A stretch of 64,000 nucleotides of DNA from a virus (lineage: Duplodnaviria > Caudoviricetes): the IMG/VR virus record IMGVR_UViG_651703002_000001, positions 1 through 64,000 of that record; one strand, 5' to 3'. The notes below the pieces were generated by a model that was not told the DNA's origin, searched no databases, and saw only the letters and a program-made list of their open reading frames with translations. The position numbers were made by a program, and so were the translations under genes. Each line of letters begins with the position of its first letter. Position 1 is the first letter of the stretch. Positions 1 through 64,000 of this stretch are shown here, one piece after another.

Positions 1-2235
1 TTAAGCCCCAGTAACCATATTGTTAATAGATTCCCAAACTTCATCGGAAATAGAAATATCTTTTACAGAATGAAGAAGTGTATACACAACCAGATGTTCT
101 TTCTTGAATATTTCAAGATTTGTTTTGTATTTCTCAACGGCAGCATCTTCAAAAGATGAAATATACTTCTTCAGTTCATCGTTTTCGTTATAAGAAGTAA
201 CGGAAAGCAAGTTCATATACTCTCGATATGTATCTTCATCCCAAGACTTTTTAGAAACTAAATCATAACGCTTTCTAATTGGGTCCGACAACAAAATATT
301 ATCAACCAATCGGCGATGTACATTAAAACCGACTGTATCTGAAGTCAATTTATGAAACGCATTTTTATACGTAGTTTCTTTAATGTCATTATAAACCAAA
401 CGGGAAAGGTTTGGATTCTTTTCTGCACGTTTTTTAAGTGCTGACGGAATACGATAAACCGGTTTTCCTAACCAATCTGCCATGCGACATAGGCTTGAGT
501 TTTCAAGAATCTGATCGAATTTTGTATCATCATCGTCATAATAATATCCACCCTTGACTATAACATAAAACCCATCAAACGAATCAACATCTTTTGCGTA
601 GATATTTTCATGATTAGTTTTATCAGAGTAGAACACCACAACGGAATGTCCAGCATCACGAACCCTATTGGATCTTGGTGCGTTTTTACGGGCTTCTTTG
701 CGGGCTAGTTCACGTTTCTCTTGAATTACAGGTCCATGTATACCCCAAAGCTTCTCAACGTCATACACGCATACATCGTCTTTGTGATAACGCTTTGCAA
801 TGGAGATCAGAACATCACGAATCATTTTATCGAATTTTTTATTCCAGCGCATACCCGACTGGTTAAACATCATAACGCCGTGACTATTCTTAGGAATGAT
901 TCCATGTTCTTGAAGTGAACGGATGTTCTTTTTGTATCCCTTTACTGAGTTATCAACAATCAACAATGGAATATTATACTTAGTCGTATGATGTTTTGGA
1001 TTGAATTTAGCTTCCAGTTTCACCTTATAATTTGAGTAATAACGAGATGAACGAGTGCGATCAAAAATCTTATAACTTGTATTGGAAAATCCATTCATAA
1101 AAGAAATAGAACGGTCCTTTAGATTATCTTCAATATATTTTAGATATTTGATAACCGCTGGATCAAATTCAATATTGTCATAAAAAATATCCCAGTCCTT
1201 CAGAGTCTTTTTATTATGATAGAACGTATTACTTACGAAATTAAAAATCGATGTACCAAAAGTAAGGTCTTTGATCTTATTTATCTTCTCCCGAGCATCC
1301 TTACAACCTTCAATTGCGAGCGTTACATCATCCCATACCTTATCAGCATGGGATTTAAAATACTTCTTAAGGGTTGTAATTGTATGCTCATCCAAACTCA
1401 ACTCTTCACGGTTAGGAAGAGGATTAAGAGAACCCATGGGAAAATCAATAAACTTGGTTGAGTTTTTAGGAAAGTAAATCTCACAAACTGTTCCATCGAT
1501 AAACTTTCTCGGAATGGAATATGATACACCCCCCATAATTGCATATGTGCCATGGTCATACAGACGAGGAACATTCTTTTGTTCATCTTTATATGTACAC
1601 AGACCCAAGTCGGTCCCGACAAAATTGGGGAAATATTCGTTTCGATTGAACGTGTAATAAACAAAACGACTTTCTTCTTGAATATCTGAAATATCTTCCT
1701 GATCTACAGGAACTACGATTTCAATACCCGTATGTTCGTCAGATGGACAGCTATGGACAGGAACACATGCAGGGATCCCGTTATTCATGTAGATACTATA
1801 AACCGTCTTTACACCATCAAACCAAGATGTAACTGTAAAGGTTGTGGTATAACAGAACGGACTTTTGGACCCCAAACCAAACGCACCAATAAAATCGTCA
1901 GATTCTTCTTTAGTTGATGCAAAGTAAGTTGTAAACAACGCATCAATACCTTCCGGAGAAAGACCAATACCATAATCCCGCAAACGCCATTGAAGGCTCA
2001 ATTCTGAAGGCAACTCTACATCAAAGTGTTTGCTTACCGGTTTACCCTGCAATGCAAGTGCAATATGACCATCAATCGCGTTACAACTCAGCTCTCGAAT
2101 AAATGCTCGGATCTTGAACTTATACAGCCCAGAAGACAGTATGGTATATGCCTTTGAAGATTGCACCATACCAAACTGTTTTACTTCTCCTTGAGTATCA
2201 CCATAAATTGGTGTCTTCATTTCAACCATCTTCAT
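1..2235 (-). CDS. rIIA: RIIA protector from prophage-induced early lysis
   Basis: N-terminal GHKL ATPase motifs (RELSCNAID, DYGIG, GAFGLGSKSPF) typical of T4 rIIA; stop codon at positions 1-3; downstream of topoisomerase as in T4. Confidence 0.92.
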   Translation of the reverse strand: MKMVEMKTPIYGDTQGEVKQFGMVQSSKAYTILSSGLYKFKIRAFIRELSCNAIDGHIALALQGKPVSKHFDVELPSELSLQWRLRDYGIGLSPEGIDALFTTYFASTKEESDDFIGAFGLGSKSPFCYTTTFTVTSWFDGVKTVYSIYMNNGIPACVPVHSCPSDEHTGIEIVVPVDQEDISDIQEESRFVYYTFNRNEYFPNFVGTDLGLCTYKDEQKNVPRLYDHGTYAIMGGVSYSIPRKFIDGTVCEIYFPKNSTKFIDFPMGSLNPLPNREELSLDEHTITTLKKYFKSHADKVWDDVTLAIEGCKDAREKINKIKDLTFGTSIFNFVSNTFYHNKKTLKDWDIFYDNIEFDPAVIKYLKYIEDNLKDRSISFMNGFSNTSYKIFDRTRSSRYYSNYKVKLEAKFNPKHHTTKYNIPLLIVDNSVKGYKKNIRSLQEHGIIPKNSHGVMMFNQSGMRWNKKFDKMIRDVLISIAKRYHKDDVCVYDVEKLWGIHGPVIQEKRELARKEARKNAPRSNRVRDAGHSVVVFYSDKTNHENIYAKDVDSFDGFYVIVKGGYYYDDDDTKFDQILENSSLCRMADWLGKPVYRIPSALKKRAEKNPNLSRLVYNDIKETTYKNAFHKLTSDTVGFNVHRRLVDNILLSDPIRKRYDLVSKKSWDEDTYREYMNLLSVTSYNENDELKKYISSFEDAAVEKYKTNLEIFKKEHLVVYTLLHSVKDISISDEVWESINNMVTGA

Positions 2236-2261
2236 ATTATAAAATCCTCATAACCCAAAAA

Positions 2262-2534
2262 TTAAACTTCTACCATGTATTCTTCGATATCTTCTTGGTA
2301 TAGATGGAAAATTAACGCTTCATCAAAATGCATTATAATTGCAGGAGAACCGTCAACCATAATCCACGCTTCATCGTCACACAGATCAATATAAAACTCT
2401 TCAATACCTTCTGTATCTAGAAATTCGATTACGGCTTGGTTATATGTTTTGAGATCTTCTTCTCCGGAGTGATTAAAACCATCACTTGCGAATTCTTGTT
2501 TATGATTTTCACTTTTAAAACGATATTTTTTCAT
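2262..2534 (-). CDS. Hypothetical acidic protein (paralogue of the adjacent ORF)
   Basis: 90-aa ORF in operon; N-terminus MKKYRFKS resembles the neighbour's MKFRFKS. Confidence 0.7.
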   Translation of the reverse strand: MKKYRFKSENHKQEFASDGFNHSGEEDLKTYNQAVIEFLDTEGIEEFYIDLCDDEAWIMVDGSPAIIMHFDEALIFHLYQEDIEEYMVEV

Positions 2535-2537
2535 AAT

Positions 2538-2801
2538 TTATTCCACCATAGTTAGGAAATTTGAAATGTCAGAACTGGAAAAATGATAGAATAAGCTTTC
2601 CAATTCCACTGGGGTTTCTGGTTCCATGTCAATCACAAATTTATCTTCTTGATAATCAACTGACACTAGATAAAACTCATCATAACCGTATTTATCAAGA
2701 TAGTCAACTATTGTATGATTGGGATTATCTCCAATCTCATAGATCTGGTCCATGTTGAGAAATTGTTGTTTTTCTATATCACTTTTAAATCGAAATTTCA
2801 T
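2538..2801 (-). CDS. Hypothetical acidic protein
   Basis: 87-aa ORF, GAGGTG RBS, start overlaps upstream stop (ATGA). Confidence 0.7.
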   Translation of the reverse strand: MKFRFKSDIEKQQFLNMDQIYEIGDNPNHTIVDYLDKYGYDEFYLVSVDYQEDKFVIDMEPETPVELESLFYHFSSSDISNFLTMVE

Positions 2802-3128
2802 TTCTTCACCTCAAAATCCAGATACAAATCCAACCAGTCTAGAGCTAATTTATCTAGATCCGGAGAATACCCCATAACAATCTTCCAGTCAACCGTTTTC
2901 TTTGTGATATAAGTTTCGGTCTTCAATGCATCAAGTAGTTTGTTTACTTCTCGCCAAACTTCATCAATGGGTTCGATCTCGTCTTCATCACACCATTCTT
3001 TCCATTCAATGATCGACTGTTCATACCATCCAACAATCTTATCACGGATGAACCATACAGGTTTCTTGTCGCCAATAGACAGAGTAGGACTTGTTTTATG
3101 TGAAATGTTACTTAAGTTGTTTTTTCAT
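2798..3128 (-). CDS. Hypothetical protein, frameshifted in an A-run just after the start
   Basis: GAGG RBS + ATG at 3128; removing one A opens a ~109-codon frame (NISHKTSPTLSIGDKKPVWFIRDK...LDFEVKK) ending at 2798. Confidence 0.55.
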
Positions 3129-3172
3129 ATCAATTGCCTCATAATTTTTATCTATTATACACAAGAAAAAGA

Positions 3173-3203
3173 AAAAGGGAACAAAAATGTTCCCTTTATT
3201 TTT
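3173..3203. terminator. Rho-independent terminator after topoisomerase gene
   Basis: AAAAAGGGAACA-AAAA-TGTTCCCTTTATTTT inverted repeat with A/T tails. Confidence 0.7.
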
Positions 3204-5205
3204 ATTCATCCATCCAAGCTTTACGCAAGTCGGATTCGTTACCAAAGAACATCTCTAGAGATTCCCCAGCACTACCATCTATACTAACCCGCTCCATGTA
3301 CGGATCTCGGATACACTTCTTGTAATCTTCCTTGTTCAACTGACCCAATCCTTTAACATGTTCATGTTTCCAGCCAGTTCCCGCAAATTTCTTATTGTTA
3401 AATTCGACAGTATCATAACACCAAACAACATCCTTACCCTTCCTACTGATATATTCTGGGGTACGGCATACCAACAAACGCCCTTGGTCGATGTAGTGTT
3501 TCCAATACTTATGGAACAATGAAATAATCAGGTTGCTTATGTGTCCACGACCATCTGGATCCGCATCAACGAGAATAGAAACATAGTCATAATTCGCGGC
3601 GGTATTCCGTCTGACATTGGTTTGATTTCTATAATGAACCATATCAGGTTTTAGTTCATGAGTCCATTCATTTCCTGTAATGATATCTCGGGTCTGTACC
3701 CATTTACCATTAACAATCATTTCATCATTTTCAGCAACAACCAGATCTCCATTTCGATAAAAGTCACCACTTGGTAATTCTTTCGTATCATCAAGGGTTA
3801 TTCCCAAAATGGAAATGATATTGGTGATCTCTGCGTTTTTCAATACTTTGGTTTTGTCTGATATTTTGTGAACAGACAACATTTTACCACGAAGAGGGAA
3901 ACCCCCTTGTGTGTCGTGATCGCGAGTTGCACCAAGGAATCCCAATGCGGAATCACCCTCAGTCAAGAATAGGACCGTTTCGAATCCCTTCTTTCCATAC
4001 TTGTTAGCCTGAATATGTTTAGGAACGTTCGAGGTAAGAGCCTTCTTTTGTGCTTTTGTTGCGAGCGCCTTTTCTACTGCATCACGTTTTGCAATTGCAC
4101 TTTCAACAATAGGCATGATAACAGAATCATTGGATATCATCCGTTTTGCAATGGCTTTTAGATCAATACCACAATGATCCTTAATTTGTCCATTGGAATT
4201 ACTCAATCGCTCTTTTGTCTGACCATCGAACTTAGCACCTTCAAACCCACGAAGAGACATAAAAATCAATGTATTCTCTTTAATTCGTGATTTATTGATC
4301 TCAACCTTAAACTTTCGTTTAATCATTGGGGTTAGTTCATCACACAAACCATTGATCAAATATTCTACGTGGTTTCCGCCTTGCTTAGTATGTACACCAT
4401 TCACATAACTCAACTGACGGAATTCGTCAGAAGTACCTATGAAGAATGAACATTTTTCATTCTCAAAAATTACCGGATCACCAAAATCACTAGCAAATTT
4501 CTTGAACTTAGAATCTACTTTCTTTTTATTGAAAGTGAACTTAATTTGTGGAAACAATACCGACAAAATTTCTACGCGAGATTTAATAACATCTACAATG
4601 TCATTAGGAATACCACCAAATATACCGAACTTGTCTAGCAAATCTGGGATAAACTCAACAGTAGTACCTTGAGTTCCACCTTTTTTCTTTGTGTAAGATT
4701 GGTTTTCTGCGTTTTGGGTACAGTAGATTGTAACTGTATTTTTACCATCGCATGTGGTTGCTCGGAACATAGTAGAATATAGGTTAGTCAAAACGGAACC
4801 AACGCCATTTTTACCAATACCTTTACGCTCTTTCACGAAGTTACCGCCAGCCATTGCGCGAGTATAACACGCCAAGGGATACGGTACGACTTCACCCTCT
4901 GGGGTTGTTACATCATATTGCGGTATACCTCTACCGTTATCTGATATAGTTACTTGGTTTGTTTGATCATCGACTACGATATCAATTTTATTTGCATATT
5001 TAAAATCGGTTCTAATTGCTTCATCTACCGAGTTATCTACAATTTCATCAATCACTTTAGCAAGACCCGGAATATAGTTCTTGCTTACAAACTTACCATT
5101 TTCTAAAACTAAATGAGTTTCTTCTGATAAAGACCCAACATACATATCACTGTTTAGGAAAATATGTTCGTAGTGACTAAGAATTTTACCTTCCTGTTCT
5201 TTCAT
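3202..5205 (-). CDS. 39: DNA topoisomerase II large subunit, gp39+gp60 fused
   Basis: GHKL motifs (EIVDNSVDE, DNGRGIP, GKNGVGS), TOPRIM EGDSA and PLRGK, DADPDG and KGLG all in one 667-aa ORF. Confidence 0.95.
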   Translation of the reverse strand: MKEQEGKILSHYEHIFLNSDMYVGSLSEETHLVLENGKFVSKNYIPGLAKVIDEIVDNSVDEAIRTDFKYANKIDIVVDDQTNQVTISDNGRGIPQYDVTTPEGEVVPYPLACYTRAMAGGNFVKERKGIGKNGVGSVLTNLYSTMFRATTCDGKNTVTIYCTQNAENQSYTKKKGGTQGTTVEFIPDLLDKFGIFGGIPNDIVDVIKSRVEILSVLFPQIKFTFNKKKVDSKFKKFASDFGDPVIFENEKCSFFIGTSDEFRQLSYVNGVHTKQGGNHVEYLINGLCDELTPMIKRKFKVEINKSRIKENTLIFMSLRGFEGAKFDGQTKERLSNSNGQIKDHCGIDLKAIAKRMISNDSVIMPIVESAIAKRDAVEKALATKAQKKALTSNVPKHIQANKYGKKGFETVLFLTEGDSALGFLGATRDHDTQGGFPLRGKMLSVHKISDKTKVLKNAEITNIISILGITLDDTKELPSGDFYRNGDLVVAENDEMIVNGKWVQTRDIITGNEWTHELKPDMVHYRNQTNVRRNTAANYDYVSILVDADPDGRGHISNLIISLFHKYWKHYIDQGRLLVCRTPEYISRKGKDVVWCYDTVEFNNKKFAGTGWKHEHVKGLGQLNKEDYKKCIRDPYMERVSIDGSAGESLEMFFGNESDLRKAWMDE

Positions 5206-5548
5206 CTATTACGACCCCATGTTTCTTAAGAATATTTTGTACCGTTATATTTGTTATGTTAACCCACCCTCTAGAGTTTTGAATATTCAATTCTTTAAAA
5301 AGTTCTGTATATGAGTGTACCGGTACGTGAATATAATCAAGAAGTTCGAATGAAGGTTCATCATCAACCAAAGTACATTTATAATTTACTGTATCCAAAA
5401 ATTCTTCTGTTACCTTATGGTATGACCCATACCGTGCATAATCAACACCAAGAACTCCGATGAAATATGTACGATAACCTAGTTTTGATTCTCGGATCTG
5501 TTTCCTTGCTAGTTCAACCAATTTAGAATCAATCATTCGTTTCTCCAA
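5186..5548 (-). CDS. Hypothetical protein
   Basis: ~116-120 aa ORF with GGAG RBS, in operon. Confidence 0.65.
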   Translation of the reverse strand: MEKRMIDSKLVELARKQIRESKLGYRTYFIGVLGVDYARYGSYHKVTEEFLDTVNYKCTLVDDEPSFELLDYIHVPVHSYTELFKELNIQNSRGWVNITNITVQNILKKHGVVIDERTGR

Positions 5549-5568
5549 AATGTGGGGGATTACTCCCC

Positions 5569-5967
5569 CTATTTTTCAATATAATATTCTGCAAAGCTCG
5601 GAGAACCCGTTACTTTAGTAACCAAATACCTCAATCTTCCGTCAGCTAGTTTATCATAGTGACGGAAAAATGTAAACTCACCCATAGGGACAACAATAAA
5701 CATTGGATCGGGGCCAATCATATTTTCATATTCTTGACTGGTGATTTTATAATGGAACCAAGAAATACACGGTTTTGATGTGGTTTTATCATCAACACCA
5801 ATATTAGTTGGTGTTGGTTTGTATCCACGATTAGGCATTCCCCAATCACCACCATTTTTCCAAACGTTTGGATCCCAAAAGTGATTGGGCCAATCTTGAT
5901 ATGATGGGCTGGTATATGGAACTCCAATCGGATCGTTCCACCATTCAAATTGCTTATGCATCGTCAT
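5569..5967 (-). CDS. Hypothetical protein (Trp/Pro-rich N-terminus)
   Basis: 132-aa ORF in operon orientation. Confidence 0.6.
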   Translation of the reverse strand: MTMHKQFEWWNDPIGVPYTSPSYQDWPNHFWDPNVWKNGGDWGMPNRGYKPTPTNIGVDDKTTSKPCISWFHYKITSQEYENMIGPDPMFIVVPMGEFTFFRHYDKLADGRLRYLVTKVTGSPSFAEYYIEK

Positions 5968-6129
5968 GTACCAGATATGCGTCTACATCATAGTTTTCAT
6001 AAACTGCTACAAGTTTACCATCCAAGTAAAAGTTTTGGGAAAACCCTTCTGGTTCGTAGCAAGTACGGGATACAACACCAGCAGCATACGCAACTTCTTC
6101 AAATACTTCAACAGATACTTGTTTCATTT

Positions 6130-6789
6130 TCAATAACCTCTTTTTGAGTTAGGATCTATTTCGGCTGGAATATCTTCAAGCCCATGAGAGTAACGTTTTG
6201 AATAGATTACCATCAATACATCGCGAGCGCAATCATGTAATGAGTTATGTTTTGTGAAATTTGGAAGACTTCCAACCGGCAAAGGACAATATGTTTGATC
6301 CCTTCCGAGGTTATCTTCAATGACGGTTCGAATCTCACGGAAATTGTTAAACATAACAGGAGCCTCGTTGGTTACTTCACTAGGAGGGATCCCCATAGCA
6401 GAAATTATCCAACTACGCAACCAAATTATATCCATTTCTCCCCGAGTCCAGAAATGTGACTTCTTGAAACTGATATCATTTTTGTTTAGGAATTCCTTAA
6501 GCTCTGCTAATCCTTCAACCATAGTCACATCTTCGTCTGATGGCTTCAGGAGAAGTTTTGCATCATCACCTTGACGTTTCCACCAATCGATTGTAGAAGC
6601 GCTGGTAGTGCGTCCTAGAGCTTTCTGAGACTTAATATCAAACTTAATTTTAATTCCGTTTGATACCAGACTATTAAATGTGGGAACATTTACTATATCC
6701 ATATGAAATGGAATTATAGACGCTTCAATCAAAATTGCAGATTCACATACATCTAACGATTCAAAGTCAATAATAAAGTCAGTAACCAT
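6130..6789 (-). CDS. dexA: DexA 3'-5' exonuclease
   Basis: DEDDh motifs DFIIDFES and HNSLHDCARD; T4 dexA-like. Confidence 0.9.
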   Translation of the reverse strand: MVTDFIIDFESLDVCESAILIEASIIPFHMDIVNVPTFNSLVSNGIKIKFDIKSQKALGRTTSASTIDWWKRQGDDAKLLLKPSDEDVTMVEGLAELKEFLNKNDISFKKSHFWTRGEMDIIWLRSWIISAMGIPPSEVTNEAPVMFNNFREIRTVIEDNLGRDQTYCPLPVGSLPNFTKHNSLHDCARDVLMVIYSKRYSHGLEDIPAEIDPNSKRGY

Positions 6790-7280
6790 TACTTGGTCCC
6801 CGAAGAACCGATCCCAGCAGACCCACGAACTGTTTGTGTTTCAAAATCATCAACTCGATTAAACTTAATCTTGTTGAATACTGGGATAAACACCATCTGA
6901 CAAAACCGCTCACCTTTCGGGATATGAAGAACTTTGTTAAAAGTCATTGGGTCATCTTCATTCACAATATGTTCATTTCGAACTTTAACCATAATCTCGC
7001 CTTGATAATTTCCATCGATAAGACCGACAGTATTAGCAAGTCGAGTATAGAATTTAAATCCAAGACCAGAACGCGGGAGGATCATTGCCGCGATACCAAC
7101 CCCCGGAATATCAGTTTCAATTTGACTCATATCAAAACGCATACCGGTATTTACAATGATATCTTCTCCCGGTTTTAGCATGATCGCTTCTGGGGTTCGC
7201 AGATCAATAGCGGCATCACCTTCACGTTGAAAATCCGGCATTGCGTCATATTCGAAACCACTAATAAAATTCATTTCCAT
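6789..7280 (-). CDS. dut: Trimeric dUTPase
   Basis: Motifs AAIDL, PRSGLG, GLIDGNYQGEI, FCQMVF, RGSAGIGSSG. Confidence 0.95.
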   Translation of the reverse strand: MEMNFISGFEYDAMPDFQREGDAAIDLRTPEAIMLKPGEDIIVNTGMRFDMSQIETDIPGVGIAAMILPRSGLGFKFYTRLANTVGLIDGNYQGEIMVKVRNEHIVNEDDPMTFNKVLHIPKGERFCQMVFIPVFNKIKFNRVDDFETQTVRGSAGIGSSGTK

Positions 7281-7282
7281 TT

Positions 7283-7642
7283 TTAAACCTCATTTAATTT
7301 TTCAGACAAAAATTGTGCTAGACGTTTTCGGCTTTCACCGTATGATCCATAGTAGTAATTATCTACTTCGACATATTCATCAAAGGGTGTCAACCCTCGC
7401 GGGGACTTTACCGGATAATTTATATTACCGGAATAATCATCCCAATATTCCACATGATTTTGAATTACATCAGTAAGGGAGTAATAACAATCAGTTTCGT
7501 ATTTTTTAAAATCTACACACAAATTCCAACTTTGGTTACACAAACCAATATCATAATCCCACCATTCTGGGAATTTACTATTTGATACATTTTGAAGAAC
7601 TTCAACAACTGTCAAAGTATAATCTAAATCATTATTTTCCAT
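7283..7642 (-). CDS. Hypothetical protein
   Basis: 119-aa ORF tightly packed in operon. Confidence 0.65.
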   Translation of the reverse strand: MENNDLDYTLTVVEVLQNVSNSKFPEWWDYDIGLCNQSWNLCVDFKKYETDCYYSLTDVIQNHVEYWDDYSGNINYPVKSPRGLTPFDEYVEVDNYYYGSYGESRKRLAQFLSEKLNEV

Positions 7643-7645
7643 AAA

Positions 7646-8692
7646 CTAAATCCTCTTGTGTCCAAATCTGCGCCACTTGCTAAGTGCAAGTTCCGCCCTT
7701 AGACCATAGTATGTATGTTCTTTTAGATAAGAAATTATATCTTCAATACGAGCGCCATCATTTTTTACCATATCATTTATATCTTTAGATTGCCATGGAC
7801 ATTCGTCCCATATGACAACCCGTTCACCAGCATGAACCAGATTTTCTATCCGTTTTATTGTATCATAAGAACGGTCTTCCTTGTCAAGTACCCAAACCCG
7901 TTTTTCCGGAAATGGAGCATCTTCAAGGGCCATCACACCCCCAACGATAGCACAAGCGTTAGGAATGAATACGCTATCAATTGGACCCTCTAACATCCAT
8001 ACGGTTTTGTTGGGATCCGCTCTTTCCATGCCATAAACCTTAGAAGCCTTATCATCTGCTTTGATAGTAAGGTATCGGCGGCTTTTATCTACATTTGGAT
8101 CTAGTGCGCGACCTTGTAATGAGGAATAAGTTCCATCCTTATTATAGATCGGGATAACTAGTCTATACTCTTTTTTGTCATCATACAAGTATGTTTCTGG
8201 TTTTATATTATTTGCTAGTTTCTTCCATTCGTCTGTGAAGAAAAATAGATGATATTGATGTTTGGGAATCTTTCGATTGGCAACCCATTTAACCGCTGGG
8301 TGATTTTCTGGAAGATCTGCAATGCAAGTTGAATATGGTATCACATTCTTCTTTATAATTTCAACTGGTTTTGGCTTTGGTTTCTCAACAGAAACCCAAC
8401 TATCGTCTTTATTTGAAAACTTTTCTTTTGCAAATTCTCTATACATTTCCGGTTCGTGGTCATATAGATAATTTGTTAGCTTAAAGTTCCGACCACAGTT
8501 GAAACAACCAAATCGAACGTGTCCATCATCTTCATATAACCATCCACGGGTTTTATAACCAGAATCACCATCACCACATAATGGACATTTGAAGTTATAA
8601 CGAACTTCAACACCACGGGCGTGATCGGTACACATCTCCATTCGATATGACAACCGTGTAGCGAAATCTCGTTCTATCGCAATAATGTTCAT
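7646..8692 (-). CDS. 61: DNA primase gp61
   Basis: Zn finger CPLCGD...CFNC; TOPRIM EGPIDS; KDINDM. Confidence 0.95.
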   Translation of the reverse strand: MNIIAIERDFATRLSYRMEMCTDHARGVEVRYNFKCPLCGDGDSGYKTRGWLYEDDGHVRFGCFNCGRNFKLTNYLYDHEPEMYREFAKEKFSNKDDSWVSVEKPKPKPVEIIKKNVIPYSTCIADLPENHPAVKWVANRKIPKHQYHLFFFTDEWKKLANNIKPETYLYDDKKEYRLVIPIYNKDGTYSSLQGRALDPNVDKSRRYLTIKADDKASKVYGMERADPNKTVWMLEGPIDSVFIPNACAIVGGVMALEDAPFPEKRVWVLDKEDRSYDTIKRIENLVHAGERVVIWDECPWQSKDINDMVKNDGARIEDIISYLKEHTYYGLRAELALSKWRRFGHKRI

Positions 8693-8714
8693 AAAATACC
8701 CCCTAATTTTAAGT

Positions 8715-8725
8715 AGTATAACACA
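8715..8725 (-). promoter_or_regulatory. Extended -10 promoter TGTGT-TATACT for primase
   Basis: Motif upstream of the GGGGG RBS; the same motif recurs before genes 41, 55 and nrdA. Confidence 0.55.
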
Positions 8726-8740
8726 AGTACCACATAAAAA

Positions 8741-8765
8741 TAAAGCCCCATAATTGGGGCTTTTT
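8741..8765. terminator. Rho-independent terminator
   Basis: AAAGCCCCA-TAAT-TGGGGCTTTTT. Confidence 0.7.
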
Positions 8766-8820
8766 GTAACATATCTAATACTAAAACGTGTATATTGTTA
8801 TAATTTGTAACGTATACGTA

Positions 8821-9262
8821 TCAATCTTCCAATGGACTTTTCATTTTCTTTTTAACAATTTTCTTACCTGAAGGTCCCTTACCAGTAACCGAACCGGTAG
8901 TTACTCCGGACGCTATATTAGAAACACTTCCGCCACTATCACCGGCTACCATAGCTTCACATAACTTTTCGATAGTCGTATCAGGAGTTCCGTATTGATC
9001 TGTTAAAGTATTCCATTTAGATTTAACTTCATGAAGATCAACCATCAATCGGGTATTACCATATGTATCAATACTCTGTTTAAGAGAATTCACAGATTCG
9101 TGAAATTTTGTATAAGCAGCAATATCCCTAACTGATTTGGGTTCTCCAATCTGGTTTCCCCTGTTCATCAATAATTCCTTGATCATATGCTTCCCAATCT
9201 CGGAAAGGCTTATTTAGCAAAGAAAACATACATTTAGAGTATGTAGATTCCATTTTGTTCAC
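8821..9262 (-). CDS. 61.1: gp61.1-like conserved protein (frameshift near 9155)
   Basis: N-part LLNKPFRDWEAYDQGIIDEQG (GTG 9262, GGAG RBS) and C-part AYTKFHESVNSLK...GVTTGSVTGKGP lie in different frames; both match T4-like 61.1. Confidence 0.7.
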
Positions 9263-9307
9263 AATTATCTCCTAACAATAATGGGGCCACACAGCCCCGT
9301 TTATTAT

Positions 9308-10870
9308 TTAGTCCCAAGGGATATCATCGTCATTATCTTCTGGGATATCGAAATCGATCTTAATATCCACATTAGTCATAGCACGTTTAAACAATACATT
9401 ACCAAGTGGTTTTGTATCAATAATATCCTCAATCTCTGGATCCAATGCCACAGGGACCGAAGTGGAAGTATCACCCGTGCGAACTACAATTGAATCAGCT
9501 TTGATATCCGAACGTTCTTCAAGATCCTTTCTCTCAAATACAACGGTATAAGGAGTTGTTTCATCAAGATCTGACCAACGCATTTTAGACTTCTCAACCA
9601 CCATACAAAACTTGTTGTATGTATTGATATCACCATAGCGAGATTTTAGTTGTTTAAACAACTGTTGACCCATCCCAATAAGATCTTCATCTTCGGAAAT
9701 TGCTAGAACAAAATCACAACCATGGAGAAGCGCATATGAATCTGCGATATCAGCTTTATCAATCTCAAGACTATCAGACGAACCTCTATTAGTTTGAGCG
9801 CCAGACCAAGCAACTAGTTTTTTCTCAATTGCCAATCCACGAACTTCTTCTGAAATTGCTTTGATGAAAGCGTATGAATTATCTGAAAACTTCATGCGTG
9901 ATGAAGCCATGATACCAAGATAATCCACCATAATGATATCGGGTTTAAACCCCTTTTTCATTTCAAGTTCGTCAATCAAGTTTCTGATGTGGTTTACGTT
10001 AGCACCAGACGTTGGGAACTGTTTTACATATAGTTTACCAAGGGATTTACCAATAACCTTTTTGTTAAACCGGTTCATAAACTCAGTTTTTTGGATCAGT
10101 CCACTGTCAAGATCATCAAGTGTAAGATCCATCAAGTTCGCGTCTATGCGCTTACCTACGGTTTCTTCACTCATTTCAAAAGAGACGTAAAGAACGTTTA
10201 ATCCAAGTTGCATATACTCGGTCGCAAGGTGACATAAACCGATTGATTTACCTACGCCTGTTCCTGCAAGAATTACGTTCAAAGTACCAATTTCAACGCC
10301 ACCCTTGGTGATCCTATTCAACATATGATTCAAGAAAGGGATCTTGTTGGTCTTCTGATTATACGCTTCCCAACGGTCCTCGGCTTGTCCCATATAATCA
10401 TGACCGATATCGAAAGTAAAGCCAACAGACATGGCTTTTTTCATAATATCCTGCATCGCCCCAAGATCTTTAATCTTAGGGTCTTGTTCGTCTAGTGGCT
10501 TAGAGAAATTTTCACGGATCTGGATACACTCTGATAAAGCAATATCGATTGCACGTTCTTTACAGAACCGTTCAGTTTCTTCAATTAGCCAGTTTTTATC
10601 TTCTGGGGCTTGCTCTATACGACTTATAAGAATTTTGGTCTGGTCATATTCAACCTGACTCATATTTTGTTTACGCTCAACCATAACACTCAAAGCAGCC
10701 ACACTAGGGGCTTTGTTATGTTTTTTTGCATGTTCTCGGATCATATCAAAGGCGATTCGATATGGACCTTTAGAAAAATAGGACGATTCTAGGAAAGGAT
10801 ATACCTTTCCAAAATATTCACCGTTGTATATCAGATTATTGATAATAATCTGACTAATATTAATGCTCAT
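9308..10870 (-). CDS. 41: Replicative DNA helicase gp41
   Basis: Walker A AGTGVGKS, VSFEMSE, VDYLGI, AQTNR, LKSRYGD. Confidence 0.96.
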   Translation of the reverse strand: MSINISQIIINNLIYNGEYFGKVYPFLESSYFSKGPYRIAFDMIREHAKKHNKAPSVAALSVMVERKQNMSQVEYDQTKILISRIEQAPEDKNWLIEETERFCKERAIDIALSECIQIRENFSKPLDEQDPKIKDLGAMQDIMKKAMSVGFTFDIGHDYMGQAEDRWEAYNQKTNKIPFLNHMLNRITKGGVEIGTLNVILAGTGVGKSIGLCHLATEYMQLGLNVLYVSFEMSEETVGKRIDANLMDLTLDDLDSGLIQKTEFMNRFNKKVIGKSLGKLYVKQFPTSGANVNHIRNLIDELEMKKGFKPDIIMVDYLGIMASSRMKFSDNSYAFIKAISEEVRGLAIEKKLVAWSGAQTNRGSSDSLEIDKADIADSYALLHGCDFVLAISEDEDLIGMGQQLFKQLKSRYGDINTYNKFCMVVEKSKMRWSDLDETTPYTVVFERKDLEERSDIKADSIVVRTGDTSTSVPVALDPEIEDIIDTKPLGNVLFKRAMTNVDIKIDFDIPEDNDDDIPWD

Positions 10871-10939
10871 CAAAAACCTCTTAAAAAGAAAAACCCACGA
10901 CCGTATGATAACACATCTCGGGTCGTGGGTAAACTTATA

Positions 10940-11464
10940 TTATATCAATTTCGCGGAAACGTGCATGATATTACCGGGACCTCTATAAGGCTGGTCATTT
11001 TCAGTAATAACATTCATCCAAAAATCCGGTTTAAACTTAGGTGTAAGCTTAACTCGTTTGATCCGTTTAACAGGAACACCATTATATCCAATATAAGAAC
11101 CAGCATAATACGCTTGCGTTTCACGCTGGGGATTGAGTAGAATAGTTTTATGGTTCCAGCAACAAATAAACTTCTCTCCGCTCTCTAGATGAATTTCATA
11201 AACTTCACCGGCATCGAATTTAGGATCATCCCACTCGGTATCATTTAATCCAATAACTTTAACAAATTCACCGTCATTAATACCCGGCAAATAAGTTGGT
11301 TCGGTATAGATTAATTGCAATCGTTCATAAATAGTCTGTTGTATTGGATACATCACACCGGTTGTTTCGTGTGGCTGATACCAAGTGAATACCTGATCGA
11401 AGGGCCAACCATTAACGTCTCTACCTTGCTTGTGATCTACACGACTCATTACTTGATCTACCAT
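10940..11464 (-). CDS. Hypothetical protein between 40 and 41
   Basis: 174-aa ORF with GAGG RBS. Confidence 0.65.
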   Translation of the reverse strand: MVDQVMSRVDHKQGRDVNGWPFDQVFTWYQPHETTGVMYPIQQTIYERLQLIYTEPTYLPGINDGEFVKVIGLNDTEWDDPKFDAGEVYEIHLESGEKFICCWNHKTILLNPQRETQAYYAGSYIGYNGVPVKRIKRVKLTPKFKPDFWMNVITENDQPYRGPGNIMHVSAKLI

Positions 11465-11467
11465 TTG

Positions 11468-11749
11468 TTAACCTCGTTTGAATATAGATAAGAACCTATC
11501 CCATAAAGAAGGTTTGAACTCACCAAGTTGCAATTTTACCATAGAACATACCAGAGGGTAAAGGATTTCTTTCTCGTCTTCGTGTGGAGTAGACCAGTCG
11601 AGTATAAGATTCCCGTTATCATACTGTATGTTATGGATAAACACAAGATATTTTTCACCATTATGTTCAATGATTGCTTCTTGAAGAACGTCCTTTAGTG
11701 CGGAATTGATAACATCTTTATATTTGTTTTCGTTGTACTCTTCTTCCAT
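11468..11749 (-). CDS. 40: gp40 head vertex assembly chaperone
   Basis: QEAII...LVFIHNI...LDWSTP similarity; position between uvsX and 41; late promoter upstream. Confidence 0.8.
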   Translation of the reverse strand: MEEEYNENKYKDVINSALKDVLQEAIIEHNGEKYLVFIHNIQYDNGNLILDWSTPHEDEKEILYPLVCSMVKLQLGEFKPSLWDRFLSIFKRG

Positions 11750-11788
11750 AATTTATCTCGAAGAGTGGGAGTTAAATCCCACTTATAT

Positions 11789-12058
11789 TTAGGGTATGAT
11801 ACTTACCTTGGATGATCTACTAGCGGCAATTACAGGGTAAACATATTCGGAAAAATATTTTTGATCTTGAAATCCATCCTGAACTAGAAGATGACTAAAC
11901 CCCATCCCTTTCAGATCTAGAGGGGTTTTTATTACTTTAAAGTAAGAGAAGTTTTCTAGTTTCAAAGATTTTACATTATTTTTTATAATAGCTTGGTAAT
12001 TTAGAATTTTACCAAGCAGATCTATTTGATATTTTATCTCCCGAAAATATTTTACCAT
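11789..12058 (-). CDS. Hypothetical protein
   Basis: 89-aa ORF with GGA RBS in operon. Confidence 0.45.
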   Translation of the reverse strand: MVKYFREIKYQIDLLGKILNYQAIIKNNVKSLKLENFSYFKVIKTPLDLKGMGFSHLLVQDGFQDQKYFSEYVYPVIAASRSSKVSIIP

Positions 12059-12218
12059 GATTCTGTTCCATTATGAGAGTCGTCTTACCCCTCATAGAAT
12101 TGAAATATCCTTCATATACAGCCAGAGAAGTTGGTGTATCTTCAAAACCCATATGAGTTAGATAATAACCATAATCTTTACTAAAGTCAATAAATAATTT
12201 TATTTGTTCATCGGTCAT
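12009..12218 (-). CDS. Hypothetical protein
   Basis: 69-aa ORF, start overlaps upstream stop. Confidence 0.5.
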   Translation of the reverse strand: MTDEQIKLFIDFSKDYGYYLTHMGFEDTPTSLAVYEGYFNSMRGKTTLIMEQNHGKIFSGDKISNRSAW

Positions 12219-12571
12219 ATACTTACCATTATTTGGTTAGATTCGGTACTTCTAATATTAAATCCATTTTCTCTCAGACGTTTAATCAATGCATTAAAAA
12301 CTGCAAGATCGTTTGCGATTTGTGCCGATTCCGTAATATACGGATGACATATAGATATAATTGAATGTCTAACATCATATATGTTACTGAAATTTGGATT
12401 ATCTACTCCAATTTCAATTTGACCACCACAAACAATCATTTCATTAATTAAAATTGGATATATAAAATCTACTTCGTTTTTATAATCATATTCTTTATGA
12501 CGTTTCACCATAGAAATTAGGTCTTTCGCTTTGGTATCAACGCTAACCATGAAATCTTTCAAGTCCTTCAT
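12215..12571 (-). CDS. Hypothetical protein
   Basis: 118-aa ORF with AAGGA RBS. Confidence 0.65.
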   Translation of the reverse strand: MKDLKDFMVSVDTKAKDLISMVKRHKEYDYKNEVDFIYPILINEMIVCGGQIEIGVDNPNFSNIYDVRHSIISICHPYITESAQIANDLAVFNALIKRLRENGFNIRSTESNQIMVSI

Positions 12572-12619
12572 ATAATTTCCTTTGTGTAAAAGGGGGCTAT
12601 AAAAGCCCCTTCATAATAA

Positions 12620-13726
12620 TTAACCGAAAAGTTGATCGACTTCATCAAACACTTCCTGAGAAACTTCCACAGCTTTCAGTTTATATGCGTTAGAAACTGC
12701 ATCCATGAATGGTTTGTGAGAAAACATAGGTTTCCAGAATTCAAGACTGTCTGACTCTTCTTCGGTCCATTTCTTCTCATCTTCCGGAATAACCATCTCA
12801 CCGGGTTCAAGATCCAAGAAATTGCGCTGGTAACGTGCATTTTGAGGCTTAGTTACAAACCCAAGCTCTTGAGCAATTTTCAAAAGACCGGAATATGTGT
12901 TTATACCACCTTCAAAAGATACCATCAAATCCAGTTTGGATTTTTCTTTGATTGCCCGACTTTTCTCAGCATTCATCACGAAATTATAACCGAGAAGTTC
13001 TTTACCATCTTTGTCTTGCTGTTTACCAAGAATAATTACGGTATCAGCGGAATACATTGGACCAGTACCACCAGACATTACGGTTTTACTGAACATCTCT
13101 TGTGTTTCGTATGTGTGGTTAACTGCGATACATGGAATATCAAGTACGGTCAGATATGGAGTAACCATCCGGAACAGGCTCTTAATCTGCTTCGCTCGGG
13201 TCATATCCTGAGCAGACTTTTCATCCTTCGCATCTTGCAATTCTTTCTTAGATGCAACGTTACCAATAGAATCGATATAGATAATAACTTTATCGCCTCG
13301 GGTAATTGATTCGAGTTTTTTAACAATATCAAACTTCAACTCTTCCACATCAATGAATGGACAATGAACTACACGAGAAATATCAACACCCTGTGATGTG
13401 AAATAATCCGGAGTAGAACCAAATTCATTATCAAAGAATAGACATACAGCCTTTGGATATTTTCTCAAATATGCAGATACCATGACCAGACTGAGGTTAG
13501 ATTTAAAGTGTTTTGAAGGACCAGCAATACAGGTAAGACCCGGAGTGATGCCACCATCTAAGCGACCACTCATCATCAAGTTAATAATCGGTACTCGGGT
13601 TCGGATAGTGTCCTTTTCATTAAAGAAAATACTTTCAGCCAACATAGCACTCATTTTATTAGATGAAGTACCATTCAAACGTTCTAGCAGATCCCCACTA
13701 TTAACAACTTTAGCTTTTTTAGCCAT
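12620..13726 (-). CDS. uvsX: UvsX RecA-like recombinase
   Basis: AGPSKHFKS Walker A, DSIGN, MTRAK, SGGTGPMYSAD. Confidence 0.97.
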   Translation of the reverse strand: MAKKAKVVNSGDLLERLNGTSSNKMSAMLAESIFFNEKDTIRTRVPIINLMMSGRLDGGITPGLTCIAGPSKHFKSNLSLVMVSAYLRKYPKAVCLFFDNEFGSTPDYFTSQGVDISRVVHCPFIDVEELKFDIVKKLESITRGDKVIIYIDSIGNVASKKELQDAKDEKSAQDMTRAKQIKSLFRMVTPYLTVLDIPCIAVNHTYETQEMFSKTVMSGGTGPMYSADTVIILGKQQDKDGKELLGYNFVMNAEKSRAIKEKSKLDLMVSFEGGINTYSGLLKIAQELGFVTKPQNARYQRNFLDLEPGEMVIPEDEKKWTEEESDSLEFWKPMFSHKPFMDAVSNAYKLKAVEVSQEVFDEVDQLFG

Positions 13727-13746
13727 TTTATATTTTTCCTGTTTAA

Positions 13747-14163
13747 TTATTTGAATTCAGATTCAAGAGTTTTATGTAATTTTATTAGATACTTATTATT
13801 TTTAAGTGTTTCGGTTGTAGGTTGTTCTAAATTGAGACGGATGTGGGTAGAATCACAAGTTACAAATATAGGAAAACTACGAACTTTAGTTTCAAATAAA
13901 ATCTTAACTACATCCCTAAGATTATTAGTAGTAATACTAAATGAATCTATTAAATTTTTATCATAATATTTTTCTATCACTTCCCGAAGTGAAATAAGAT
14001 ATTCTTCGGAATAACAATTGGTATCTTTATATTCTCTATTAAACAAATCATTTTTTATTACCAAACAAATCTCATCATTTATATGAGCCTTTATTCTTTT
14101 ATATTGTTTATCTTGAGAAACCAAAATTTCCAGTCGGTCTTTATTACTTTCTTGGTCTAGCAT
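13747..14163 (-). CDS. Hypothetical protein (occupies the T4 gp42/beta-gt slot)
   Basis: ORF with AGAGGA RBS before GTG/ATG at 14166/14163; no thymidylate-synthase-like motifs. Confidence 0.6.
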   Translation of the reverse strand: MLDQESNKDRLEILVSQDKQYKRIKAHINDEICLVIKNDLFNREYKDTNCYSEEYLISLREVIEKYYDKNLIDSFSITTNNLRDVVKILFETKVRSFPIFVTCDSTHIRLNLEQPTTETLKNNKYLIKLHKTLESEFK

Positions 14164-14222
14164 CACGTTTCCTCTTTTAGTATGGGTCATTATACCACGA
14201 AATATAATGACCCATGAACATC

Positions 14223-15395
14223 TTAGAAGTCGAACAAATCTTCAAGAGAAACGGTTTTCTCTTGTTTCCAGCCAATAGCAGTACATATAGTATCTAGAGG
14301 CTTCTGGAAGCTCTTACAATACATCCCCACGTAATCAATGTCCTTCTTCAAGTCCAATCCAAACTCTTCGGGAATCTTATCCCCAGAGGGCCACGCAAGG
14401 GTTTCTGCATGATACACGTTAGGAACTTTCAACATCAGGAATTGAATCTTCTCACCTTGGCGGATCGGATCAACATGTTTACCCTGTGCGCTTAGAGCCG
14501 CAGCAATACGGTTATGGTTTATTGCCGCTTTTACATGCCCCGGACAACCGCTAACCGGTACAAAGTTTTCATGGCTACGGTCGATACTCTTAACACTACT
14601 AACTTGAGCAATCTTCCTATAATCCTGTTTTGAATATCCATCACGAACCGTCTCAACATATTCCTGAAGTTCCGATTCTTTACCAGTCAAAATAATCTCA
14701 ATACATTTCTCAAGACTAACTGACGCATGTGGCGGCGTACTACTCCTACGAGTTTCGATACCCATTATTTTGAGCTTAGGAACTACGTTACCATCTTTAT
14801 CTAGTTTACGTTTACCCTCGTTATCCCAAACCGATAGAGCATAACGTTTTTTCTTAGTCCAGAACCCACGGGTTGCTATTACTTCGCGGTCCATAAACAA
14901 TTTATGGTCGTAATAGTTCATGTAGTTCTTTAGATCTTGATACGACTTGTCGATATAAGGCTCTACGCGCTCTTTAGCGAACTTATCCAACATATCCACC
15001 CATTTGATAGGGGGGATATCATCAACTGCGATACCCTTCTTTTCAGCCATCATCTGAACGAATTTATCGACACAAAGATATTGAGAGTCGGTATCGCAAT
15101 AAATTACATACGGGTGTCCGTTCGTACCACAAAGCTTATCAAAATATGAATTGGTTTCCCGTGCAATCCATTTAATTGCAAGTTGACCACCCATGGTAAT
15201 TGATTCTGCCATTCGAAGGTCATAATAACGCCCGACCGGATGACCCAAAGAACCATAAAGAGAGTTGATCAATACCTTCTTTGCTTGTTGGTTTACGTTA
15301 GATACCTTTTCATACTTCCGACAATTAACAATTAACTGTTCTAATTCGGAGTCTGTCATAGACTCCAATTGTTCATCTGTATAATCCAAATTCAT
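14223..15395 (-). CDS. 43B: DNA polymerase gp43B (C-terminal subunit of split PolB)
   Basis: KVLINSLYG, YCDTDS, KKRYAL, GIETRRSSTP, C-terminal clamp-binding SLEDLFDF. Confidence 0.95.
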   Translation of the reverse strand: MNLDYTDEQLESMTDSELEQLIVNCRKYEKVSNVNQQAKKVLINSLYGSLGHPVGRYYDLRMAESITMGGQLAIKWIARETNSYFDKLCGTNGHPYVIYCDTDSQYLCVDKFVQMMAEKKGIAVDDIPPIKWVDMLDKFAKERVEPYIDKSYQDLKNYMNYYDHKLFMDREVIATRGFWTKKKRYALSVWDNEGKRKLDKDGNVVPKLKIMGIETRRSSTPPHASVSLEKCIEIILTGKESELQEYVETVRDGYSKQDYRKIAQVSSVKSIDRSHENFVPVSGCPGHVKAAINHNRIAAALSAQGKHVDPIRQGEKIQFLMLKVPNVYHAETLAWPSGDKIPEEFGLDLKKDIDYVGMYCKSFQKPLDTICTAIGWKQEKTVSLEDLFDF

Positions 15396-15397
15396 TT

Positions 15398-16921
15398 TTA
15401 TTCCTTATGATGACGCATAGCTAGGATCTTCGCGGCTCGGGTCGCTAGGGCATCCGCTCTAAATTCATCGGTCTTTGCAGCCTTACGCTGTTTAAATACC
15501 TTTTCAACCTCGATAGGAAGGAATCCCCGCATATCGGTCCGATACCGAACACCATTTGCTGCAAATGAATATTTACCTTCATGGGGTACATTATAAGTAC
15601 CATTTACCAAACCAACACCATCGATATCTGGAACCATACGGTCTTTAACCAAGATCCTCGGAATATCTATCTGGTCAACTAAAGTTTCTGGGGAGATATT
15701 TGTTCCCATGATTATATGTGGATACAATGAGGTCAAGTCGAACGAAAGGAGCCATTGATACATCCCCGGAATTGGGTCTTTAACATATGCACCCGCAAAC
15801 TTAGCCCGTTGCGCGTGTTTGTTCTCAGGAATGATAATACCTTGCGCTAAGAGACTGTTATATATGATTGCGTCCCAAGTCTTCAAAGGACTGAAAACGT
15901 CAGCAGCATTTACACCAGCATAATAAGATACAGATGCAATTAGATAAATCAAACTTAGTCGAATCTCAAGGTTTTTGATAATCTCAACGTCTCGAATAGA
16001 GTAATCGATATAAGTCTGAGGATCTTTTGTAGCAAAGTCCAAATATGTCCTATATGTCATTTCAACTTTATTAATGCCTAGTTCGGCTTCAGCGATTGTA
16101 TCTAGCTTATAGTTTGGTCGAGTTGTAAATGTAAATTTCTTATATGCTGCCATGAAGTCAATACAGTTAACGCCAGTGATATCATAGGTAATAACTTCAT
16201 CATCGTTATCATCTTTTGTAATGATTTCATTGACAGTACCGAACGGACTCAGTTTACTGAGGAATTTATCTCCCAATATTTTTTTAATACGTCTGGCAAT
16301 ATACGGAATATCAAACCCTTCTGAGTTCCAACCACTAACATAATGTGGAGTATTTTCTGTGAAGAATTGCAAAAACCGAATAAGGATTTCTTTTTCAGAT
16401 CCGTTTTTATGATATTCAACATGATCCAAAACTTCTTTATCTAGAATCGATTTATTCGGATCCCATTCACGGGTTGTCCAGATAAAGTATTTATTCATCT
16501 TGGTACTATAAATTTGGATAGTATCAATTTCATATGCACAATTTGTGGTGTCTGGGAAAGGTCCATCAGTTGGGACCTCAATATCAAAAAACATAATATC
16601 GAGCATAGAATAATCATATTGAGCATTAGCCCCATACGTATCAGATATATATTGGAAAGTATAGTTATCCATACCCAACACTTCTTTATCCATAGACTGC
16701 ATTTCTTTAAACCATTTTCTGGCTTCACCAATGGAATCAAGCGTCTTAGGTAAGCATTTTCGATCATATATATCTTTGAACTTGGTTTCAATATGATTTC
16801 CAACATGACGATATAGAGTCGGAGAGTATCGAACCTTTCTAATTTTATCGCTACCGTTTTCATCAAAATATCTATCGTAGATGGTGTTTCCATCCATCCA
16901 TACGTTAGTATAAAAACTCAT
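15398..16921 (-). CDS. 43A: DNA polymerase gp43A (N-terminal/exonuclease subunit of split PolB)
   Basis: DIEV, GWNSEGFDIPY, YSIRDV exonuclease motifs; SFDLTSLYP motif A; GGAG RBS before ATG at 16921. Confidence 0.95.
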   Translation of the reverse strand: MSFYTNVWMDGNTIYDRYFDENGSDKIRKVRYSPTLYRHVGNHIETKFKDIYDRKCLPKTLDSIGEARKWFKEMQSMDKEVLGMDNYTFQYISDTYGANAQYDYSMLDIMFFDIEVPTDGPFPDTTNCAYEIDTIQIYSTKMNKYFIWTTREWDPNKSILDKEVLDHVEYHKNGSEKEILIRFLQFFTENTPHYVSGWNSEGFDIPYIARRIKKILGDKFLSKLSPFGTVNEIITKDDNDDEVITYDITGVNCIDFMAAYKKFTFTTRPNYKLDTIAEAELGINKVEMTYRTYLDFATKDPQTYIDYSIRDVEIIKNLEIRLSLIYLIASVSYYAGVNAADVFSPLKTWDAIIYNSLLAQGIIIPENKHAQRAKFAGAYVKDPIPGMYQWLLSFDLTSLYPHIIMGTNISPETLVDQIDIPRILVKDRMVPDIDGVGLVNGTYNVPHEGKYSFAANGVRYRTDMRGFLPIEVEKVFKQRKAAKTDEFRADALATRAAKILAMRHHKE

Positions 16922-16989
16922 TATATTCTCCATACAAAGATGGGGGAGATTATCCCCCATGTGTTATATCATTCTAACAAACAAATGGA

Positions 16990-17361
16990 TTAGCTATGAA
17001 CATTTTTCTTGAAAATGTATTTGCTCTTATGGATCCATTCAGATTTCTCTTTGTGAGAGATAACGTGGAACTCAAATCGGTTAGGTCGTTCCATAGTATC
17101 GATAACAGAACATAGATCCCAATCCTCAAGCAGATACGCGATATCATAACAGCGATCTACATCCTCTTGAGACATAACAACGTCTCTACCGTCTCGCCTC
17201 AAAAGCTCCTTAAAGTGAGCCACATAATAAAATCCATTTTTCTGGATGATATGACAGCTTTGCCAAATATGTTTAGTTTCGCGATTAGCAATACCAATGC
17301 GGGTTAAAGTTTCCCGAACCTTTAAAAAATCTTGTGGGTTATACAAACCAATTCGAATCAT
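16990..17361 (-). CDS. regA: RegA translational repressor
   Basis: DFLKVRETLTRIGIAN...QSCHI...HFKELL; start placed at MIRIGL. Confidence 0.95.
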   Translation of the reverse strand: MIRIGLYNPQDFLKVRETLTRIGIANRETKHIWQSCHIIQKNGFYYVAHFKELLRRDGRDVVMSQEDVDRCYDIAYLLEDWDLCSVIDTMERPNRFEFHVISHKEKSEWIHKSKYIFKKNVHS

Positions 17362-17368
17362 TTTATAT

Positions 17369-17956
17369 TTACCATTTTGTGGCGGTTTTATACAACCGCG
17401 CTTTTTCTGTTTTGCTAATATGCTTAGGAAGAACACTCATAAAAGGACAATCCGGTGACGTTATCAAGCCTCGCATATCTCTTAAAATACGCTTCATCTG
17501 TTCTTCCGTGTGTAAATCATGATATTCAACTGCCTTTTCATAACTAACATTATAATGATGTGCCAGTATATGAGTTATAAAAACAAAGTCCCAATCGTCA
17601 GAGGCTCGGGCATATGCAACATAAGGGAGTTTGCATTTCCGGACAGTGTAATAAAGATAATCATAATGCATCTGATCTGTAATATATCCAGCCCATTGGT
17701 TTAATTCGGACGCATATCCATTCATAGATGCATGTTGAGACAACCAGCTATTAATTGTGTATTGGTCGTAACTCTCAAATACCATTACATTTTTATGACC
17801 GGTTTTCTGAGTTACGTTATTGATTATCTCAAATGTACTTTTATCTTTATCTTTCTTGAATTCTTTACACAATTCCTTGACTTTATTCCAGTCTTTATTA
17901 TCCCATGCTAGTCGATGTTCATTAGGAACTTCTAATCCAAGAAAGTCTAGACTCAT
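17369..17956 (-). CDS. 62: Clamp loader small subunit gp62
   Basis: ITDQMHYDYL motif; position between 44 and regA. Confidence 0.88.
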   Translation of the reverse strand: MSLDFLGLEVPNEHRLAWDNKDWNKVKELCKEFKKDKDKSTFEIINNVTQKTGHKNVMVFESYDQYTINSWLSQHASMNGYASELNQWAGYITDQMHYDYLYYTVRKCKLPYVAYARASDDWDFVFITHILAHHYNVSYEKAVEYHDLHTEEQMKRILRDMRGLITSPDCPFMSVLPKHISKTEKARLYKTATKW

Positions 17957-18933
17957 TTCCAGTTAACCTCACAAGCAAGATCCGACAACATATCCATCAG
18001 GTGAATTTCAATATTCGGAACATCACCAACGGTCTTTTGGTTTTCGGCAAGAATCTTAATCAGCATACGATAAGATTGACCTTTAACTTGGGTAGTTGCA
18101 CGTTCATAAAACGCATTAATAAATGCGGGATAGTTGGTTGAGAAGTTAGGAATAAGACTGCGAATCTCGGGAAGATCTTTATTCTTCATCAACTCAAACA
18201 GTTTTTCCATATCCTTGGTGGATCGCATTGTTGAGGTCAATACACCTTCATCAATATATCCACAGGAACTATATTTATCCATTTCTGTAATTGCAGAACG
18301 GAAGTTAGGGAAGTTTTTAGATACCAGTGCCATCATCGCACGTTTATCCTTCACCTCAATTCCTTCAGCTTCGCATATCGCCATACACCGAACAAACATT
18401 TCCTTCTTCATACGGGTTTCATCGGCTTTGACCAGCTCGGGGGTTTCCTCCACTATGCGACCAAACTCAAACACTCGGAAACGTGATTTAAGAGCCTCTG
18501 GAATCACCTCTGCGTTGTTACATGTCATGATGATAGAGCAGTTATCACTATATGCCTCCATCCATGAGCGCAATTCCTCATGAACAGACCTCATATTGGT
18601 GTTATCGCCTTCATCAATGATGATAACCTTACCACCTTTCTTACGGGTTGAAGTATTTGCAAATTCGGTTAGTTGGGTCCGTAGATCGTTAATACGAAGT
18701 TGACCACCAGTAATAAACATCATTTCAGCGTCAATATCGTTAACCAATGCCATCGCTACAGTGGTTTTACCAGTACCCGGAGATTTGGAACACAAAAGAA
18801 GATGTGGGAACTTACCTTTCTTAACCAACCCATTAAACCGGTCCATATCATGGCGGGGAAGAATACATTCAGAGATTGATTGTGGGCGGTATTTTTGTTC
18901 TAGCATGTGTTGGGTATTATCAACAGACAACAT
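17953..18933 (-). CDS. 44: Clamp loader ATPase subunit gp44
   Basis: EQKYRP, SPGTGKTT, IIDEGD, LKSRF. Confidence 0.95.
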   Translation of the reverse strand: MLSVDNTQHMLEQKYRPQSISECILPRHDMDRFNGLVKKGKFPHLLLCSKSPGTGKTTVAMALVNDIDAEMMFITGGQLRINDLRTQLTEFANTSTRKKGGKVIIIDEGDNTNMRSVHEELRSWMEAYSDNCSIIMTCNNAEVIPEALKSRFRVFEFGRIVEETPELVKADETRMKKEMFVRCMAICEAEGIEVKDKRAMMALVSKNFPNFRSAITEMDKYSSCGYIDEGVLTSTMRSTKDMEKLFELMKNKDLPEIRSLIPNFSTNYPAFINAFYERATTQVKGQSYRMLIKILAENQKTVGDVPNIEIHLMDMLSDLACEVNWK

Positions 18934-18959
18934 ATTTTATATTCCTCAATTGTTTTATA

Positions 18960-19271
18960 TTAATTTTTACGACTTTCAATATATTCATCGTAATTTTCTA
19001 TATGTTCAAACGACAATGAGCAGTTATCATATTCTTCATTGAAGTCTACATAACCGGACCATTTACCATTAACATATAAGCAATATTCTACTACAGGAGC
19101 GCACCAAGTAATATCTATGTATTTCTCAGGAACTCCCGACCGGTCAGATATTATTTTTCTAATTCGATTTATATTGGCGATTGGTTCAGGACCGGATTCG
19201 TCCCAAAAATAATCATCACAATCGCCACTCTCGAAATAGAAATTATCTATTTGCTCAAGAGATAATTTCAT
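18960..19271 (-). CDS. Hypothetical protein inserted between 45 and 44
   Basis: 103-aa ORF in operon. Confidence 0.6.
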   Translation of the reverse strand: MKLSLEQIDNFYFESGDCDDYFWDESGPEPIANINRIRKIISDRSGVPEKYIDITWCAPVVEYCLYVNGKWSGYVDFNEEYDNCSLSFEHIENYDEYIESRKN

Positions 19272-19272
19272 A

Positions 19273-19965
19273 TTAGGTCAAGCTAGAAGCTTTATTCATG
19301 GAAATAACATAAGTTACATTCGGGCATGTAAATTGAGCGGCACCGCGAATACATTTGATTGTGGTATCACCTTCAAGGAAAGTCATATGCTTCATATCAA
19401 AACGCATATCAAATTCACCAGCATAATCAGTATCGGAAATAACTATATCGAACTGGTTACTTTCTTGGTCTGAAATACCACCAGATTTATCTACATAGAA
19501 AAGTCGAGCAACGATTTTACCATCTTCTTTGATAAACTTCAACATATTCAATTTCAAAGTAGATGACATAGCCTGCAAGCGGGACAGATCATCCGATTTA
19601 AGTTGAAACTCAACTTGTGGGGCAGGAAATACGATTGGTTTCTTTGGATATACAATCTTACTTTCAGGACTCATGATCAGGGTTGCTTTAGCGCCAGATT
19701 CGTGTTTCAGGTTAAGCTTGAGATCATCTTCGCCCGAATCTACAGACATTTCAACTTCACCCTTGAAGTTGTTAAGAACACCCAACATCTGATCCATAGC
19801 ATACAGACAAATTTTCTGTTCGAAGGTATCCTCTACAGTAGCTTCGGCATAGATGTTACCATCAGCGGTTCGGGTATTAATAAAATTACCCGGTTGAATC
19901 AAGATAGAAGGATTGATAGAAGAAAAAAGTTTCAGGATATCAATGGTGGATTTGTTGATTTTCAT
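19273..19965 (-). CDS. 45: Sliding clamp gp45
   Basis: MKINKSTIDILKLFSSINPSI...IYAEA, IVYPKKPIVFP. Confidence 0.92.
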   Translation of the reverse strand: MKINKSTIDILKLFSSINPSILIQPGNFINTRTADGNIYAEATVEDTFEQKICLYAMDQMLGVLNNFKGEVEMSVDSGEDDLKLNLKHESGAKATLIMSPESKIVYPKKPIVFPAPQVEFQLKSDDLSRLQAMSSTLKLNMLKFIKEDGKIVARLFYVDKSGGISDQESNQFDIVISDTDYAGEFDMRFDMKHMTFLEGDTTIKCIRGAAQFTCPNVTYVISMNKASSLT

Positions 19966-20037
19966 TACTCATATTACCTTTTGGTTAGATTTTTTGGAAT
20001 GCATCCCAATATGGATGACGCCCATTCATGATTTTAA

Positions 20038-20172
20038 TTAATTCTTCAGGTTGAAATCGTTGTTGCATACTTCAATAGGAACAACAAATTCAACAGGTTC
20101 CTCAGATACTTTATTAGTTAATACCCAGAGGTTTTTAGCCTCTGGATACACTTCATGTAAATTTTCAAACAT
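20038..20172 (-). CDS. Small hypothetical protein (45.2 position)
   Basis: 44-codon ORF MFENLHEVYPEAK... whose start overlaps the gp46 stop. Confidence 0.4.
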   Translation of the reverse strand: MFENLHEVYPEAKNLWVLTNKVSEEPVEFVVPIEVCNNDFNLKN

Positions 20173-22499
20173 TATTCTCGTTCCATTTCGGTGAAACGAC
20201 CCTTTTTAGTCATTTTTATATGACTGGTAAAGCTATCGTCTCGGTTTTCTACTCTATGGGAAATAATGAAGGTATTACCACCAATCTCGTTTAGTAGACG
20301 ATTCACCGCATATACACCATCGGAATCCATACCACCATCAAAGATTTCATCTAGGATCAACATGGAAATGTTAGTACCAGAAACCATTGACGCGATATAT
20401 CTCCAAGTGAAAAGAAGCGCGATATTAATTCTTGCTTTTTCACCTTGAGAGAATGACATATAAGTGAATTCATCTCTACCACGGGATTTAATAGACTCTT
20501 CAAAAGATTCATTGAGGGAGAATACGTAATCAGCACCGGTTATAGACAGATATTCGTTGATTTTTGAATTGAAAATTGGGATATATCGTTTAACGATTTC
20601 ACCTTTAATCGCATCATCCTTCAACATGTCTTTCATTATACCACAACTGAACTTATCGTTGAACAAGTTTTCCCGTTCTTCCTGTTTAGTGGTGATTATA
20701 GAAACAACTTCGTCAAGACGAGCTGATGTAAAAGTTTTTTCCTTCAAACTATCAACAACGGATTTAATTTGCTTTGCCATTTCCGAGTTTTCGGAGATAG
20801 ATTTTTCCTCAGACTTAATAGAATGAGTTATAGCAGCCCTTCGAAGTTTGAGGTCTTCAACCAGTCTATTATGATCTGATTTCGCGGCGTTAATCTCGCG
20901 TTCTTTATCCAAATCAATCCTATCAAGTTTTGCTTGGTTTTCACTGATCCGAGTTTTAAGATCGATTACTTCTGATGACTTTGCAGTTTCAAGAGCGGAT
21001 ACTTTTCGGGAAGTTTCTCCGGAAATAGTCTCCAACCTAACCTTAATTTCCGATATCTTATTAGAGATTGAGCTATTGTGTTCTGATATCTCTCTCTGTT
21101 CTTTAAGAACGTCCCCAGATATAGCCTGATTGAATTTCTTTTCTCCATCCGACCACAACATCATCTTTGAATCGAAATCGATTATAGACTGTTCTACAGC
21201 GATTTTGTGGTCATCGCGAGCTTTAGTAGCATCTACATTTTTCTGTTCAGCAACAGAAAGCTTTTTCTCTGCTTCCGCCAAATCTTTACGAATTTCGTCA
21301 ACGTGATCATGACCGTCAGATACATCAGTACCACAGGTAGGACATACCCCGTTATCAAAGTTGGCAAGCGCCTTTTTCTTTTCTGTAATTTCGTATTGAA
21401 TCCGGAAAATTTCTCCTTGAATTTCACTTACGAGATCAGACAGAGACTTATCTTCTTTTATCCGAGTATCAGATGGTTTTTCTACATCAAAAACCTTACC
21501 TTGAATTTTATTAATTCGAGATTTAGTTTCTTCCTCTGAAATAAGACCAGATTTTAATTCTTCAATTTCCTTAACGAAAATCGATTCATCTACAACTTCA
21601 TTCTTTGCAATCTGAATAAGATTATCGTATTTTTCATTAACTAAGTCAAGAGCTTTATTATCAGACTCGATAGAACCTTTTAAAGAAATAGAATCCACTG
21701 AATAGTTAGTTTCTATTGCTTTAATTACTTCATCAATAACCGTAGAATCAATATCAACCAATCCATCAAGTTCGGTATTAAGCTTCTCTATGTTCTCTTT
21801 AGACAATTTAACCCGACTAACTAATGAGCGGATTTGGTTAGATTGATGTTCTATAACATCGTCATTTGATTTCTTTTGTTCTTCAATAGAATTCAAAATA
21901 GATTTACGTTCATTATCCAAACCACCAATTTCAACATCAACCAGATCCATTGCGGTACTAACACGCTTCAGCTCTACGTTGTTTAGCTTATTCATCTGAC
22001 CAAGTACAGACAATTGAAGAAGATCCTCAACCATTGTCCGGCGTTGTTCTGGCTTCAATTCCATGAATGGGGTGTATCCAGCAGTACCCAATACAATCAA
22101 CTGTTTGAAGCTTTCATGGGAAACGTTAAGAATATCCTCTTCCAAAATACGTTGATATTCGGTCGCGCTTGCGGCTTCTGGAATAGGTTCACCATCGATA
22201 GTCTTTGAAACGTTCGGCTTCATACCACGTTCGATATGTACCAATTTATTACCAATAGTGACTTCACCAGATACCAAAAGGTTTTTCTTGTTGATCTGGT
22301 TGATAAGCTGTTCTTTTTTGAGTTTACGATAAGACTTACCATACAGCAAAAAAGAAAGAGCCTCGATCATAGTAGACTTACCAGCACCATTAGTACCGGT
22401 TACTAGTGTCTTTTCAGTTAGGTCTAATTGTACCCGTATCGGGTTACTACCAACCGACATAATATTTTTGTATTCAATATAATTAAATGTAATATTCAT
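20172..22499 (-). CDS. 46: gp46 recombination endonuclease ATPase subunit (Rad50/SbcC-like)
   Basis: GTNGAGKST, CPTC zinc hook, FSQGEKARI, LDEIFD, ISHR. Confidence 0.95.
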   Translation of the reverse strand: MNITFNYIEYKNIMSVGSNPIRVQLDLTEKTLVTGTNGAGKSTMIEALSFLLYGKSYRKLKKEQLINQINKKNLLVSGEVTIGNKLVHIERGMKPNVSKTIDGEPIPEAASATEYQRILEEDILNVSHESFKQLIVLGTAGYTPFMELKPEQRRTMVEDLLQLSVLGQMNKLNNVELKRVSTAMDLVDVEIGGLDNERKSILNSIEEQKKSNDDVIEHQSNQIRSLVSRVKLSKENIEKLNTELDGLVDIDSTVIDEVIKAIETNYSVDSISLKGSIESDNKALDLVNEKYDNLIQIAKNEVVDESIFVKEIEELKSGLISEEETKSRINKIQGKVFDVEKPSDTRIKEDKSLSDLVSEIQGEIFRIQYEITEKKKALANFDNGVCPTCGTDVSDGHDHVDEIRKDLAEAEKKLSVAEQKNVDATKARDDHKIAVEQSIIDFDSKMMLWSDGEKKFNQAISGDVLKEQREISEHNSSISNKISEIKVRLETISGETSRKVSALETAKSSEVIDLKTRISENQAKLDRIDLDKEREINAAKSDHNRLVEDLKLRRAAITHSIKSEEKSISENSEMAKQIKSVVDSLKEKTFTSARLDEVVSIITTKQEERENLFNDKFSCGIMKDMLKDDAIKGEIVKRYIPIFNSKINEYLSITGADYVFSLNESFEESIKSRGRDEFTYMSFSQGEKARINIALLFTWRYIASMVSGTNISMLILDEIFDGGMDSDGVYAVNRLLNEIGGNTFIISHRVENRDDSFTSHIKMTKKGRFTEMERE

Positions 22500-22732
22500 T
22501 TATTAATTACCTTCATAAGTTCATCATCAATATTTGATATCATTTCTTTAATAACTTTGTCATATGAAACATTTAATTTAGAAATATCCGCTATTGATAT
22601 TACGGTAGTATATTCGTATCCATATAAGGTTGCAGATATACGAATATTGTCACCAACTAAAAATATTGATTTATAAGCATCTGGATGCAATCGATCATCC
22701 ATCCAAATAGATATTTTATAAAAGTCTATCAT
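22496..22732 (-). CDS. Hypothetical protein between 47 and 46
   Basis: 78-aa ORF overlapping both neighbours by 4 nt. Confidence 0.6.
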   Translation of the reverse strand: MIDFYKISIWMDDRLHPDAYKSIFLVGDNIRISATLYGYEYTTVISIADISKLNVSYDKVIKEMISNIDDELMKVINK

Positions 22733-23754
22733 ATACTAGATTCCATATATAGACGATTTGCATAATCAAGAACCCTAGATTTTTCTATTGATTCCAAATC
22801 CATCGATTCAATATATTCTGTAATCATCTGGTTTATTTTCTTAATTTCAACTTCGGTATCCGCGCTATCAAGGGAACCACCAAAATCTTCAAGATATTTC
22901 ACACTCAATTTTTCTACAACTTCTTCAAGTGCAACCAATGTGGCATCTAGATTTTTATCAGATTTATCAACAATTAGCATTACACTCTTATTAGCATACA
23001 TACTAACGTCTTTCTTGTCAACTTTATTATAATTGACCTTGACATGCCAAACGGTTTCATTCGGGATCATTTCGATAGATTCATCTTCCGTATCGAATAC
23101 ATAGAATCCTCTAATATCGTTACAATCATTCATTGTAATTGTATATGGAGTACCCAGATAATGAACGTTACCTTTCTTACTAGCGGCGTGATAGTGTCCA
23201 GAGAATGCAGTCTTATAGCCACTCAGGAAGTCCTTAGATTCACCGGACATTGCCGGTATACCTGTGTAGAAGTCAAAGCCCACAAGCTCCCAGTGACCGA
23301 TTGAGTAAGGAGAATCGCTGTTTTTAATAAACTCTCGGATCTGTTCTTTGTTCTCCTTACATTCCCATGGGATCATATCAATCATAACACTACCAACGCT
23401 GATAGTTGTCGGTTCGTTATGTACATGGAAAAGTGGGTCTTTATGGAAATTCTCATGAACAGAGTTAGGCATGATCTTATTTTTGTAATGTAGATCATGG
23501 TTACCCGGAATTAATTCTATTCGGTCGAATGCGTCAGCCAACATAGGTCGAATTTCTTCACGCATAAACCGTTGGGTTTCTTGAGTGATACCACTACGAA
23601 CATCAAACCAGTCCCCAGCTTGAAGAAGGATTTTAATCCCGTTCGCTTTTGCATAATCACACATCTGTTTGAAGAAAGAACGTTGGATCTGTTGGATCCA
23701 TTTACTATCTTTATTTTCGCCTAAGTGAGTATCACCAATCTTGATTGCTTTCAT
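22729..23754 (-). CDS. 47: gp47 recombination nuclease subunit (Mre11/SbcD-like)
   Basis: GDTHLG, GDWFD, GNHD, GHWE, SGHYH phosphoesterase motifs. Confidence 0.95.
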   Translation of the reverse strand: MKAIKIGDTHLGENKDSKWIQQIQRSFFKQMCDYAKANGIKILLQAGDWFDVRSGITQETQRFMREEIRPMLADAFDRIELIPGNHDLHYKNKIMPNSVHENFHKDPLFHVHNEPTTISVGSVMIDMIPWECKENKEQIREFIKNSDSPYSIGHWELVGFDFYTGIPAMSGESKDFLSGYKTAFSGHYHAASKKGNVHYLGTPYTITMNDCNDIRGFYVFDTEDESIEMIPNETVWHVKVNYNKVDKKDVSMYANKSVMLIVDKSDKNLDATLVALEEVVEKLSVKYLEDFGGSLDSADTEVEIKKINQMITEYIESMDLESIEKSRVLDYANRLYMESSI

Positions 23755-23794
23755 TCATTATTCCTCATAAAGGGGCTTTCACCCCTAATCTATT

Positions 23795-24169
23795 TTATAC
23801 AGAACAAACCGGAACAGTCTTACCGGTTGTTCGTGGAACATTATATTGCTGTTGTTCTTGAATTTTAATAGCACCCAAAATAATTTCATCGGTTTGCTTT
23901 TTTGAAGTAATCCAGAGACTATGAAGAGTTTCAGAATCCAGAGGACTTTGTTGACAGATATTACGCAATTTCGTAATAGCATATTTATATCCATCTTCAT
24001 TGCAGGAGATTAGACATTCACGGGAATGTGCTGTGAGTCGGTCAATCTCTTTCTTATTCTTTTTATAATGCTTAGAAGCCATTTTATTAATTGCTTGTTT
24101 TTGTACTTCAGAAAGACTCACTTCGTCATTAGCTTTCACATGCATTTGAATTTCTTGATTATCAGTCAT
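23795..24169 (-). CDS. a-gt.4-like conserved protein
   Basis: KKNKKEIDRLTAH...YKYAITKLR similar to T4 a-gt.4; syntenic. Confidence 0.7.
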   Translation of the reverse strand: MTDNQEIQMHVKANDEVSLSEVQKQAINKMASKHYKKNKKEIDRLTAHSRECLISCNEDGYKYAITKLRNICQQSPLDSETLHSLWITSKKQTDEIILGAIKIQEQQQYNVPRTTGKTVPVCSV

Positions 24170-24177
24170 TTTATGCC

Positions 24178-24391
24178 TTAATTATAATGTTTGTATTCTA
24201 TGTTAATACCATCAACGCACGTAGTGGATATTTTTCCAAATATTACAGTCGGCATCGGATTTTTAGGATTTACAAAATCAAAATCAATAGGGAAACCTGC
24301 CGATTTCATTTCAACCAACATAATATATTGTAGAGCTGAATAGTCGTAATTTGTAATTTCCAACATATCCAATAAATTAAGATTCAGTTTC
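24178..24391 (-). CDS. a-gt.5-like small protein
   Basis: ORF overlapping the end of 55; syntenic position; start uncertain. Confidence 0.5.
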
Positions 24392-24913
24392 ATCTTCGGA
24401 TTCCTCCAAATCATATAACCAATCCAGTTCTCCAATATCTTCGTCTTTATCTTTTTGCTTTTTCTTTACAGATTCCTCATATGAGGAAACTTTATCAACC
24501 AGATCAAGATAAAAATCAGGGTCAACCATTTCTCCCATATCTTCATCGTCTCCATCATAAACACATTCGATGAAGTATCTGTTTTTGGTTGCTTCTTTCT
24601 TTTTCTCTTTCCGTAGTTCATCAAAGAAACAACGGGCGGCAATCATAGTAACATAAGCATGTGCATTGTCAAATTTATTTTCATCAAACTTATGAATCTT
24701 TCTTACTAGGATCTCTTGGGCTTCTGAAACCATATTTTCTTTCCAAACGTCAGTATAACGTCTGAATCTATAATATTCAGTAAGACCATTAACAATGTTC
24801 ATAATAGCCAATCCGAGGCTATCCGACATTTTTTTGGGCGGGTCTTCCGCTCTATCTTTTTTCCACTGAACTATATCAGCGATTAGTTTGTCATTGTCAA
24901 CATATACAGTCAT
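24377..24913 (-). CDS. 55: gp55 late-transcription sigma factor
   Basis: YVDNDKL, LGLAIMNI, FDENKFDNAHAYVT, acidic C-tail LDWLY. Confidence 0.93.
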   Translation of the reverse strand: MTVYVDNDKLIADIVQWKKDRAEDPPKKMSDSLGLAIMNIVNGLTEYYRFRRYTDVWKENMVSEAQEILVRKIHKFDENKFDNAHAYVTMIAARCFFDELRKEKKKEATKNRYFIECVYDGDDEDMGEMVDPDFYLDLVDKVSSYEESVKKKQKDKDEDIGELDWLYDLEESEDETES

Positions 24914-24938
24914 TGCTTAACCTCGTTATCTTTGTCCT

Positions 24939-24949
24939 ATTATAACACA
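24939..24949 (-). promoter_or_regulatory. Extended -10 promoter TGTGT-TATAAT for gene 55
   Basis: Perfect TGTGnTATAAT upstream of GAGG RBS. Confidence 0.6.
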
Positions 24950-24963
24950 AAGACACATGTTCC

Positions 24964-26409
24964 TTATACTTTTCTTCTTGCATTTATCCACTCCCTCACC
25001 TCTACAATATCGCTAGGTTCAAGAATAGAATATTTCTTACCTATCTTTTTTTGATGATAAGATAATGCAGATTGTTCTTTATTATCCAGATCAAACATAG
25101 ACTTGAAACTTTCTTTTCTAATACGAGGAACCGTTTCTTTCTTTCTTGGTTTACTCTCCTTAGTGGAGTCAATCATCAAAGAATAATCTATTTTAGCATC
25201 AGGGAGATATTTATCTTTTAGATAGTTCGCTACCCGTAGATCCGGAACAATAAGACGAACCATCGACATACTTTTGTTATTCCGGATATCTGTACGTAAA
25301 CAAAGCTGGAAAGCAGGTTCTAGATACTTAGACACCAGAAACGCATTTGTAAGGCGATCTACATCAAGACCCTGATTATAACTGAGGGATCTTAATAGTT
25401 CTAATTGCCATGGACTTGGGTTGTATGAGAATAATGCAACGGCGGTCGTAAAGTTCATATAATTGTTCATCCCGTGTGGATTGTATGGGATACGACTTCC
25501 TCCCGACAATGGTCCACGGTAAGAATTTGTTGTGTATATGTAATTTACATTACCAACTATATTCAAGACCCAAATCTTAACTTTATAAAACGTTTCACCT
25601 TCTATCTCGGTATCTGCTGCATACCTAGACCAATTCCCATCATAAACAGGAACAATCTCAATACGTTGTGTATTCTTATAATTTCTAAAATCCAAACGGG
25701 ATACTAACGGACTTTCTACAAACTCCCATCCGGAATATTCCTTTAGTACAGTTCCCGTGAAGGTTTCACTAAAATTAGCACACGCAATTGTTATTTTAGA
25801 AAACATATTCCAAGACTGAGTGCTCATATCTTCAACAAAATAAGCACAATTCTCTTTAACTACTACGGGGATCCCTACCAGTAAAGCCTTAACTAGAGGA
25901 AATACACTATTAGAAACAACGTCTAGATTATACAATCCATCCTTTGCAATATCTTCTAGTTGTTTTCTGTTCTTCTCAATTAGAACCATCCGACCTTTTT
26001 CTGAGATTTCACAGTATTTTGAAACAACTTCAATATTAGTTTTGAACTGTATCTGACGAAGATCTACCATATCAGGTACTTCGTCAATATAAAGTTCATG
26101 ACCCTCAAACATATCAAAATATGGGAAGTTCATTAGTGCTGAGTGAGTAATAAAAATTACTCTATGGTTTCCAATAGCATCTTTAATCGATTCAAAAACA
26201 GATGCCTTTCTTTTTATATTATCAGTATCAATAACAATAGCGTCAGTATATCCAAGAGTCATTGTATAAAAATCGAATGACTGCTTAGACAACTGACAAG
26301 AAATAGAAGCTATGATGGTAGGCTTTTTATTCCTACCAACATGTTTTAAAATCGCTTTAGTTTTACCGCTACCGGGAACTGAGGTTAAAACTTCAACCTT
26401 TAATCCCAT
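24964..26409 (-). CDS. Putative SF2/DEAD-like helicase or ATPase of unknown role
   Basis: N-terminal Walker A PGSGKT, FITH motif Ib-like, IDEVP Walker B, late Q..LR..IR motif VI-like; basic C-tail. Confidence 0.7.
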   Translation of the reverse strand: MGLKVEVLTSVPGSGKTKAILKHVGRNKKPTIIASISCQLSKQSFDFYTMTLGYTDAIVIDTDNIKRKASVFESIKDAIGNHRVIFITHSALMNFPYFDMFEGHELYIDEVPDMVDLRQIQFKTNIEVVSKYCEISEKGRMVLIEKNRKQLEDIAKDGLYNLDVVSNSVFPLVKALLVGIPVVVKENCAYFVEDMSTQSWNMFSKITIACANFSETFTGTVLKEYSGWEFVESPLVSRLDFRNYKNTQRIEIVPVYDGNWSRYAADTEIEGETFYKVKIWVLNIVGNVNYIYTTNSYRGPLSGGSRIPYNPHGMNNYMNFTTAVALFSYNPSPWQLELLRSLSYNQGLDVDRLTNAFLVSKYLEPAFQLCLRTDIRNNKSMSMVRLIVPDLRVANYLKDKYLPDAKIDYSLMIDSTKESKPRKKETVPRIRKESFKSMFDLDNKEQSALSYHQKKIGKKYSILEPSDIVEVREWINARRKV

Positions 26410-26650
26410 TATCTACTCCAAAAACTGATGCATCGTGATATTCAAGTATATACCCAACTGCGATTTCACGCAAGCGGTTTTTATGAATACTGCCTATATG
26501 TGCGGTTTCTCGCTGCATATAATCCACAATGATATCAAGGAATTTAGGAGTAATTTCCCTTTTATTTTCTACACGAACATCAACACTATCTAATATATTC
26601 TTTTTACATAGATTTTGAATACTAATATAATTTTCACGGGTTAGTTTCAT
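26393..26650 (-). CDS. Hypothetical protein
   Basis: 85-aa ORF overlapping neighbours. Confidence 0.6.
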   Translation of the reverse strand: MKLTRENYISIQNLCKKNILDSVDVRVENKREITPKFLDIIVDYMQRETAHIGSIHKNRLREIAVGYILEYHDASVFGVDNGIKG

Positions 26651-27225
26651 TTTACAATTTCCATAAGTTTAAGATCCTGCTTTAGGCCCTTTTCAACTAA
26701 ATTCCAGTAACGATAGCCCATCTTTCTTAGTGCGCTATATAGTTGATCATCTGTTATTTTATTGCTGTTTAGACGTTTAGCATCTTTTATAATTTTATAC
26801 TTGTATCCACGATGGTCTTTATCTATATAGATCAACCCAGCAAACTTAGGTATATCTTCAACAGTCACCATATCTTTTGGTACAATATACCAGAAATAGT
26901 TTAGAAGTCTACCTTTTTCTAGAGCTTCATACTTAGGAAGACACTCATATGAGTATCTTTCTCCATCTTTTGGTAATCTTACAGTTTTTGATGCATCATT
27001 TTTGAAATCTGCAACCGTAAGTTTTATTTCAAATTCATCAACAAATCCCGACTTACGGACCCCCATTAGGTCAGCTTCAAGATCCCATCTATAAAAGCAG
27101 TTAGGGACAATTGGACAATATTTCTTTTGAAGCTTAATAGAGGTCCCAATAATGGCTTGTACCTTAGATTCAGTTAATTCTCCTTTTTCAAAGGGAATAC
27201 TGGTTATTCTTTTAATCATCGCCAT
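26647..27225 (-). CDS. PD-(D/E)xK nuclease-like protein, MmcB-like
   Basis: EADL...EFEIKLTVADFKND...YFWYIVP...AGLIY pattern. Confidence 0.65.
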   Translation of the reverse strand: MAMIKRITSIPFEKGELTESKVQAIIGTSIKLQKKYCPIVPNCFYRWDLEADLMGVRKSGFVDEFEIKLTVADFKNDASKTVRLPKDGERYSYECLPKYEALEKGRLLNYFWYIVPKDMVTVEDIPKFAGLIYIDKDHRGYKYKIIKDAKRLNSNKITDDQLYSALRKMGYRYWNLVEKGLKQDLKLMEIVK

Positions 27226-27493
27226 ATAAATCCTTAAATTGCTTCAAGGAGCCTATATATTGCCCATCAACAAATATACGTGGAAACGAGGTTGGCCTAG
27301 TCTGCATATTTGCTCTTGCTTTACATTCATCGAACTTTTCAAGGATATAATCAAATCCTAATTGGTTATTTGCTTTTTTAAGAACGGGTATGATTTCGTA
27401 ATCATACCCTTTTTCAAAACACAACCTAATAGCAGATATACATCCCGAACATTTCGCAACGTCTTCCGGAATTCCATATATCTCTACTTTCAA
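27212..27493 (-). CDS. nrdH: Glutaredoxin NrdH-like
   Basis: VEIYGIPE..CSGC, SFPRIFVDGQYIG. Confidence 0.85.
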   Translation of the reverse strand: MKVEIYGIPEDVAKCSGCISAIRLCFEKGYDYEIIPVLKKANNQLGFDYILEKFDECKARANMQTRPTSFPRIFVDGQYIGSLKQFKDLYGDD

Positions 27494-27729
27494 AGTTCAC
27501 CTCTCGATACAAAACCCCTACGAAGAGTAGAAAACCAAGATTCAATCTTTTCTAATTCACTAGTATCTGCGGGATTCAATTCTTTAACTTTTTTGATAAT
27601 TGCATCCAATGTATGCAATTCATTTAGTTTAAACGATTTACCATAAAAATAACAAAATACTTGATCGTAAGTTAGACGATCATAATTTAGATTAGGCAAT
27701 ATAACTACGGAACTCATCAAAACCTCCAA
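27490..27729 (-). CDS. Hypothetical protein
   Basis: ORF between nrdC and nrdH. Confidence 0.5.
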   Translation of the reverse strand: MEVLMSSVVILPNLNYDRLTYDQVFCYFYGKSFKLNELHTLDAIIKKVKELNPADTSELEKIESWFSTLRRGFVSRGEL

Positions 27730-27961
27730 TCAACTCATTACCTTTGAAAATCTGTGGCATGGTGAAACCTGTCATTGGAAGGTCTAGAGATTTTCTAAGT
27801 TCACCAAGAGTTTTTTTATTTTCTCTGGATTCTTCGGAAGTTCCTTCTTTAAGAATAGGTTTAAATTCAAAATCAATACCGCGAGATTCAGCCAACATTT
27901 TTGCTTTAATGCATGGCTTACATTTATAATTGTCTGGGTCGAAACCGAAAATAGTAATCAC
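27692..27961 (-). CDS. nrdC: Thioredoxin/glutaredoxin NrdC
   Basis: IFGFD...CKPC, TMPQIF..IGGFDE. Confidence 0.88.
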   Translation of the reverse strand: MITIFGFDPDNYKCKPCIKAKMLAESRGIDFEFKPILKEGTSEESRENKKTLGELRKSLDLPMTGFTMPQIFKGNELIGGFDEFRSYIA

Positions 27962-27971
27962 TTATTTTTCC

Positions 27972-28334
27972 TTATAGAGAAGCTGTAAAAGTACGAGAAA
28001 CAACATCGCGTTGTTGTTCTGGGGTTAGAGAATTAAATCTAACGGCATAACCAGATACTCGAATTGTCAATTGTGGGTATTTTTCTGGAAATTTAATTGC
28101 ATCTTCTAAAGTTTCTTTATTCAAGACATTTACATTTAAATGTTGACCCCCTTCAACCAAAGGAACTTGTTCAACATTAACTGATACCATATTATCAGGT
28201 TCGTACTCTTTAAAATATTCTACATTAATTTTTACGCCTTCCAATGATGGATCGCTCTTACAAATAGAAATAACTCCGAATACATCATCTTCAGTCAATA
28301 TTACAATATCGTTGTCGTAAATATAACCTTTCAT
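27972..28334 (-). CDS. grcA: Autonomous glycyl radical cofactor GrcA (T4 vs.6-like)
   Basis: [11 protein letters not shown]...[29 protein letters not shown]. Confidence 0.95.
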
Positions 28335-28335
28335 T

Positions 28336-28806
28336 TTATACCTCTTTAAGAAAATGAATTATTTGATTGGATGAACCTCTCCATATGAGATAGATATCTT
28401 TTTTATCTTCATCGAATTTACCATCGATCAATACATCCACGTAATCAAGTATACCACACATCAAGGGATCCTGAATACATTGGGCTTTGGTGTACCCAGT
28501 CCATAACCATACAGTTTTATTTGGGAAATTAGACTTAAACCATACAAGAAAATCATGAAGCCCTTGTCGATTTTTTATGAACATAGGATCGCCGCCGAGA
28601 AGAGATATCCCGTCTCGGTTAACCTTACTATCTGTCATATCACGTTCAACCATGGGTTTAATGTCTATAAATCTCCCATTATCATATGACCATGTGTGTT
28701 TAGAAAAACATCCCTTACACATATGGTCACATCCGGAAAACCAAATACTCGAACGGGTTCCAAACCCGTTCGACATATCAGTTTTTTTATAGTCTAAAAT
28801 CTTCAT
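28336..28806 (-). CDS. nrdG: Anaerobic RNR activase NrdG
   Basis: Radical SAM CxxxCxxC (CDHMCKGC), GGDP, WRGSSNQ. Confidence 0.95.
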
Positions 28807-30644
28807 AGATGTTTTACTCTACGAATCGACTCATTATGTTTACCGTCATTAAATGGTCTTACATCCAATGCTCCGATATACCCACATACTCTACGCCTTA
28901 CGTGTAGCTTTTTCTGATCGCGATTTCCACAAGAAGGACACTCATAACCTTTACTTGTAGGGACGGTTTCCCCATTATAGCCACATACTAAGCATTTATC
29001 AACTGGGATATTTGAACCATAGTACGGGGTTGTTTTGTAAGCATAATCCCACACATCTTCAAGGGCTTTAAGATTATTCTTTACATCTGGGAATTCCCCG
29101 TAAGAAATAAATCCACCCGTACTATATTTTATAAACTGTCTTTCAAAATCGATCTTCTCGTATGGGTCACAATTATACTCTACATCTAGATGGAAACTAT
29201 TCTGATAATAACCCTTTTCATGTACGGAATTATTATATAGTTTACTATCTATATTACAGAACCTCTCACACAGGGATTCAGAAGGAGTTGCATAGAGAGA
29301 GAATGAAAATCCGGTGTCTTCTGTCCACACATCAACAATCGATTTCATCTTTCTTAATACCGCAAGAGCAAATTCTTGTTTTTCTGTATTTTCGAATATG
29401 TGAGATTCATCATTAAATTTTATAATCTGACATACTTCATGTAATCCAATATATCCACAAGAAACACTAGCTCGACCATTCTCAAACAATTGCATAATCT
29501 CATCATCTGCGTTTAAACGTGCCATAGCGCCATGCATGTATAGGATAGGTGCAACTGATGCCTTTATTCCTCGGAACCGCTCTATGCGCTGCATAAGTCC
29601 ATTCCTGACGATCTCCATTCGTTCTGTTAGCAAAGCCATAAATTTCTGCTTATCACCACCACAATCTAGTGCAATTCTAGGAAGATTCAGAGTAATCACA
29701 CCCAAGTTTTGACGACCATCGTGGATCTCTTCACCATGTTCATTTTCCCATCGACCCAAGAATGAACGACAACCCATGGGGGATTTATAAGAACCTGTGA
29801 CCTTTACCACTTGATCGTAACTCATAATATCCGGATATATACGCTTAGACGAACACTCAAGAGCAAGTTGTTTTATATCGTAATGAGGATCCCAAGGATT
29901 CAGATTAAGACCGTCTTTAAGAGTGAATACAAGTTTAGGAAATACAGCAGTTTCTTTATCTTCACCAAGTCCATCAATACGGACTCTCAAGATCATTTCC
30001 TGAACTAGTTTAGCCTCTGGACTAGAACCAATACCAAACGTAACGGTTGTGAATGGAGTCTGACCTTGACCGGTAGTTAATGAGTTCAATTGATACTCAA
30101 GCGTTTGGATAGAATCATAAACCATTTTACGGATTTTAATATTCGCATACGATTCAACGTCCGGAATTTTAAAATACCTAGCTTCTGAAACTAATTTGTC
30201 ATAACTCATCTTAACATATGGAGCCAGAACAACATCAAGATCGCCTACAGTGGTTCCACCATACTGATGATTTGATACATTGATAAGAATTTGGGAAATA
30301 ATATTAGATGCAGTTTGTACGTTTGTTGGTTGTGTAATATGAGCTGATGACATGACAAACCCATTTTTTAACATATCAGAGACATTAACCAAACAGCAAT
30401 TGGTCATAGGTAGCAGGGGACTATATCCAAGATCATGAAAATGGATAATACCTGAATAGTGGGCTGAAAGAATATCTTCGGAAATAAATTTACCGGCAAA
30501 CTCTTTAGATATAGCAGACGCGAGCATATCACGCTTTGTAGGAATTACTTTAGAATCTTTATTGGCATTTTCTTTAGATAGGGAATCGTTTTTATCATCT
30601 ACGATATCACAAACTTCATTATAAAGATGTGTATTACTTACCAT
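28803..30644 (-). CDS. nrdD: Anaerobic ribonucleoside-triphosphate reductase NrdD
   Basis: NCCL, MGCRSFL, YATPSESLC, CxxC..CxxC, RRVCGYI glycyl-radical loop. Confidence 0.97.
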   Translation of the reverse strand: MVSNTHLYNEVCDIVDDKNDSLSKENANKDSKVIPTKRDMLASAISKEFAGKFISEDILSAHYSGIIHFHDLGYSPLLPMTNCCLVNVSDMLKNGFVMSSAHITQPTNVQTASNIISQILINVSNHQYGGTTVGDLDVVLAPYVKMSYDKLVSEARYFKIPDVESYANIKIRKMVYDSIQTLEYQLNSLTTGQGQTPFTTVTFGIGSSPEAKLVQEMILRVRIDGLGEDKETAVFPKLVFTLKDGLNLNPWDPHYDIKQLALECSSKRIYPDIMSYDQVVKVTGSYKSPMGCRSFLGRWENEHGEEIHDGRQNLGVITLNLPRIALDCGGDKQKFMALLTERMEIVRNGLMQRIERFRGIKASVAPILYMHGAMARLNADDEIMQLFENGRASVSCGYIGLHEVCQIIKFNDESHIFENTEKQEFALAVLRKMKSIVDVWTEDTGFSFSLYATPSESLCERFCNIDSKLYNNSVHEKGYYQNSFHLDVEYNCDPYEKIDFERQFIKYSTGGFISYGEFPDVKNNLKALEDVWDYAYKTTPYYGSNIPVDKCLVCGYNGETVPTSKGYECPSCGNRDQKKLHVRRRVCGYIGALDVRPFNDGKHNESIRRVKHL

Positions 30645-30695
30645 TTCAACTTCTCCAAATAAATAAAGGAACCCGTAGGTTCCTTCATGATAAAA

Positions 30696-31826
30696 TTAAA
30701 TATCCAATTTACTAAGGATTTCGGTTGTTAGATCCGCTTCAATAGCACCAGTAAGGTAGGAATCAACCTCAACCTCTTGGGGTGCAACCTGAACAGAATC
30801 AGAATTCAACCACTTAGTTACCCATGGAAGCGGGTTTTTGCGCTTGGCGTAAGAACTGGGAAGACCTGCGGATCTCATACGGTTATCTGCCAGATATTCG
30901 ATGTAGTTGCATAGAACATCTCGATTAAGACCGTTGAGTGACTTATCACCCATTAGGTATTCTGCCCATTCTTTTTCTTGAGCAACAACTTCTTCAAAAA
31001 TACTTACGGCTTTACCTTCAAGACGCTTGGCGATTTCTACCATTTCCGGATCGTCTTTTCCAGTTTGCCACCGACTAATTATAGTCTGAGTTGCTTTAAG
31101 ATGCAAGTTTTCATCCCGAGCAATGAACTTCATTATTTTTGCACTACCTTCCATAGTTCCAGAAAATTCTGGGAAAGAGAAGTTGCAAATAAAACTAACA
31201 TAGAAACGAATAGCTTCCAGAGCATTTATTGTATGTACACACAGATAAAGAGACTCTTTAAGTTTAGTTAATTGGGAATTTAGAACAGATTCATCAAGAT
31301 TCAAAAATTTCATCGCTGAAAGTTTGTCAGATTCTAGAAGAACTGCATCGTAATATTTAGTGATCGCCTCCGCCCGTTTCATAATTTCGGGAGTTAGCAT
31401 AACCTGATCAAAAACTTCTGTAGGGTTTGGATATACAGCCCGTACCATATGTGTATATGAATCAGAGTGAATAGTACCTTCAACCATAGTCCATGCAGTA
31501 ATGAAGTTTTCTAGGGTTACATCACTAACATGGGGCAGCAAAACCAAATTAGGTCCCCGACCTTGGATTGAATCAAGAAGAGATTGAACAAACAGGTTTT
31601 GAGTATATACATGTTTTGCATGATCACTCAATTGATGAAATTGAATTGAATCCTTACTCATATCAATTTCAGTTGGACGCCAAAAGAATGACAATTGACG
31701 ATCCATCAGATCATAGAAAACCCGAGTTTTCATTGTATCAAATCGTTGTACGTTTGGTTCTTCACCAAAGAACATGTGTTGGTTTGTATGATCAACTATA
31801 TTGGTATTAAAAACGGTAGAACTCAT
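30696..31826 (-). CDS. nrdB: Aerobic RNR class Ia beta subunit NrdB
   Basis: FFWRP, DSIQGR, IHSDSY, EAIRFYVSF, RDENLH, VAPQE; uninterrupted. Confidence 0.97.
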   Translation of the reverse strand: MSSTVFNTNIVDHTNQHMFFGEEPNVQRFDTMKTRVFYDLMDRQLSFFWRPTEIDMSKDSIQFHQLSDHAKHVYTQNLFVQSLLDSIQGRGPNLVLLPHVSDVTLENFITAWTMVEGTIHSDSYTHMVRAVYPNPTEVFDQVMLTPEIMKRAEAITKYYDAVLLESDKLSAMKFLNLDESVLNSQLTKLKESLYLCVHTINALEAIRFYVSFICNFSFPEFSGTMEGSAKIMKFIARDENLHLKATQTIISRWQTGKDDPEMVEIAKRLEGKAVSIFEEVVAQEKEWAEYLMGDKSLNGLNRDVLCNYIEYLADNRMRSAGLPSSYAKRKNPLPWVTKWLNSDSVQVAPQEVEVDSYLTGAIEADLTTEILSKLDI

Positions 31827-31880
31827 TTGGTATAGATTCCTTTAATGCATGAGAATGGGGGATTTTACTCCCCCGTTTAT

Positions 31881-34136
31881 TTATACAGAACAGCCTGCGC
31901 AATCTGCTTCTTTAACCATTTCGATATCAGACTCATTACCATCCCGGGTATTGTGATAATACATCGCCTTCAATCCATATTTCTGAGCAAATACAAGGTC
32001 CTTTAGCATTACACTAACCGGAACTTTGCCAGATTTATAACTTTGAGGAATGTAGCTAGTGTTTACACTGATTCCTTGATCAAAGAATTTCTGAATTACT
32101 GCACATATTGAAAGATAACCAGTCATTCCGTTTTCACGTACCATAGCCCAAAGAGTTTGATATTCATCACTTAGGATATCAACATCAGGAACTAGCTGGT
32201 TAAACGCACCATCTTTTGACGCTTTGGTTGACAGTAGAGCACGAACCGGCTCAACGCCATTAGTTGCATTCAGAAGCTGTGAGCTGCTTTCTGACGGCAT
32301 CTGAGCGGTCAGGGTATCATTACGAAGACCATACTTAAGAATCTCGGTACGAAGCCATTCCCAGTCCTGTTTAAGAACGTTAGGGGTCAACAGATCCACA
32401 TTCTTATTATACCAATCGATAGGCAACAGACCTTTAGACCATTTGGTACGATCATGCCACTCACTCGCACCACGTTCTTTAGCTAGTTCCATAGACGCTC
32501 TAATGTGGGAGAATTGGATAGCTTCAAAATGTTCGTGTACTAGGGCCAACGCTTCCGGACTATTATAATTGACGAAGTTTTTAGCCAAGAAATAAGCTAG
32601 GTTAACAACACCAATACCAAGAGAGCGGCGTTTCTTTGCTTTCTCTGCGGCTTTAACAGGATAATCCTGATAATCCAACAGGTTATCTAGTGCCCGTACA
32701 ATAATACGACTAAGGCGAATATAATCAGAAGTGGTTTTAATCTTACCCAAGTTTATTGCACTCAGAGTACACAGTGCGATTTCTTCATCCTTATCAGCCA
32801 TCGGATTATGTCGGGAAGATTTAATCTCAACACAAAGATTCGTCATTTTAATTGGTTCGATATATGGAGTTTGCTTATTTACGTTATCAACAAACATTGC
32901 ATAAATTCGACCAGTCCCAGCCCGTTCGGTCAACATAGTGGTAAACAAATCGGCGGCTTTAATTCGCTTCTTACGGATAACATGATTCATTTCAAGCTTT
33001 TTATAACGCTCTATAAACTTGGAACTATCCGAATCATAAAAATCTTTATAAAGAAGACCATTATCTATATCCGGACTAAACAGTGTGATATAACCATCTT
33101 CTTTAAGTCTTTCAATAAAGAACTTGTTAATATGTACTGTATAATCAATATTACGAATACGGGTTTCTTCAGTACCTTTATTATTTTTCAATACCAGAAG
33201 CTTTTCAACTTCCAAATGCCACATAGGATAGTTAATATTACCACTACCACCACGAACACCACCTTGGCTACAGCTCTTAACACCGGTAGTAAAATGTTTC
33301 CAGAATGGAATGACCCCAGTGTGGGAAACTTCCCCCGAGCGGATACGAGATCCTTCAGCACGAATAGCACCACCATTAATACCAATACCGGCACGGCGGG
33401 AAATATATTTCATTATCGCTTTTGATGTTTCTCCGATAGATTCAAGAGAGTCACCGGATTCAATTTTAACGCATGAGCTAAATTGACGAGTTGGAGTTCT
33501 TACACCAGAAAGAATTGGTGTCGGTAGAGAAATTTCAAAATTACTAGCGGCATTATAAAAATCGATAACATATTCCAAACGTTTGGAAACGTCTTCTTCT
33601 TGATGAAGACACATAGCTTGTAACATATATGCAAACTGTGGAGTTTCATAAATTGTACCGTTAGAACGGTCTTTTACAAGATATTTTTCTTTATACTGCA
33701 TAGCACCAGCATAAGTGAAATTCATATCTCGGGTGTGATCGATAATACCTTGTAGAATTTCATATTCTTTTTCAGAATATTTATATATCAGATCTCGATC
33801 ATAATGACCACTAGCAACCAAACCTTTAACATGATCATAAATATGTGGGGGGTCGAACTGATTGTATACTTTCTTACGCAAAGCGTACATAGTCAAACGA
33901 CCAGCAACATATTGATAATCCGGCTCATCTACCGATATAAGGTCAACAGCGGCTTTGATAACCAATTTCTGGATATCCTTAGTGCTCATACCTTCCATAA
34001 TAGCGGGTTTTGCTGCTTCAAGAATTGTGTGTGGATCTGCCTCTAACCCTTGACAGGCAAAGTCAACAACTTTGAAAATTTTATCGAATGAAAATTCTTC
34101 GGTTATACCGGACGACTTCAAAACGGTGTTAATCAT
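31881..34136 (-). CDS. nrdA: Aerobic RNR class Ia alpha subunit NrdA
   Basis: ATP cone, TRQFSSC, NLCVEI, ALCTL, YY, C-terminal CAGC. Confidence 0.97.
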   Translation of the reverse strand: MINTVLKSSGITEEFSFDKIFKVVDFACQGLEADPHTILEAAKPAIMEGMSTKDIQKLVIKAAVDLISVDEPDYQYVAGRLTMYALRKKVYNQFDPPHIYDHVKGLVASGHYDRDLIYKYSEKEYEILQGIIDHTRDMNFTYAGAMQYKEKYLVKDRSNGTIYETPQFAYMLQAMCLHQEEDVSKRLEYVIDFYNAASNFEISLPTPILSGVRTPTRQFSSCVKIESGDSLESIGETSKAIMKYISRRAGIGINGGAIRAEGSRIRSGEVSHTGVIPFWKHFTTGVKSCSQGGVRGGSGNINYPMWHLEVEKLLVLKNNKGTEETRIRNIDYTVHINKFFIERLKEDGYITLFSPDIDNGLLYKDFYDSDSSKFIERYKKLEMNHVIRKKRIKAADLFTTMLTERAGTGRIYAMFVDNVNKQTPYIEPIKMTNLCVEIKSSRHNPMADKDEEIALCTLSAINLGKIKTTSDYIRLSRIIVRALDNLLDYQDYPVKAAEKAKKRRSLGIGVVNLAYFLAKNFVNYNSPEALALVHEHFEAIQFSHIRASMELAKERGASEWHDRTKWSKGLLPIDWYNKNVDLLTPNVLKQDWEWLRTEILKYGLRNDTLTAQMPSESSSQLLNATNGVEPVRALLSTKASKDGAFNQLVPDVDILSDEYQTLWAMVRENGMTGYLSICAVIQKFFDQGISVNTSYIPQSYKSGKVPVSVMLKDLVFAQKYGLKAMYYHNTRDGNESDIEMVKEADCAGCSV

Positions 34137-34168
34137 TACTTATTATTTCCTTTATTTTCCTTTCGTTC

Positions 34169-34179
34169 ATTATAACACA
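34169..34179 (-). promoter_or_regulatory. Extended -10 promoter TGTGT-TATAAT for the nrd cluster
   Basis: Perfect motif upstream of nrdA. Confidence 0.6.
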
Positions 34180-34182
34180 GAA

Positions 34183-34209
34183 CCTAAATACCTATATACA
34201 TTATAAATA
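34183..34209 (+). promoter_or_regulatory. Tandem late promoters (CCTAAATA and TATAAATA) for the endonuclease
   Basis: CCTAAATA 34183-34190 and TATAAATA 34202-34209 upstream of GAGGA RBS. Confidence 0.6.
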
Positions 34210-34223
34210 TTGAGGATATTAAA

Positions 34224-35120
34224 ATGATCAATTATGGACACTGGGTAACAGATTGTAAATTTGACCCAAGAGAAGTTTTGGGATTTGTTTACATGATCAC
34301 ATTTAGCAACGGTAAAAAATACATCGGAGCTAAACGAGTATGGAAAAACTTAAAGAGGCCCCCAGCCACATACAAACGACAAGGTAAAACCGAATTCATA
34401 GAATCCGATTGGAGATCTTATCGTAGTAGCAGTAACGAGGTTGTCGAACTTGAAACCCAAGGCATTCAGATTACAGAAATGCGGATTCTGGCACAATACG
34501 ACACATGGGGAAAAGTCCTTCTCTTGGAATGTATGCTTCAATTCTCTTTAAACGCATTGACCTCTGATGTATACCTTAACAAGCAGATTGAAGGTATGTT
34601 TACGGCTTCATGCTTTGATAAAGCGGTATATGACGATGTAGCACGATTAGTTGCTATCGAGCAATACGATGAATCGGTCGCACAGGTGATCGTTTACAGA
34701 GGTGGAGATAGAAGCGTTATATGCGACAAACCCACCGCTAAGGAATATATCAGAGCGGGATGGTCGGTTGCATCTCTACCTAACACGTATCAAAGAGAAA
34801 GTCATCCTATGACACCTTACACAATCAAGTGTAAGGAATCTGGAAAAGAGTATACCATTACAGATTTCAAAAAACAATATGAAATTGCAAATGAAATTGA
34901 ATGTCCTGCTGGGGATTTGAGTCGTCTTCGTTCTGGTGAGATTTTGAACATCGGAACCTATACCATGAAAGATCAACGAGAACCCCAGAAGTGGGTTAAA
35001 GATGGTGTATGTTACTATAATGCAGCCGAAATGAAAGCCGCAAAGGTTGATAAATCTGAATGCGAACACTTCCCAGCCGAAGACAGGGAAGCATATCGGA
35101 TCCGGTTATCCCTTCTATGA
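34224..35120 (+). CDS. Free-standing GIY-YIG (Seg-like) homing endonuclease
   Basis: GFVY...KYIG, ESDWRSY, YLN catalytic-domain pattern; C-terminal NUMOD1/HTH-like segment; divergent from nrdA. Confidence 0.75.
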   Translation: MINYGHWVTDCKFDPREVLGFVYMITFSNGKKYIGAKRVWKNLKRPPATYKRQGKTEFIESDWRSYRSSSNEVVELETQGIQITEMRILAQYDTWGKVLLLECMLQFSLNALTSDVYLNKQIEGMFTASCFDKAVYDDVARLVAIEQYDESVAQVIVYRGGDRSVICDKPTAKEYIRAGWSVASLPNTYQRESHPMTPYTIKCKESGKEYTITDFKKQYEIANEIECPAGDLSRLRSGEILNIGTYTMKDQREPQKWVKDGVCYYNAAEMKAAKVDKSECEHFPAEDREAYRIRLSLL

Positions 35121-35231
35121 TAGAAGGAAATACGCAGCAAAAACCCACTCAAACCAAACGGTAATAAGTTGTGGGTGTACCTTCATAAAGAAGGGTACTA
35201 GAGGTATAGTGATTTTAAATTGTTTTTGCAT
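35115..35231 (-). CDS. Putative 38-aa hydrophobic peptide
   Basis: MQKQFKITIPLVPFFMKVHPQLITVWFEWVFAAYFLLS; AAGG RBS; T4-type early promoter upstream. Confidence 0.45.
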   Translation of the reverse strand: MQKQFKITIPLVPFFMKVHPQLITVWFEWVFAAYFLLS

Positions 35232-35261
35232 TTTAATTTACCTTGTATATGATTTAAAATG

Positions 35262-35291
35262 ATCATACACCAACTCACGGAAGATGTAAAC
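35262..35291 (-). promoter_or_regulatory. T4-type early promoter GTTTACA-N17-TATGAT
   Basis: Matches the T4 early -35 GTTTAC(A) with a 17-bp spacer. Confidence 0.6.
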
Positions 35292-35300
35292 TAAAATCTT

Positions 35301-35408
35301 TCGAACGTAGTGAGACGGCGCAGCCGGTTCGTTTCACTCACATTTCTAATTATAAAGTTTCTATTAATATATTATAGAACTCTATAATTTGATTGCACTT
35401 GAAACTAT
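35301..35408. repeat. Copy 1 of ~110-bp hairpin/palindrome element (inverted repeat of 59265-59376)
   Basis: 39-bp stretch identical to the reverse complement of copy 2, with flanks nearly identical. Confidence 0.9.
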
Positions 35409-35419
35409 CCTACAGACAC

Positions 35420-35452
35420 AAAGAGCCTATCCCGAAATGGATAGGCTCTTTT
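35420..35452. terminator. Terminator after gene 35
   Basis: AAAGAGCCTATCC-CGAAAT-GGATAGGCTCTTTT. Confidence 0.8.
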
Positions 35453-35456
35453 ATTT

Positions 35457-38400
35457 TTAGTAGATTGCAGGTTTCCATATAGGAGACGTTATATTTAGAC
35501 CAACACCAATCGGTCTGAATGATATCACCTTATAACTGGTAGGTTTCATCCAATCTTCAAGCTCTTGAGATTTTTGAACAACATAATTTCCGTTACCTTT
35601 TGAAGCAAATACCTTCAATGGAACTTTACCCATAAAAACTACCTCAATTTCAGTAAATGGAGTAACGTTACCTTCAAACTCTATAATAACTCCGTTTGAA
35701 GGAAGTCCCTCTACTATCTTAGTTAATTTATAATTATGGATATAAAAGTCGTCTTTTAATCTTCCGTTACTTGCTACATCACCATAAGAACCATCCCATC
35801 CAATTATACCAGACGGTAATGTGGTTGTTCTGATCTTCTTATTATAAACTAGTGTGTTCTGTATTGTAGCGTCTATTGGTTGTACAAATCCAGTTTTAAC
35901 TAATTCATATCTTCTGGAATCATCTCTGGTAAGTGATGTTTCTGTTAATTCTACGGTATCTAATTGTCCCGTGAAGTTAACACCACATCGATCCGATAAG
36001 CTCCCATAAATGTGAGTGTAGTTTGTACTCGTTCTTGCTTTATTAGCTGTAATTATTACGTTTGGATATACATAATCTACAACAATATCAAATGGAGATC
36101 CTAATGCAATTCCGTGAGTCAAATTAAGATTAACCCTTTGGGTGTTTGCATTCCTAATGTTAAAGTTTAATGTAGTATTAGTCACTGTTAATTTAATAGC
36201 ATTCGCAACATCCGAGCAATTTAATAATTCCCCAGCAGAAAAGCTTTTTCCAGTAAATCTAATTCTGTATGCTTTCTCATTAGGGATCCAACTAGGAAGA
36301 ATATCCATATATTTTCCTGATATATTCGGAACCCATGCGCTCATGTTATTACCTATCATTTGCGGTTCGTAAAACTCATCAAAGAAGTAACTTTCGGATT
36401 GAACATTACTACCTATTCCATCTGTATTGGTTACATATACAACCATACTTCTCAGAATTACAGTATCCCCAATTCGCGCATTCGGAACACAAATATAAAC
36501 TCCAGAATCATAGTTGGTCGCGGTATGATCTGATATCAATATACCTTTATATCTTCCGGCTCCCAATGATTTCATAGTATCGCCAACACCAACAGACGTA
36601 CCATAAACATCTTTCAACAATACAGGCTTTGTAGATTCTATATCATATTCTATTCTAAATTTTCCCCGAGAAGGTAAATTTAAATGGTATGACATTCCAC
36701 CCTCAGAAACATCCTTAGTAAATCTGAAACTATTATTACTTAGAATGGTTATTGGATTATTTATAGAATCGCTCATTTTCCATTTACGGACGTCTACAAA
36801 ACTATATACTTTGCTTGACTGACCATTTAAGTCAACCATACCAGTTGAGTAAGAGTTTAATCTAGATTCATATATGTTCTTATATTGTCTTAGGTCTTTA
36901 TCCGCAGATATTGAAATATCCCATATTTTACCTCTCAGTATATTAACACCGTTATATCTTGCACCGATTCTTCTAACTACGGAATTTAGGTCCATTTCAA
37001 TAACTAAGCTATATGGAATACCGTTTTCTATTACAACCACGTCACCAGATGCCGAAGTTGGAGACTTTCCATTAATAGACACGATTTTATAGTTTGCCGA
37101 AGTGTTTATAGTGTTATTGGATTTTATATATACCCACCCACCTTGCAACTCTTGGGTATTACTGCTTCTACCCTCGATTATATACCCAGTAGTTGATTGA
37201 TATTGAATAAACTTTAAAGTTATATATCCTTTATTATTGATAGAATATACCGGGGGAATATCAACCCAAGAACTTCCATCAAAATTAAAAGAAAAGTTTC
37301 TATTCTTAACCCAGTCAATATTACTTGGTTTTGTTCCGTGCAATACCGGATCAGTTATACAGTCAACATCAAATTCTAGCTGGGCCATGCTTCCCGCAGT
37401 TATCCAATTATCAGCACCAGCTTTAAATGCGGTTAGATGCCAAGTATTTAAAAATCCTGCGTTTGTATTTTTAAATGCAGTAACTTCGTATCTATGATTC
37501 ATTTTTACGTTGGGATGTAAAGTTGCACCATTGTTTTTAACTATAGTGACAAACGCCTTAGCACCTTCTTTCATTCCAGCGGGTATTAAATTCGAACCAG
37601 TACCACAATATAGCCACCCAGAACCACCATTAGGAACTATGTTACTTCCAGAATAACTCATATTCCCACCGGGGCTAGTTCCCTTAACGAAATCAAGTTT
37701 TTCAGATGAACTATAATTGTAATATCTTGAGTTATTCGGATCACTCATATCTTGGTAATCTGAGGATATTACATATCCGTCCATTTCATTACCAACCAAT
37801 ATTGATTCTAATGTCCTAATTCTGGTTGCTGTAATTGTTGTAGTTCCTACTAAAACGTCATCAACATAAAAATCAACGTTAGTGTTATCAACAACCATTT
37901 TATATAGGTATTCTTTATTACAAGAAACATTTGCCTCTTTGAATATAGTTATACCATTAAAAATCAATAGGTGACCCATACCGTTCGTATATTTCTCAGA
38001 CGTACTGCCAATGAAAAATGTATCATCGGTGCCTGAACCATTACGAATTCCAGAAACATCTGTATTTGAATATACAACAGAAGTTAAATATGTAAATTTC
38101 AGACCCAATATAAGAGTTGGTAGAGTTATATATTTTCCAGACCCATAAGTGAAATGAGGAAAACTAACCGGTTCCCAATTACCATATTCAAAAGAAGTTA
38201 CGTTTTTCTCTAAAAAACTTCCAACTATATTACCGGATGTTTCTTTAGCGTCTTCTGTAATAAATCCCCATCGACCAAAGGATCCTTTCCCCGGCTTTGA
38301 TATATTTGGTTTTTTCCTATAAACAGAAATACATCTAGTACCAAATGTTCCTTGATATGAAGATTTTATAGGCCATGCGGTTGCGTATATTCTCATATTA

Positions 38401-39242
38401 TCAATTGTACTAGGGATGACTATTTCGCCGTATTTATATACCCAACTACCAGACGAGTCAGATAGATCAACGAAATCAGAAGTAACTGATGTATTCCCTC
38501 TATATCCCATAAAATACAATCTTATGGATTCTCCGGAATCCGCAGCCAAATCGTTTCTATACATATCGACACTAATTCTTAAAGTTTCTCCGGTATTAAC
38601 TACCAGACTAGCCAAACTTTGAGAACCGTTCATATATCTAACAATTTCCGGATTTGTTGGGGTTTCAGATATATATTCGTTTTGATCATACACCAAAGCA
38701 TTTCCGTAACCAGCAACACCAATATCAGAAAATGTATCAAATATAGATTCTAGCGAAACTTTAATATCACTGGATACTCCAATCATTTCTACCATAATTT
38801 TCTTTAGTCCGGTATCGAATATTGCACAATACCTTGTTGAAGATGTACCATTAGATGAATTCCAATGGTTTTCCCATCCAATATTACCAATCTTTTTAAA
38901 TACCGCATTTATTGTACTATTTGTGGTATTTGTCCCTTTTGACTTCATAAGGACAATACCAGCACTCAAAGATGTTAGCCAGCTATCAAACCGATTTACG
39001 TCAGTTTGAATAGAGAAATCAAATACATCTCGAACCCCTACAGATAGGTCCGGTAATATCTGTATACACTCAAGACCATTTCGATCTGAAGGTATAACAG
39101 AGAACCCGTCTATTGATACGATTTGGGGTTCTGTTCCATTTTCGGGAAATATCTTAATTTGATGCAATCCAGAAAAATTTTCTGATAGTGCATTCGCCTT
39201 TATGCCAGCACCTGACACACTCGAAATAATAAGTTCCGCCAT
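35457..39242 (-). CDS. 35: Long tail fibre hinge/connector gp35-like, greatly enlarged
   Basis: Directly downstream of gp34; N-terminal region resembles gp35 (FDTFSDIGVAGYG); 1261 aa, beta-rich. Confidence 0.7.
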   Translation of the reverse strand: MAELIISSVSGAGIKANALSENFSGLHQIKIFPENGTEPQIVSIDGFSVIPSDRNGLECIQILPDLSVGVRDVFDFSIQTDVNRFDSWLTSLSAGIVLMKSKGTNTTNSTINAVFKKIGNIGWENHWNSSNGTSSTRYCAIFDTGLKKIMVEMIGVSSDIKVSLESIFDTFSDIGVAGYGNALVYDQNEYISETPTNPEIVRYMNGSQSLASLVVNTGETLRISVDMYRNDLAADSGESIRLYFMGYRGNTSVTSDFVDLSDSSGSWVYKYGEIVIPSTIDNMRIYATAWPIKSSYQGTFGTRCISVYRKKPNISKPGKGSFGRWGFITEDAKETSGNIVGSFLEKNVTSFEYGNWEPVSFPHFTYGSGKYITLPTLILGLKFTYLTSVVYSNTDVSGIRNGSGTDDTFFIGSTSEKYTNGMGHLLIFNGITIFKEANVSCNKEYLYKMVVDNTNVDFYVDDVLVGTTTITATRIRTLESILVGNEMDGYVISSDYQDMSDPNNSRYYNYSSSEKLDFVKGTSPGGNMSYSGSNIVPNGGSGWLYCGTGSNLIPAGMKEGAKAFVTIVKNNGATLHPNVKMNHRYEVTAFKNTNAGFLNTWHLTAFKAGADNWITAGSMAQLEFDVDCITDPVLHGTKPSNIDWVKNRNFSFNFDGSSWVDIPPVYSINNKGYITLKFIQYQSTTGYIIEGRSSNTQELQGGWVYIKSNNTINTSANYKIVSINGKSPTSASGDVVVIENGIPYSLVIEMDLNSVVRRIGARYNGVNILRGKIWDISISADKDLRQYKNIYESRLNSYSTGMVDLNGQSSKVYSFVDVRKWKMSDSINNPITILSNNSFRFTKDVSEGGMSYHLNLPSRGKFRIEYDIESTKPVLLKDVYGTSVGVGDTMKSLGAGRYKGILISDHTATNYDSGVYICVPNARIGDTVILRSMVVYVTNTDGIGSNVQSESYFFDEFYEPQMIGNNMSAWVPNISGKYMDILPSWIPNEKAYRIRFTGKSFSAGELLNCSDVANAIKLTVTNTTLNFNIRNANTQRVNLNLTHGIALGSPFDIVVDYVYPNVIITANKARTSTNYTHIYGSLSDRCGVNFTGQLDTVELTETSLTRDDSRRYELVKTGFVQPIDATIQNTLVYNKKIRTTTLPSGIIGWDGSYGDVASNGRLKDDFYIHNYKLTKIVEGLPSNGVIIEFEGNVTPFTEIEVVFMGKVPLKVFASKGNGNYVVQKSQELEDWMKPTSYKVISFRPIGVGLNITSPIWKPAIY

Positions 39243-39257
39243 TTTAAATCCCCAATT

Positions 39258-39284
39258 AAAAAGCCACCCCGAAGGATGGCTTTT
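39258..39284. terminator. Stem-loop between 34 and 35
   Basis: AAAAGCCACC-CCGAA-GGATGGCTTTT. Confidence 0.6.
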
Positions 39285-39286
39285 GT

Positions 39287-42200
39287 TTAACTAATCCAAA
39301 CAAAGTCTACAGACTTGGTTACTGGGTTTGCTCTTATCTCTAAGAATTCCCCGTTACCAACTGCTATCCTAAGTTTATTTAGGGTTGTAGTTCCAGAAAC
39401 CGCAACGTCTCCATTTGCAGTCAATGCCTTTATAGAGTTGATGATCAACTCTCCGGTCATAGTATCACCGCCCTTGAATACCCGAGTTCCGGATGTGTTA
39501 TTAACATCATCGATCACAGAGTCGAGGTAATCTTTACGGATCGCGTCTTCTGGTTCAACTGGGGTAGTGGTCATTATTTTAACCTGACCAGAAACCCGTA
39601 GATCTCCGTTAGGTTCAAATCGACTCACGTTTGCAGGAGAAGCCAATCCGTTTGGACGGATAGACAATCCATTTAGAGAACCAAATGATATACTTTCATC
39701 AAGACCTATACTTATTCCACTCTTAGATGTATTACCCATCCAGATATTGTGAACACCATTTTTCTTAAAGTAAGTATCTGCGTTGAATGTTTTCTGACCA
39801 GTAATAGTTTCGTTAACTCCACCCGCAGCCTTAACATAACGAATTTCGGTGTAACCGTAACGAGTTAAGTGATCATTATGAGTCGGGTCAAATCCACCAT
39901 TTGAAACGTTATTTGTAAATACCGCATTACCATTTCTGTTTAGTGTCCATACTCGGTAATATGAACCTCCGGCATCTTTAGCGTTAACAACTAACGGACC
40001 ATCAACCGCATTAACACCTATATCAAGTTGTTGGCTAGTTACCCCACCTTTATAGGTCAACATGGTTATCTGTGAAGTACCACGTTCATCCACCAATGTA
40101 AGGGCTGCACCATTACCAGATATTAACGGGTTAGCACTAAATGTCATAACTCCGGTAATTGTCTGAGCGATAGTTCTACGAACCCAATCTGAAGAAGGAA
40201 CTCTAACACCACCCTCATCCATTGCATCCGCACTAACCGCAACAGCCCGTTTAGGTAAAAAGTTCATAAGAGCTGTGTTTAATCCTCTAGGAGATACAAC
40301 AATGTCCCCATGGGCATAACTTGAAAGAGTCCGAGTAGAACCAGCAATGTCGTTACCTTCAAACACGGAATTCGCCACGTTATTGTTCGTCAATACCGCA
40401 GTCATACCAACACCATATCTGGCATCTGTCATTCGGTAACTAGTACCGGATCTGACCGAGTTCAGATTAGTCAAAGGTGTTACTGCCTTGGTGTTATTTG
40501 TACCGGTATCAACATCACCTTGTGTGGCTAAGTACAATATACCAGTCTGGCTTGTTGAAGCCATACGCGCCGAAAGCTTTCTAGGAGTCAAGATCACATC
40601 GTCTCTAGAACCAACAGACATATCATTTGACTCTGCTTGTGTGGCGATTCTAGCAGTTCCTCTTTGGATTTCTGTAGGTACAACAACACCAAACTGTTGA
40701 CCTTGCCAGATATTTCCTGTAGAAGTAAGACCGTCATCCGCGACAACAGTTAGACGCTCACGAACCAACCAGTTTCCAAAAGTTTTAGGAGACACAAAGA
40801 ATCTATCGTGTAGGGTTCCTGCATCTACTTCTGCTTGGGTAGAGGTTTCACCCAAACCGGTTCTGGTTTCTGTTGCGGTACGGCTAACCAAACCTTTCGG
40901 GGTTACATGCACGTTGTCATCAGCCGGTGGAGCCATGCTAATCACTTCAGCCGCAGTTGCTGCCCGAGTCAAACCGGTCATGGCTGACGTTGCTTGACGA
41001 CCGTTTAAAGTGGTTGCAGTAACTACCAACGGACCATTTGCATTATCAGCCGCACCTGTGTTAACCTCGTTTTGGTTACCAACGAATACCATCCCTTGGG
41101 AGAATTCAGTTGCTACCTTTTCAAACAGGGTTTTAGGAGTTACTGCATTAGAATGGTCTGTGAAGTCATGAACCCCAGTACCTTTAGTGGTTCTAGTTGG
41201 TTGTTTTGTTCCACCAAAATTGACAAGACCAATCAAACCCGGCATAGTCTCGGTAGATATACGACCTGCTAATGTTTGTGGAGTAATTGCAACCTGACCC
41301 CAGTTTTCGCCAGATCCTGACTGCGCGTTAGCTTGTGCTTGAGTAGCAACCTTAAACACACCTCTCATTGAGGTAGTTCCTAACCGGTCATTTAGTAGAA
41401 ACGGGGTAATTGCTACACCCGACCAAGCTTCATCATTCAGGTTTCCGGTAGTTGCTTTTGATTCTAGGTTAGTAGATAATCTAATTATACCACGTCTGGT
41501 TCCTGTTGCCGTTTTGTTAGCTAAAGGTTTCTGAAGTAACGAAATCCTCACAATCTGGGTTTTGACCAGTGGAATATCTTCTTTATTTTTGTTAACACTA
41601 GCTTGTGATGCAATCGAAGCCATACCATAAAAATCTGGAACGGTTCTATCTACTCGGTATGGAATTGTTGTCATGGTCACTAGTGCCCACACATCATTTC
41701 CAGATCCTAACGCATTTTTAAAGTATACAAATTCCATCTGTTCGCCACGGTTATTAATGGCAAATGTCTGGGTTTTTGTAATGTGACTAGGAAGGTCGGT
41801 AAGTAGATCTCTATATGCACTAATTCTAGGATTTGTCAACGTATTTCCATCAGGTAAGAAATAATCGTTGGTACTTCCTGCATCAATAGACAAGGTTAAG
41901 CTAGAACCGTTGACCATATATCGTGTGTCAACAAACAGACTATCCCCGTTTGCCGCATCTTTTGGAAAAGTTATCTTTACTTCAGTTGAGGTTTGTGTGT
42001 ATACTACCAACTGGTCATTCGGAGAAGAACTGTAAGTTGCGGTTTTTACACTTTTCCAACGACTCATACTGTCAGAGTCGAAAACTCTCCAAGCGTTAGC
42101 GTTACGGTCAAAAACTAGGATACCCCAATCGGTGGAATCAAATTGAGCAGTTTTAACAGATGGTTGACCTGCAATAACAATTATGTTATGCGTACTATCT

Positions 42201-42982
42201 GGATGAACTGATATTGTTGTTTTCGTTACAGGGTTCATACCATCGAGATCGTAAGTTGTTACGGTATCTCCATGATTTGCATATTTGGGCAAACCTATCT
42301 TTATTCCTCCGGAATATTGGGTTTCCCGCATTAGTTGATCCCCGACCATAGCCTTGTAGTAAGAACCTGCCAGATATGAACTATTGCTTATAATTTTCTT
42401 GTTTGTGTCGCCTCGGTACTCTACTTGTGCGATCCACTCACTACCACTCAAAATAAAATATACCGCAGAATATGGAGCGGTGATTTTGAATACCGCAACG
42501 CCAGAAATGGTTCTTCCATTTCCATCAACATCAACGGTAAAATCGTGTAGGTTTGTTCCATTATCACGGATAACTACCATATCACCATTAAGAGCTTGAG
42601 CCGGTAGCGTAAATCTTATGTCTTGTACTGTAGATTGAACTATGATATGCTCGCCCGATTGAATCGTTGTAAGAGCTGGTGCGTTAGTTGTTACAAGTCT
42701 CCAAGATGGATCGGTACGAACCGGACGCCATCTAATAGGGTTAAAATCTTCTGGGGTTGTAATATTTACCAAACTAACATAAACTCGGTTGTTATAAATA
42801 ACCGCAAAGTCCTTCTTATACGTGCGGGCTTTGTCATATTGTTGAATTGTATTTTCATCAATAAAAAACTTTACGTTAACTCCATCTAAAGGAGCTGTTA
42901 TATCTGGGTAACCAACGTTTATGATAGACTTACCAGCGGCATCTAAGCCATCCGTAACTCTAAAAGCAATGTTTGCTGCCAT
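39287..42982 (-). CDS. 34: Long tail fibre proximal subunit gp34
   Basis: FRVTDGLDAAG N-terminus; repeated ATQAE...VTP..L motifs; divergent from rnh. Confidence 0.93.
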   Translation of the reverse strand: MAANIAFRVTDGLDAAGKSIINVGYPDITAPLDGVNVKFFIDENTIQQYDKARTYKKDFAVIYNNRVYVSLVNITTPEDFNPIRWRPVRTDPSWRLVTTNAPALTTIQSGEHIIVQSTVQDIRFTLPAQALNGDMVVIRDNGTNLHDFTVDVDGNGRTISGVAVFKITAPYSAVYFILSGSEWIAQVEYRGDTNKKIISNSSYLAGSYYKAMVGDQLMRETQYSGGIKIGLPKYANHGDTVTTYDLDGMNPVTKTTISVHPDSTHNIIVIAGQPSVKTAQFDSTDWGILVFDRNANAWRVFDSDSMSRWKSVKTATYSSSPNDQLVVYTQTSTEVKITFPKDAANGDSLFVDTRYMVNGSSLTLSIDAGSTNDYFLPDGNTLTNPRISAYRDLLTDLPSHITKTQTFAINNRGEQMEFVYFKNALGSGNDVWALVTMTTIPYRVDRTVPDFYGMASIASQASVNKNKEDIPLVKTQIVRISLLQKPLANKTATGTRRGIIRLSTNLESKATTGNLNDEAWSGVAITPFLLNDRLGTTSMRGVFKVATQAQANAQSGSGENWGQVAITPQTLAGRISTETMPGLIGLVNFGGTKQPTRTTKGTGVHDFTDHSNAVTPKTLFEKVATEFSQGMVFVGNQNEVNTGAADNANGPLVVTATTLNGRQATSAMTGLTRAATAAEVISMAPPADDNVHVTPKGLVSRTATETRTGLGETSTQAEVDAGTLHDRFFVSPKTFGNWLVRERLTVVADDGLTSTGNIWQGQQFGVVVPTEIQRGTARIATQAESNDMSVGSRDDVILTPRKLSARMASTSQTGILYLATQGDVDTGTNNTKAVTPLTNLNSVRSGTSYRMTDARYGVGMTAVLTNNNVANSVFEGNDIAGSTRTLSSYAHGDIVVSPRGLNTALMNFLPKRAVAVSADAMDEGGVRVPSSDWVRRTIAQTITGVMTFSANPLISGNGAALTLVDERGTSQITMLTYKGGVTSQQLDIGVNAVDGPLVVNAKDAGGSYYRVWTLNRNGNAVFTNNVSNGGFDPTHNDHLTRYGYTEIRYVKAAGGVNETITGQKTFNADTYFKKNGVHNIWMGNTSKSGISIGLDESISFGSLNGLSIRPNGLASPANVSRFEPNGDLRVSGQVKIMTTTPVEPEDAIRKDYLDSVIDDVNNTSGTRVFKGGDTMTGELIINSIKALTANGDVAVSGTTTLNKLRIAVGNGEFLEIRANPVTKSVDFVWIS

Positions 42983-43019
42983 TGTGTAAATCCTCGTATT
43001 AAAAATATATCCACTTATG

Positions 43020-43027
43020 TATTTAGG
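43020..43027 (-). promoter_or_regulatory. Late promoter CCTAAATA for gene 34
   Basis: 38 nt upstream of the 34 start; the same motif precedes 23, 24, 40, inh and uvsW. Confidence 0.7.
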
Positions 43028-43037
43028 AGAAAGATAA

Positions 43038-43958
43038 ATGTCGTTGTTTGACGCATTTCCAGACTCGATGAATGATGGAGTTCAAAATCTCCAATTAATC
43101 GATTATAGTCAAATTGTTATTTCAAATTTAATGTATTATTTCAGTCCGGGTGATATTATAGAACCCATTAACGCCAGAAAGATAATTATTGATGCTTTAC
43201 GTTCTCATGTCCTTAAGCATAAAAATGAGTATCCGAATATCGTCATTGCGGTGGATTCCGTTGATGGATATTGGCGAAGGGATCGTGTTGCACCGTATTA
43301 CAAAAAACACCGAGAGAAGATTAAAGACGATTCCGGTTGGGATTGGAATGCTATTTACTCTGCTATGAATCTGGTTCGACAAGAGTTGATCAACCATCTT
43401 CCATACAAAACCCTGTATATTCCGGGGGCAGAGGCAGATGATATCTTTGGTGTTCTGGTAAAACACTTGAAATCGGTAGATCCTTCTGTTAAGATACATA
43501 TCACATCAGCAGATGGAGATTTTACCCAACTACAAAAATATGATGGTGTCCGTCAATGGAACCCAATGCATAAAAAGTGGGTGAAACCTGAGTATGGTTC
43601 CCCTGAACGGGATCTTTTGGTTAAAATTATCAAGGGCGATAGAAAAGATACTATTTCTAATATCTTCTCTGTATCCGATCATATTATTTCATCTGATAAG
43701 AATCAAAAACAGGTTAGAAAACAGTTACTTTCTTCTGTATTTGAATCTAAAGACCCGAGAAGTTTGTTCACAGGTGACGAACTTAAGAGATATAATGAAA
43801 ATGAGATTCTGGTTGATTTAGATAAAATCCCAGACGATATATCCAAAAAGATTATCGAAGCATATAATACATATAAACCAGCTCCCCGTGGTCGATTGAC
43901 TAACTATTTCATTACCCATGGAATGGCTGATTTGATTGGTAAAGAATCTGAATTTTAA
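43038..43958 (+). CDS. rnh: RNase H / 5'-3' exonuclease
   Basis: LIDYSQI, YWRR, YKKHR, EADDI, DGDFTQL, KGDRKD. Confidence 0.95.
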   Translation: MSLFDAFPDSMNDGVQNLQLIDYSQIVISNLMYYFSPGDIIEPINARKIIIDALRSHVLKHKNEYPNIVIAVDSVDGYWRRDRVAPYYKKHREKIKDDSGWDWNAIYSAMNLVRQELINHLPYKTLYIPGAEADDIFGVLVKHLKSVDPSVKIHITSADGDFTQLQKYDGVRQWNPMHKKWVKPEYGSPERDLLVKIIKGDRKDTISNIFSVSDHIISSDKNQKQVRKQLLSSVFESKDPRSLFTGDELKRYNENEILVDLDKIPDDISKKIIEAYNTYKPAPRGRLTNYFITHGMADLIGKESEF

Positions 43959-43976
43959 CAATAGGAATTAATTAAA

Positions 43977-44288
43977 ATGGCTAAAGAAAAGAAAGAAAAA
44001 CCCGTATTTAATATCAATTCATCCAAACAAAATCTACTGGAACTGGTTCGTGAATGTTCTGAGCGGATGATGAAAATTGAAATCGAACGAGAAGCAATTA
44101 AAGCGGCTAAAGATGCAGCTAAAGAACTTGGTGTGGAGATTAAAGATTTTAATGTAACTGTATCCATGTATCATAAAAAGAACCGTGATGAAGTAGAAGA
44201 GAATAATAATCGGGCTGTAGAGCTGTTTGATAAACTGTTCTCCGATGGGTTTAAAGAAGTTCATGATGATGGTGAGGATGATGTATAA
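43977..44288 (+). CDS. dsbA: dsDNA-binding protein DsbA
   Basis: AKELGV...MYHK; syntenic between rnh and 33. Confidence 0.85.
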   Translation: MAKEKKEKPVFNINSSKQNLLELVRECSERMMKIEIEREAIKAAKDAAKELGVEIKDFNVTVSMYHKKNRDEVEENNNRAVELFDKLFSDGFKEVHDDGEDDV

Positions 44289-44528
44289 TGGCTACAGATA
44301 TCGATAAAGTTGAATTCTCAAAGAGAGTTGAAGAAATCGCTATAGAAACTGGGGCATCCCTTGTCGAATCTTGTTTTGTAGTTGCTGACGAAATGCAAGT
44401 AGACGAGGAACATATTCCCGCACATATTCATACTGTTCTTAAGGAGAAGATCCGAATCGAAGCTGTATTCTAATCGTACATTACGAGTAGAACAAGATAA
44501 CAATTTGGATTTCTTGTTTACCCAATGA
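44288..44528 (+). CDS. 33: gp33 late transcription co-activator (frameshift near 44468)
   Basis: KEKIRIEA, then in the shifted frame NRTLRVEQDNNLDFLFTQ, matching the gp33 C-terminal LDFL motif. Confidence 0.8.
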
Positions 44529-45191
44529 TAAAACTAATTCTTCCGCCCAAACCGAAAATTACGATTGATGGGAGAAGCTGTTACAGACTCTACCGTTCCT
44601 TAAAAACTCAATTTTCTAACCCTAAATATAGGGTAGTCAAAGGCGGGGAATGGAAACTCTTATTAACCACCTGAAGCCGCATATAATAAAATGGCGAGAC
44701 GATTCATTTATGAGCGTTTAGCAAAAAAGTATTCACTTGGCGTTTTATGCGGTATAATGATTACTAACTTTAGCTCAAATCCCGATATGTGGGGCGGTGA
44801 TATAGCAAATGAAGATGCTCACGATCACTACCTAAAAACTATAGGTAAATATGAGCGTATGAAGTCGGTTTTTAAATCCGAAGTAGAAGGATTATTGAGA
44901 AAATCAAAATCAAAAGGTATTACCTTTCGACAATTGCTTTCTCCCAATGATGGTCAACCATGGATATTTAAATATGTTCAGCAGGATGTTATTAGTTATG
45001 AAACTATGCTTCTGTTAGATTCTATATTCAACTTTATAGATTCTTATGATGATTTAAATGACCATGTGTGGATGAACGGTTATTCTAGCCGTATCAAAGC
45101 TTATAGAAGCTTAGTTAAAATAGATAAAGAAAAAGTAATGCAAAACTTTAAAAAAATAATCGAAGATTATAAAGAACTAAACAATATCTAA
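44525..45191 (+). CDS. 59: gp59 helicase loader (frameshift near 44640-44670)
   Basis: MIKLILPP...IDGRSCYRLY N-terminus from 44525 joins the 44691 ORF (ERLAKKY, ISYETMLLLDS). Confidence 0.85.
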
Positions 45192-45212
45192 AACATACTC
45201 AAGGAAATTAAA

Positions 45213-46159
45213 ATGTCTCAATTTATTCGTCGTAAAGCTGATCCGTCCAAACTGCAAGCTCAACTGGAAGCCGTTTCCGGTAATGGTGGTTTCAAACAAG
45301 ACCTGACAGAATGGAAACTTACCGTTGACCAGAAGACCAAAGAAGGCACCGCAGTTATTCGTTTCCTGCAACCTTCAGATCTGGAAGGGATGGAAGAGTG
45401 GCCCACCTTTGTGACTATCTCTAACCACTTCATTAAGCGTGATGGTAAGTTCTACGTAGAAAACTGTACCGGTGGTACACACAAAAATTACGATGGTTGC
45501 CCTGTGTGTCAATGGCGTAATGCTCAAGGTTGGGATTGGTCTAACGAGGCTGACAAAAAAGCCGCTCGCGAAACCGGAACCGGTATCAATACCAGCTACT
45601 GGGCGAACATCATGGTTATCAAGGATCCAGCGAACCCAGATAACGATGGTAAAGTGTTTAAGTACAAGTTCACCAATACTGTTCTTAAAATGATTATCAG
45701 TGCTCAAAAGGGTGATGAAGAAGTGGGTGAAGCACCTATTGTAATCACTGACTTTGATAATGGCGCAAACTTCCTTGTACGTAGTACCAAAAAGGATAAG
45801 TTCGGTACTCTGGAAACTTCCAAGTTCCAAGCACCTAGCCAACTGCCGGGTATTGATACCCCAGAAGTACAAAAAGTGATTCTGGAAGGTATGCAAGATC
45901 TCCGTACTATTGTAGCACCGACCCAGTTTAAGCCATATGATGAGCTGAAAAAGAAATTTGACAAAATCATGGGTATCCGTGGTGGTGATGAAAAGGTTGC
46001 TCGTAAGGCTGAAGAAGAACTCGATTCCTTCGCGGCTGATATGGCAGATTTCAATGAAAAAGAATCAGCCCCGAGTAAAGAGTAGATGAACCTTTGGTAA
46101 AATCAGATAGCGATAATAGCGAAACTGATGACCTAGATGACCTGCTTGCCGGTCTGTAA
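45213..46159 (+). CDS. 32: gp32 single-stranded DNA-binding protein (frameshift near 46080)
   Basis: EWKL, AVIRFL, YVENC, CPVC, YWANI; acidic tail DDLDDLLAGL in the shifted frame ending 46159. Confidence 0.93.
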
Positions 46160-46168
46160 TTAAAATAT

Positions 46169-46196
46169 GAAGGAGTCCAATTTGGACTCCTTTTTT
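46169..46196 (+). terminator. Terminator after gene 32
   Basis: AAGGAGTCCA-ATT-TGGACTCCTT followed by T run. Confidence 0.85.
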
Positions 46197-46256
46197 GTTG
46201 TATACATTGTCTAAAAACCGTAGTATACTCTATGAAACTAATATGAAAGGTGAAAA

Positions 46257-46871
46257 ATGAAAAATAAACCGGTATTTACAACCGATATAGATGGTGTTGT
46301 TGTTCAATGGCAATCGAATCTACCATTCTTTGCAGCAGAGCATAACCTACCAACTGAAGTCATTATTGAGATGATGCAGGATGAGAAGTTCAGACCCATG
46401 CATGAAATTTTTAATTGTTCCCCTGCATTTGGTGAACAGTTACTTTTGAAATATAATGAGAGTAAATGGATCCGTGGCCTTAAACCTTACAATGATGCAT
46501 TACGTTTTATTAACGATAATAAGCACAAATACGACTTTGTAGGCATTACTGCTCTAGGAACTAAATTTGACGTTGCCGCGAACCGTATGTCAAATTTGAA
46601 TGTGTTGTTTCCCAATGCATTCAGAGAAGTTCTAATTTGCAATCATAACGAAAGCAAACGTGAATTATTTGAACAGGCATATTCACATTATGGAGATCGG
46701 ATTGTTACTTACGTAGACGACCTATCTCATCACTGTGTAGTTGCTGATGAAGTATTCAATAAACAGTGCAACTTGAATATTCCTATTTTTCAAATAAACC
46801 GTAGAGGTGATGAAAAGTCTGATTTTTTAATCAGTAGCTTTAGCGAACTACAAGGTAAATTGTATGAGTGA
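46257..46871 (+). CDS. 30.2: gp30.2-like HAD-family phosphatase
   Basis: TDIDGV...WQSNLPFF, YVDD. Confidence 0.8.
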   Translation: MKNKPVFTTDIDGVVVQWQSNLPFFAAEHNLPTEVIIEMMQDEKFRPMHEIFNCSPAFGEQLLLKYNESKWIRGLKPYNDALRFINDNKHKYDFVGITALGTKFDVAANRMSNLNVLFPNAFREVLICNHNESKRELFEQAYSHYGDRIVTYVDDLSHHCVVADEVFNKQCNLNIPIFQINRRGDEKSDFLISSFSELQGKLYE

Positions 46872-47448
46872 ATATTTTGATATAGAATATAAAACTAGAA
46901 GTAAAGTAGAAAACGGAATTCTTTTTGTAAAAGATGAAAGTGATAATTGGGTAAAACCGGATCTTTATAATTACAATAGTGATTGTGAAGTATTACAGTT
47001 TGTAAAAGATATGGTATATGAAGGAAAATGGAAAGATATGACTACAGTAATTAAAGATATCCCACTTAAAGGATATGTGTTTGTACATCGTGGATTGTCC
47101 GGTATGTACGCCGGTATTCAGGCGGCTCATGCAATGATCCGACTGGTTCATAATCAATATGCCAATCCGGATATGATTGATTGGGTGACTGTTCATGAAA
47201 CGTTGGTTATTCTTGATGGTGGTAATTCCCAGAATATGGATCAAATTTCTGGTATTTTGAGTGGTGCAGATAATTCTATGGAGTATTTCAGAGAGCCGGA
47301 TATGGATAATATGATGACTGCCATCGCATATGTTCCTTCCGCAGATGAAGCCTCTGAGATTGAGTTTTTCAAAACCAACGATGGTATTGGTGATAGTGAC
47401 AATCCGGTGGTTAATCTTCTTCTAAAATCCCGTACACATAAAGGGTGA
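46864..47448 (+). CDS. Peptidyl-tRNA hydrolase 2 (Pth2)-like protein
   Basis: YVFV...LS...GIQAAHA, W....TLVIL, FREPD...TAIA pattern of the PTH2 fold. Confidence 0.6.
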   Translation: MSEYFDIEYKTRSKVENGILFVKDESDNWVKPDLYNYNSDCEVLQFVKDMVYEGKWKDMTTVIKDIPLKGYVFVHRGLSGMYAGIQAAHAMIRLVHNQYANPDMIDWVTVHETLVILDGGNSQNMDQISGILSGADNSMEYFREPDMDNMMTAIAYVPSADEASEIEFFKTNDGIGDSDNPVVNLLLKSRTHKG

Positions 47449-47451
47449 TAT

Positions 47452-49008
47452 ATGATTCTTGATATTCTTAATCAAATTAATTCTGCGCGTGGTAGTGCAA
47501 AACTACAAGTTCTGAAATCTCAAGAGAATAATGAACTTCTTAAAAAAGTTTGTTACATGACATATAGCAAACAGATCACTTTTGGAATCAGTAAAAAGAC
47601 TTTTCCAGAAAGATTGTTGGGGGAAAAAGAAACCATAACTCTAGAAGATGCTCTTTTGAATCTCAATATGTTGTATGCAACTCGCAAACTAACTGGTAAT
47701 AATGCTATTATTGCGCTGAAATGTATGATTTCTAGTTTGTCTATTGATGATGCTGAAGTGGTCAAACGTATACTTTTTGGGGATCTCGATGTTGGAATCA
47801 ACGTATCCACAATTAACAAGGTGTGGAAAGGGTTGGTTAAAGAACAGCCCCAGATGTTGAGTAGTCCAGAGGACCCCAAGCTAATCGATAAGATTTTAAA
47901 GCTTGGTAATGCATATGCCGAACTTAAAGCTGATGGTGCCCGTGGTTTTGGTGATATTTCCGGACACTCTAGTGTAGGTGGCATAAACTTTTACACCCGT
48001 AGCTCTAACGAGTATACCGGTCTAGAACGCATTATGAGAGCCATTGATAAAATGGAAGCCCATGGTTGGGTATTTGATGGGGAATTCGTTGTACGTGAAT
48101 CTAGCGCGGTAGAAATTGATGTTATGGCTTCACTGATGGGTGACGTTGAAGAAGTTGAACTATCTAAGAGTGATAAATACAAAACTGTTTTCGACCGTGA
48201 ATCCGGTAATGGAATTATGAACAAATCACTCAAGGCTAGTATCTCGCCGGAAGATGCGGATCGGGTTGTGTATCAGGTATGGGATATTGTTCCTCGAAAT
48301 GTGTATTATGGTGAGGTTCCTTGTCCTCCTGATCTGACTCAACAAAAACGCAGAAAAATCCTTATTGACTTCTTGAGTAAAATCGATGATGATTGTATTC
48401 AGATCATTGAATCAACCCCAGTTAAAACGATTGAAGATGTTCGCCGGGTTTATCAGGCATATGTTCAAGATGGATATGAAGGTATCATTCTGAAACATGG
48501 GGATTCTTTGTGGGAAGACAAACGAAGTAAACTATTTGTTAAATTTAAGGAAAAATATCCTTTCGACCTTGGTATTGTTGAAGTATACGAACACGATAAG
48601 GATCCTAACAAAGTCGGTGGTTTCGTTATGGTTTCCGATTGTGGTACAATCAAGACTCGGGGCGGTAGCGGTCTTACCGATACTACCCACAAGAAATCTT
48701 ATAGTGCGATTGATATGTTTAATCACCCCGAACTAGAAAGGTTTGAGGACAAAGGCGGTCAGTTTATCGAGATCTATATCCCGTTAGAAGAACGTGACGA
48801 ATTGGATCGAGAAAAGCTAATGCAGATGTATCGAAATGGTGAACTTGATGATATGATTGTAGAATGTGAGGTTAACGCCCCAACTACATCGAAGACCCGC
48901 AAAGCTGGGGATCCCGAGTTTAGTTTCTTCTTGCCAATCATTAAAAAGTTGCGTTGGGACAAAAACAAAGCAAATCGTTATGAAGATGTTTTTGTGATAA
49001 ACAGTTGA
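47452..49008 (+). CDS. 30: ATP-dependent DNA ligase gp30
   Basis: KADGAR, FDGE, WDIV, EGIILK, KFKE, GSG, FLPI. Confidence 0.96.
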   Translation: MILDILNQINSARGSAKLQVLKSQENNELLKKVCYMTYSKQITFGISKKTFPERLLGEKETITLEDALLNLNMLYATRKLTGNNAIIALKCMISSLSIDDAEVVKRILFGDLDVGINVSTINKVWKGLVKEQPQMLSSPEDPKLIDKILKLGNAYAELKADGARGFGDISGHSSVGGINFYTRSSNEYTGLERIMRAIDKMEAHGWVFDGEFVVRESSAVEIDVMASLMGDVEEVELSKSDKYKTVFDRESGNGIMNKSLKASISPEDADRVVYQVWDIVPRNVYYGEVPCPPDLTQQKRRKILIDFLSKIDDDCIQIIESTPVKTIEDVRRVYQAYVQDGYEGIILKHGDSLWEDKRSKLFVKFKEKYPFDLGIVEVYEHDKDPNKVGGFVMVSDCGTIKTRGGSGLTDTTHKKSYSAIDMFNHPELERFEDKGGQFIEIYIPLEERDELDREKLMQMYRNGELDDMIVECEVNAPTTSKTRKAGDPEFSFFLPIIKKLRWDKNKANRYEDVFVINS

Positions 49009-49034
49009 CATTCAATATACGGGGGAGTAAAATC
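49006..49034 (+). promoter_or_regulatory. Sigma70-type promoter TTGACA-N17-TAAAAT
   Basis: Perfect -35, 17-bp spacer. Confidence 0.6.
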
Positions 49035-49061
49035 CCCCATACATTCAAAGAGGAATATATT

Positions 49062-49238
49062 ATGAAAGGTTATATCTCATACATGGGTAAAGTTGTTGAT
49101 GTTGAACTGGATTCTGATGGAAACATCGATTTTGAATCTCTGGGGATCCCAGTTGTTGGAATTGTTCCTACCAAATTCAACCAAAATACGTTTGTAGACA
49201 CATACGGAAATGTTATCCACTTCAACGTATATCGTTAA
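49062..49238 (+). CDS. Small hypothetical protein
   Basis: 58 aa, GAGGA RBS. Confidence 0.6.
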   Translation: MKGYISYMGKVVDVELDSDGNIDFESLGIPVVGIVPTKFNQNTFVDTYGNVIHFNVYR

Positions 49239-49248
49239 GGATATAAAT

Positions 49249-49851
49249 ATGAGTATTCGTAAATTCAAATTCAAGAACGTAGAATTTTTCAAGTCTTTCA
49301 TTAGTAAACATGATGAACTTCGTGGGGTTTTGTATTGGCATCATCCATTTGAAGTGGAATATGACGAAGATTTTGGTTCTATTCATAATATTAAAGATCT
49401 TATGGACCAATGGCACACAACCGAGTTTGGAACTCCTTTCTTCGGACATAACGAGATCAAAGAAAATCTTATTGAGATTTACGACTGCGAATATATGAAT
49501 AATATAGGTATGTCTCGGGATGATTATTGGAAAGAGGTAATGAATCGCCGTCAGCCCGAATGGTGTGAACTCGACAGATTGAATATGATAGCTTCTCACT
49601 TCTTCCATGAAGATGAATCAAAAGATTTTTATTATGGTGGGAAATTGTCTACATTTCTTCGGGAAGCAAAGCGCCCATATGGTAATAAAGATAAACCGCA
49701 ATCAATTGCATACACCCTTGGTTGGGATTGGGCTCGAAATTTGTGTCATGATATGAAAGGGCTTCCTGATGATGTTAAAGAAGCCGCAGAAAACCTACAT
49801 AAAAAACTTATAGAACAAGTAGAAGAGAAGGAAAAGGATGAGCGAGAGTGA
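49249..49851 (+). CDS. Hypothetical protein
   Basis: AAGGA RBS; 200 aa. Confidence 0.65.
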   Translation: MSIRKFKFKNVEFFKSFISKHDELRGVLYWHHPFEVEYDEDFGSIHNIKDLMDQWHTTEFGTPFFGHNEIKENLIEIYDCEYMNNIGMSRDDYWKEVMNRRQPEWCELDRLNMIASHFFHEDESKDFYYGGKLSTFLREAKRPYGNKDKPQSIAYTLGWDWARNLCHDMKGLPDDVKEAAENLHKKLIEQVEEKEKDERE

Positions 49852-51142
49852 AATCACACTAACCCCAAGTCAGAATATGGCAGTAAATGAAGTAAAGAAC
49901 GGGACCGGACATATCACTATTTCCGGTCCTCCCGGTAGTGGGAAAACTTTTTTGGTAAAATATTTGATAAAGATGTTGGGTGATGAATTGGGGACGGTTC
50001 TTGCCGCACCAACACACCAAGCCAAAATTGTATTAACCGAAATGTCTGGGATTGAAGCATGTACGATCCATAGTTTGATGAAAATCCATCCAGAAACTCT
50101 GGAAGATATTCAAATATTCGACCAAAGCAAATTACCCGATTTGAGTAATATTCGTTATTTGATCGTTGAAGAAGCTTCGATGCATTCAAAAACCTTATTC
50201 AAAATCACTATGAAATCTATCCCTCCTACTTGTCGTATAATCGCAATTGGAGATAAGGACCAGATTCAGCCGGAAGAACACGCTCAAGGTGAACTTAGTC
50301 CATATTTTACAGATCCTAGATTCTCGCAGATTCGTCTTACTGATATTATGAGGCAATCACTGGATAATCCTATTATTCAGGTTGCAACTAAGATCCGTGA
50401 AGGTGGGTGGATTGAACCTAATTGGAATAGAGATACCAAAACTGGGGTTTATAAAGTCTCCGGTATCACGGATCTCGTTAATTCATATCTTCGTGCAGTG
50501 AAGACACCCGAGGATTTAACCAAGTATCGGTTTTTGGCATACACTAATAAAGTTGTAAACAAGGTTAATTCTATTGTTCGGGAACATGTATATAAAACCA
50601 AGTTACCATTTATTGAAGGTGAAAAAATAGTTCTTCAAGAGCCGGTAATGGTTGAACATGAAGATGACACCATAGAAACCATTTTTACAAATGGTGAAGT
50701 GGTAACTATCAATGAAATTGAAGTATTTGATAGGACAATTCGAATTGACGGATCCCCAGAATTTAAAGTCAATGCTGCTAAATTATCAGTATCTTCTGAT
50801 TATTCTGGTATAGAACATGATTTTTGTGTATTATATGGGTCTGAATCCCGACTCGAATTTGAATATCAACTAAGTGAATCTGCCGGAAATATTAAACAAA
50901 TGGGTAAAGGTGGAAATCAACGTTCCGCTTGGAAGTCATTTTGGGCAGCTAAAAAGATGTTTATAGAGACTAAATCTCTTGGGGCATCAACCATTCATAA
51001 GAGCCAAGGTAGTACGGTTAAAGGTGTTTGGTTGGCATTACATGATATACATTATGCTGATGAAGAACTGAAACAACAGTTGGTTTATGTTGGTGTTACA
51101 CGCCCTACCGATTTTTGTTTGTACTTTGACGGCACTAAATAA
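49838..51142 (+). CDS. dda: Dda SF1B DNA helicase
   Basis: GPPGSGKT, APTHQAK, TIHS, EEASM, GDKDQ, HKSQGST, YVGVTR. Confidence 0.95.
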   Translation: MSESEITLTPSQNMAVNEVKNGTGHITISGPPGSGKTFLVKYLIKMLGDELGTVLAAPTHQAKIVLTEMSGIEACTIHSLMKIHPETLEDIQIFDQSKLPDLSNIRYLIVEEASMHSKTLFKITMKSIPPTCRIIAIGDKDQIQPEEHAQGELSPYFTDPRFSQIRLTDIMRQSLDNPIIQVATKIREGGWIEPNWNRDTKTGVYKVSGITDLVNSYLRAVKTPEDLTKYRFLAYTNKVVNKVNSIVREHVYKTKLPFIEGEKIVLQEPVMVEHEDDTIETIFTNGEVVTINEIEVFDRTIRIDGSPEFKVNAAKLSVSSDYSGIEHDFCVLYGSESRLEFEYQLSESAGNIKQMGKGGNQRSAWKSFWAAKKMFIETKSLGASTIHKSQGSTVKGVWLALHDIHYADEELKQQLVYVGVTRPTDFCLYFDGTK

Positions 51143-51184
51143 TATAAAGGGGGAGATAATCCCCCAAAATAAAGAGGATCTATA

Positions 51185-51358
51185 ATGGATAAGTGTATTG
51201 TTTGTAAACAAGAAGTAAAAGCCCACGAAGTTGCTATGACTCCCCATGGAATTGTTCATGCTGGGGTATGTCTATCTTTCTATGATGAGAAGGCAAAGAC
51301 TCCCTTTCTGAGTGAATCTGATATCGGTAAAGAATTAGAACAGGTGCAAATTCTGTGA
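51185..51358 (+). CDS. UvsY.-2-like small Zn-binding protein
   Basis: MDKCIVCKQ...G.VH.G.C; GAGGA RBS; syntenic (below the ORF-track cutoff). Confidence 0.7.
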   Translation: MDKCIVCKQEVKAHEVAMTPHGIVHAGVCLSFYDEKAKTPFLSESDIGKELEQVQIL

Positions 51359-51771
51359 GTCATTCATTGGAATCATTACAGGAAGAATTGGATAAAGACC
51401 TTATTATTGATAGGACTAATATCCAAAGTGCGGCTGTGAGTAATCCGGTAATCTATGGGAAGTGGATCAAGTATAAAGCGGATCTGTGTCGTCAACGAAT
51501 TGGGTTGGAAGCAGAACGACTAACCGTTACTCGGGATAGCCTAATGCATAATACCGGTCGTGGTGATGATGTGTGTATGTTTGAGTTTAGTTCTACAGAA
51601 TTAAAAGTAATCATACCCGCAGAAGACGAAGTTATGAAATGTAACAAGAAAGTAGATTATATTGATGTAATGATCAAATTTTGTGATGGTGCTATTGAAT
51701 CCGTTAGACAACGAGGGTTTAGTATCAGAGCAATTATCGATCATCAAGCTCTTATGGCTGGTATAAAATAA
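51355..51771 (+). CDS. uvsY: UvsY recombination mediator
   Basis: LQEELDKDLIID, YGKW, RGFSIR. Confidence 0.92.
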   Translation: MSHSLESLQEELDKDLIIDRTNIQSAAVSNPVIYGKWIKYKADLCRQRIGLEAERLTVTRDSLMHNTGRGDDVCMFEFSSTELKVIIPAEDEVMKCNKKVDYIDVMIKFCDGAIESVRQRGFSIRAIIDHQALMAGIK

Positions 51772-51806
51772 AAAATCCCAAGAGATTCAATCTCTTGGGA
51801 TTTTTG
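51770..51806. terminator. Bidirectional terminator between uvsY and uvsW.1
   Basis: AAAAATCCCAAGAGATT-C-AATCTCTTGGGATTTTT between convergent genes. Confidence 0.85.
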
Positions 51807-51809
51807 TTT

Positions 51810-52082
51810 TTAGAAGTCTTCCACTTCTTGACCATCTTCTTCGGCGGCAAACGCTTCACGGCGACCATCTATGGCATCACGAATTTGAATGTCGTCTGTA
51901 TCCGAAATGGTAACGTTCTTGATACGAGAGGTGTAATAACTTTCAAGTTCATCAAGTCCCTTTGGAGTTAGACAAGACATAATCTTACCCAAGAACTTTT
52001 CTATACTAACTGATGGTTTATCAGAACCTTCAACCTCTTCCTCAACTTCTTCTTTTATAAGCATATAATCTTTGAAATACAT
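51810..52082 (-). CDS. uvsW.1: UvsW.1
   Basis: KIMSCLT..GLDELE.YY..R...DTDDIQIRDAI. Confidence 0.88.
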   Translation of the reverse strand: MYFKDYMLIKEEVEEEVEGSDKPSVSIEKFLGKIMSCLTPKGLDELESYYTSRIKNVTISDTDDIQIRDAIDGRREAFAAEEDGQEVEDF

Positions 52083-53587
52083 TACAGTATAACCTCTTTA
52101 ATTTGATATTCGAAATGTTCAGAATTGTACCGTTCAATGCGATTCAATCCATGTTTGTACAAAAAGTTTTTATGATTATACTTGACAGAACCGGGTTTAC
52201 TATTTTTTGATTCCGTACAAAGGTTATCTATAATATCCCACAGATGAGCAAGTAGTTTAGAATCGTGTTTTCTTAAAACCCGACCTATAGACTGCAACGT
52301 TAATACTTTGGATTTCAAACCAGAGCCAAATATAACGTGATGTAATTTCTTTATAGAAATACCGGTCGCAAATATACCATAAGACGCAACGATGATAATT
52401 CCGTCCCCAGCTTCGGCGGCAACTTTTAGCGCGTCCCGATCAACAGTCTTAGTATCACCATTAGCAAAGAATACCTTATCATGCTTCTTACATAGTGCCT
52501 CATAAAGTTTCTTTCCATGGGCTTTATGTCTAAAAAGTATTAAGGTATTTTCATTATTTACCTTGCTTAATTTAAGAGCCAGCTTACATACAAACGCATT
52601 ACGCTTTGTATGTTCTTCCATAAATGTCACTTCTTGTTGATACTCAATACCTTTAGTAACTACACAATCTTCTTTAGGATATCTCAGGAACAGACAATTA
52701 ATTTTTAGGTCTGTTACTTGTCCCTCTTCCATAAGCTGTTTTGTACTTACCGGCTTATATACATCACCAAATACCCCTACATACGACATAATATTACATT
52801 TACCGTCTTTAAGGGACCCACTCATACCAAACTTAAAAGGGCATTCGTTTAGATTTGTTATGATATTCTTTATCTCAGATCCTACGTTATGACATTCGTC
52901 AATCATAAGCATACCGAATTGTTTAAACCAATGAGCCGGTTGTTTAGATGCACTTTGCCAAGTAGAAACGTAGATAGGGCACTCTGAATCTTTTCTCTTA
53001 CCTGCCATAATACCATGAGTAAATGACGGGCTTATGAATCCATAATCGTTGAAGTCATCCAACATCTGAGTAACCAACGATGTTGTAGGAACGATTAATA
53101 GAACTTTCCCGCTATAATTAGTGATATACCAATAGCAAAGTAAAGCAGCGATTAGAGATTTACCCGCAGACGTTGGAAGGTTTAATATTCCACGATTTTT
53201 TGTGATCGCATAATAAACTGCATCCGCCTGATACCAATGAGGGGTAATAGGTTCACCTTTGCTCATAATTTGGATACCATTCAACCATGCATCAAATTCT
53301 TCTCTACTTACAAAATTAGGTTCTGGATTGAAATCAGAATCCTTTGTGAAGTCGTATTCATTTTTAGCGCAATATTTTTCTAGGTGATTAACCAAACCGT
53401 ATGGAAATTTACCATCAGGTTGTAATAGCCGGATCCTTCCGTCCCAACTACTATATTTAAATTTAGGGTTGAACCTCGCACCGCCATCCATTTCAAAAGA
53501 GTAATATTCTCTCAATTCTCTAAAAATGTCTTGATCGGTTTCAATTTCAGCATGACTATAATCATGGAATTTTACGTTAACTTTCAT
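52082..53587 (-). CDS. uvsW: UvsW RNA-DNA/DNA helicase
   Basis: PTSAGKS, DECH, SGS, QSIGRVLR. Confidence 0.96.
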   Translation of the reverse strand: MKVNVKFHDYSHAEIETDQDIFRELREYYSFEMDGGARFNPKFKYSSWDGRIRLLQPDGKFPYGLVNHLEKYCAKNEYDFTKDSDFNPEPNFVSREEFDAWLNGIQIMSKGEPITPHWYQADAVYYAITKNRGILNLPTSAGKSLIAALLCYWYITNYSGKVLLIVPTTSLVTQMLDDFNDYGFISPSFTHGIMAGKRKDSECPIYVSTWQSASKQPAHWFKQFGMLMIDECHNVGSEIKNIITNLNECPFKFGMSGSLKDGKCNIMSYVGVFGDVYKPVSTKQLMEEGQVTDLKINCLFLRYPKEDCVVTKGIEYQQEVTFMEEHTKRNAFVCKLALKLSKVNNENTLILFRHKAHGKKLYEALCKKHDKVFFANGDTKTVDRDALKVAAEAGDGIIIVASYGIFATGISIKKLHHVIFGSGLKSKVLTLQSIGRVLRKHDSKLLAHLWDIIDNLCTESKNSKPGSVKYNHKNFLYKHGLNRIERYNSEHFEYQIKEVIL

Positions 53588-53618
53588 GTGAATCTCTCAT
53601 TATATTCTAATACTATAT

Positions 53619-53638
53619 TATTTAGGGATCTCTAAATA
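53619..53638. promoter_or_regulatory. Back-to-back late promoters TATTTAG-GGATCT-CTAAATA
   Basis: CTAAATA on both strands, facing uvsW and the 53686 ORF. Confidence 0.65.
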
Positions 53639-53685
53639 AAGTAGGGAATGAGAACTCATTCCTTCCTATAAGTAGGGGAATAATC

Positions 53686-54051
53686 ATGTTAATAAACAAT
53701 AAATTGTTTAAGGACACCCTACCCGTACTATCAGTTGTCATTGCAATTTGGGCCTCGATATTCTCATATAATGAGTTTATTGCAGACGCTCGCCAAGTTG
53801 CATTGAAAGAGCAGATCACAACCCACATGGACAAGTCTATAGACAACCTTAGAACGGAGATTAAAAGTCTCCCAAATAAGGAGTCGGTGGAAACTGCCCA
53901 ACTAAGGGCTATGCTATACAGTAAAGACTTGATCGATGAGGCTAATCGGGGGAACCGACTTGAGATTGCTGAACTGGAAAAGCGTATTGGTGATATGGAA
54001 AGCGCAAGTATCGAATCGAAAGATCGTAAAAAGCGTAGAGAAGACGGTTAA
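53686..54051 (+). CDS. Late membrane-anchored coiled-coil protein
   Basis: N-terminal TM segment (LPVLSVVIAIWASIF), helical C-part, own late promoter and terminator. Confidence 0.65.
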   Translation: MLINNKLFKDTLPVLSVVIAIWASIFSYNEFIADARQVALKEQITTHMDKSIDNLRTEIKSLPNKESVETAQLRAMLYSKDLIDEANRGNRLEIAELEKRIGDMESASIESKDRKKRREDG

Positions 54052-54067
54052 AGGGTTTGTCTAAGTG

Positions 54068-54098
54068 GGTCACACGCGAGAGCATGTGACCTTTTTTT
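54068..54098 (+). terminator. Terminator
   Basis: GGTCACACGC-GAGA-GCATGTGACC + T7. Confidence 0.8.
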
Positions 54099-54108
54099 AT
54101 AAAAAGTG

Positions 54109-54137
54109 TTGACCTATCCATCTGGTTTAGGTATTAT
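54109..54137 (+). promoter_or_regulatory. Early sigma70-type promoter TTGACC-N17-TATTAT
   Basis: A-rich UP element, 17-bp spacer. Confidence 0.65.
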
Positions 54138-54168
54138 CTATCTCGTTGAGACGCAAAAGGAATCAAGA

Positions 54169-54651
54169 ATGATGAACAAAGAATTTGAATTTATGTTTGA
54201 TATGGATGGTGTTCAGGCCGATTGGTGCCATTCATTTGATGTTGTGTACGGTTCCGGTGCCTCTGAAATTTTTGATAGTCTTGGAAAAGAAGAAAAGAAT
54301 GTTGTTAAGGCAGAGCTTGCAAATGGTGATTTTTATCGTCACCTTCCAGTAATGGAGAAAGGTGTGGCTCTGGTGATAGAACTGGTTCGGCGCGGTCGTA
54401 AAGTTAGATCCTGACCAGTGTTGGTCGTCAGAACCCAAAAAACGTAGTTCGTCAGAAGAGAGCATGGATCTCTGATGTGTACCCCTGCTGACGTTGCTGT
54501 TGTTCTTCTGGAAAATTTCTATTATACTCTGTGTAGTGAAGATAAAGCAGCGTTTGCCCGTCCTAATGTGTGTCTGGTAGATGACCGAGCGAAAAGCCGT
54601 GAACCTTTCATTGCTGCCGGTGGCGTTGCTGTTGATATTGTTGACCTTTAA
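54169..54651 (+). CDS. HAD-family 5'(3')-deoxyribonucleotidase-like protein (frameshifted)
   Basis: FDMDGV motif I; downstream frames give ILTS and LVDDR..AAGG. Confidence 0.7.
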
Positions 54652-54663
54652 GAGGAATTTGTT

Positions 54664-54981
54664 ATGTTGATTGAAAGTCTGTCTGTTGGTGCGGTTTGTC
54701 TTGGTCTTGCCTATGGTCTTGACAAATTTATGGGAACTGGGTTGTTTAAATGGAAAGAGACCCCAAAAGATATCAATTTAGTTATCTCTAAGGAAGACCA
54801 AAATCGAAAATTGAAGAATGAACTCAATTTGGGTAAGATTGTTAATGAACAAAAAGTTAAAAACAAAAATTATTACGGTGGTCATAAAGCAAAGGTTATC
54901 CATAAAGAGCATAAGCTTAATAAACCGCATCCAGTAATTGTTAATTTTGTAAATAAATTGTATAAGGAAAACCAAAAATGA
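54664..54981 (+). CDS. Hypothetical protein with N-terminal hydrophobic segment
   Basis: GAGGA RBS; 105 aa. Confidence 0.6.
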   Translation: MLIESLSVGAVCLGLAYGLDKFMGTGLFKWKETPKDINLVISKEDQNRKLKNELNLGKIVNEQKVKNKNYYGGHKAKVIHKEHKLNKPHPVIVNFVNKLYKENQK

Positions 54982-55295
54982 ACCAAGAACAATACCAACA
55001 CATCTATTTTTCAAAATGTAGCACATCGATCTGGCGAAACAATAACGGTCGTGATGCAGAGGCTTTGCCTAAAAACAAACCACTCGACTTTTTGAATGAA
55101 CAATGTGAACTTGTAAATTCTGGTAAAAAGTATTTTGTATGTACCTGTTGTGGTACAGCAAAAGATAAAGAGCAACTTATCGGAAATGTATTTGCAGGAT
55201 ATTACTGTTATGAATGTCACGATAAAACCCCGCAGATCCAACGGAACCTTCGTGATAGTAAAAATCTGGATTTTATGACTAATTTAATTATATGA
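54978..55295 (+). CDS. Hypothetical Zn-finger protein
   Basis: CTCCG...CYEC. Confidence 0.6.
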   Translation: MNQEQYQHIYFSKCSTSIWRNNNGRDAEALPKNKPLDFLNEQCELVNSGKKYFVCTCCGTAKDKEQLIGNVFAGYYCYECHDKTPQIQRNLRDSKNLDFMTNLII

Positions 55296-55305
55296 GGAAG
55301 AATAA

Positions 55306-56313
55306 ATGATTTTTGTAAAATATAACTCTCTGGAAAACCACTATCGTCAGAACGTAATTGATGCATTCGTTAATGCTGGGTACACCGCCCCCGGAGTTGA
55401 TTGGGTAGTAATGAAAAACCTCCACGGAACTAATTTTCAACTGGCAGTAGATGAATCCCATGTACAGGCTGGGCGGCGAACCGACCTTCTTGGAGATTTC
55501 GACCAGTTCTTTGAAGCGGATCTCATTGTAAAACGTTATGAAGAAAAGGCTAGGGAAGTATTCAACGAAATTAAACTGTGTATTGATAACGTAACACAAA
55601 TTACCATTTTCGGGGAATATGCGGGTAATCTTACCTCTGGTAAGAAGATCCAAAAAGAAGTAGAATATGGGGATCAAGATTTCTACGTATTCGATATCAT
55701 GGTTTTTGTAGAAGGGGAAGAGTCTGGTTACTACCTACACCATGATGCAGTTATGGAGCTTATTAAAAATAAATTCAAACATGCACCAGTGATCTATATT
55801 GGGAGTTTTGATGGTGTTACCAAACTTCCGAATGACTTCCAATCCATAGTAATCCCGTCAAACAAGGCTGGTAAATTTGGATTGGTTGAAGGGACTGATA
55901 ACATTGCAGAGGGTTTTGTTGCAAAAACTGCTAATGTGGTGTATACCCGATTTGGTCGGGCAATCTTCAAATCTAAAAACTCCAAATTTACCGAGAAAGG
56001 TAAATCTGATAAACCTGTTAAGGTGAAGGAACCTCTTGGAGAATCCGACCTTGAAATGGTACATGAGATCTCAGAATATCTAAATGTAAATCGTCTCAAA
56101 AACGTCCTTAGTAAGATTGGGATCCCGACTACCAAGGAATTTGGTAAGGTTGCTGGTAACCTATCCAAAGACGCAATTGAAGATTACACCAAGGACACAG
56201 AAAAGAGTCTCCGCGATGCAGATCGCCCGTCTGATGTAGGTAAAGCAGTGAACAACCTTGCAGGGGAACTTGTTCGGGATAACTGGATGAACATTTTGGA
56301 CGGAAATTTCTAA
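55306..56313 (+). CDS. rnlB: RNA ligase 2
   Basis: KYNSLENH, HGTNF, FGEYAG, FYVFDI, EGFV, KSKNSKFTE. Confidence 0.92.
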   Translation: MIFVKYNSLENHYRQNVIDAFVNAGYTAPGVDWVVMKNLHGTNFQLAVDESHVQAGRRTDLLGDFDQFFEADLIVKRYEEKAREVFNEIKLCIDNVTQITIFGEYAGNLTSGKKIQKEVEYGDQDFYVFDIMVFVEGEESGYYLHHDAVMELIKNKFKHAPVIYIGSFDGVTKLPNDFQSIVIPSNKAGKFGLVEGTDNIAEGFVAKTANVVYTRFGRAIFKSKNSKFTEKGKSDKPVKVKEPLGESDLEMVHEISEYLNVNRLKNVLSKIGIPTTKEFGKVAGNLSKDAIEDYTKDTEKSLRDADRPSDVGKAVNNLAGELVRDNWMNILDGNF

Positions 56314-56332
56314 AATAAATTAAAAAAAGGGG

Positions 56333-56361
56333 TTGCATCGGTCAGCCCCTTTTGGTATCTT
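56333..56361 (+). promoter_or_regulatory. Early promoter TTGCAT-N17-TATCTT
   Basis: A-tract UP element, 17-bp spacer; downstream sequence resembles the 54109 promoter. Confidence 0.55.
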
Positions 56362-56398
56362 ATTCATATCGAAACAAGAGATGAAAAGGAAGAGAATC

Positions 56399-57025
56399 AT
56401 GAACAACGAAAAATTCGAAATTCTGATGAGTGAAGCGGTTGAGATGGTTGAAGCTGGTTTTGTTTCTAAAGCCGGTCAAAAAAGAGCCCTCGCACTTTGC
56501 ACATCAATGATGGATATGATTCGTGCGGAATTCTCCGGTGCATATCTCGACCTTTACAACTACGAAGAACGTGACTTGCCAGAAAATCAAGCGGCTTGTG
56601 ACCTGTATTATGCCCAACCGAACACCGCGACTTTCGCAAAGTATTTGGTAAAGGCAGAAACCGCAGTGGGTCGTATGGATAAAGAGGTTGTTAACTCCCT
56701 GATTGCTCTTGGTGAACAAGTTGTTGCGATGATAGCAACAATCAAGGCCGCAGAAATCAAAGCTCCCGAGCCGAAAGTAAGCGAGCGCGAGATTGCAGTT
56801 AAGGAATCCATCATGGACCTGATGAAACGCCGTGGTGAACAATATAACCGTTGTCTGCGCCTTGATGAAATGTTCGGGACTATGGGTATCACCGCGAACG
56901 TTCACATTGTTCACGGTCACAAAGGAACTGTGTTTCTTCGCGCCTTCTACTACATTCTCGGTCATCTGACCCCCCTGAGTGTGATTATCGCAGCGATTGA
57001 AGAAGCTAATAAGCGTAATAAATAA
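56399..57025 (+). CDS. Hypothetical early protein
   Basis: AAGGA RBS, early promoter, high-expression codon usage. Confidence 0.7.
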   Translation: MNNEKFEILMSEAVEMVEAGFVSKAGQKRALALCTSMMDMIRAEFSGAYLDLYNYEERDLPENQAACDLYYAQPNTATFAKYLVKAETAVGRMDKEVVNSLIALGEQVVAMIATIKAAEIKAPEPKVSEREIAVKESIMDLMKRRGEQYNRCLRLDEMFGTMGITANVHIVHGHKGTVFLRAFYYILGHLTPLSVIIAAIEEANKRNK

Positions 57026-57030
57026 GAAGA

Positions 57031-57067
57031 CAAGAAACGTTGGCTTGAAAAGGTCAACGTTTCTTGA
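57031..57067. terminator. Long stem-loop after early gene
   Basis: CAAGAAACGTTG...CAACGTTTCTTG inverted repeat. Confidence 0.55.
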
Positions 57068-57095
57068 CAATTAACTTAAAAGGTAATTTTCAAAA

Positions 57096-57757
57096 ATGAA
57101 AAAACTAATGATTGCTGTCATGTTTGCTTTTCCAATGTTTTCACATGCGGCATCATTTGATTGTGCGAATGCTTCAACTACGGTAGAACTGACGATCTGT
57201 GATGACGAAAAACTGAGTAAACTTGACGAAGAACTTAATAAAGTATATAAACTTGCACGTATACACGACCCGTCAATTGTAAAGTCACAAATTGATTGGG
57301 TTAAAATTAGAAATAAAGCACTTCAGTTGAGCAACTTGATGATCTACATGAATCAAGAATTGCGATTCTAAAGTCTGTTGTAAAACCCACAATCAAACCA
57401 GTTATGATTCGTAATGAATCAGCAGAAATATCATCTTTCTCTACATCGGATAATATAAATACAGTTATTGAGTCCGTTAAAAATAACAAGAGCGATAATA
57501 TTTCAGTTGATGGTTTCGTTTTTAATACAAAGAAAGTAGATTACAAATCCCCCGAGTGGTTGAGTAATTGCGTTAAAGATGAAATAAAAATGACTTATAA
57601 AGTTAACTTTTCCGGAAGAACTGATAAAATGACGGAATATAAAATTATCAACGCACTAACAAACGCAAAATTGAAACAAACCATGGATAGTATCAATGGC
57701 GGTTATGTGACAAAAGACGAACTGTTTAACAATTGTATGTCTGGGATAGGTTTCTGA
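57096..57757 (+). CDS. Secreted LprI/DUF1311-like protein (frameshift near 57320)
   Basis: Signal peptide + ASFDC..A...E.TIC....LSKLD..L...Y...Q.DW..R; the 57404 ORF appears to be its continuation. Confidence 0.6.
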
Positions 57758-58020
57758 TGAACAAGAAAGCCCGTGAGCTGATGATAGAGCTAATTGGAAG
57801 AGGTATTGATTGTAGGGTACTAACTTCAAACACAAGCACGTATATAGACGTACAGGGGCATTTGGTGAGGGTTTCTGACCATAGGGGTCATTCGAAATTC
57901 AAAGGTACTCAGATAAGAAAAGATATCGGGTACTCACGAACTAAATATGGTATGATATTTGGTTATGGTGAAATTCACATGGCTATAAAACATATCATTA
58001 AGGAAATAACACCTAAATAA
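57757..58020 (+). CDS. Hypothetical protein
   Basis: 87-aa ORF (RVSDH motif) overlapping the previous stop. Confidence 0.55.
   Translation: MNKKARELMIELIGRGIDCRVLTSNTSTYIDVQGHLVRVSDHRGHSKFKGTQIRKDIGYSRTKYGMIFGYGEIHMAIKHIIKEITPK
58012..58019 (+). promoter_or_regulatory. Late promoter CCTAAATA for inh
   Basis: Upstream of GAGGA RBS. Confidence 0.7.
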
Positions 58021-58044
58021 TATAACAAAAGAGGAAAAATCCTA

Positions 58045-58848
58045 ATGGCACGTAAAAAAGAAGAAGAACTTAAAGAACTAGATCTGGGTGTAATTAATGA
58101 AATTATAGAAGAAAATAGCGCCCCAGACGCAAAGGTTAAAATTCAAGTTTATGCAAAAGAATGCGGTTTCAAGATCGGTAAATCTAATATTTCGGTTGAT
58201 GATATGGTAGTCAAACTTCTTGAAATGGCTGACGCAAAGGAAAATCAAAAACTAGAATATAGCCCACTAAACAAGATCAAGACTCCCGAGGTATATTCTG
58301 AGGTAAAACAGATTACTCCGGAAGAAGAACTCGAACTGGCAGAAGATATTGAACAATTCGATCCTGTTGTTGAAGAAAAAGAACCGTTCCTCAATCCGGG
58401 GGAGGTAGTATCAATTAATGATATTCCGGAAGATATTAAAACTGAAATTGTTGATGCTATTAAATCTGGTGAGGTTGTCATTACGGCACCGACAAGCCCA
58501 ATTGAAGAGGTGATTACAGGTATTCACTCATATGTTCCTTCATTAGGAACAAGTCCATGGTTTCCACCAGAACAACCAAAAGAAATAGAAATTAATTTTG
58601 AACCTGATCTTTCTGGATTCACTCCACGTATTAACTTGATTGGGGCTGTTGGTCAACAATATATGAACTGTCCTTATTGGATTTTGGATTGGATTTTGGA
58701 AAATGGAAAGGATTGGAAAACTAAAATCGAAACACATCCGAGAGAAACAGATCATCCTATTCTGAAAACTGTTTTATACTATATTCAGATCCATGGTAGT
58801 GTTACTGTTAGGGAAAGTCGAAACTCACGTTACCATACTCTTTATTGA
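58045..58848 (+). CDS. inh: Inh inhibitor of prohead protease
   Basis: C-terminal PYWILDWI...LYYI...GSV.VRESRNS conserved in Inh. Confidence 0.85.
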   Translation: MARKKEEELKELDLGVINEIIEENSAPDAKVKIQVYAKECGFKIGKSNISVDDMVVKLLEMADAKENQKLEYSPLNKIKTPEVYSEVKQITPEEELELAEDIEQFDPVVEEKEPFLNPGEVVSINDIPEDIKTEIVDAIKSGEVVITAPTSPIEEVITGIHSYVPSLGTSPWFPPEQPKEIEINFEPDLSGFTPRINLIGAVGQQYMNCPYWILDWILENGKDWKTKIETHPRETDHPILKTVLYYIQIHGSVTVRESRNSRYHTLY

Positions 58849-58854
58849 TGATTA

Positions 58855-58880
58855 AGCCATCCTTTTTAGGGTGGCTTTTT
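58855..58880 (+). terminator. Terminator after inh
   Basis: AAGCCATCCT-TTTT-AGGGTGGCTTTTT. Confidence 0.75.
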
Positions 58881-58930
58881 AATATCCCTAAATAAAAAGG
58901 CCATATTTGGCTATAACAAGGGTATTAAAA

Positions 58931-59200
58931 ATGAATTATAGATTCATAAAGATTGACAACAATTTTGTATTACTTCTTGGTTATAAAGGTGGGATACAAA
59001 TGATTAGAAAATTGAGGGATGGGATTGTATCTGACAATATCTATGAGTTTATTCGTTTGATAAGCCAGTACCTAGATGATGGGTTTATTGTGATCGTGTA
59101 TGATCTGGAAGAGAATAGATTCATTAAGATAAATGAAGAAAAGATTGATATTTTTTTAATTTTCATTATATCATGTAAAATGATGGTTTATGAACTATAA
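58931..59200 (+). CDS. Hypothetical late protein
   Basis: CCTAAATA at 58887-58894, AAGGG RBS, terminator at 59207-59229. Confidence 0.55.
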   Translation: MNYRFIKIDNNFVLLLGYKGGIQMIRKLRDGIVSDNIYEFIRLISQYLDDGFIVIVYDLEENRFIKINEEKIDIFLIFIISCKMMVYEL

Positions 59201-59206
59201 GTTAAC

Positions 59207-59229
59207 AGGAACCTTTTGGTTCCTTTTTT
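59207..59229 (+). terminator. Terminator preceding repeat copy 2
   Basis: AGGAACC-TTTT-GGTTCCT + T run. Confidence 0.75.
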
Positions 59230-59264
59230 GTATGTATTTTAACCTAATAATGGTTAAAAAGTAT

Positions 59265-59376
59265 ATAGTTTCAAGTGTAATCAAAGTATAAAGTTCTATA
59301 ATATATTAATAGAAACTTTATAATTAGAAAATGTGTGAGTGAAACGAACACGGCTCCGCCGACTCGCTTTGCTCGA
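59265..59376. repeat. Copy 2 of ~110-bp hairpin/palindrome element (inverted relative to 35301-35408)
   Basis: Reverse complement aligns with 35301-35408. Confidence 0.9.
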
Positions 59377-59418
59377 ATCTAGTTTCTGTTATGTATTTAG
59401 ATATGGTATAATTTGGAT

Positions 59419-59975
59419 ATGAAAAGAAAAATTGTAACTCTTATCGGGACACGAGAACCCGAGCCCCAATATATTGATCTTATGATCCGTATTGGTAAAG
59501 CCTTTTCTGATAAAGGGTATTGGTGCAAGGTCTGGTGATGCAATAGGATCTGACCAAAAATTCCTAAAGAACTATGACCCCTAATTATGTATAAAATATC
59601 CGCCTGATGATAGGGCCGGATGTGTAAATGTAATGAATCATAAAAATTATTATGAGTTCGAATTAATAAGCTTCACGATTTCCATGTAGCTTGGGAATTT
59701 ATGATAATTGGTCATCAGGAATTACATGCTAGAAAACGTCCCCAAGTTATGGGTTTGAATCTTGATACATATTCAAATCTAGTTGTGTTCTGTGCAAATG
59801 AAGATAGTAGAGGTGTAGTTTCCGGGAGGTCCTGCAAACGGCGGTTAAACTTTCCAGAAGCCTAAATATACCTACACTAAACATTATGAATCCAGTACAG
59901 AGATCTAAGCTGTGTAAATGGCTTGGAATTGAAGATATACCGATATTCGAAAAGGTTGACATTTTTAATCTCTAA
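59419..59975 (+). CDS. DprA/SLOG-like Rossmann-fold protein (several frameshifts; error or pseudogene)
   Basis: Fragments LIGTRE, RSGDAIGSD, HARNV.QV.G, VSGG..AV..SRSLNIP.LN across frames; TGGTATAAT promoter upstream. Confidence 0.55.
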
Positions 59976-60014
59976 ATATTGTTGTGGAATAACAATAATA
60001 AACAGAGGTTTGGA

Positions 60015-60357
60015 ATGAAAAGCTCGCCACGGAAAATAGCACATAGGGGCACATGACGCAATAAGACGTTTTAATTTGGTATTAGGTGATACTGATACTT
60101 TATGGAAAGATGAACCAGAAAAAGTTAAAAGGGTTTGGACAAAACACGTTAACTACATAATCGACCATCCGGATTCAGATTCCCAAACTGTTCATAATCT
60201 TTGGCGCACATATAAGAATGGGCAAGGATGGATATTTGGTGAAGAGAAATCTACGGAAGATAAAACACATCCATGTCTTGTGCCTTATGAAAAACTTCAT
60301 GAAATAGAACATATGAAATATTTTATTTTCATGGAGACTGTTAGAGAGCAACAATAA
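60015..60357 (+). CDS. RyR-domain protein (frameshift near the start)
   Basis: HNLW...GWIFG...KTHPCLVPYEKL...K RyR repeat signature; GAGG RBS before ATG 60015; CTAAATA upstream. Confidence 0.7.
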
Positions 60358-60392
60358 AAAAGCCCCGTCCTAAATTGGATGGGGCTTTTATT
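60357..60392. terminator. Bidirectional terminator
   Basis: AAAAAGCCCCGTCC-TAAATT-GGATGGGGCTTTT between convergent genes. Confidence 0.8.
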
Positions 60393-60394
60393 TT

Positions 60395-61618
60395 TTATTG
60401 AGTATAATCTTTAAGTTGTACCATACACATACGAGCTAGTTGTGATTTGTTAGCAGCAGCAACCCAATCTTCACCGTCATATATTTTAGATGGTTCTGCA
60501 TCTATAACCCTAAAATCGGGAGAAGTAGATAGAGCATAACGATTTATTACACCGACAACTGGTTGTAATGCATGTGGATCCGCAGTGATCATGAAAGTTC
60601 CGGCGTCATCGTCTTCGATATACGGAGAGTAATAAACCGCACTAACTGTATCCAGACCTTCTAGATTTGCCTTAACACCGACCAACATATAATGAACTGG
60701 GGTTTTTGTATCTATAACCAATTTCATATGTGTACCAACCACACGATGTTCGTCATCAACCAACCCAGACGCTTGTATAAGCGCACCAACGTGAGTTGAG
60801 GTAAGTATATAGGTAGGCTTGAAAGTCGTGTCTAGCGTGATCTGAGCAGCCATACGACACGCCCGAGCAACCAGATCCCGACCTGCAAAATACTCTGTAG
60901 TGTCATGAAGATAAGGAATCGCAATTTGCTCTTTAGTAGCAACAGTTACTAACTTAGAAATAATATCTGAGTTTACTTCTTCTGCAATAGCTACAGACAA
61001 TAGATCTTCAACCGCAGCATCTCCATCCATATTCATACCGCCCATATCTTGAAGTAGTTCAAGAGATATTTGGCTTCTTAATTTACGACTACGAACTGTA
61101 GATTTCCATTTGTTCATAACAAATCGAACGTCTTGGATATCGTCAGATTCTTGAGTGCTATGTTCTATTGCATCGGCAACTAAACGAATCTCTCCGGTAT
61201 ATGCCATTTTAAAAACGTCATCAAATGCACCGGTGTAATCCCCCGGTTTGATTACTTGAAATACATAACCATTAAGAGTGAAATAGTCGCCTGCTACCAT
61301 TGTAGCGGTAGGTGCTGGGATACTACTATCCATATGATACTGACCGCCGAAGTTTTTATAATCTAGGCTGATATCATAAGTCTCTGTAGGTTTTGATTTA
61401 CTTTCATATTGATATCTAACACCAAATACGTTAGCAATTTGGGTTCTGGTAGGTTGAACTCCTGCCAATTGATCATAAATCTTGTTGAATGTTTTTCTTG
61501 TCAATGCTACTAGAGTAGGGCGACTGGTTACCATATCTCCGGTATCAGTTTCCTGAATAAGCCTAGCGGAAGACTGTGATTCAGAAATCAGCTTTGCTAT
61601 GGTATTTTTCTTTTCCAT
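60395..61618 (-). CDS. 24: Capsid vertex protein gp24
   Basis: SRPTLVALTR, VRSRKLR, AVYYSPY, LQPVVG..RYAL; follows 23. Confidence 0.9.
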   Translation of the reverse strand: MEKKNTIAKLISESQSSARLIQETDTGDMVTSRPTLVALTRKTFNKIYDQLAGVQPTRTQIANVFGVRYQYESKSKPTETYDISLDYKNFGGQYHMDSSIPAPTATMVAGDYFTLNGYVFQVIKPGDYTGAFDDVFKMAYTGEIRLVADAIEHSTQESDDIQDVRFVMNKWKSTVRSRKLRSQISLELLQDMGGMNMDGDAAVEDLLSVAIAEEVNSDIISKLVTVATKEQIAIPYLHDTTEYFAGRDLVARACRMAAQITLDTTFKPTYILTSTHVGALIQASGLVDDEHRVVGTHMKLVIDTKTPVHYMLVGVKANLEGLDTVSAVYYSPYIEDDDAGTFMITADPHALQPVVGVINRYALSTSPDFRVIDAEPSKIYDGEDWVAAANKSQLARMCMVQLKDYTQ

Positions 61619-61659
61619 TTAGGTTTTCCTCAATATGTTTTAATGTTCCTTACTGTAAT

Positions 61660-61667
61660 TATTTAGG
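61660..61667 (-). promoter_or_regulatory. Late promoter CCTAAATA for gene 24
   Basis: Between the gp23 terminator and the gp24 RBS. Confidence 0.7.
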
Positions 61668-61680
61668 GAACATATAAAAG

Positions 61681-61711
61681 AAAAGGGTCTGCAATTAAGC
61701 AGACCCTTTTT
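61681..61711. terminator. Terminator after gene 23
   Basis: AAAAGGGTCTGC-AATTAA-GCAGACCCTTTT. Confidence 0.85.
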
Positions 61712-61726
61712 TGTTTTCAGGAGATA

Positions 61727-63409
61727 TTAAGCACCCAGAACACGTACTCTACGGAAGAATGAGTTCTTACCGAAGATAGCAGCACTTGGCATACCGGACT
61801 TGATCTTATCAAATCCACGGTTCTTAGCACCATCAGCGAACGGGTGCAGTTTAACACCGTAACGAGTCTTGAAGCCAAGAATGGTCTGGAATGACTTAGG
61901 ATCAGTACCACGGAGCGGGGTCAACGGTACATATGGGCAGTAGTAGATACCGGCATCCATTTCACTGGAACCCTTGTAACCTACAGTGAAGTAATCTTCT
62001 ACAGCGTACTGGTCGATATAGACACGATACTTACCAGCCAGAACACCAGCAAACACAGATACAGATGTATCGGTATTCATGGTAGTTGTACCAGCATTAG
62101 CTGGGCTGATCAGTTGCTCACTCGAACCAAGGATAACTGCAACGTTACGGGAACAGATTACAAAGTTACCGTTACCACGACCAGTCTGACGACCGATTTC
62201 AGCAGCTTCTTTGTCAATCTGGGTTACCATAGATTTGGCACTTTCACCAGCCCAACGAGCACCACGTACATCATTCGGGTCACCGAAGTTGAATACACCG
62301 GTAGCACCGCCATGCTTATTGGTCCAACCGGTTTTACCGATTTGAGCAGTAGCGTTAATCCACAGGATCATTTCGCGGTTGATTTCCAGCATGATTTCGT
62401 TAGCCAGAATAGAACTCAGTTCGCTATCAGCATCCAGACCGTGAACGTTACGCAGATCTTGCGCCAGTTCGATGGAGTATTGAGCTTTCAGTTGACGAGC
62501 TTTGGCTTCAACAACCTGCTTGTCAATACGGAAACTCATTTCGTTCCATGGGTTATCGCTAGAACCGTTAAAGTTTTCTTGCAGTTCTGCCAGAGAGGTA
62601 GCCATACCTTCACCGATTTCAACAGCCAGACGGTCACCGATTACTTTCTGATAGCCAGCAGTTTTAACATCGGTAGCAGTACCAGCAACATAAGCAGCGA
62701 TAAACTGAACGATCTTAGTACCAGAAGCAGAATAATTATCAACTTCTTCGTCCAGTTGGAAACGAGCCAGATCACCCACGCTATAAGCGGTATCCTTATC
62801 GAAAGCTGGGATCAGGGGCTTGGTAGCACCGCGACCAGAGAAGCTTGCGTCAGGACCGTACATCGGATGGAAGGCTTCGCGAGCTTGTGCATCCAGAGCG
62901 TCATCACCGTAGATAGCACGGAGAGTAAACACTTGACCGGTAGAACTTACCATCGGCTGAACACCACAGATATCAAAGGCGATCAGGTTAGCAATGGCAC
63001 GGCGAGCCAGACCCATAACAGCAGGACCAACGGTAGTAATGTTACCGGAAGCTTCACCAGAGGCAATCTTCACAGCGTCATAGCCATGGTCACCAACGAT
63101 GTTAGCCTCGGTCAGAACTTCTTGCATTTGGCTTTCATTCAGGGTTTCGCCGTTTGCTTCAGCATTAGATTTAGCTTCATCAAGCAGGGCTTTGGCTTCT
63201 GCGATACGTGCGGTACGACCGGCAACGTCAATCATAGAATCAACTACAGAACGGTCGGTATAAATACCGCCTTCGTTGGTACTGATATCAACCAGTTGGT
63301 TTTCCATCAGACGAGCAACGATATCTTTGCGTTTCAGAGAGGCGATTTCCGGTGCGCCTTCTTTTTCCAGAAGCGGCTTCCACTTAGCAATTAGATTAGC
63401 TTTAGACAT
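61727..63409 (-). CDS. 23: Major capsid protein gp23
   Basis: DICGVQPM, AREAFHP, LKAQYSIELAQDL, GFKTRYG. Confidence 0.98.
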   Translation of the reverse strand: MSKANLIAKWKPLLEKEGAPEIASLKRKDIVARLMENQLVDISTNEGGIYTDRSVVDSMIDVAGRTARIAEAKALLDEAKSNAEANGETLNESQMQEVLTEANIVGDHGYDAVKIASGEASGNITTVGPAVMGLARRAIANLIAFDICGVQPMVSSTGQVFTLRAIYGDDALDAQAREAFHPMYGPDASFSGRGATKPLIPAFDKDTAYSVGDLARFQLDEEVDNYSASGTKIVQFIAAYVAGTATDVKTAGYQKVIGDRLAVEIGEGMATSLAELQENFNGSSDNPWNEMSFRIDKQVVEAKARQLKAQYSIELAQDLRNVHGLDADSELSSILANEIMLEINREMILWINATAQIGKTGWTNKHGGATGVFNFGDPNDVRGARWAGESAKSMVTQIDKEAAEIGRQTGRGNGNFVICSRNVAVILGSSEQLISPANAGTTTMNTDTSVSVFAGVLAGKYRVYIDQYAVEDYFTVGYKGSSEMDAGIYYCPYVPLTPLRGTDPKSFQTILGFKTRYGVKLHPFADGAKNRGFDKIKSGMPSAAIFGKNSFFRRVRVLGA

Positions 63410-63481
63410 TTTTATTTTTCCTTTTGGATTTTAAGATAAAACTTTCGGAGTGAAGAACCATTTCCTCATCACCTTCAAATA

Positions 63482-63489
63482 TATTTAGG
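63482..63489 (-). promoter_or_regulatory. Late promoter CCTAAATA for gene 23
   Basis: Only late-promoter-like motif in the 22-23 intergenic region. Confidence 0.7.
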
Positions 63490-63533
63490 GGTGTAAAAAT
63501 ACTTTATTTTTATGATTACACCCCAAAGCTGGA

Positions 63534-64000
63534 TTACATCCAATTCATAAGATTGGCAACTGATTCGTCAATCTTTTTCTCAGGTTTCTTTTTAGGGTCT
63601 TTCTTATCTTTGGCGTCTTTATCTTCCTTTTTCTCACCCTTATCATCTTCGTCTTCATCCGCCTTAAAATTCAAGCCATCACCGGCTTCATTAATAGGCT
63701 TTGAAGTGGGCTCTACTTTTTGAGCAACCATTTCAACGAGAGATTCTACACGGGTTTTAAATTGGTCAGATTTACCAAAAGAAATACCTTCACTCAGAGA
63801 AAGAACTTGTTCCTGTTGAACAACGGTAAGGTCCTTAATTGCTTCAGCGATAATATTACCGCGCTCTTGTTTCTGTACAGATTCCAGCAGTTCGGAATTT
63901 TTTGTAAGAAGAACATTAATTTCATCGCGAGCTTCAGAAAGTTCGGATTCCATTTCTTCTACAACATTAATAGACTCTTCAGGAATATGGACATTATGAG
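63534..64000 (-). CDS. 22: Prohead core scaffold gp22 (5' end outside the window)
   Basis: HNVHIPEESINVVEEMESEL...LTVVQQEQV..L.EG; immediately upstream of 23. Confidence 0.85.
   Translation of the reverse strand, partial: HNVHIPEESINVVEEMESELSEARDEINVLLTKNSELLESVQKQERGNIIAEAIKDLTVVQQEQVLSLSEGISFGKSDQFKTRVESLVEMVAQKVEPTSKPINEAGDGLNFKADEDEDDKGEKKEDKDAKDKKDPKKKPEKKIDESVANLMNWM

Follow-up and report, generated by a model that had tools for sequence, protein, structure and literature searches.

What are the two inverted copies of a non-coding element that lie about 24 kb apart in this phage DNA: origins of replication, ends of an invertible segment, or something else? The preliminary description left the first two options open. 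Its account of the repeat holds, since the 39-bp core has two exact matches in the window (the whole stretch of 64,000 nucleotides that was analysed), at 35343-35381 (+) and 59292-59330 (-), compared with 0 expected and 0 found in 100 dinucleotide-preserving shuffles. A repeat search returned the corresponding inverted arms (35343-35408 and 59265-59330, 66 nt, 95% complementary) as the longest inverted pair of the window. With gaps allowed, the similarity of copies A and B extends over ~110 bp (35300-35408 versus 59265-59377, 88%), and the sequence flanking the two is unrelated, as had been reported.

The element is not the pair that it was taken for. The whole 235-kb genome of this T4-like Aeromonas phage carries seven copies at six loci, in both orientations and near-identical over 66 bp, and no degenerate or graded extra copies were found in the genome beyond these seven. 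Together they belong to a family of composite non-coding cassettes that spans a clade of T4-like Aeromonas phages: the same loci carry the cassette in avDM6, CC2, Assk, AS-sw, and ZPAH1, extending conservation and synteny beyond the two original sites, and the same six loci are occupied in three lineages whose flanks there are just 70–75% identical. No description of the family was found in the literature searched. Because the same loci are occupied in five relatives, and because in four public runs, each from a different study, contigs break at the cassette, the misassembly of one copy that had been considered at the outset is excluded.

Each copy is built of four modules: a head, which is a G+C-rich stem-loop; a dyad within a palindrome, 85% A+T; two TATAAT-like hexamers that face outward and have no -35 box; and a tail, an invariant 20-bp box. 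The features of copies A and B and their surroundings, and the remaining copies, are as follows.

35262..35290, - strand: T4-early-type promoter-like site TTTACA-17-TATGAT, adjoining the copy A head and facing a small ORF (annotated CC2_274 in CC2)
35300..35342, + strand: copy A head, G+C-rich stem-loop with an inner CGGC/GCCG hairpin
35302-35314: 13-mer CGAACGTAGTGAG that opens the copy A head
35345..35392, unstranded: copy A A+T-rich imperfect palindrome, A/T at 41 of 48 bases
35349..35354, - strand: copy A left hexamer TATAAT, directed towards the head
35359..35379, unstranded: copy A central dyad TTCTAT-N9-ATAGAA, from the inverted-repeat scan
35383..35388, + strand: copy A right hexamer TATAAT, directed towards the tail
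35388..35407, + strand: copy A tail box TTTGATTnCAnnTGAAACTA, best-conserved block in the family
35420..35451, + strand: terminator-like hairpin with T-run (13 pairs, 6 of them G-C)
59207..59224, + strand: terminator-like hairpin of the upstream + gene, 41 nt past the copy B tail
59266..59285, - strand: copy B tail box
59281..59328, unstranded: copy B A+T-rich palindrome, with its dyad at 59294-59314
59285..59290, - strand: copy B right hexamer, TATACT on this strand
59319..59324, + strand: copy B left hexamer, TATAAT on this strand, facing the next + gene (start near 59419)
59335..59377, - strand: copy B head stem-loop module
59394..59400, - strand: CTAAATA, a late-promoter-like motif of the phage, 17 nt upstream of the copy B head
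~102.15 kb (-), ~102.29 kb (+), ~136.5 kb (+), ~174.5 kb (+), and ~227.0 kb (-): remaining copies, beyond the window

The palindrome first described as 36 bp long is real in both copies but larger, at ~48 bp overall with arms of 15 nt that are 87% complementary (35345-35359 and 35378-35392 in copy A, with 18 nt between; 59281-59295 and 59314-59328 in copy B, with the same arm pattern). Folded as a DNA hairpin, that of copy A gives -4.8 / -6.1 kcal/mol (z -1.6 / -2.6). Hairpin z reaches -4.1 in Aeh1, compared with -1.6 to -2.6 in this genome, and in the CC2-type palindrome the long hairpin does not form.

Conservation differs among the modules. In an alignment of 36 copies the tail box forms invariant columns, and in this genome it has seven matches without mismatch and no near-copies elsewhere. 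The two hexamers share conserved positions -12, -11, and -7 and a variable -8: the left one is invariant in 36/36 copies at the equivalents of -12, -11, -9, and -7 and varies at -8 and -10 (TACAGT or TACACT in F-type copies), while the right one reads TATAnT, its fifth position taking all four bases. The pattern TAnnnT also arises by chance in A+T-rich DNA. The dyad half-sites are kept in all lineages around a spacer that is lineage-specific and uniform inside a genome. A consensus structure derived from 14 heads contains 10 pairs, two of them with compensatory changes. The cassette is also better kept than its surroundings, copy A being 96% identical to that of avDM6 compared with 89% for its flanks, and the ZPAH1 cassettes 83% identical to those of the CC2 group compared with ~72% for the flanks. 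Copies within one genome are 84.5% alike, whereas orthologous copies across lineages are 67% alike, equal to non-orthologues; this higher similarity within a genome (85% versus 67%) indicates, from sequence comparison, that the copies undergo concerted evolution.

The loci are also evenly spaced. The gaps between them measure 23.9, 43.0, 34.3, 37.9, 52.5, and 43.6 kb, and relative to a null model of random intergenic sites P(sd <= observed) is 0.0012 and P(min >= observed) is 0.0075. With loci 24–52 kb apart, P is about 0.001–0.009. Spacing is even in each of five genomes, this one and four relatives, although tests across related genomes are not mutually independent. A diverged version of the cassette occupies seven loci in Aeh1, PX29, and phiAS5, mostly at other places; it shares the 13-mer, a box TTGATTTCA-TTGAA, and part of one palindrome arm. 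Aeh1 has eight diverged copies at seven loci, of which only the hub-gene and vs.1 loci (2/7) are common to this genome, and in this out-of-sample test the loci are once more evenly spread (P(min) = 0.0003, P(sd) = 0.0003), as they are in phiAS5 and PX29 (P = 0.001–0.011). Locus density is one per 32–39 kb. In Aeh1 the box stands on the opposite side of the palindrome, and the hexamer adjacent to it is TAACTT in four copies and TAACTC in four, so that half lack the -7 T.

We tentatively read the cassettes as DNA-level initiation sites, origin-like elements combining promoter and unwinding region, a reading to which we give a little less than even confidence. The origin proposed in the preliminary description survives in this form, with indirect support from the six to seven loci per genome, the even spacing in five genomes, and the A+T-rich dyad with its promoter-like hexamers; a tight, long-retained family, better kept than its flanks, is likewise in its favor. 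Mixed orientation relative to flanking genes (three copies sense, four antisense) together with the switch of box side in Aeh1 fits an element that acts as DNA rather than as mRNA, and the dispersed cis-element envisaged earlier is borne out as a strongly conserved, non-coding one whose sequence pattern fits DNA-level recognition. The phage encodes AsiA; no MotA DNA-binding domain was found in it, with a T4 positive control matching at 7e-71. Three loci lie in neighborhoods of T4 origins: one beside genes 53/5, the neighborhood of T4 oriE (which lies close to repEA, around gene 5); one at gene 34, the site of ori(34); and one in the vs.1/tk region, T4 oriC lying close to rI.-1 between tk and vs.

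Several findings weigh against an origin: GC skew tracks transcription only, with no shift at copies inside a long one-strand block; half of the Aeh1 box-adjacent hexamers lack the -7 T; the strength of the hairpin or cruciform differs between lineages; uvsY, the T4 oriF landmark, lies 7.5 kb from the closest copy; and the one-sense RNA fold of the head hints at a role as RNA. As described in a review of T4 (PMC3016281), that phage has at least five origins per 169 kb, or ~1 per 34 kb compared with one per 32–39 kb here, and in both phages some of the loci lie beside late-gene clusters. Its oriF, or ori(uvsY), and oriG, or ori(34), are minimally ~100 bp, like the cassette, and resemble it in pairing an A+T-rich unwinding element with a sigma-70-type -10 that has no -35 (PMC3016281), although in T4 the unwinding element is found downstream of the promoter and in the cassette between diverging hexamers. 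In agreement with what was stated at the outset, the same review describes T4 origins as sharing no sequence motif, whereas cassette copies are near-identical; T4 also uses MotA, absent here. The T4 oriE iteron, as presented there, is comparable in being a non-coding repeat close to genes 53/5 with a proposed replication role and conservation in syntenic regions of relatives, but it consists of 12-nt direct repeats clustered in one place rather than a dispersed 110-bp cassette (PMC3016281). Middle-mode (MotA/AsiA) promoters of T4 are similarly described as combining a good -10 (with TAnnnT retained) and no -35 with an upstream site recognized by a phage factor (PMC1524935), whereas the cassette lacks a Mot box (TGCTT) and forms a family that varies much less, and has many fewer members, than a promoter class.

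The main rival, a regulatory cassette in which the stem-loop stops upstream transcription and the hexamer(s) restart it for neighboring genes, possibly with a phage factor on the dyad and with the repeats also acting as linkers for modular shuffling, is conceivable but rather unlikely. The order of stem-loop, A+T-rich stretch, and promoter-like -10 box matches the PeSL/PmSL elements of RB49/phi1, T4/PST, and KVP40/nt-1, which are reported to recur between the genes of T4-type phages and to lie at indel and recombination junctions (PMC2839356, PMC4122927). Retention of -12/-11/-7 is described as typical of sigma-70 -10 boxes (PMC1524935). At all loci a gene starts 30–140 nt past one hexamer (~230 nt for copy G), with a gene 15–25 nt after the tail at locus C in avDM6, CC2, and Assk and ~20 nt after the head at locus E, and the drifted hexamer at locus F is the one that faces no gene. 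Copies C, D, and E occupy rare large gaps within long arrays of small early genes; this genome and avDM6 differ in a small gene, gained or lost precisely where the tail of copy C ends, and AS-sw has a hybrid junction at the cassette. However, PeSLs are described as having clear -35 and -10 boxes spaced by 17 bp, after which come a ribosome-binding site and a start codon, and as numerous, clustered in hyperplastic regions, and facing the downstream ORF (PMC2839356, PMC4122927), whereas the cassette has no -35, a conserved 20-bp box, mixed orientation, and only six to seven evenly spaced loci, a spacing that local regulation does not predict. A sigma-70 promoter scan made no calls inside the cores, its sole match (9/12) starting in the copy B tail, and the ordinary early-type promoters beside G+C hairpins elsewhere in the genome look different. 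Moreover, the right hexamer and tail, the best-kept part, face no gene in 5/7 copies, there are just seven copies without graded matches, and the low sharing of loci with Aeh1 shows no tie to particular genes.

It is improbable that the cassette is a programmed recombination hot spot, at which gp46/47 or a Holliday-junction nuclease would nick or cut the palindrome, for example after extrusion, with the ends seeding recombination-dependent replication and repair from other copies homogenizing the family. Concerted evolution, the AS-sw junction, and a spacing that would distribute ends around the genome suit this explanation, and the Aeh1 record annotates the gene 46 product as 'SbcC-like subunit of palindrome specific endonuclease'. 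Yet the CC2-type palindrome is short and weak, recombinant arrangements were not seen in four of five relatives (AS-sw having the hybrid junction), the normal repair template is the allelic copy, and the invariant tail box and hexamer pattern are left unexplained.

Quite improbable, too, is a selfish miniature repeat without phage function, either MITE-like or spread by a homing endonuclease. Its composite structure, the inverted head in some copies, the heads placed as inverted repeats either side of the core in a metagenome contig (L051), and the SegE-type GIY-YIG endonuclease gene adjoining copy A would fit, but no endonuclease gene was found beside the other copies and no transposase or recombinase was found; moreover, six loci are stable across lineages at ~72% flank identity, and the cassette is evenly spaced and better conserved than its flanks.

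Decidedly doubtful is a family of small or structured RNAs, starting after the right hexamer with the tail as shared 5' end and ending at nearby hairpins, or consisting of head, core, and tail themselves. The RNA fold of the head is stronger on one strand (z -1.8 sense, -0.1 antisense), with G.U pairs in the head-to-tail sense only, which hints at an RNA-level role. The hairpin at 35420..35451, ~60 nt past the predicted transcript start, sits between copy A and the 3' end of the long-tail-fiber gene (35457-39242, -) and is kept in relatives with compensating changes, and hairpins also follow copies B, E, and G. CTAAATA, which genome-wide lies within 60 nt upstream of ORF starts in 24/53 cases, points into copy B and is kept there in avDM6, CC2, Assk, AS-sw, and ZPAH1, that is, in all lineages. 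Nevertheless, Rfam gave 0 matches at gathering score and chance-level matches only (E >= 0.05), sequence past the tail is not common to the copies, the tail complement is not enriched at phage translation starts (7-mer: 2 observed versus 5.5 expected), the box switches side in Aeh1, and the even spacing is not predicted.

Serine-invertase sites such as hix/Hin, gix/Gin, and cix/Cin flank invertible segments, and copies A and B resemble them as inverted copies, 23.9 kb apart and with an internal dyad, around a segment with tail-fiber genes. Inversion of the 24-kb segment, the other proposal of the preliminary description, is nevertheless already largely refuted and hardly credible, because no serine or tyrosine recombinase was found in the genome (Resolvase and Phage_integrase families; positive controls match 12 and 14 of 14 genomes) and no relative is inverted, the A and B flanks being collinear with avDM6, the copy A flank being the same in CC2 and Assk, and copy A adjoining the tail-fiber gene in these three and in this genome; the copies, moreover, number seven in both orientations rather than two.

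The cassettes thus resemble initiation sites, of replication or of transcription, more than the ends of an invertible segment. As an origin-like element, each would be a putative initiation site that serves the genome as a whole, most likely an origin of replication of the T4 type, in which a promoter is combined with an unwinding element. The 85% A+T dyad would be the region that melts, and the two outward sigma-70-type -10 hexamers, without a -35, would be the source of short primer or R-loop transcripts, made with the assistance of a phage factor. The invariant tail box is a candidate protein-binding site, the G+C-rich stem-loop would bound the cassette, and gene conversion may keep the copies alike.

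The 39-bp core shared by copies A and B matches the window at exactly two places, 35343-35381 (+) and 59292-59330 (-), and had no match in 100 shuffled sequences. Compared in inverted orientation, the two copies align over 66 nt without gaps at 95% identity and over ~110 bp with gaps at 88%, and the 66-nt match is the longest inverted repeat of the window. The palindrome noted in the preliminary description is present as well, but its size had been understated at 36 bp: it has 15-nt arms (87%) separated by 18 nt and measures ~48 bp in total, with A or T at 41 of 48 bases compared with 63% A+T genome-wide. The proposal of a two-copy feature did not hold, as BLAST, nhmmer profile and fuzzy motif scans of the 235,229-bp record, of which the window is the first 64 kb, yielded seven copies at six loci; the same scans detected no degenerate additional copies in the genome.

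Cassette copies (each located by BLAST, nhmmer profile and fuzzy motif scans) and the promoter site beside copy A
35.3 kb, plus strand: copy A, with an nrdA-adjacent gene on one side and a long-tail-fibre gene on the other
35290-35262, minus strand: early-type promoter site adjoining the head of copy A
59.3 kb, minus strand: copy B
102.15 kb, minus strand: copy G
102.29 kb, plus strand: copy F, with the tail-tube initiator gene on one side of the locus and a gp53-like hub gene on the other
136.5 kb, plus strand: copy D
174.5 kb, plus strand: copy E
227.0 kb, minus strand: copy C

Contigs from four public runs of four studies (X1-X4) that cover 34200-36200 break at 35340-35407, where their summed depth is 13-20x that of the flanks, and their loose ends at copy A are flanks of other cassette copies. 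In the phage collection, the cassette occurs at 67 places in 17 Aeromonas phage records, none of them annotated. Whole-record searches found seven copies in avDM6 (genus Ishigurovirus), the closest named record, six loci each in CC2, Assk and ZPAH1, and five in AS-sw, and the loci are syntenic among these relatives. An exact scan of IMG/VR with the hexamer-plus-tail pattern returned only the cassette clade (two genomes) and four metagenome contigs, while KVP40 has neither the intergenic gap nor the element upstream of its hub gene, and its gene-34 region was not found. Two of the metagenome copies have unusual structures. On L051, a diverged copy (7715-7836) has a head sequence that recurs inverted ~30 nt past the tail, so that the core is flanked by 28-nt inverted repeats; on L055 (6557-6678), only a hexamer plus tail is present, ~85 nt upstream of a gene.

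The anatomy of the cassette was derived from an alignment of 36 copies (seven from this genome, seven from avDM6, six from CC2, six from Assk, four from AS-sw, five from ZPAH1 and one from a metagenome contig; a partial AS-sw copy, one ZPAH1 copy and the partial L055 copy were omitted), in which MAFFT displaces the right palindrome arm by one column between the two sequence types. The head is a G+C-rich stem-loop. In a consensus fold of 14 heads, its outer stem contains G.U pairs in the head-to-tail sense and its inner stem, CGGC/GCCG, shows compensating changes; the RNA fold has z = -1.8 in the head-to-tail sense versus -0.1 in the opposite sense. A head pseudoknot was considered, since the pairings CGAAC/GTTCG and GTGAG/CTCAC are both present, and was rejected because the consensus fold favours a simple hairpin with G.U pairs. 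The dyad is 85% A+T with half-sites TTCTAT and ATAGAA, and an outward-facing hexamer lies on each side. The right hexamer is TATAnT, whose fifth position takes all four bases among the 36 copies, while the left is TATAAT on the opposite strand, except in F copies, where it reads TACAGT or TACACT and faces no gene. The equivalents of positions -12, -11 and -7 are invariant in both hexamers across the alignment. The two variable hexamer positions, taken as a pair, do not covary, which argues that the hexamers are two separate -10-like boxes rather than a hairpin selected at that point. Beyond them, the tail box TTTGATTnCAnnTGAAACTA is the cassette's most invariant block. By eye, it fits none of the consensus sites for sigma-54, sigma-32, DnaA, IHF, FNR/CRP or LexA, and its complement is not enriched at phage translation starts, contrary to what a small-RNA target role would suggest.

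A scan for the sigma-70 consensus found no -35/-10 pair within the cores of A or B, and its sole match (9/12) begins in the tail of copy B. At 18-20 bp upstream of the hexamers stands the TTCTAT half-site, which agrees with TTGACA at 2 of 6 positions; the early-type promoter sites of this phage, (G)TTTACA-N17/18-TATnAT, are unlike the cassette. CTAAATA behaves as the late-promoter motif of this phage: genome-wide, 24 of its 53 occurrences lie no more than 60 nt upstream of ORF starts, compared with ~5% expected, whereas the T4-form motif TATAAATA does so in only 2 of 24. The variant late consensus reported for Aeh1 in passages of PMC2988020 agrees with CTAAATA. Several copies have this motif nearby, B on its upstream side and C and F on their downstream side, and it also lies just downstream of the Aeh1 copies at 90 kb and 148.9 kb. 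The genome encodes the AsiA anti-sigma factor (132122-132349, minus strand, locus L044), while MotCF and MotA_activ domains gave no match in this genome, avDM6, CC2 or ZPAH1, with the T4 control matching at 7e-71; the available text of PMC1524935 reports MotA as conserved only in T4, RB69 and 44RR. With AsiA present and MotA absent, a different factor would have to serve -35-less promoters. A separate 27-nt inverted repeat in the window (31855-31881 and 49014-49040; 96% complementary) forms a GGGGG...CCCCC hairpin, and its 49-kb copy overlaps a perfect TTGACA-17-TAAAAT site; unlike the cassette, it is an ordinary PeSL-like promoter/stem-loop.

Comparison among genomes indicates that the copies evolve together. 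Between this genome and avDM6, flanks are 84-89% identical and element A is 96% identical. The phages compared fall into three lineages (avDM6 together with this genome; the CC2 group; and ZPAH1) whose flanks diverge by ~28%. The cassette centre comes in two sequences: every copy in this genome and avDM6 has the first, and every copy in the remaining four genomes has the second. Paralogues within a genome are 84.5% identical over the whole element and 87% in the centre, whereas across the two types orthologous loci are 67.2% and 50% identical, and non-orthologous loci 67.3% and 50%. Because orthologues across types are no more alike than non-orthologues while paralogues reach 84.5%, the cassette copies show complete concerted evolution. 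Rearrangement is also seen at the element itself. This genome and avDM6 differ by one small gene, gained or lost precisely where the tail of copy C ends. In AS-sw, a hybrid junction at the element connects the flank on the head side of locus E with a stretch of at least 1.6 kb that matches the flank on the tail side of locus B at 98.8% identity, and this duplicated stretch is present on both L022 (120.5 kb) and L027 (6.3 kb). The AS-sw record is labelled partial, and the junction reflects either genuine recombination at the repeat or a misjoin.

The preliminary description had also raised the possibility that A and B invert the 24-kb segment between them. Serine and tyrosine recombinase domains (PF00239 and PF00589) have no match in the 235-kb genome, with controls positive in 12 and in 14 of 14 genomes, whereas hix/gix-type invertase sites are accompanied by a recombinase encoded by the element or the genome. 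The flanks of A are alike in this genome, avDM6, CC2 and Assk, those of B are collinear in this genome and avDM6, and no alternative segment orientation was found among these isolates. Seven copies in both orientations likewise do not support a dedicated A/B switch.

On the circularly permuted map, the six loci are separated by 23.9, 43.0, 34.3, 37.9, 52.5 and 43.6 kb, an arrangement more even than that of intergenic gaps drawn at random, six at a time (P(sd <= observed) = 0.0012; P(min >= observed) = 0.0075). A search of more distant phages, begun from the hub-gene locus, identified a related cassette upstream of the hub gene in Aeh1 (genus Cinqassovirus). The two cassettes have in common the 13-mer CGAACGTAGTGAG, part of one palindrome arm and the box TTGATTTCA-TTGAA. 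The Aeh1 box, however, is placed between head and palindrome instead of past the palindrome, which is itself followed by another G+C hairpin, and the box-adjacent hexamer is without the -7 T in half of the Aeh1 copies. Aeh1 carries eight copies at seven loci, of which only hub and vs.1 have a counterpart among the loci here; the rest are beside gene 47, gene 15, nudE and an ADP-ribosylglycohydrolase gene, with one in an early array. The Aeh1 loci too are evenly spaced, with gaps of 24.9-43.6 kb (P(min) = 0.0003; P(sd) = 0.0003), and phiAS5 and PX29, with seven loci each, give spacing P values of 0.001-0.011, although these tests are not mutually independent because the genomes are related. Overall, the Aeh1-type element occurs at 6-9 places per record in 13 records. 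No other single observation speaks as strongly for a genome-scale role as the change of loci with spacing retained. Three tiny ORFs annotated over the element in Aeh1 (NC_005260), Aeh1p059 (49489-49671), Aeh1p285 (187049-187153) and Aeh1p349 (230599-230766), are probably not genes.

Judged by how many loci there are, how regularly they are spaced, how tight the family is and how it is built (-35-less hexamers around an A+T-rich dyad, with a conserved box and G+C boundaries), the cassettes may be DNA-level initiation sites and candidate replication origins resembling those of T4, a reading that we favour with less than even confidence. Passages of a T4 review (PMC3016281) describe at least five origins per 169 kb, several of them beside late-gene clusters, and minimal oriF and oriG elements of ~100 bp that combine a middle promoter with an A+T-rich unwinding element. 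The cassette similarly has an A+T-rich, unwinding-type element next to promoter-like hexamers, in its case between them; the middle promoter of oriF and oriG is MotA-dependent, whereas the cassette phage lacks a MotA domain but presents a -10-type hexamer. These passages state that T4 origins have no motif in common, in keeping with the preliminary description of them as lacking a conserved repeated palindrome, and that it is still unclear how most of them fire. Weighing against the origin reading, GC/AT skew in 5-kb windows tracks only gene strand, uvsY is not adjacent to any copy, the palindrome's hairpin strength is not conserved between types, and the box-adjacent hexamer is without its -7 T in half of the Aeh1 copies.

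The main rival, which we regard as less likely, is that the cassette is a PeSL-like promoter/terminator unit of the kind described in PMC2839356 and PMC4122927. Such a unit would account for the stem-loop, the hexamers and the indels, and in A, B, C, D and E a stem-loop indeed lies upstream of the right hexamer as in PeSLs; copies F and G have other G+C hairpins in place of the head stem-loop. PeSLs, however, have -35 and -10 boxes ~17 bp apart, which the cassette cores lack, and place a ribosome-binding site and start codon directly downstream, an arrangement found at locus C of avDM6, CC2 and Assk, approximated at F and absent elsewhere. Clustering in hyperplastic regions and an association with indels also mark PeSLs, and here the observations point both ways: copies C, D and E lie within small-gene arrays, with one indel at the C tail and one hybrid junction in AS-sw, while the cassette loci are single, evenly spaced and syntenic. 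The PeSL-like reading leaves the spacing, copy number and box unexplained. The 2010 PeSL paper (PMC2839356) mentions 'PeSL-like sequences' near gene 43 of Aeh1, unspecified and with data not shown.

Orientation to flanking genes is mixed (three sense and four antisense here, and similar in Aeh1), making an mRNA-level cis-element unlikely. A gene-specific regulator is unlikely as well: across genera the cassette is not bound to particular genes, and the part conserved best, the right hexamer plus tail, faces no gene in five of the seven copies here, the tail being directed at a gene 3' end or a terminator. An RNA family is a lesser alternative: the G.U pairs of the head, which form in one sense alone, hint at a role as RNA and so count against the origin reading, while Rfam 15 gave no match at gathering score in the window, and a permissive search of 35200-35480 around copy A returned only chance-level hits (E >= 0.05) far below gathering scores. 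A palindrome-triggered recombination hot spot and a selfish repeat are likewise lesser alternatives.

Several observations concern the genes beside the cassettes and the quality of the record. Between an nrdA-like gene (31881-34136, minus strand) and copy A, window positions 34224-35120 (plus strand) encode a free-standing SegE-type GIY-YIG homing endonuclease (PF19835, E 6.6e-30; PHROG 7363, E 3e-138) that is annotated merely as hypothetical in avDM6, CC2 and Assk. To the right of copy B, 59498-59966 (plus strand) contains a homologue of an intact 162-aa avDM6 hypothetical protein spread over three reading frames, implying at least two frameshifts, and is either a pseudogene or the product of assembly indel errors; its tentative assignment by eye as DprA/SLOG-like was rejected, as the intact avDM6 homologue has no Pfam match. 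The gp53-like hub gene has no in-frame ATG at L006:1632-1700 (genome ~102,420-102,490), and the ATG used in avDM6 is out of register by one base with the conserved N-terminus (TKIDKSALL...), a second hint of single-base indel errors in the record, which also has at least one N, at ~210.3 kb. At locus E, the tail leads into a long hairpin (stem ~22-25 bp; L005:1632-1690; genome ~174,560-174,618), which CC2 (L037) and ZPAH1 (L018) keep despite different sequence.

In the literature searched, which returned PeSL papers and T4 reviews and lay outside supplementary promoter lists (e.g., PMC1524935), the cassette family is not described. Somewhat more tentatively than the origin reading itself, we propose that Aeromonas T4-type phages may carry a sequence-defined, multi-copy origin system, in which six or seven near-identical cassettes ~35 kb apart would be read by a phage factor in a setting with AsiA and no MotA, kept uniform by gene conversion and relocated with their spacing retained. 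If true, these would be the first T4-family phage group with origins recognisable from sequence, and with the same 110-bp cassette at every candidate site, direct tests of origin choice, of spacing and of the trans-acting factor would become feasible. Even if the cassette is regulatory, three features would be new: loci that mostly differ between genera and yet remain evenly spaced, dispersed 110-bp repeats of a lytic phage that show complete concerted evolution, and a promoter-like unit without a -35 box in a lineage that encodes AsiA and lacks MotA. The phages that bear the cassette are large therapeutic-candidate phages.

Follow-up and report, generated by a model that had tools for sequence, protein, structure and literature searches.

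What role do three small, closely packed hairpins play between genes of a large T4-like phage, and on which nucleic acid do they fold? We addressed this question in a window of 64,000 nucleotides (positions 1–64,000 of IMG/VR record IMGVR_UViG_651703002_000001), which is part of a 235,229-bp record from a T4-like Aeromonas phage. A first-pass annotation, made from the letters alone, had described the hairpins at 59333–59376, claimed a second copy whose stems carry compensatory changes, and proposed that the element acts as folded single-stranded DNA on both strands, conceivably to load helicase/primase in both directions. Read directly in the sequence, the three hairpins lie where they had been placed, a second copy lies at 35301–35341 on the opposite strand, and the hairpin sequences given for both copies, including the GNA loops and one AAA loop, match the letters (Table 1). 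Comparison with related phages indicates that the 59333–59376 stretch is the GC-rich, variable end of a larger noncoding cassette. Well supported is a unit of ~115 bp that joins a 66-nt AT-rich quasi-palindrome to a three-part GC-rich hairpin module; well supported, too, is its location at six syntenic, evenly spaced loci of T4-like Aeromonas phages of the Emmerichvirinae.

Table 1. The two cassette copies of the window, their component parts, and neighboring sequence signals
Feature	Positions	Strand	Description
66-nt AT-rich quasi-palindromic core, copy 2	59266..59331	+	
Putative leftward −10-like box	59285..59290	-	TATACT on − strand; TATAAT in other copies
Putative rightward −10-like box	59319..59324	+	TATAAT; ~9 nt ahead of first hairpin; read directly in the sequence
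5′ arm, copy 2	59333..59351	+	GTGT-GA-GT-GAA-AC-GA-ACAC; two tandem G·A pairs, GAA loop
Central GC hairpin/palindrome, copy 2	59351..59361	.	CGGC-TCC-GCCG on +; CGGC-GGA-GCCG on −
3′ arm, copy 2	59363..59375	-	C-GA-GC-AAA-GC-GA-G; + strand reads CTCGC-TTT-GCTCG; tandem G·A, AAA loop
Putative extended −10-like box	59404..59412	+	TGGTATAAT; read directly in the sequence; 3′ of module, just before decayed DprA-like gene
Intrinsic-terminator-like hairpin and T-run	59207..59232	+	Ends upstream gene 58907–59200
66-nt AT-rich core, copy 1	35342..35407	-	
5′ arm, copy 1	35327..35341	-	GT-GA-GT-GAA-AC-GA-AC; GAA loop
Central hairpin, copy 1	35316..35326	.	CGGC-GCA-GCCG on +
3′ arm, copy 1	35301..35315	+	C-GA-AC-GTA-GT-GA-G; GTA loop
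Terminator-like hairpin	35422..35449	-	Ends 1261-aa tail-fiber connector gene, just upstream of copy 1

Both hairpin copies extend into a 66-nt inverted repeat with 95% identity between 59266–59331 and 35342–35407 (the 66-mer, or core). The window's genome contains seven copies of the 66-mer at six loci, near 35k (−), 59k (+), 102k (a convergent pair 200 nt apart), 136k (−), 174k (−), and 227k (+). The same seven are present in avDM6 (Ishigurovirus, Emmerichvirinae), the nearest GenBank relative by blastn, and four to six occur in each of CC2, ZPAH1, AS-zj, Aszh-1, G2, P19, Aswh_1, AsSzw2, and Assk; all 17 phage records matched in blastn are Aeromonas phages. Across genomes we listed 59 copies of the 66-mer, 46 of them with a readable hairpin module, and these 46 reduce to 17 distinct modules. 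Nine of the 13 excluded copies are damaged, bear Ns at the site, or could not be bounded by our script; the other four make up the convergent pairs found in avDM6 and in the window's genome, where there are other GC hairpins and no G·A arms. In the window's own genome this pair occupies 102152–102352, its two 66-mers facing each other between gp54-like and gp26-like genes with CGCC-TTT-GGCG, CGGGC-AAA-GCCCG, and the palindrome CCGATATCGG between them. The arrangement is the same in avDM6, and CC2-type phages carry a single cassette with a normal module there.

Beyond these genomes, a scan for the 27-mer at the left of the core matched CC2, AS-zj, and one 16-kb contig, and an exact scan of IMG/VR for the palindrome of the window's own type gave no match. 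A metagenome scan returned three true relatives and four matches that share the 27-mer alone; the latter, unrelated contigs (L097–L100) that fit a 25-base degenerate pattern of the left 27-mer and lack the rest of the cassette, may reflect either a wider motif or chance. Metagenomic contigs break at the 66-mer repeat. The assemblies of AS-zj, Aszh-1, and AsSzw2, some of them marked UNVERIFIED, are marred at the very position of cassettes (loci L034, L038, L039, L046, L047, L069, L075, and L080) by Ns, an extended poly-T stretch, or deletions, which suggests that these sites are hard to sequence or assemble.

The genes that neighbor the cassette are the same at all six loci, and this synteny holds between Ishigurovirus and Ceceduovirus. 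They comprise a tail-fiber connector gene and a small ORF, inh and a DprA-like gene, gp54 and gp26, and a tRNA-amidotransferase-like gene and the ndd cluster, along with two clusters of unknown genes; no function is common to the genes beside the six cassettes. Around the 235-kb circular map the loci are separated by 24.0, 42.9, 34.3, 37.9, 52.5, and 43.6 kb, a distribution more even than random by minimum gap (P = 0.0087) and by spread (standard deviation; P = 0.0017). A switch of transcription direction is close to only two of the six. The cassette is co-oriented with the genes at four loci, where its module is directed at the next gene, and anti-oriented at two, namely 227k and one member of the 102k pair (81k and 189k in CC2); at the anti-oriented loci the module points away from the genes, and the left −10 box faces the start of the adjacent gene, CC2_215 or gp26. 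Because the module keeps to the same side of the core regardless of gene orientation, the cassette can be regarded as self-contained.

At one of the six loci an indel relative to avDM6 lies at the cassette border. This is the 227k locus (~226,900 in the window's genome), where avDM6 and a metagenomic relative (L096) have ~220 bp more; in avDM6 the extra sequence (L015 1592–1839 versus L003 1468–1497) comes to an end 4 nt away from the 66-mer's left border and includes the start of a small divergent gene, giving a difference in gene content at the border.

The flanks of the two window copies have features of their own. Just 3′ of copy 2, the DprA-like gene (59419–59970) is broken, running through frames 1, 2, 1, and 3 with one in-frame stop, and has 90.6% nucleotide identity to the avDM6 counterpart, which encodes an intact 162-aa protein. 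Some of these breaks may be strain specific or sequencing errors, since single-base indels set related metagenomic contigs apart at 59151 and 59520. Converging on copy 1 is a 298-aa ORF (34224–35120, +) whose PHROG match carries a homing-endonuclease annotation (E = 3e-138), a gene found beside no other cassette copy. A 38-aa hydrophobic ORF (35112–35228, −) follows copy 1 where CC2 has a 39-aa ORF (CC2_274); the interval from module to ORF contains a promoter-like box (GTTTAC, 18 nt, TATGAT or TACTAT) in both phages.

The hairpin modules share one design. A 5′ arm on the top strand is followed by a GC hairpin with a loop of 3–4 nt and by a 3′ arm on the bottom strand, and each arm consists of two Watson-Crick pairs, tandem G·A/A·G, a further two or three pairs, and a short loop. 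The purine-rich strand, the one bearing tandem G·A, is the top one in the 5′ arm and the bottom one in the 3′ arm, a switch seen in each of the 17 distinct modules. A strict parser recovered both arms in 11 modules and a single arm in six, the other arm of these having one mismatch or a 2-nt loop; a G·A hairpin on the wrong strand was found in none of the 17, and the G·A columns of the 5′ arm are invariant across their alignment. Loops vary from 2 to 4 nt and stems from 5 to 7 pairs with pairing kept, and the sequence of the central stem likewise differs between copies (CGGC/GCCG versus CGCC/GGCG) while its pairing is retained. On the G·A strand the loops are mostly GAA or GTA, and many central hairpins read C-GNA-G on one strand. 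Arms of the CC2 and ZPAH1 types contain GCGAAGC or GCGTAGC; in the window's own arms the closing pair is T-A.

Natural flips of the module are found as well. At the DprA locus of ZPAH1 and Aswh_1 the module is the exact reverse complement of the modules that these phages carry elsewhere, and at the ndd-cluster locus the modules of CC2-type phages and Aswh_1 are likewise turned around with respect to the 66-mer. The pseudo-dyad symmetry of the module means that a G·A hairpin on the strand leaving the core comes first whichever way the module is turned. A distant 16-kb IMG/VR contig (L092) has an arm and a GNA hairpin on both sides of its core, forming a perfect inverted repeat. The flips show a module that evidently works in either orientation relative to the 66-mer, and this independence, together with the strand switch of the G·A pairs, would fit folding on both DNA strands better than folding of an RNA from one.

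Are these hairpins maintained as hairpins? The tandem-GA hairpin motif as such is barely enriched genome-wide: a generic pattern (Watson-Crick pairs, tandem GA, Watson-Crick pairs, loop of 3–4 nt) matched the whole genome 39 times, against 27.7 ± 6.4 in 20 Markov-1 simulations. Seven of the 39 matches lie inside five ~45-nt modules that make up ~0.1% of the genome, a clustering that is not independent evidence because the module copies are homologous. A 15-mer common to copies 1 and 2 occurs twice, with 0.15 occurrences expected.

The evidence comes instead from the alignment of the 17 modules, in which two rows are misaligned in the 3′ half and count against the model. Homologs keep the pairing, the opposite of the outcome that the first-pass annotation had named as refuting it: 90.8% of the pairs in the local three-hairpin structure are Watson-Crick or otherwise standard, and both partners vary in 7 of the 12 pairs. 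Covariation scores 0.361 versus 0.138 ± 0.023; since module copies are related and homogenized within genomes, the cells counted here are not independent events. Neither this score nor the fraction paired was reached by any of 500 shuffles, and slid controls were all at most 34% paired. In the 5′ arm, T-A alternates with C-G beside the loop (8 rows versus 9) and G-C with A-T at the outer pair; in the 3′ arm, A-T alternates with G-C. Template-switch repair of quasi-palindromes could mimic such compensation, but it would not preserve G·A mismatches. When the five orthologous modules of avDM6 are set against those of the window's genome, differences fall at 4 of 118 paired, 0 of 40 G·A, and 11 of 61 loop or spacer positions, so that substitutions avoid the stems (Fisher p = 0.0002). 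As judged from these comparisons, the local hairpins are shown to be under selection. A low-depth metagenomic variant of copy 2 (59374 C>T in run X3, depth 6.7) disrupts one G·A pair of the 3′ arm.

Given no structure, RNAalifold recovered the 5′ arm and central hairpin from the top strand; from the bottom strand came only a weak long-range helix, with no 3′ arm. The early proposal of folding on both strands is left with mixed support, favored by the G·A strand switch in 17 of 17 modules and by the either-orientation module and weakened by this missing arm. Nearest-neighbor energies of the arms are 0 to −1.4 kcal/mol with DNA or RNA parameters, and the minimum-energy folds of whole modules are long-range, though Kimoto and Hirao 2026 (PMC13037366), a review, report that nearest-neighbor models fail for DNA mini-hairpins. 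Two long-range folds were rejected. In a pseudoknot (a-a′, b-b′), 0 of 12 arm pairs change on both sides and 81% are paired, a level reached by 59 of 500 shuffles; in a nested long hairpin, 1 of 11 pairs changes on both sides and 71.6% are paired, reached by 105 of 500. Sequence conservation makes both folds possible, and covariation supports neither.

The core adds the second half of the design. From left to right, the 66-mer comprises the conserved 27-mer, a bulged central palindrome, and TATAATTAGAA; the two half-sites of the palindrome have changed together between genera (AGTT..AACT versus ATCT..AGAT). Its AT-rich part surrounds the −10 boxes, and the GC-rich module lies 3′ of TATAAT. A scan of 58800–59700 found no sigma-70 −35/−10 pair within 59266–59331 on the + strand. 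From the −10 boxes and the gene starts that they face, we infer that the 66-mer may act as a promoter. AsiA is encoded in the window's genome. Pfam domains of MotA gave no match, a silence shared by the controls from which absence is not to be inferred, and no sequence resembling a MotA box was seen.

Stable positions, fixed polarity, even spacing, hairpins on both strands, and tolerance of flips argue for a self-contained element that would act on separated strands, and the cassette probably works where the two strands of DNA come apart. A transcription start in the AT-rich core, or melting of the core, would separate the strands; the G·A/GNA mini-hairpins would then fold on the freed strands and keep the region open, where they could mark or stabilize a single-stranded entry point for replication proteins. 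The reading that we favor, tentatively, is that the cassette may be a promoter-coupled initiation site on melted DNA, by analogy with the T4 R-loop origins oriF and oriG. More doubtful is the extension that the six cassettes would serve Emmerichvirinae phages as origins of replication or as sites of another sort at which replication or clamp proteins load, with a bidirectional promoter core that would melt and let mini-hairpins fold on opposite strands.

T4 provides the closest precedent for such a site. According to Kreuzer and Brister 2010 (PMC3016281), oriF (in uvsY) and oriG (in 34) each combine a promoter with a ~100-bp unwinding element, T4 has at least five dispersed origins that have no common motif, and the firing of most of them is not yet understood. 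The likeness would lie in dispersed, promoter-based units of ~100 bp that need a phage factor and act through strand separation. The differences are these: the T4 origins have no sequence motif in common, whereas copies of the Aeromonas cassette are near-identical; they use a middle-mode promoter, with a MotA box at −30 and a −10, whereas no MotA was detected here (in domain searches whose controls were silent); and their promoter is followed by an A+T-rich unwinding element, where the cassette instead has GC-rich hairpins.

For the hairpins, the precedent is in smaller replicons. The review cited above (PMC13037366) bears out the background first offered for the motif, that GNA mini-hairpins occur at the G4 origin, RSF1010 ssiA, and N4 promoters, and reports that GCGNAGC mini-hairpins are found at priming or initiation sites and bind SSB poorly. 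The modules resemble these signals in GNA triloops closed by C-G and in sheared G·A pairs. CC2- and ZPAH1-type arms have the two G-C pairs closing a GNA loop that define GCGNAGC there, and the signals of RSF1010 ssiA and ssiB likewise lie on opposite strands, an arrangement that the Aeromonas modules appear to reproduce. The Aeromonas hairpins differ in having an extra internal tandem G·A, and the known signals belong to single-stranded DNA phages, plasmids, or a dedicated polymerase or primase, whereas the present genome is T4-like, double-stranded, and 235 kb long.

Because the stretch first annotated is the tail of a six-locus cassette with promoter boxes, a transcription-coupled or RNA role is a serious rival. 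The rightward −10 box could drive a transcript beginning with the 45-nt module, a small RNA or 5′ leader in which the G·A and GC hairpins would control stability, processing, or translation; since the module is strand-symmetric, either orientation would give the same kind of RNA. We consider this possible, if doubtful. The position of TATAAT ahead of the first hairpin is as expected, a ribosome-binding site and ATG directly follow the module at the 174k locus and in copies of ZPAH1, Aswh_1, Assk, G2, and P19, where it would be a 5′ leader, and in CC2-type phages the module at gp54|gp26 is followed ~20 nt later by a terminator, which would yield an RNA of ~80 nt. Tandem G·A pairs are stable in RNA too, and the 5′ arm and central hairpin recovered by RNAalifold are on the transcribed-sense strand. 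The 3′ arm, however, covaries as a local hairpin and yet has U·C/C·U mismatches in the RNA sense, its G·A pairs and GNA loops being on the opposite strand. At the two anti-oriented loci the module is in no gene's leader, and at 35k and 59k a separate promoter-like box stands between module and gene. The RNA energy of the arms is ~0, and Rfam gave no match in the window at gathering score, the best at 59200–59450 (E = 0.3) being far below threshold.

Somewhat less likely is that the cassette belongs with the promoter-early stem-loop (PeSL) cassettes of T4-type phages (Arbiol 2010, PMC2839356; Comeau 2014, PMC4122927), that is, a portable terminator/promoter unit kept alike by gene conversion that chiefly causes gene shuffling, its hairpins serving as attenuators or as insulators against read-through from either side. 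PeSLs are, like the Aeromonas cassette, repeated intergenic units of T4-like phages with stem-loops, an AT-rich stretch, and promoter-like boxes whose copies are alike within a genome; the copies studied here are intergenic, homogenized within genomes, and different in concert between genera. Terminator hairpins lie just upstream at 59k and 35k, and the two anti-oriented loci, read along the genes, give the order stem-loops, AT-rich promoter, gene. The ~220-bp indel next to the core at 227k adds a further likeness, but it is the only border indel among six loci, and six loci that are all syntenic across two genera speak of stability rather than shuffling; PeSLs number dozens of copies, in hyperplastic regions. 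PeSLs have sigma-70-like −35/−10 elements (N17) with the stem-loop upstream. The Aeromonas cassette has no −35 in our scan, its quasi-palindrome bears −10-like boxes on both strands, and its hairpins keep to one fixed side with invariant tandem G·A on opposite strands; in PeSL order, the upstream terminators at 59k and 35k are unrelated, and the conserved module is on the other side of the core. No U-run follows any module hairpin, and attenuation needs neither invariant G·A pairs nor strand-specific GNA loops. Elsewhere in the window, intergenic G4-5-loop-C4-5 stem-loops in both orientations (5550–5580, 23772–23806, 31855–31892, and 49010–49040; repeats D8, I9, and I24) resemble the polyG/polyC stem-loops described for PeSLs.

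Two further readings seem to us improbable. One is that a polymerase or primase reads the hairpins directly as a start signal, as with N4 virion RNA polymerase promoters or RSF1010 ssiA/ssiB. The form fits, with stems of 4–7 bp and 3-nt GNA loops on opposite strands like ssiA and ssiB, and on its − strand the central hairpin of copy 2 contains the GGA-loop mini-hairpin sequence named for the N4 promoter in PMC13037366. Against this, neither loop nor stem sequence of the central hairpin is conserved between copies. T4-type phages are not known to use a hairpin-reading polymerase or primase.

The other, of similarly low probability, holds that no hairpin forms and that the arms and AT palindrome are operators in double-stranded DNA for dimeric phage or host proteins. 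The strong conservation of the left 27-mer and the joint change of the palindrome's half-sites between genera, as with a coevolving dimeric binder, suit the core. In each arm the two half-sites mirror each other apart from GA, which every module carries on one and the same strand in the two halves, an asymmetry unsuited to a dimer. Half-site spacing varies from 8 to 11 nt and central stems vary freely with pairing kept; such variation in stem and loop length under maintained pairing would argue against a double-stranded site of fixed spacing.

Three other identities were rejected: a mobile element (IS200/IS605-like ends or a MITE), as the six loci are syntenic across genera with no transposase nearby; a mimic of CRISPR repeats, as the central stem sequence differs between copies; and a hammerhead-like core, suggested by the GA-stem-GA layout, as the 5′ conserved core of the consensus is absent.

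We found no description of this repeat family in literature searches or in term look-ups in two genome papers on these phages (PMC12771599 and PMC6043867). PeSL-like cassettes, R-loop origins, and DNA mini-hairpins are known ingredients whose arrangement here we did not find described. The cassettes matter in practice for annotation, several GenBank assemblies being damaged exactly there. As a compact candidate the family offers a fixed architecture with invariant G·A pairs and covarying stems, six evenly spaced loci, and natural flips. Were the module to act as RNA, it would be a structured phage RNA not yet described, with a strand symmetry that is rare. If the cassettes are origins, they would represent the first sequence-defined motif common to all origins of a T4-like phage, with single-stranded DNA hairpin signals in use within a large double-stranded genome; and if the module folds as DNA, mini-hairpin start signals would extend from single-stranded DNA phages and plasmids to large double-stranded DNA phages.
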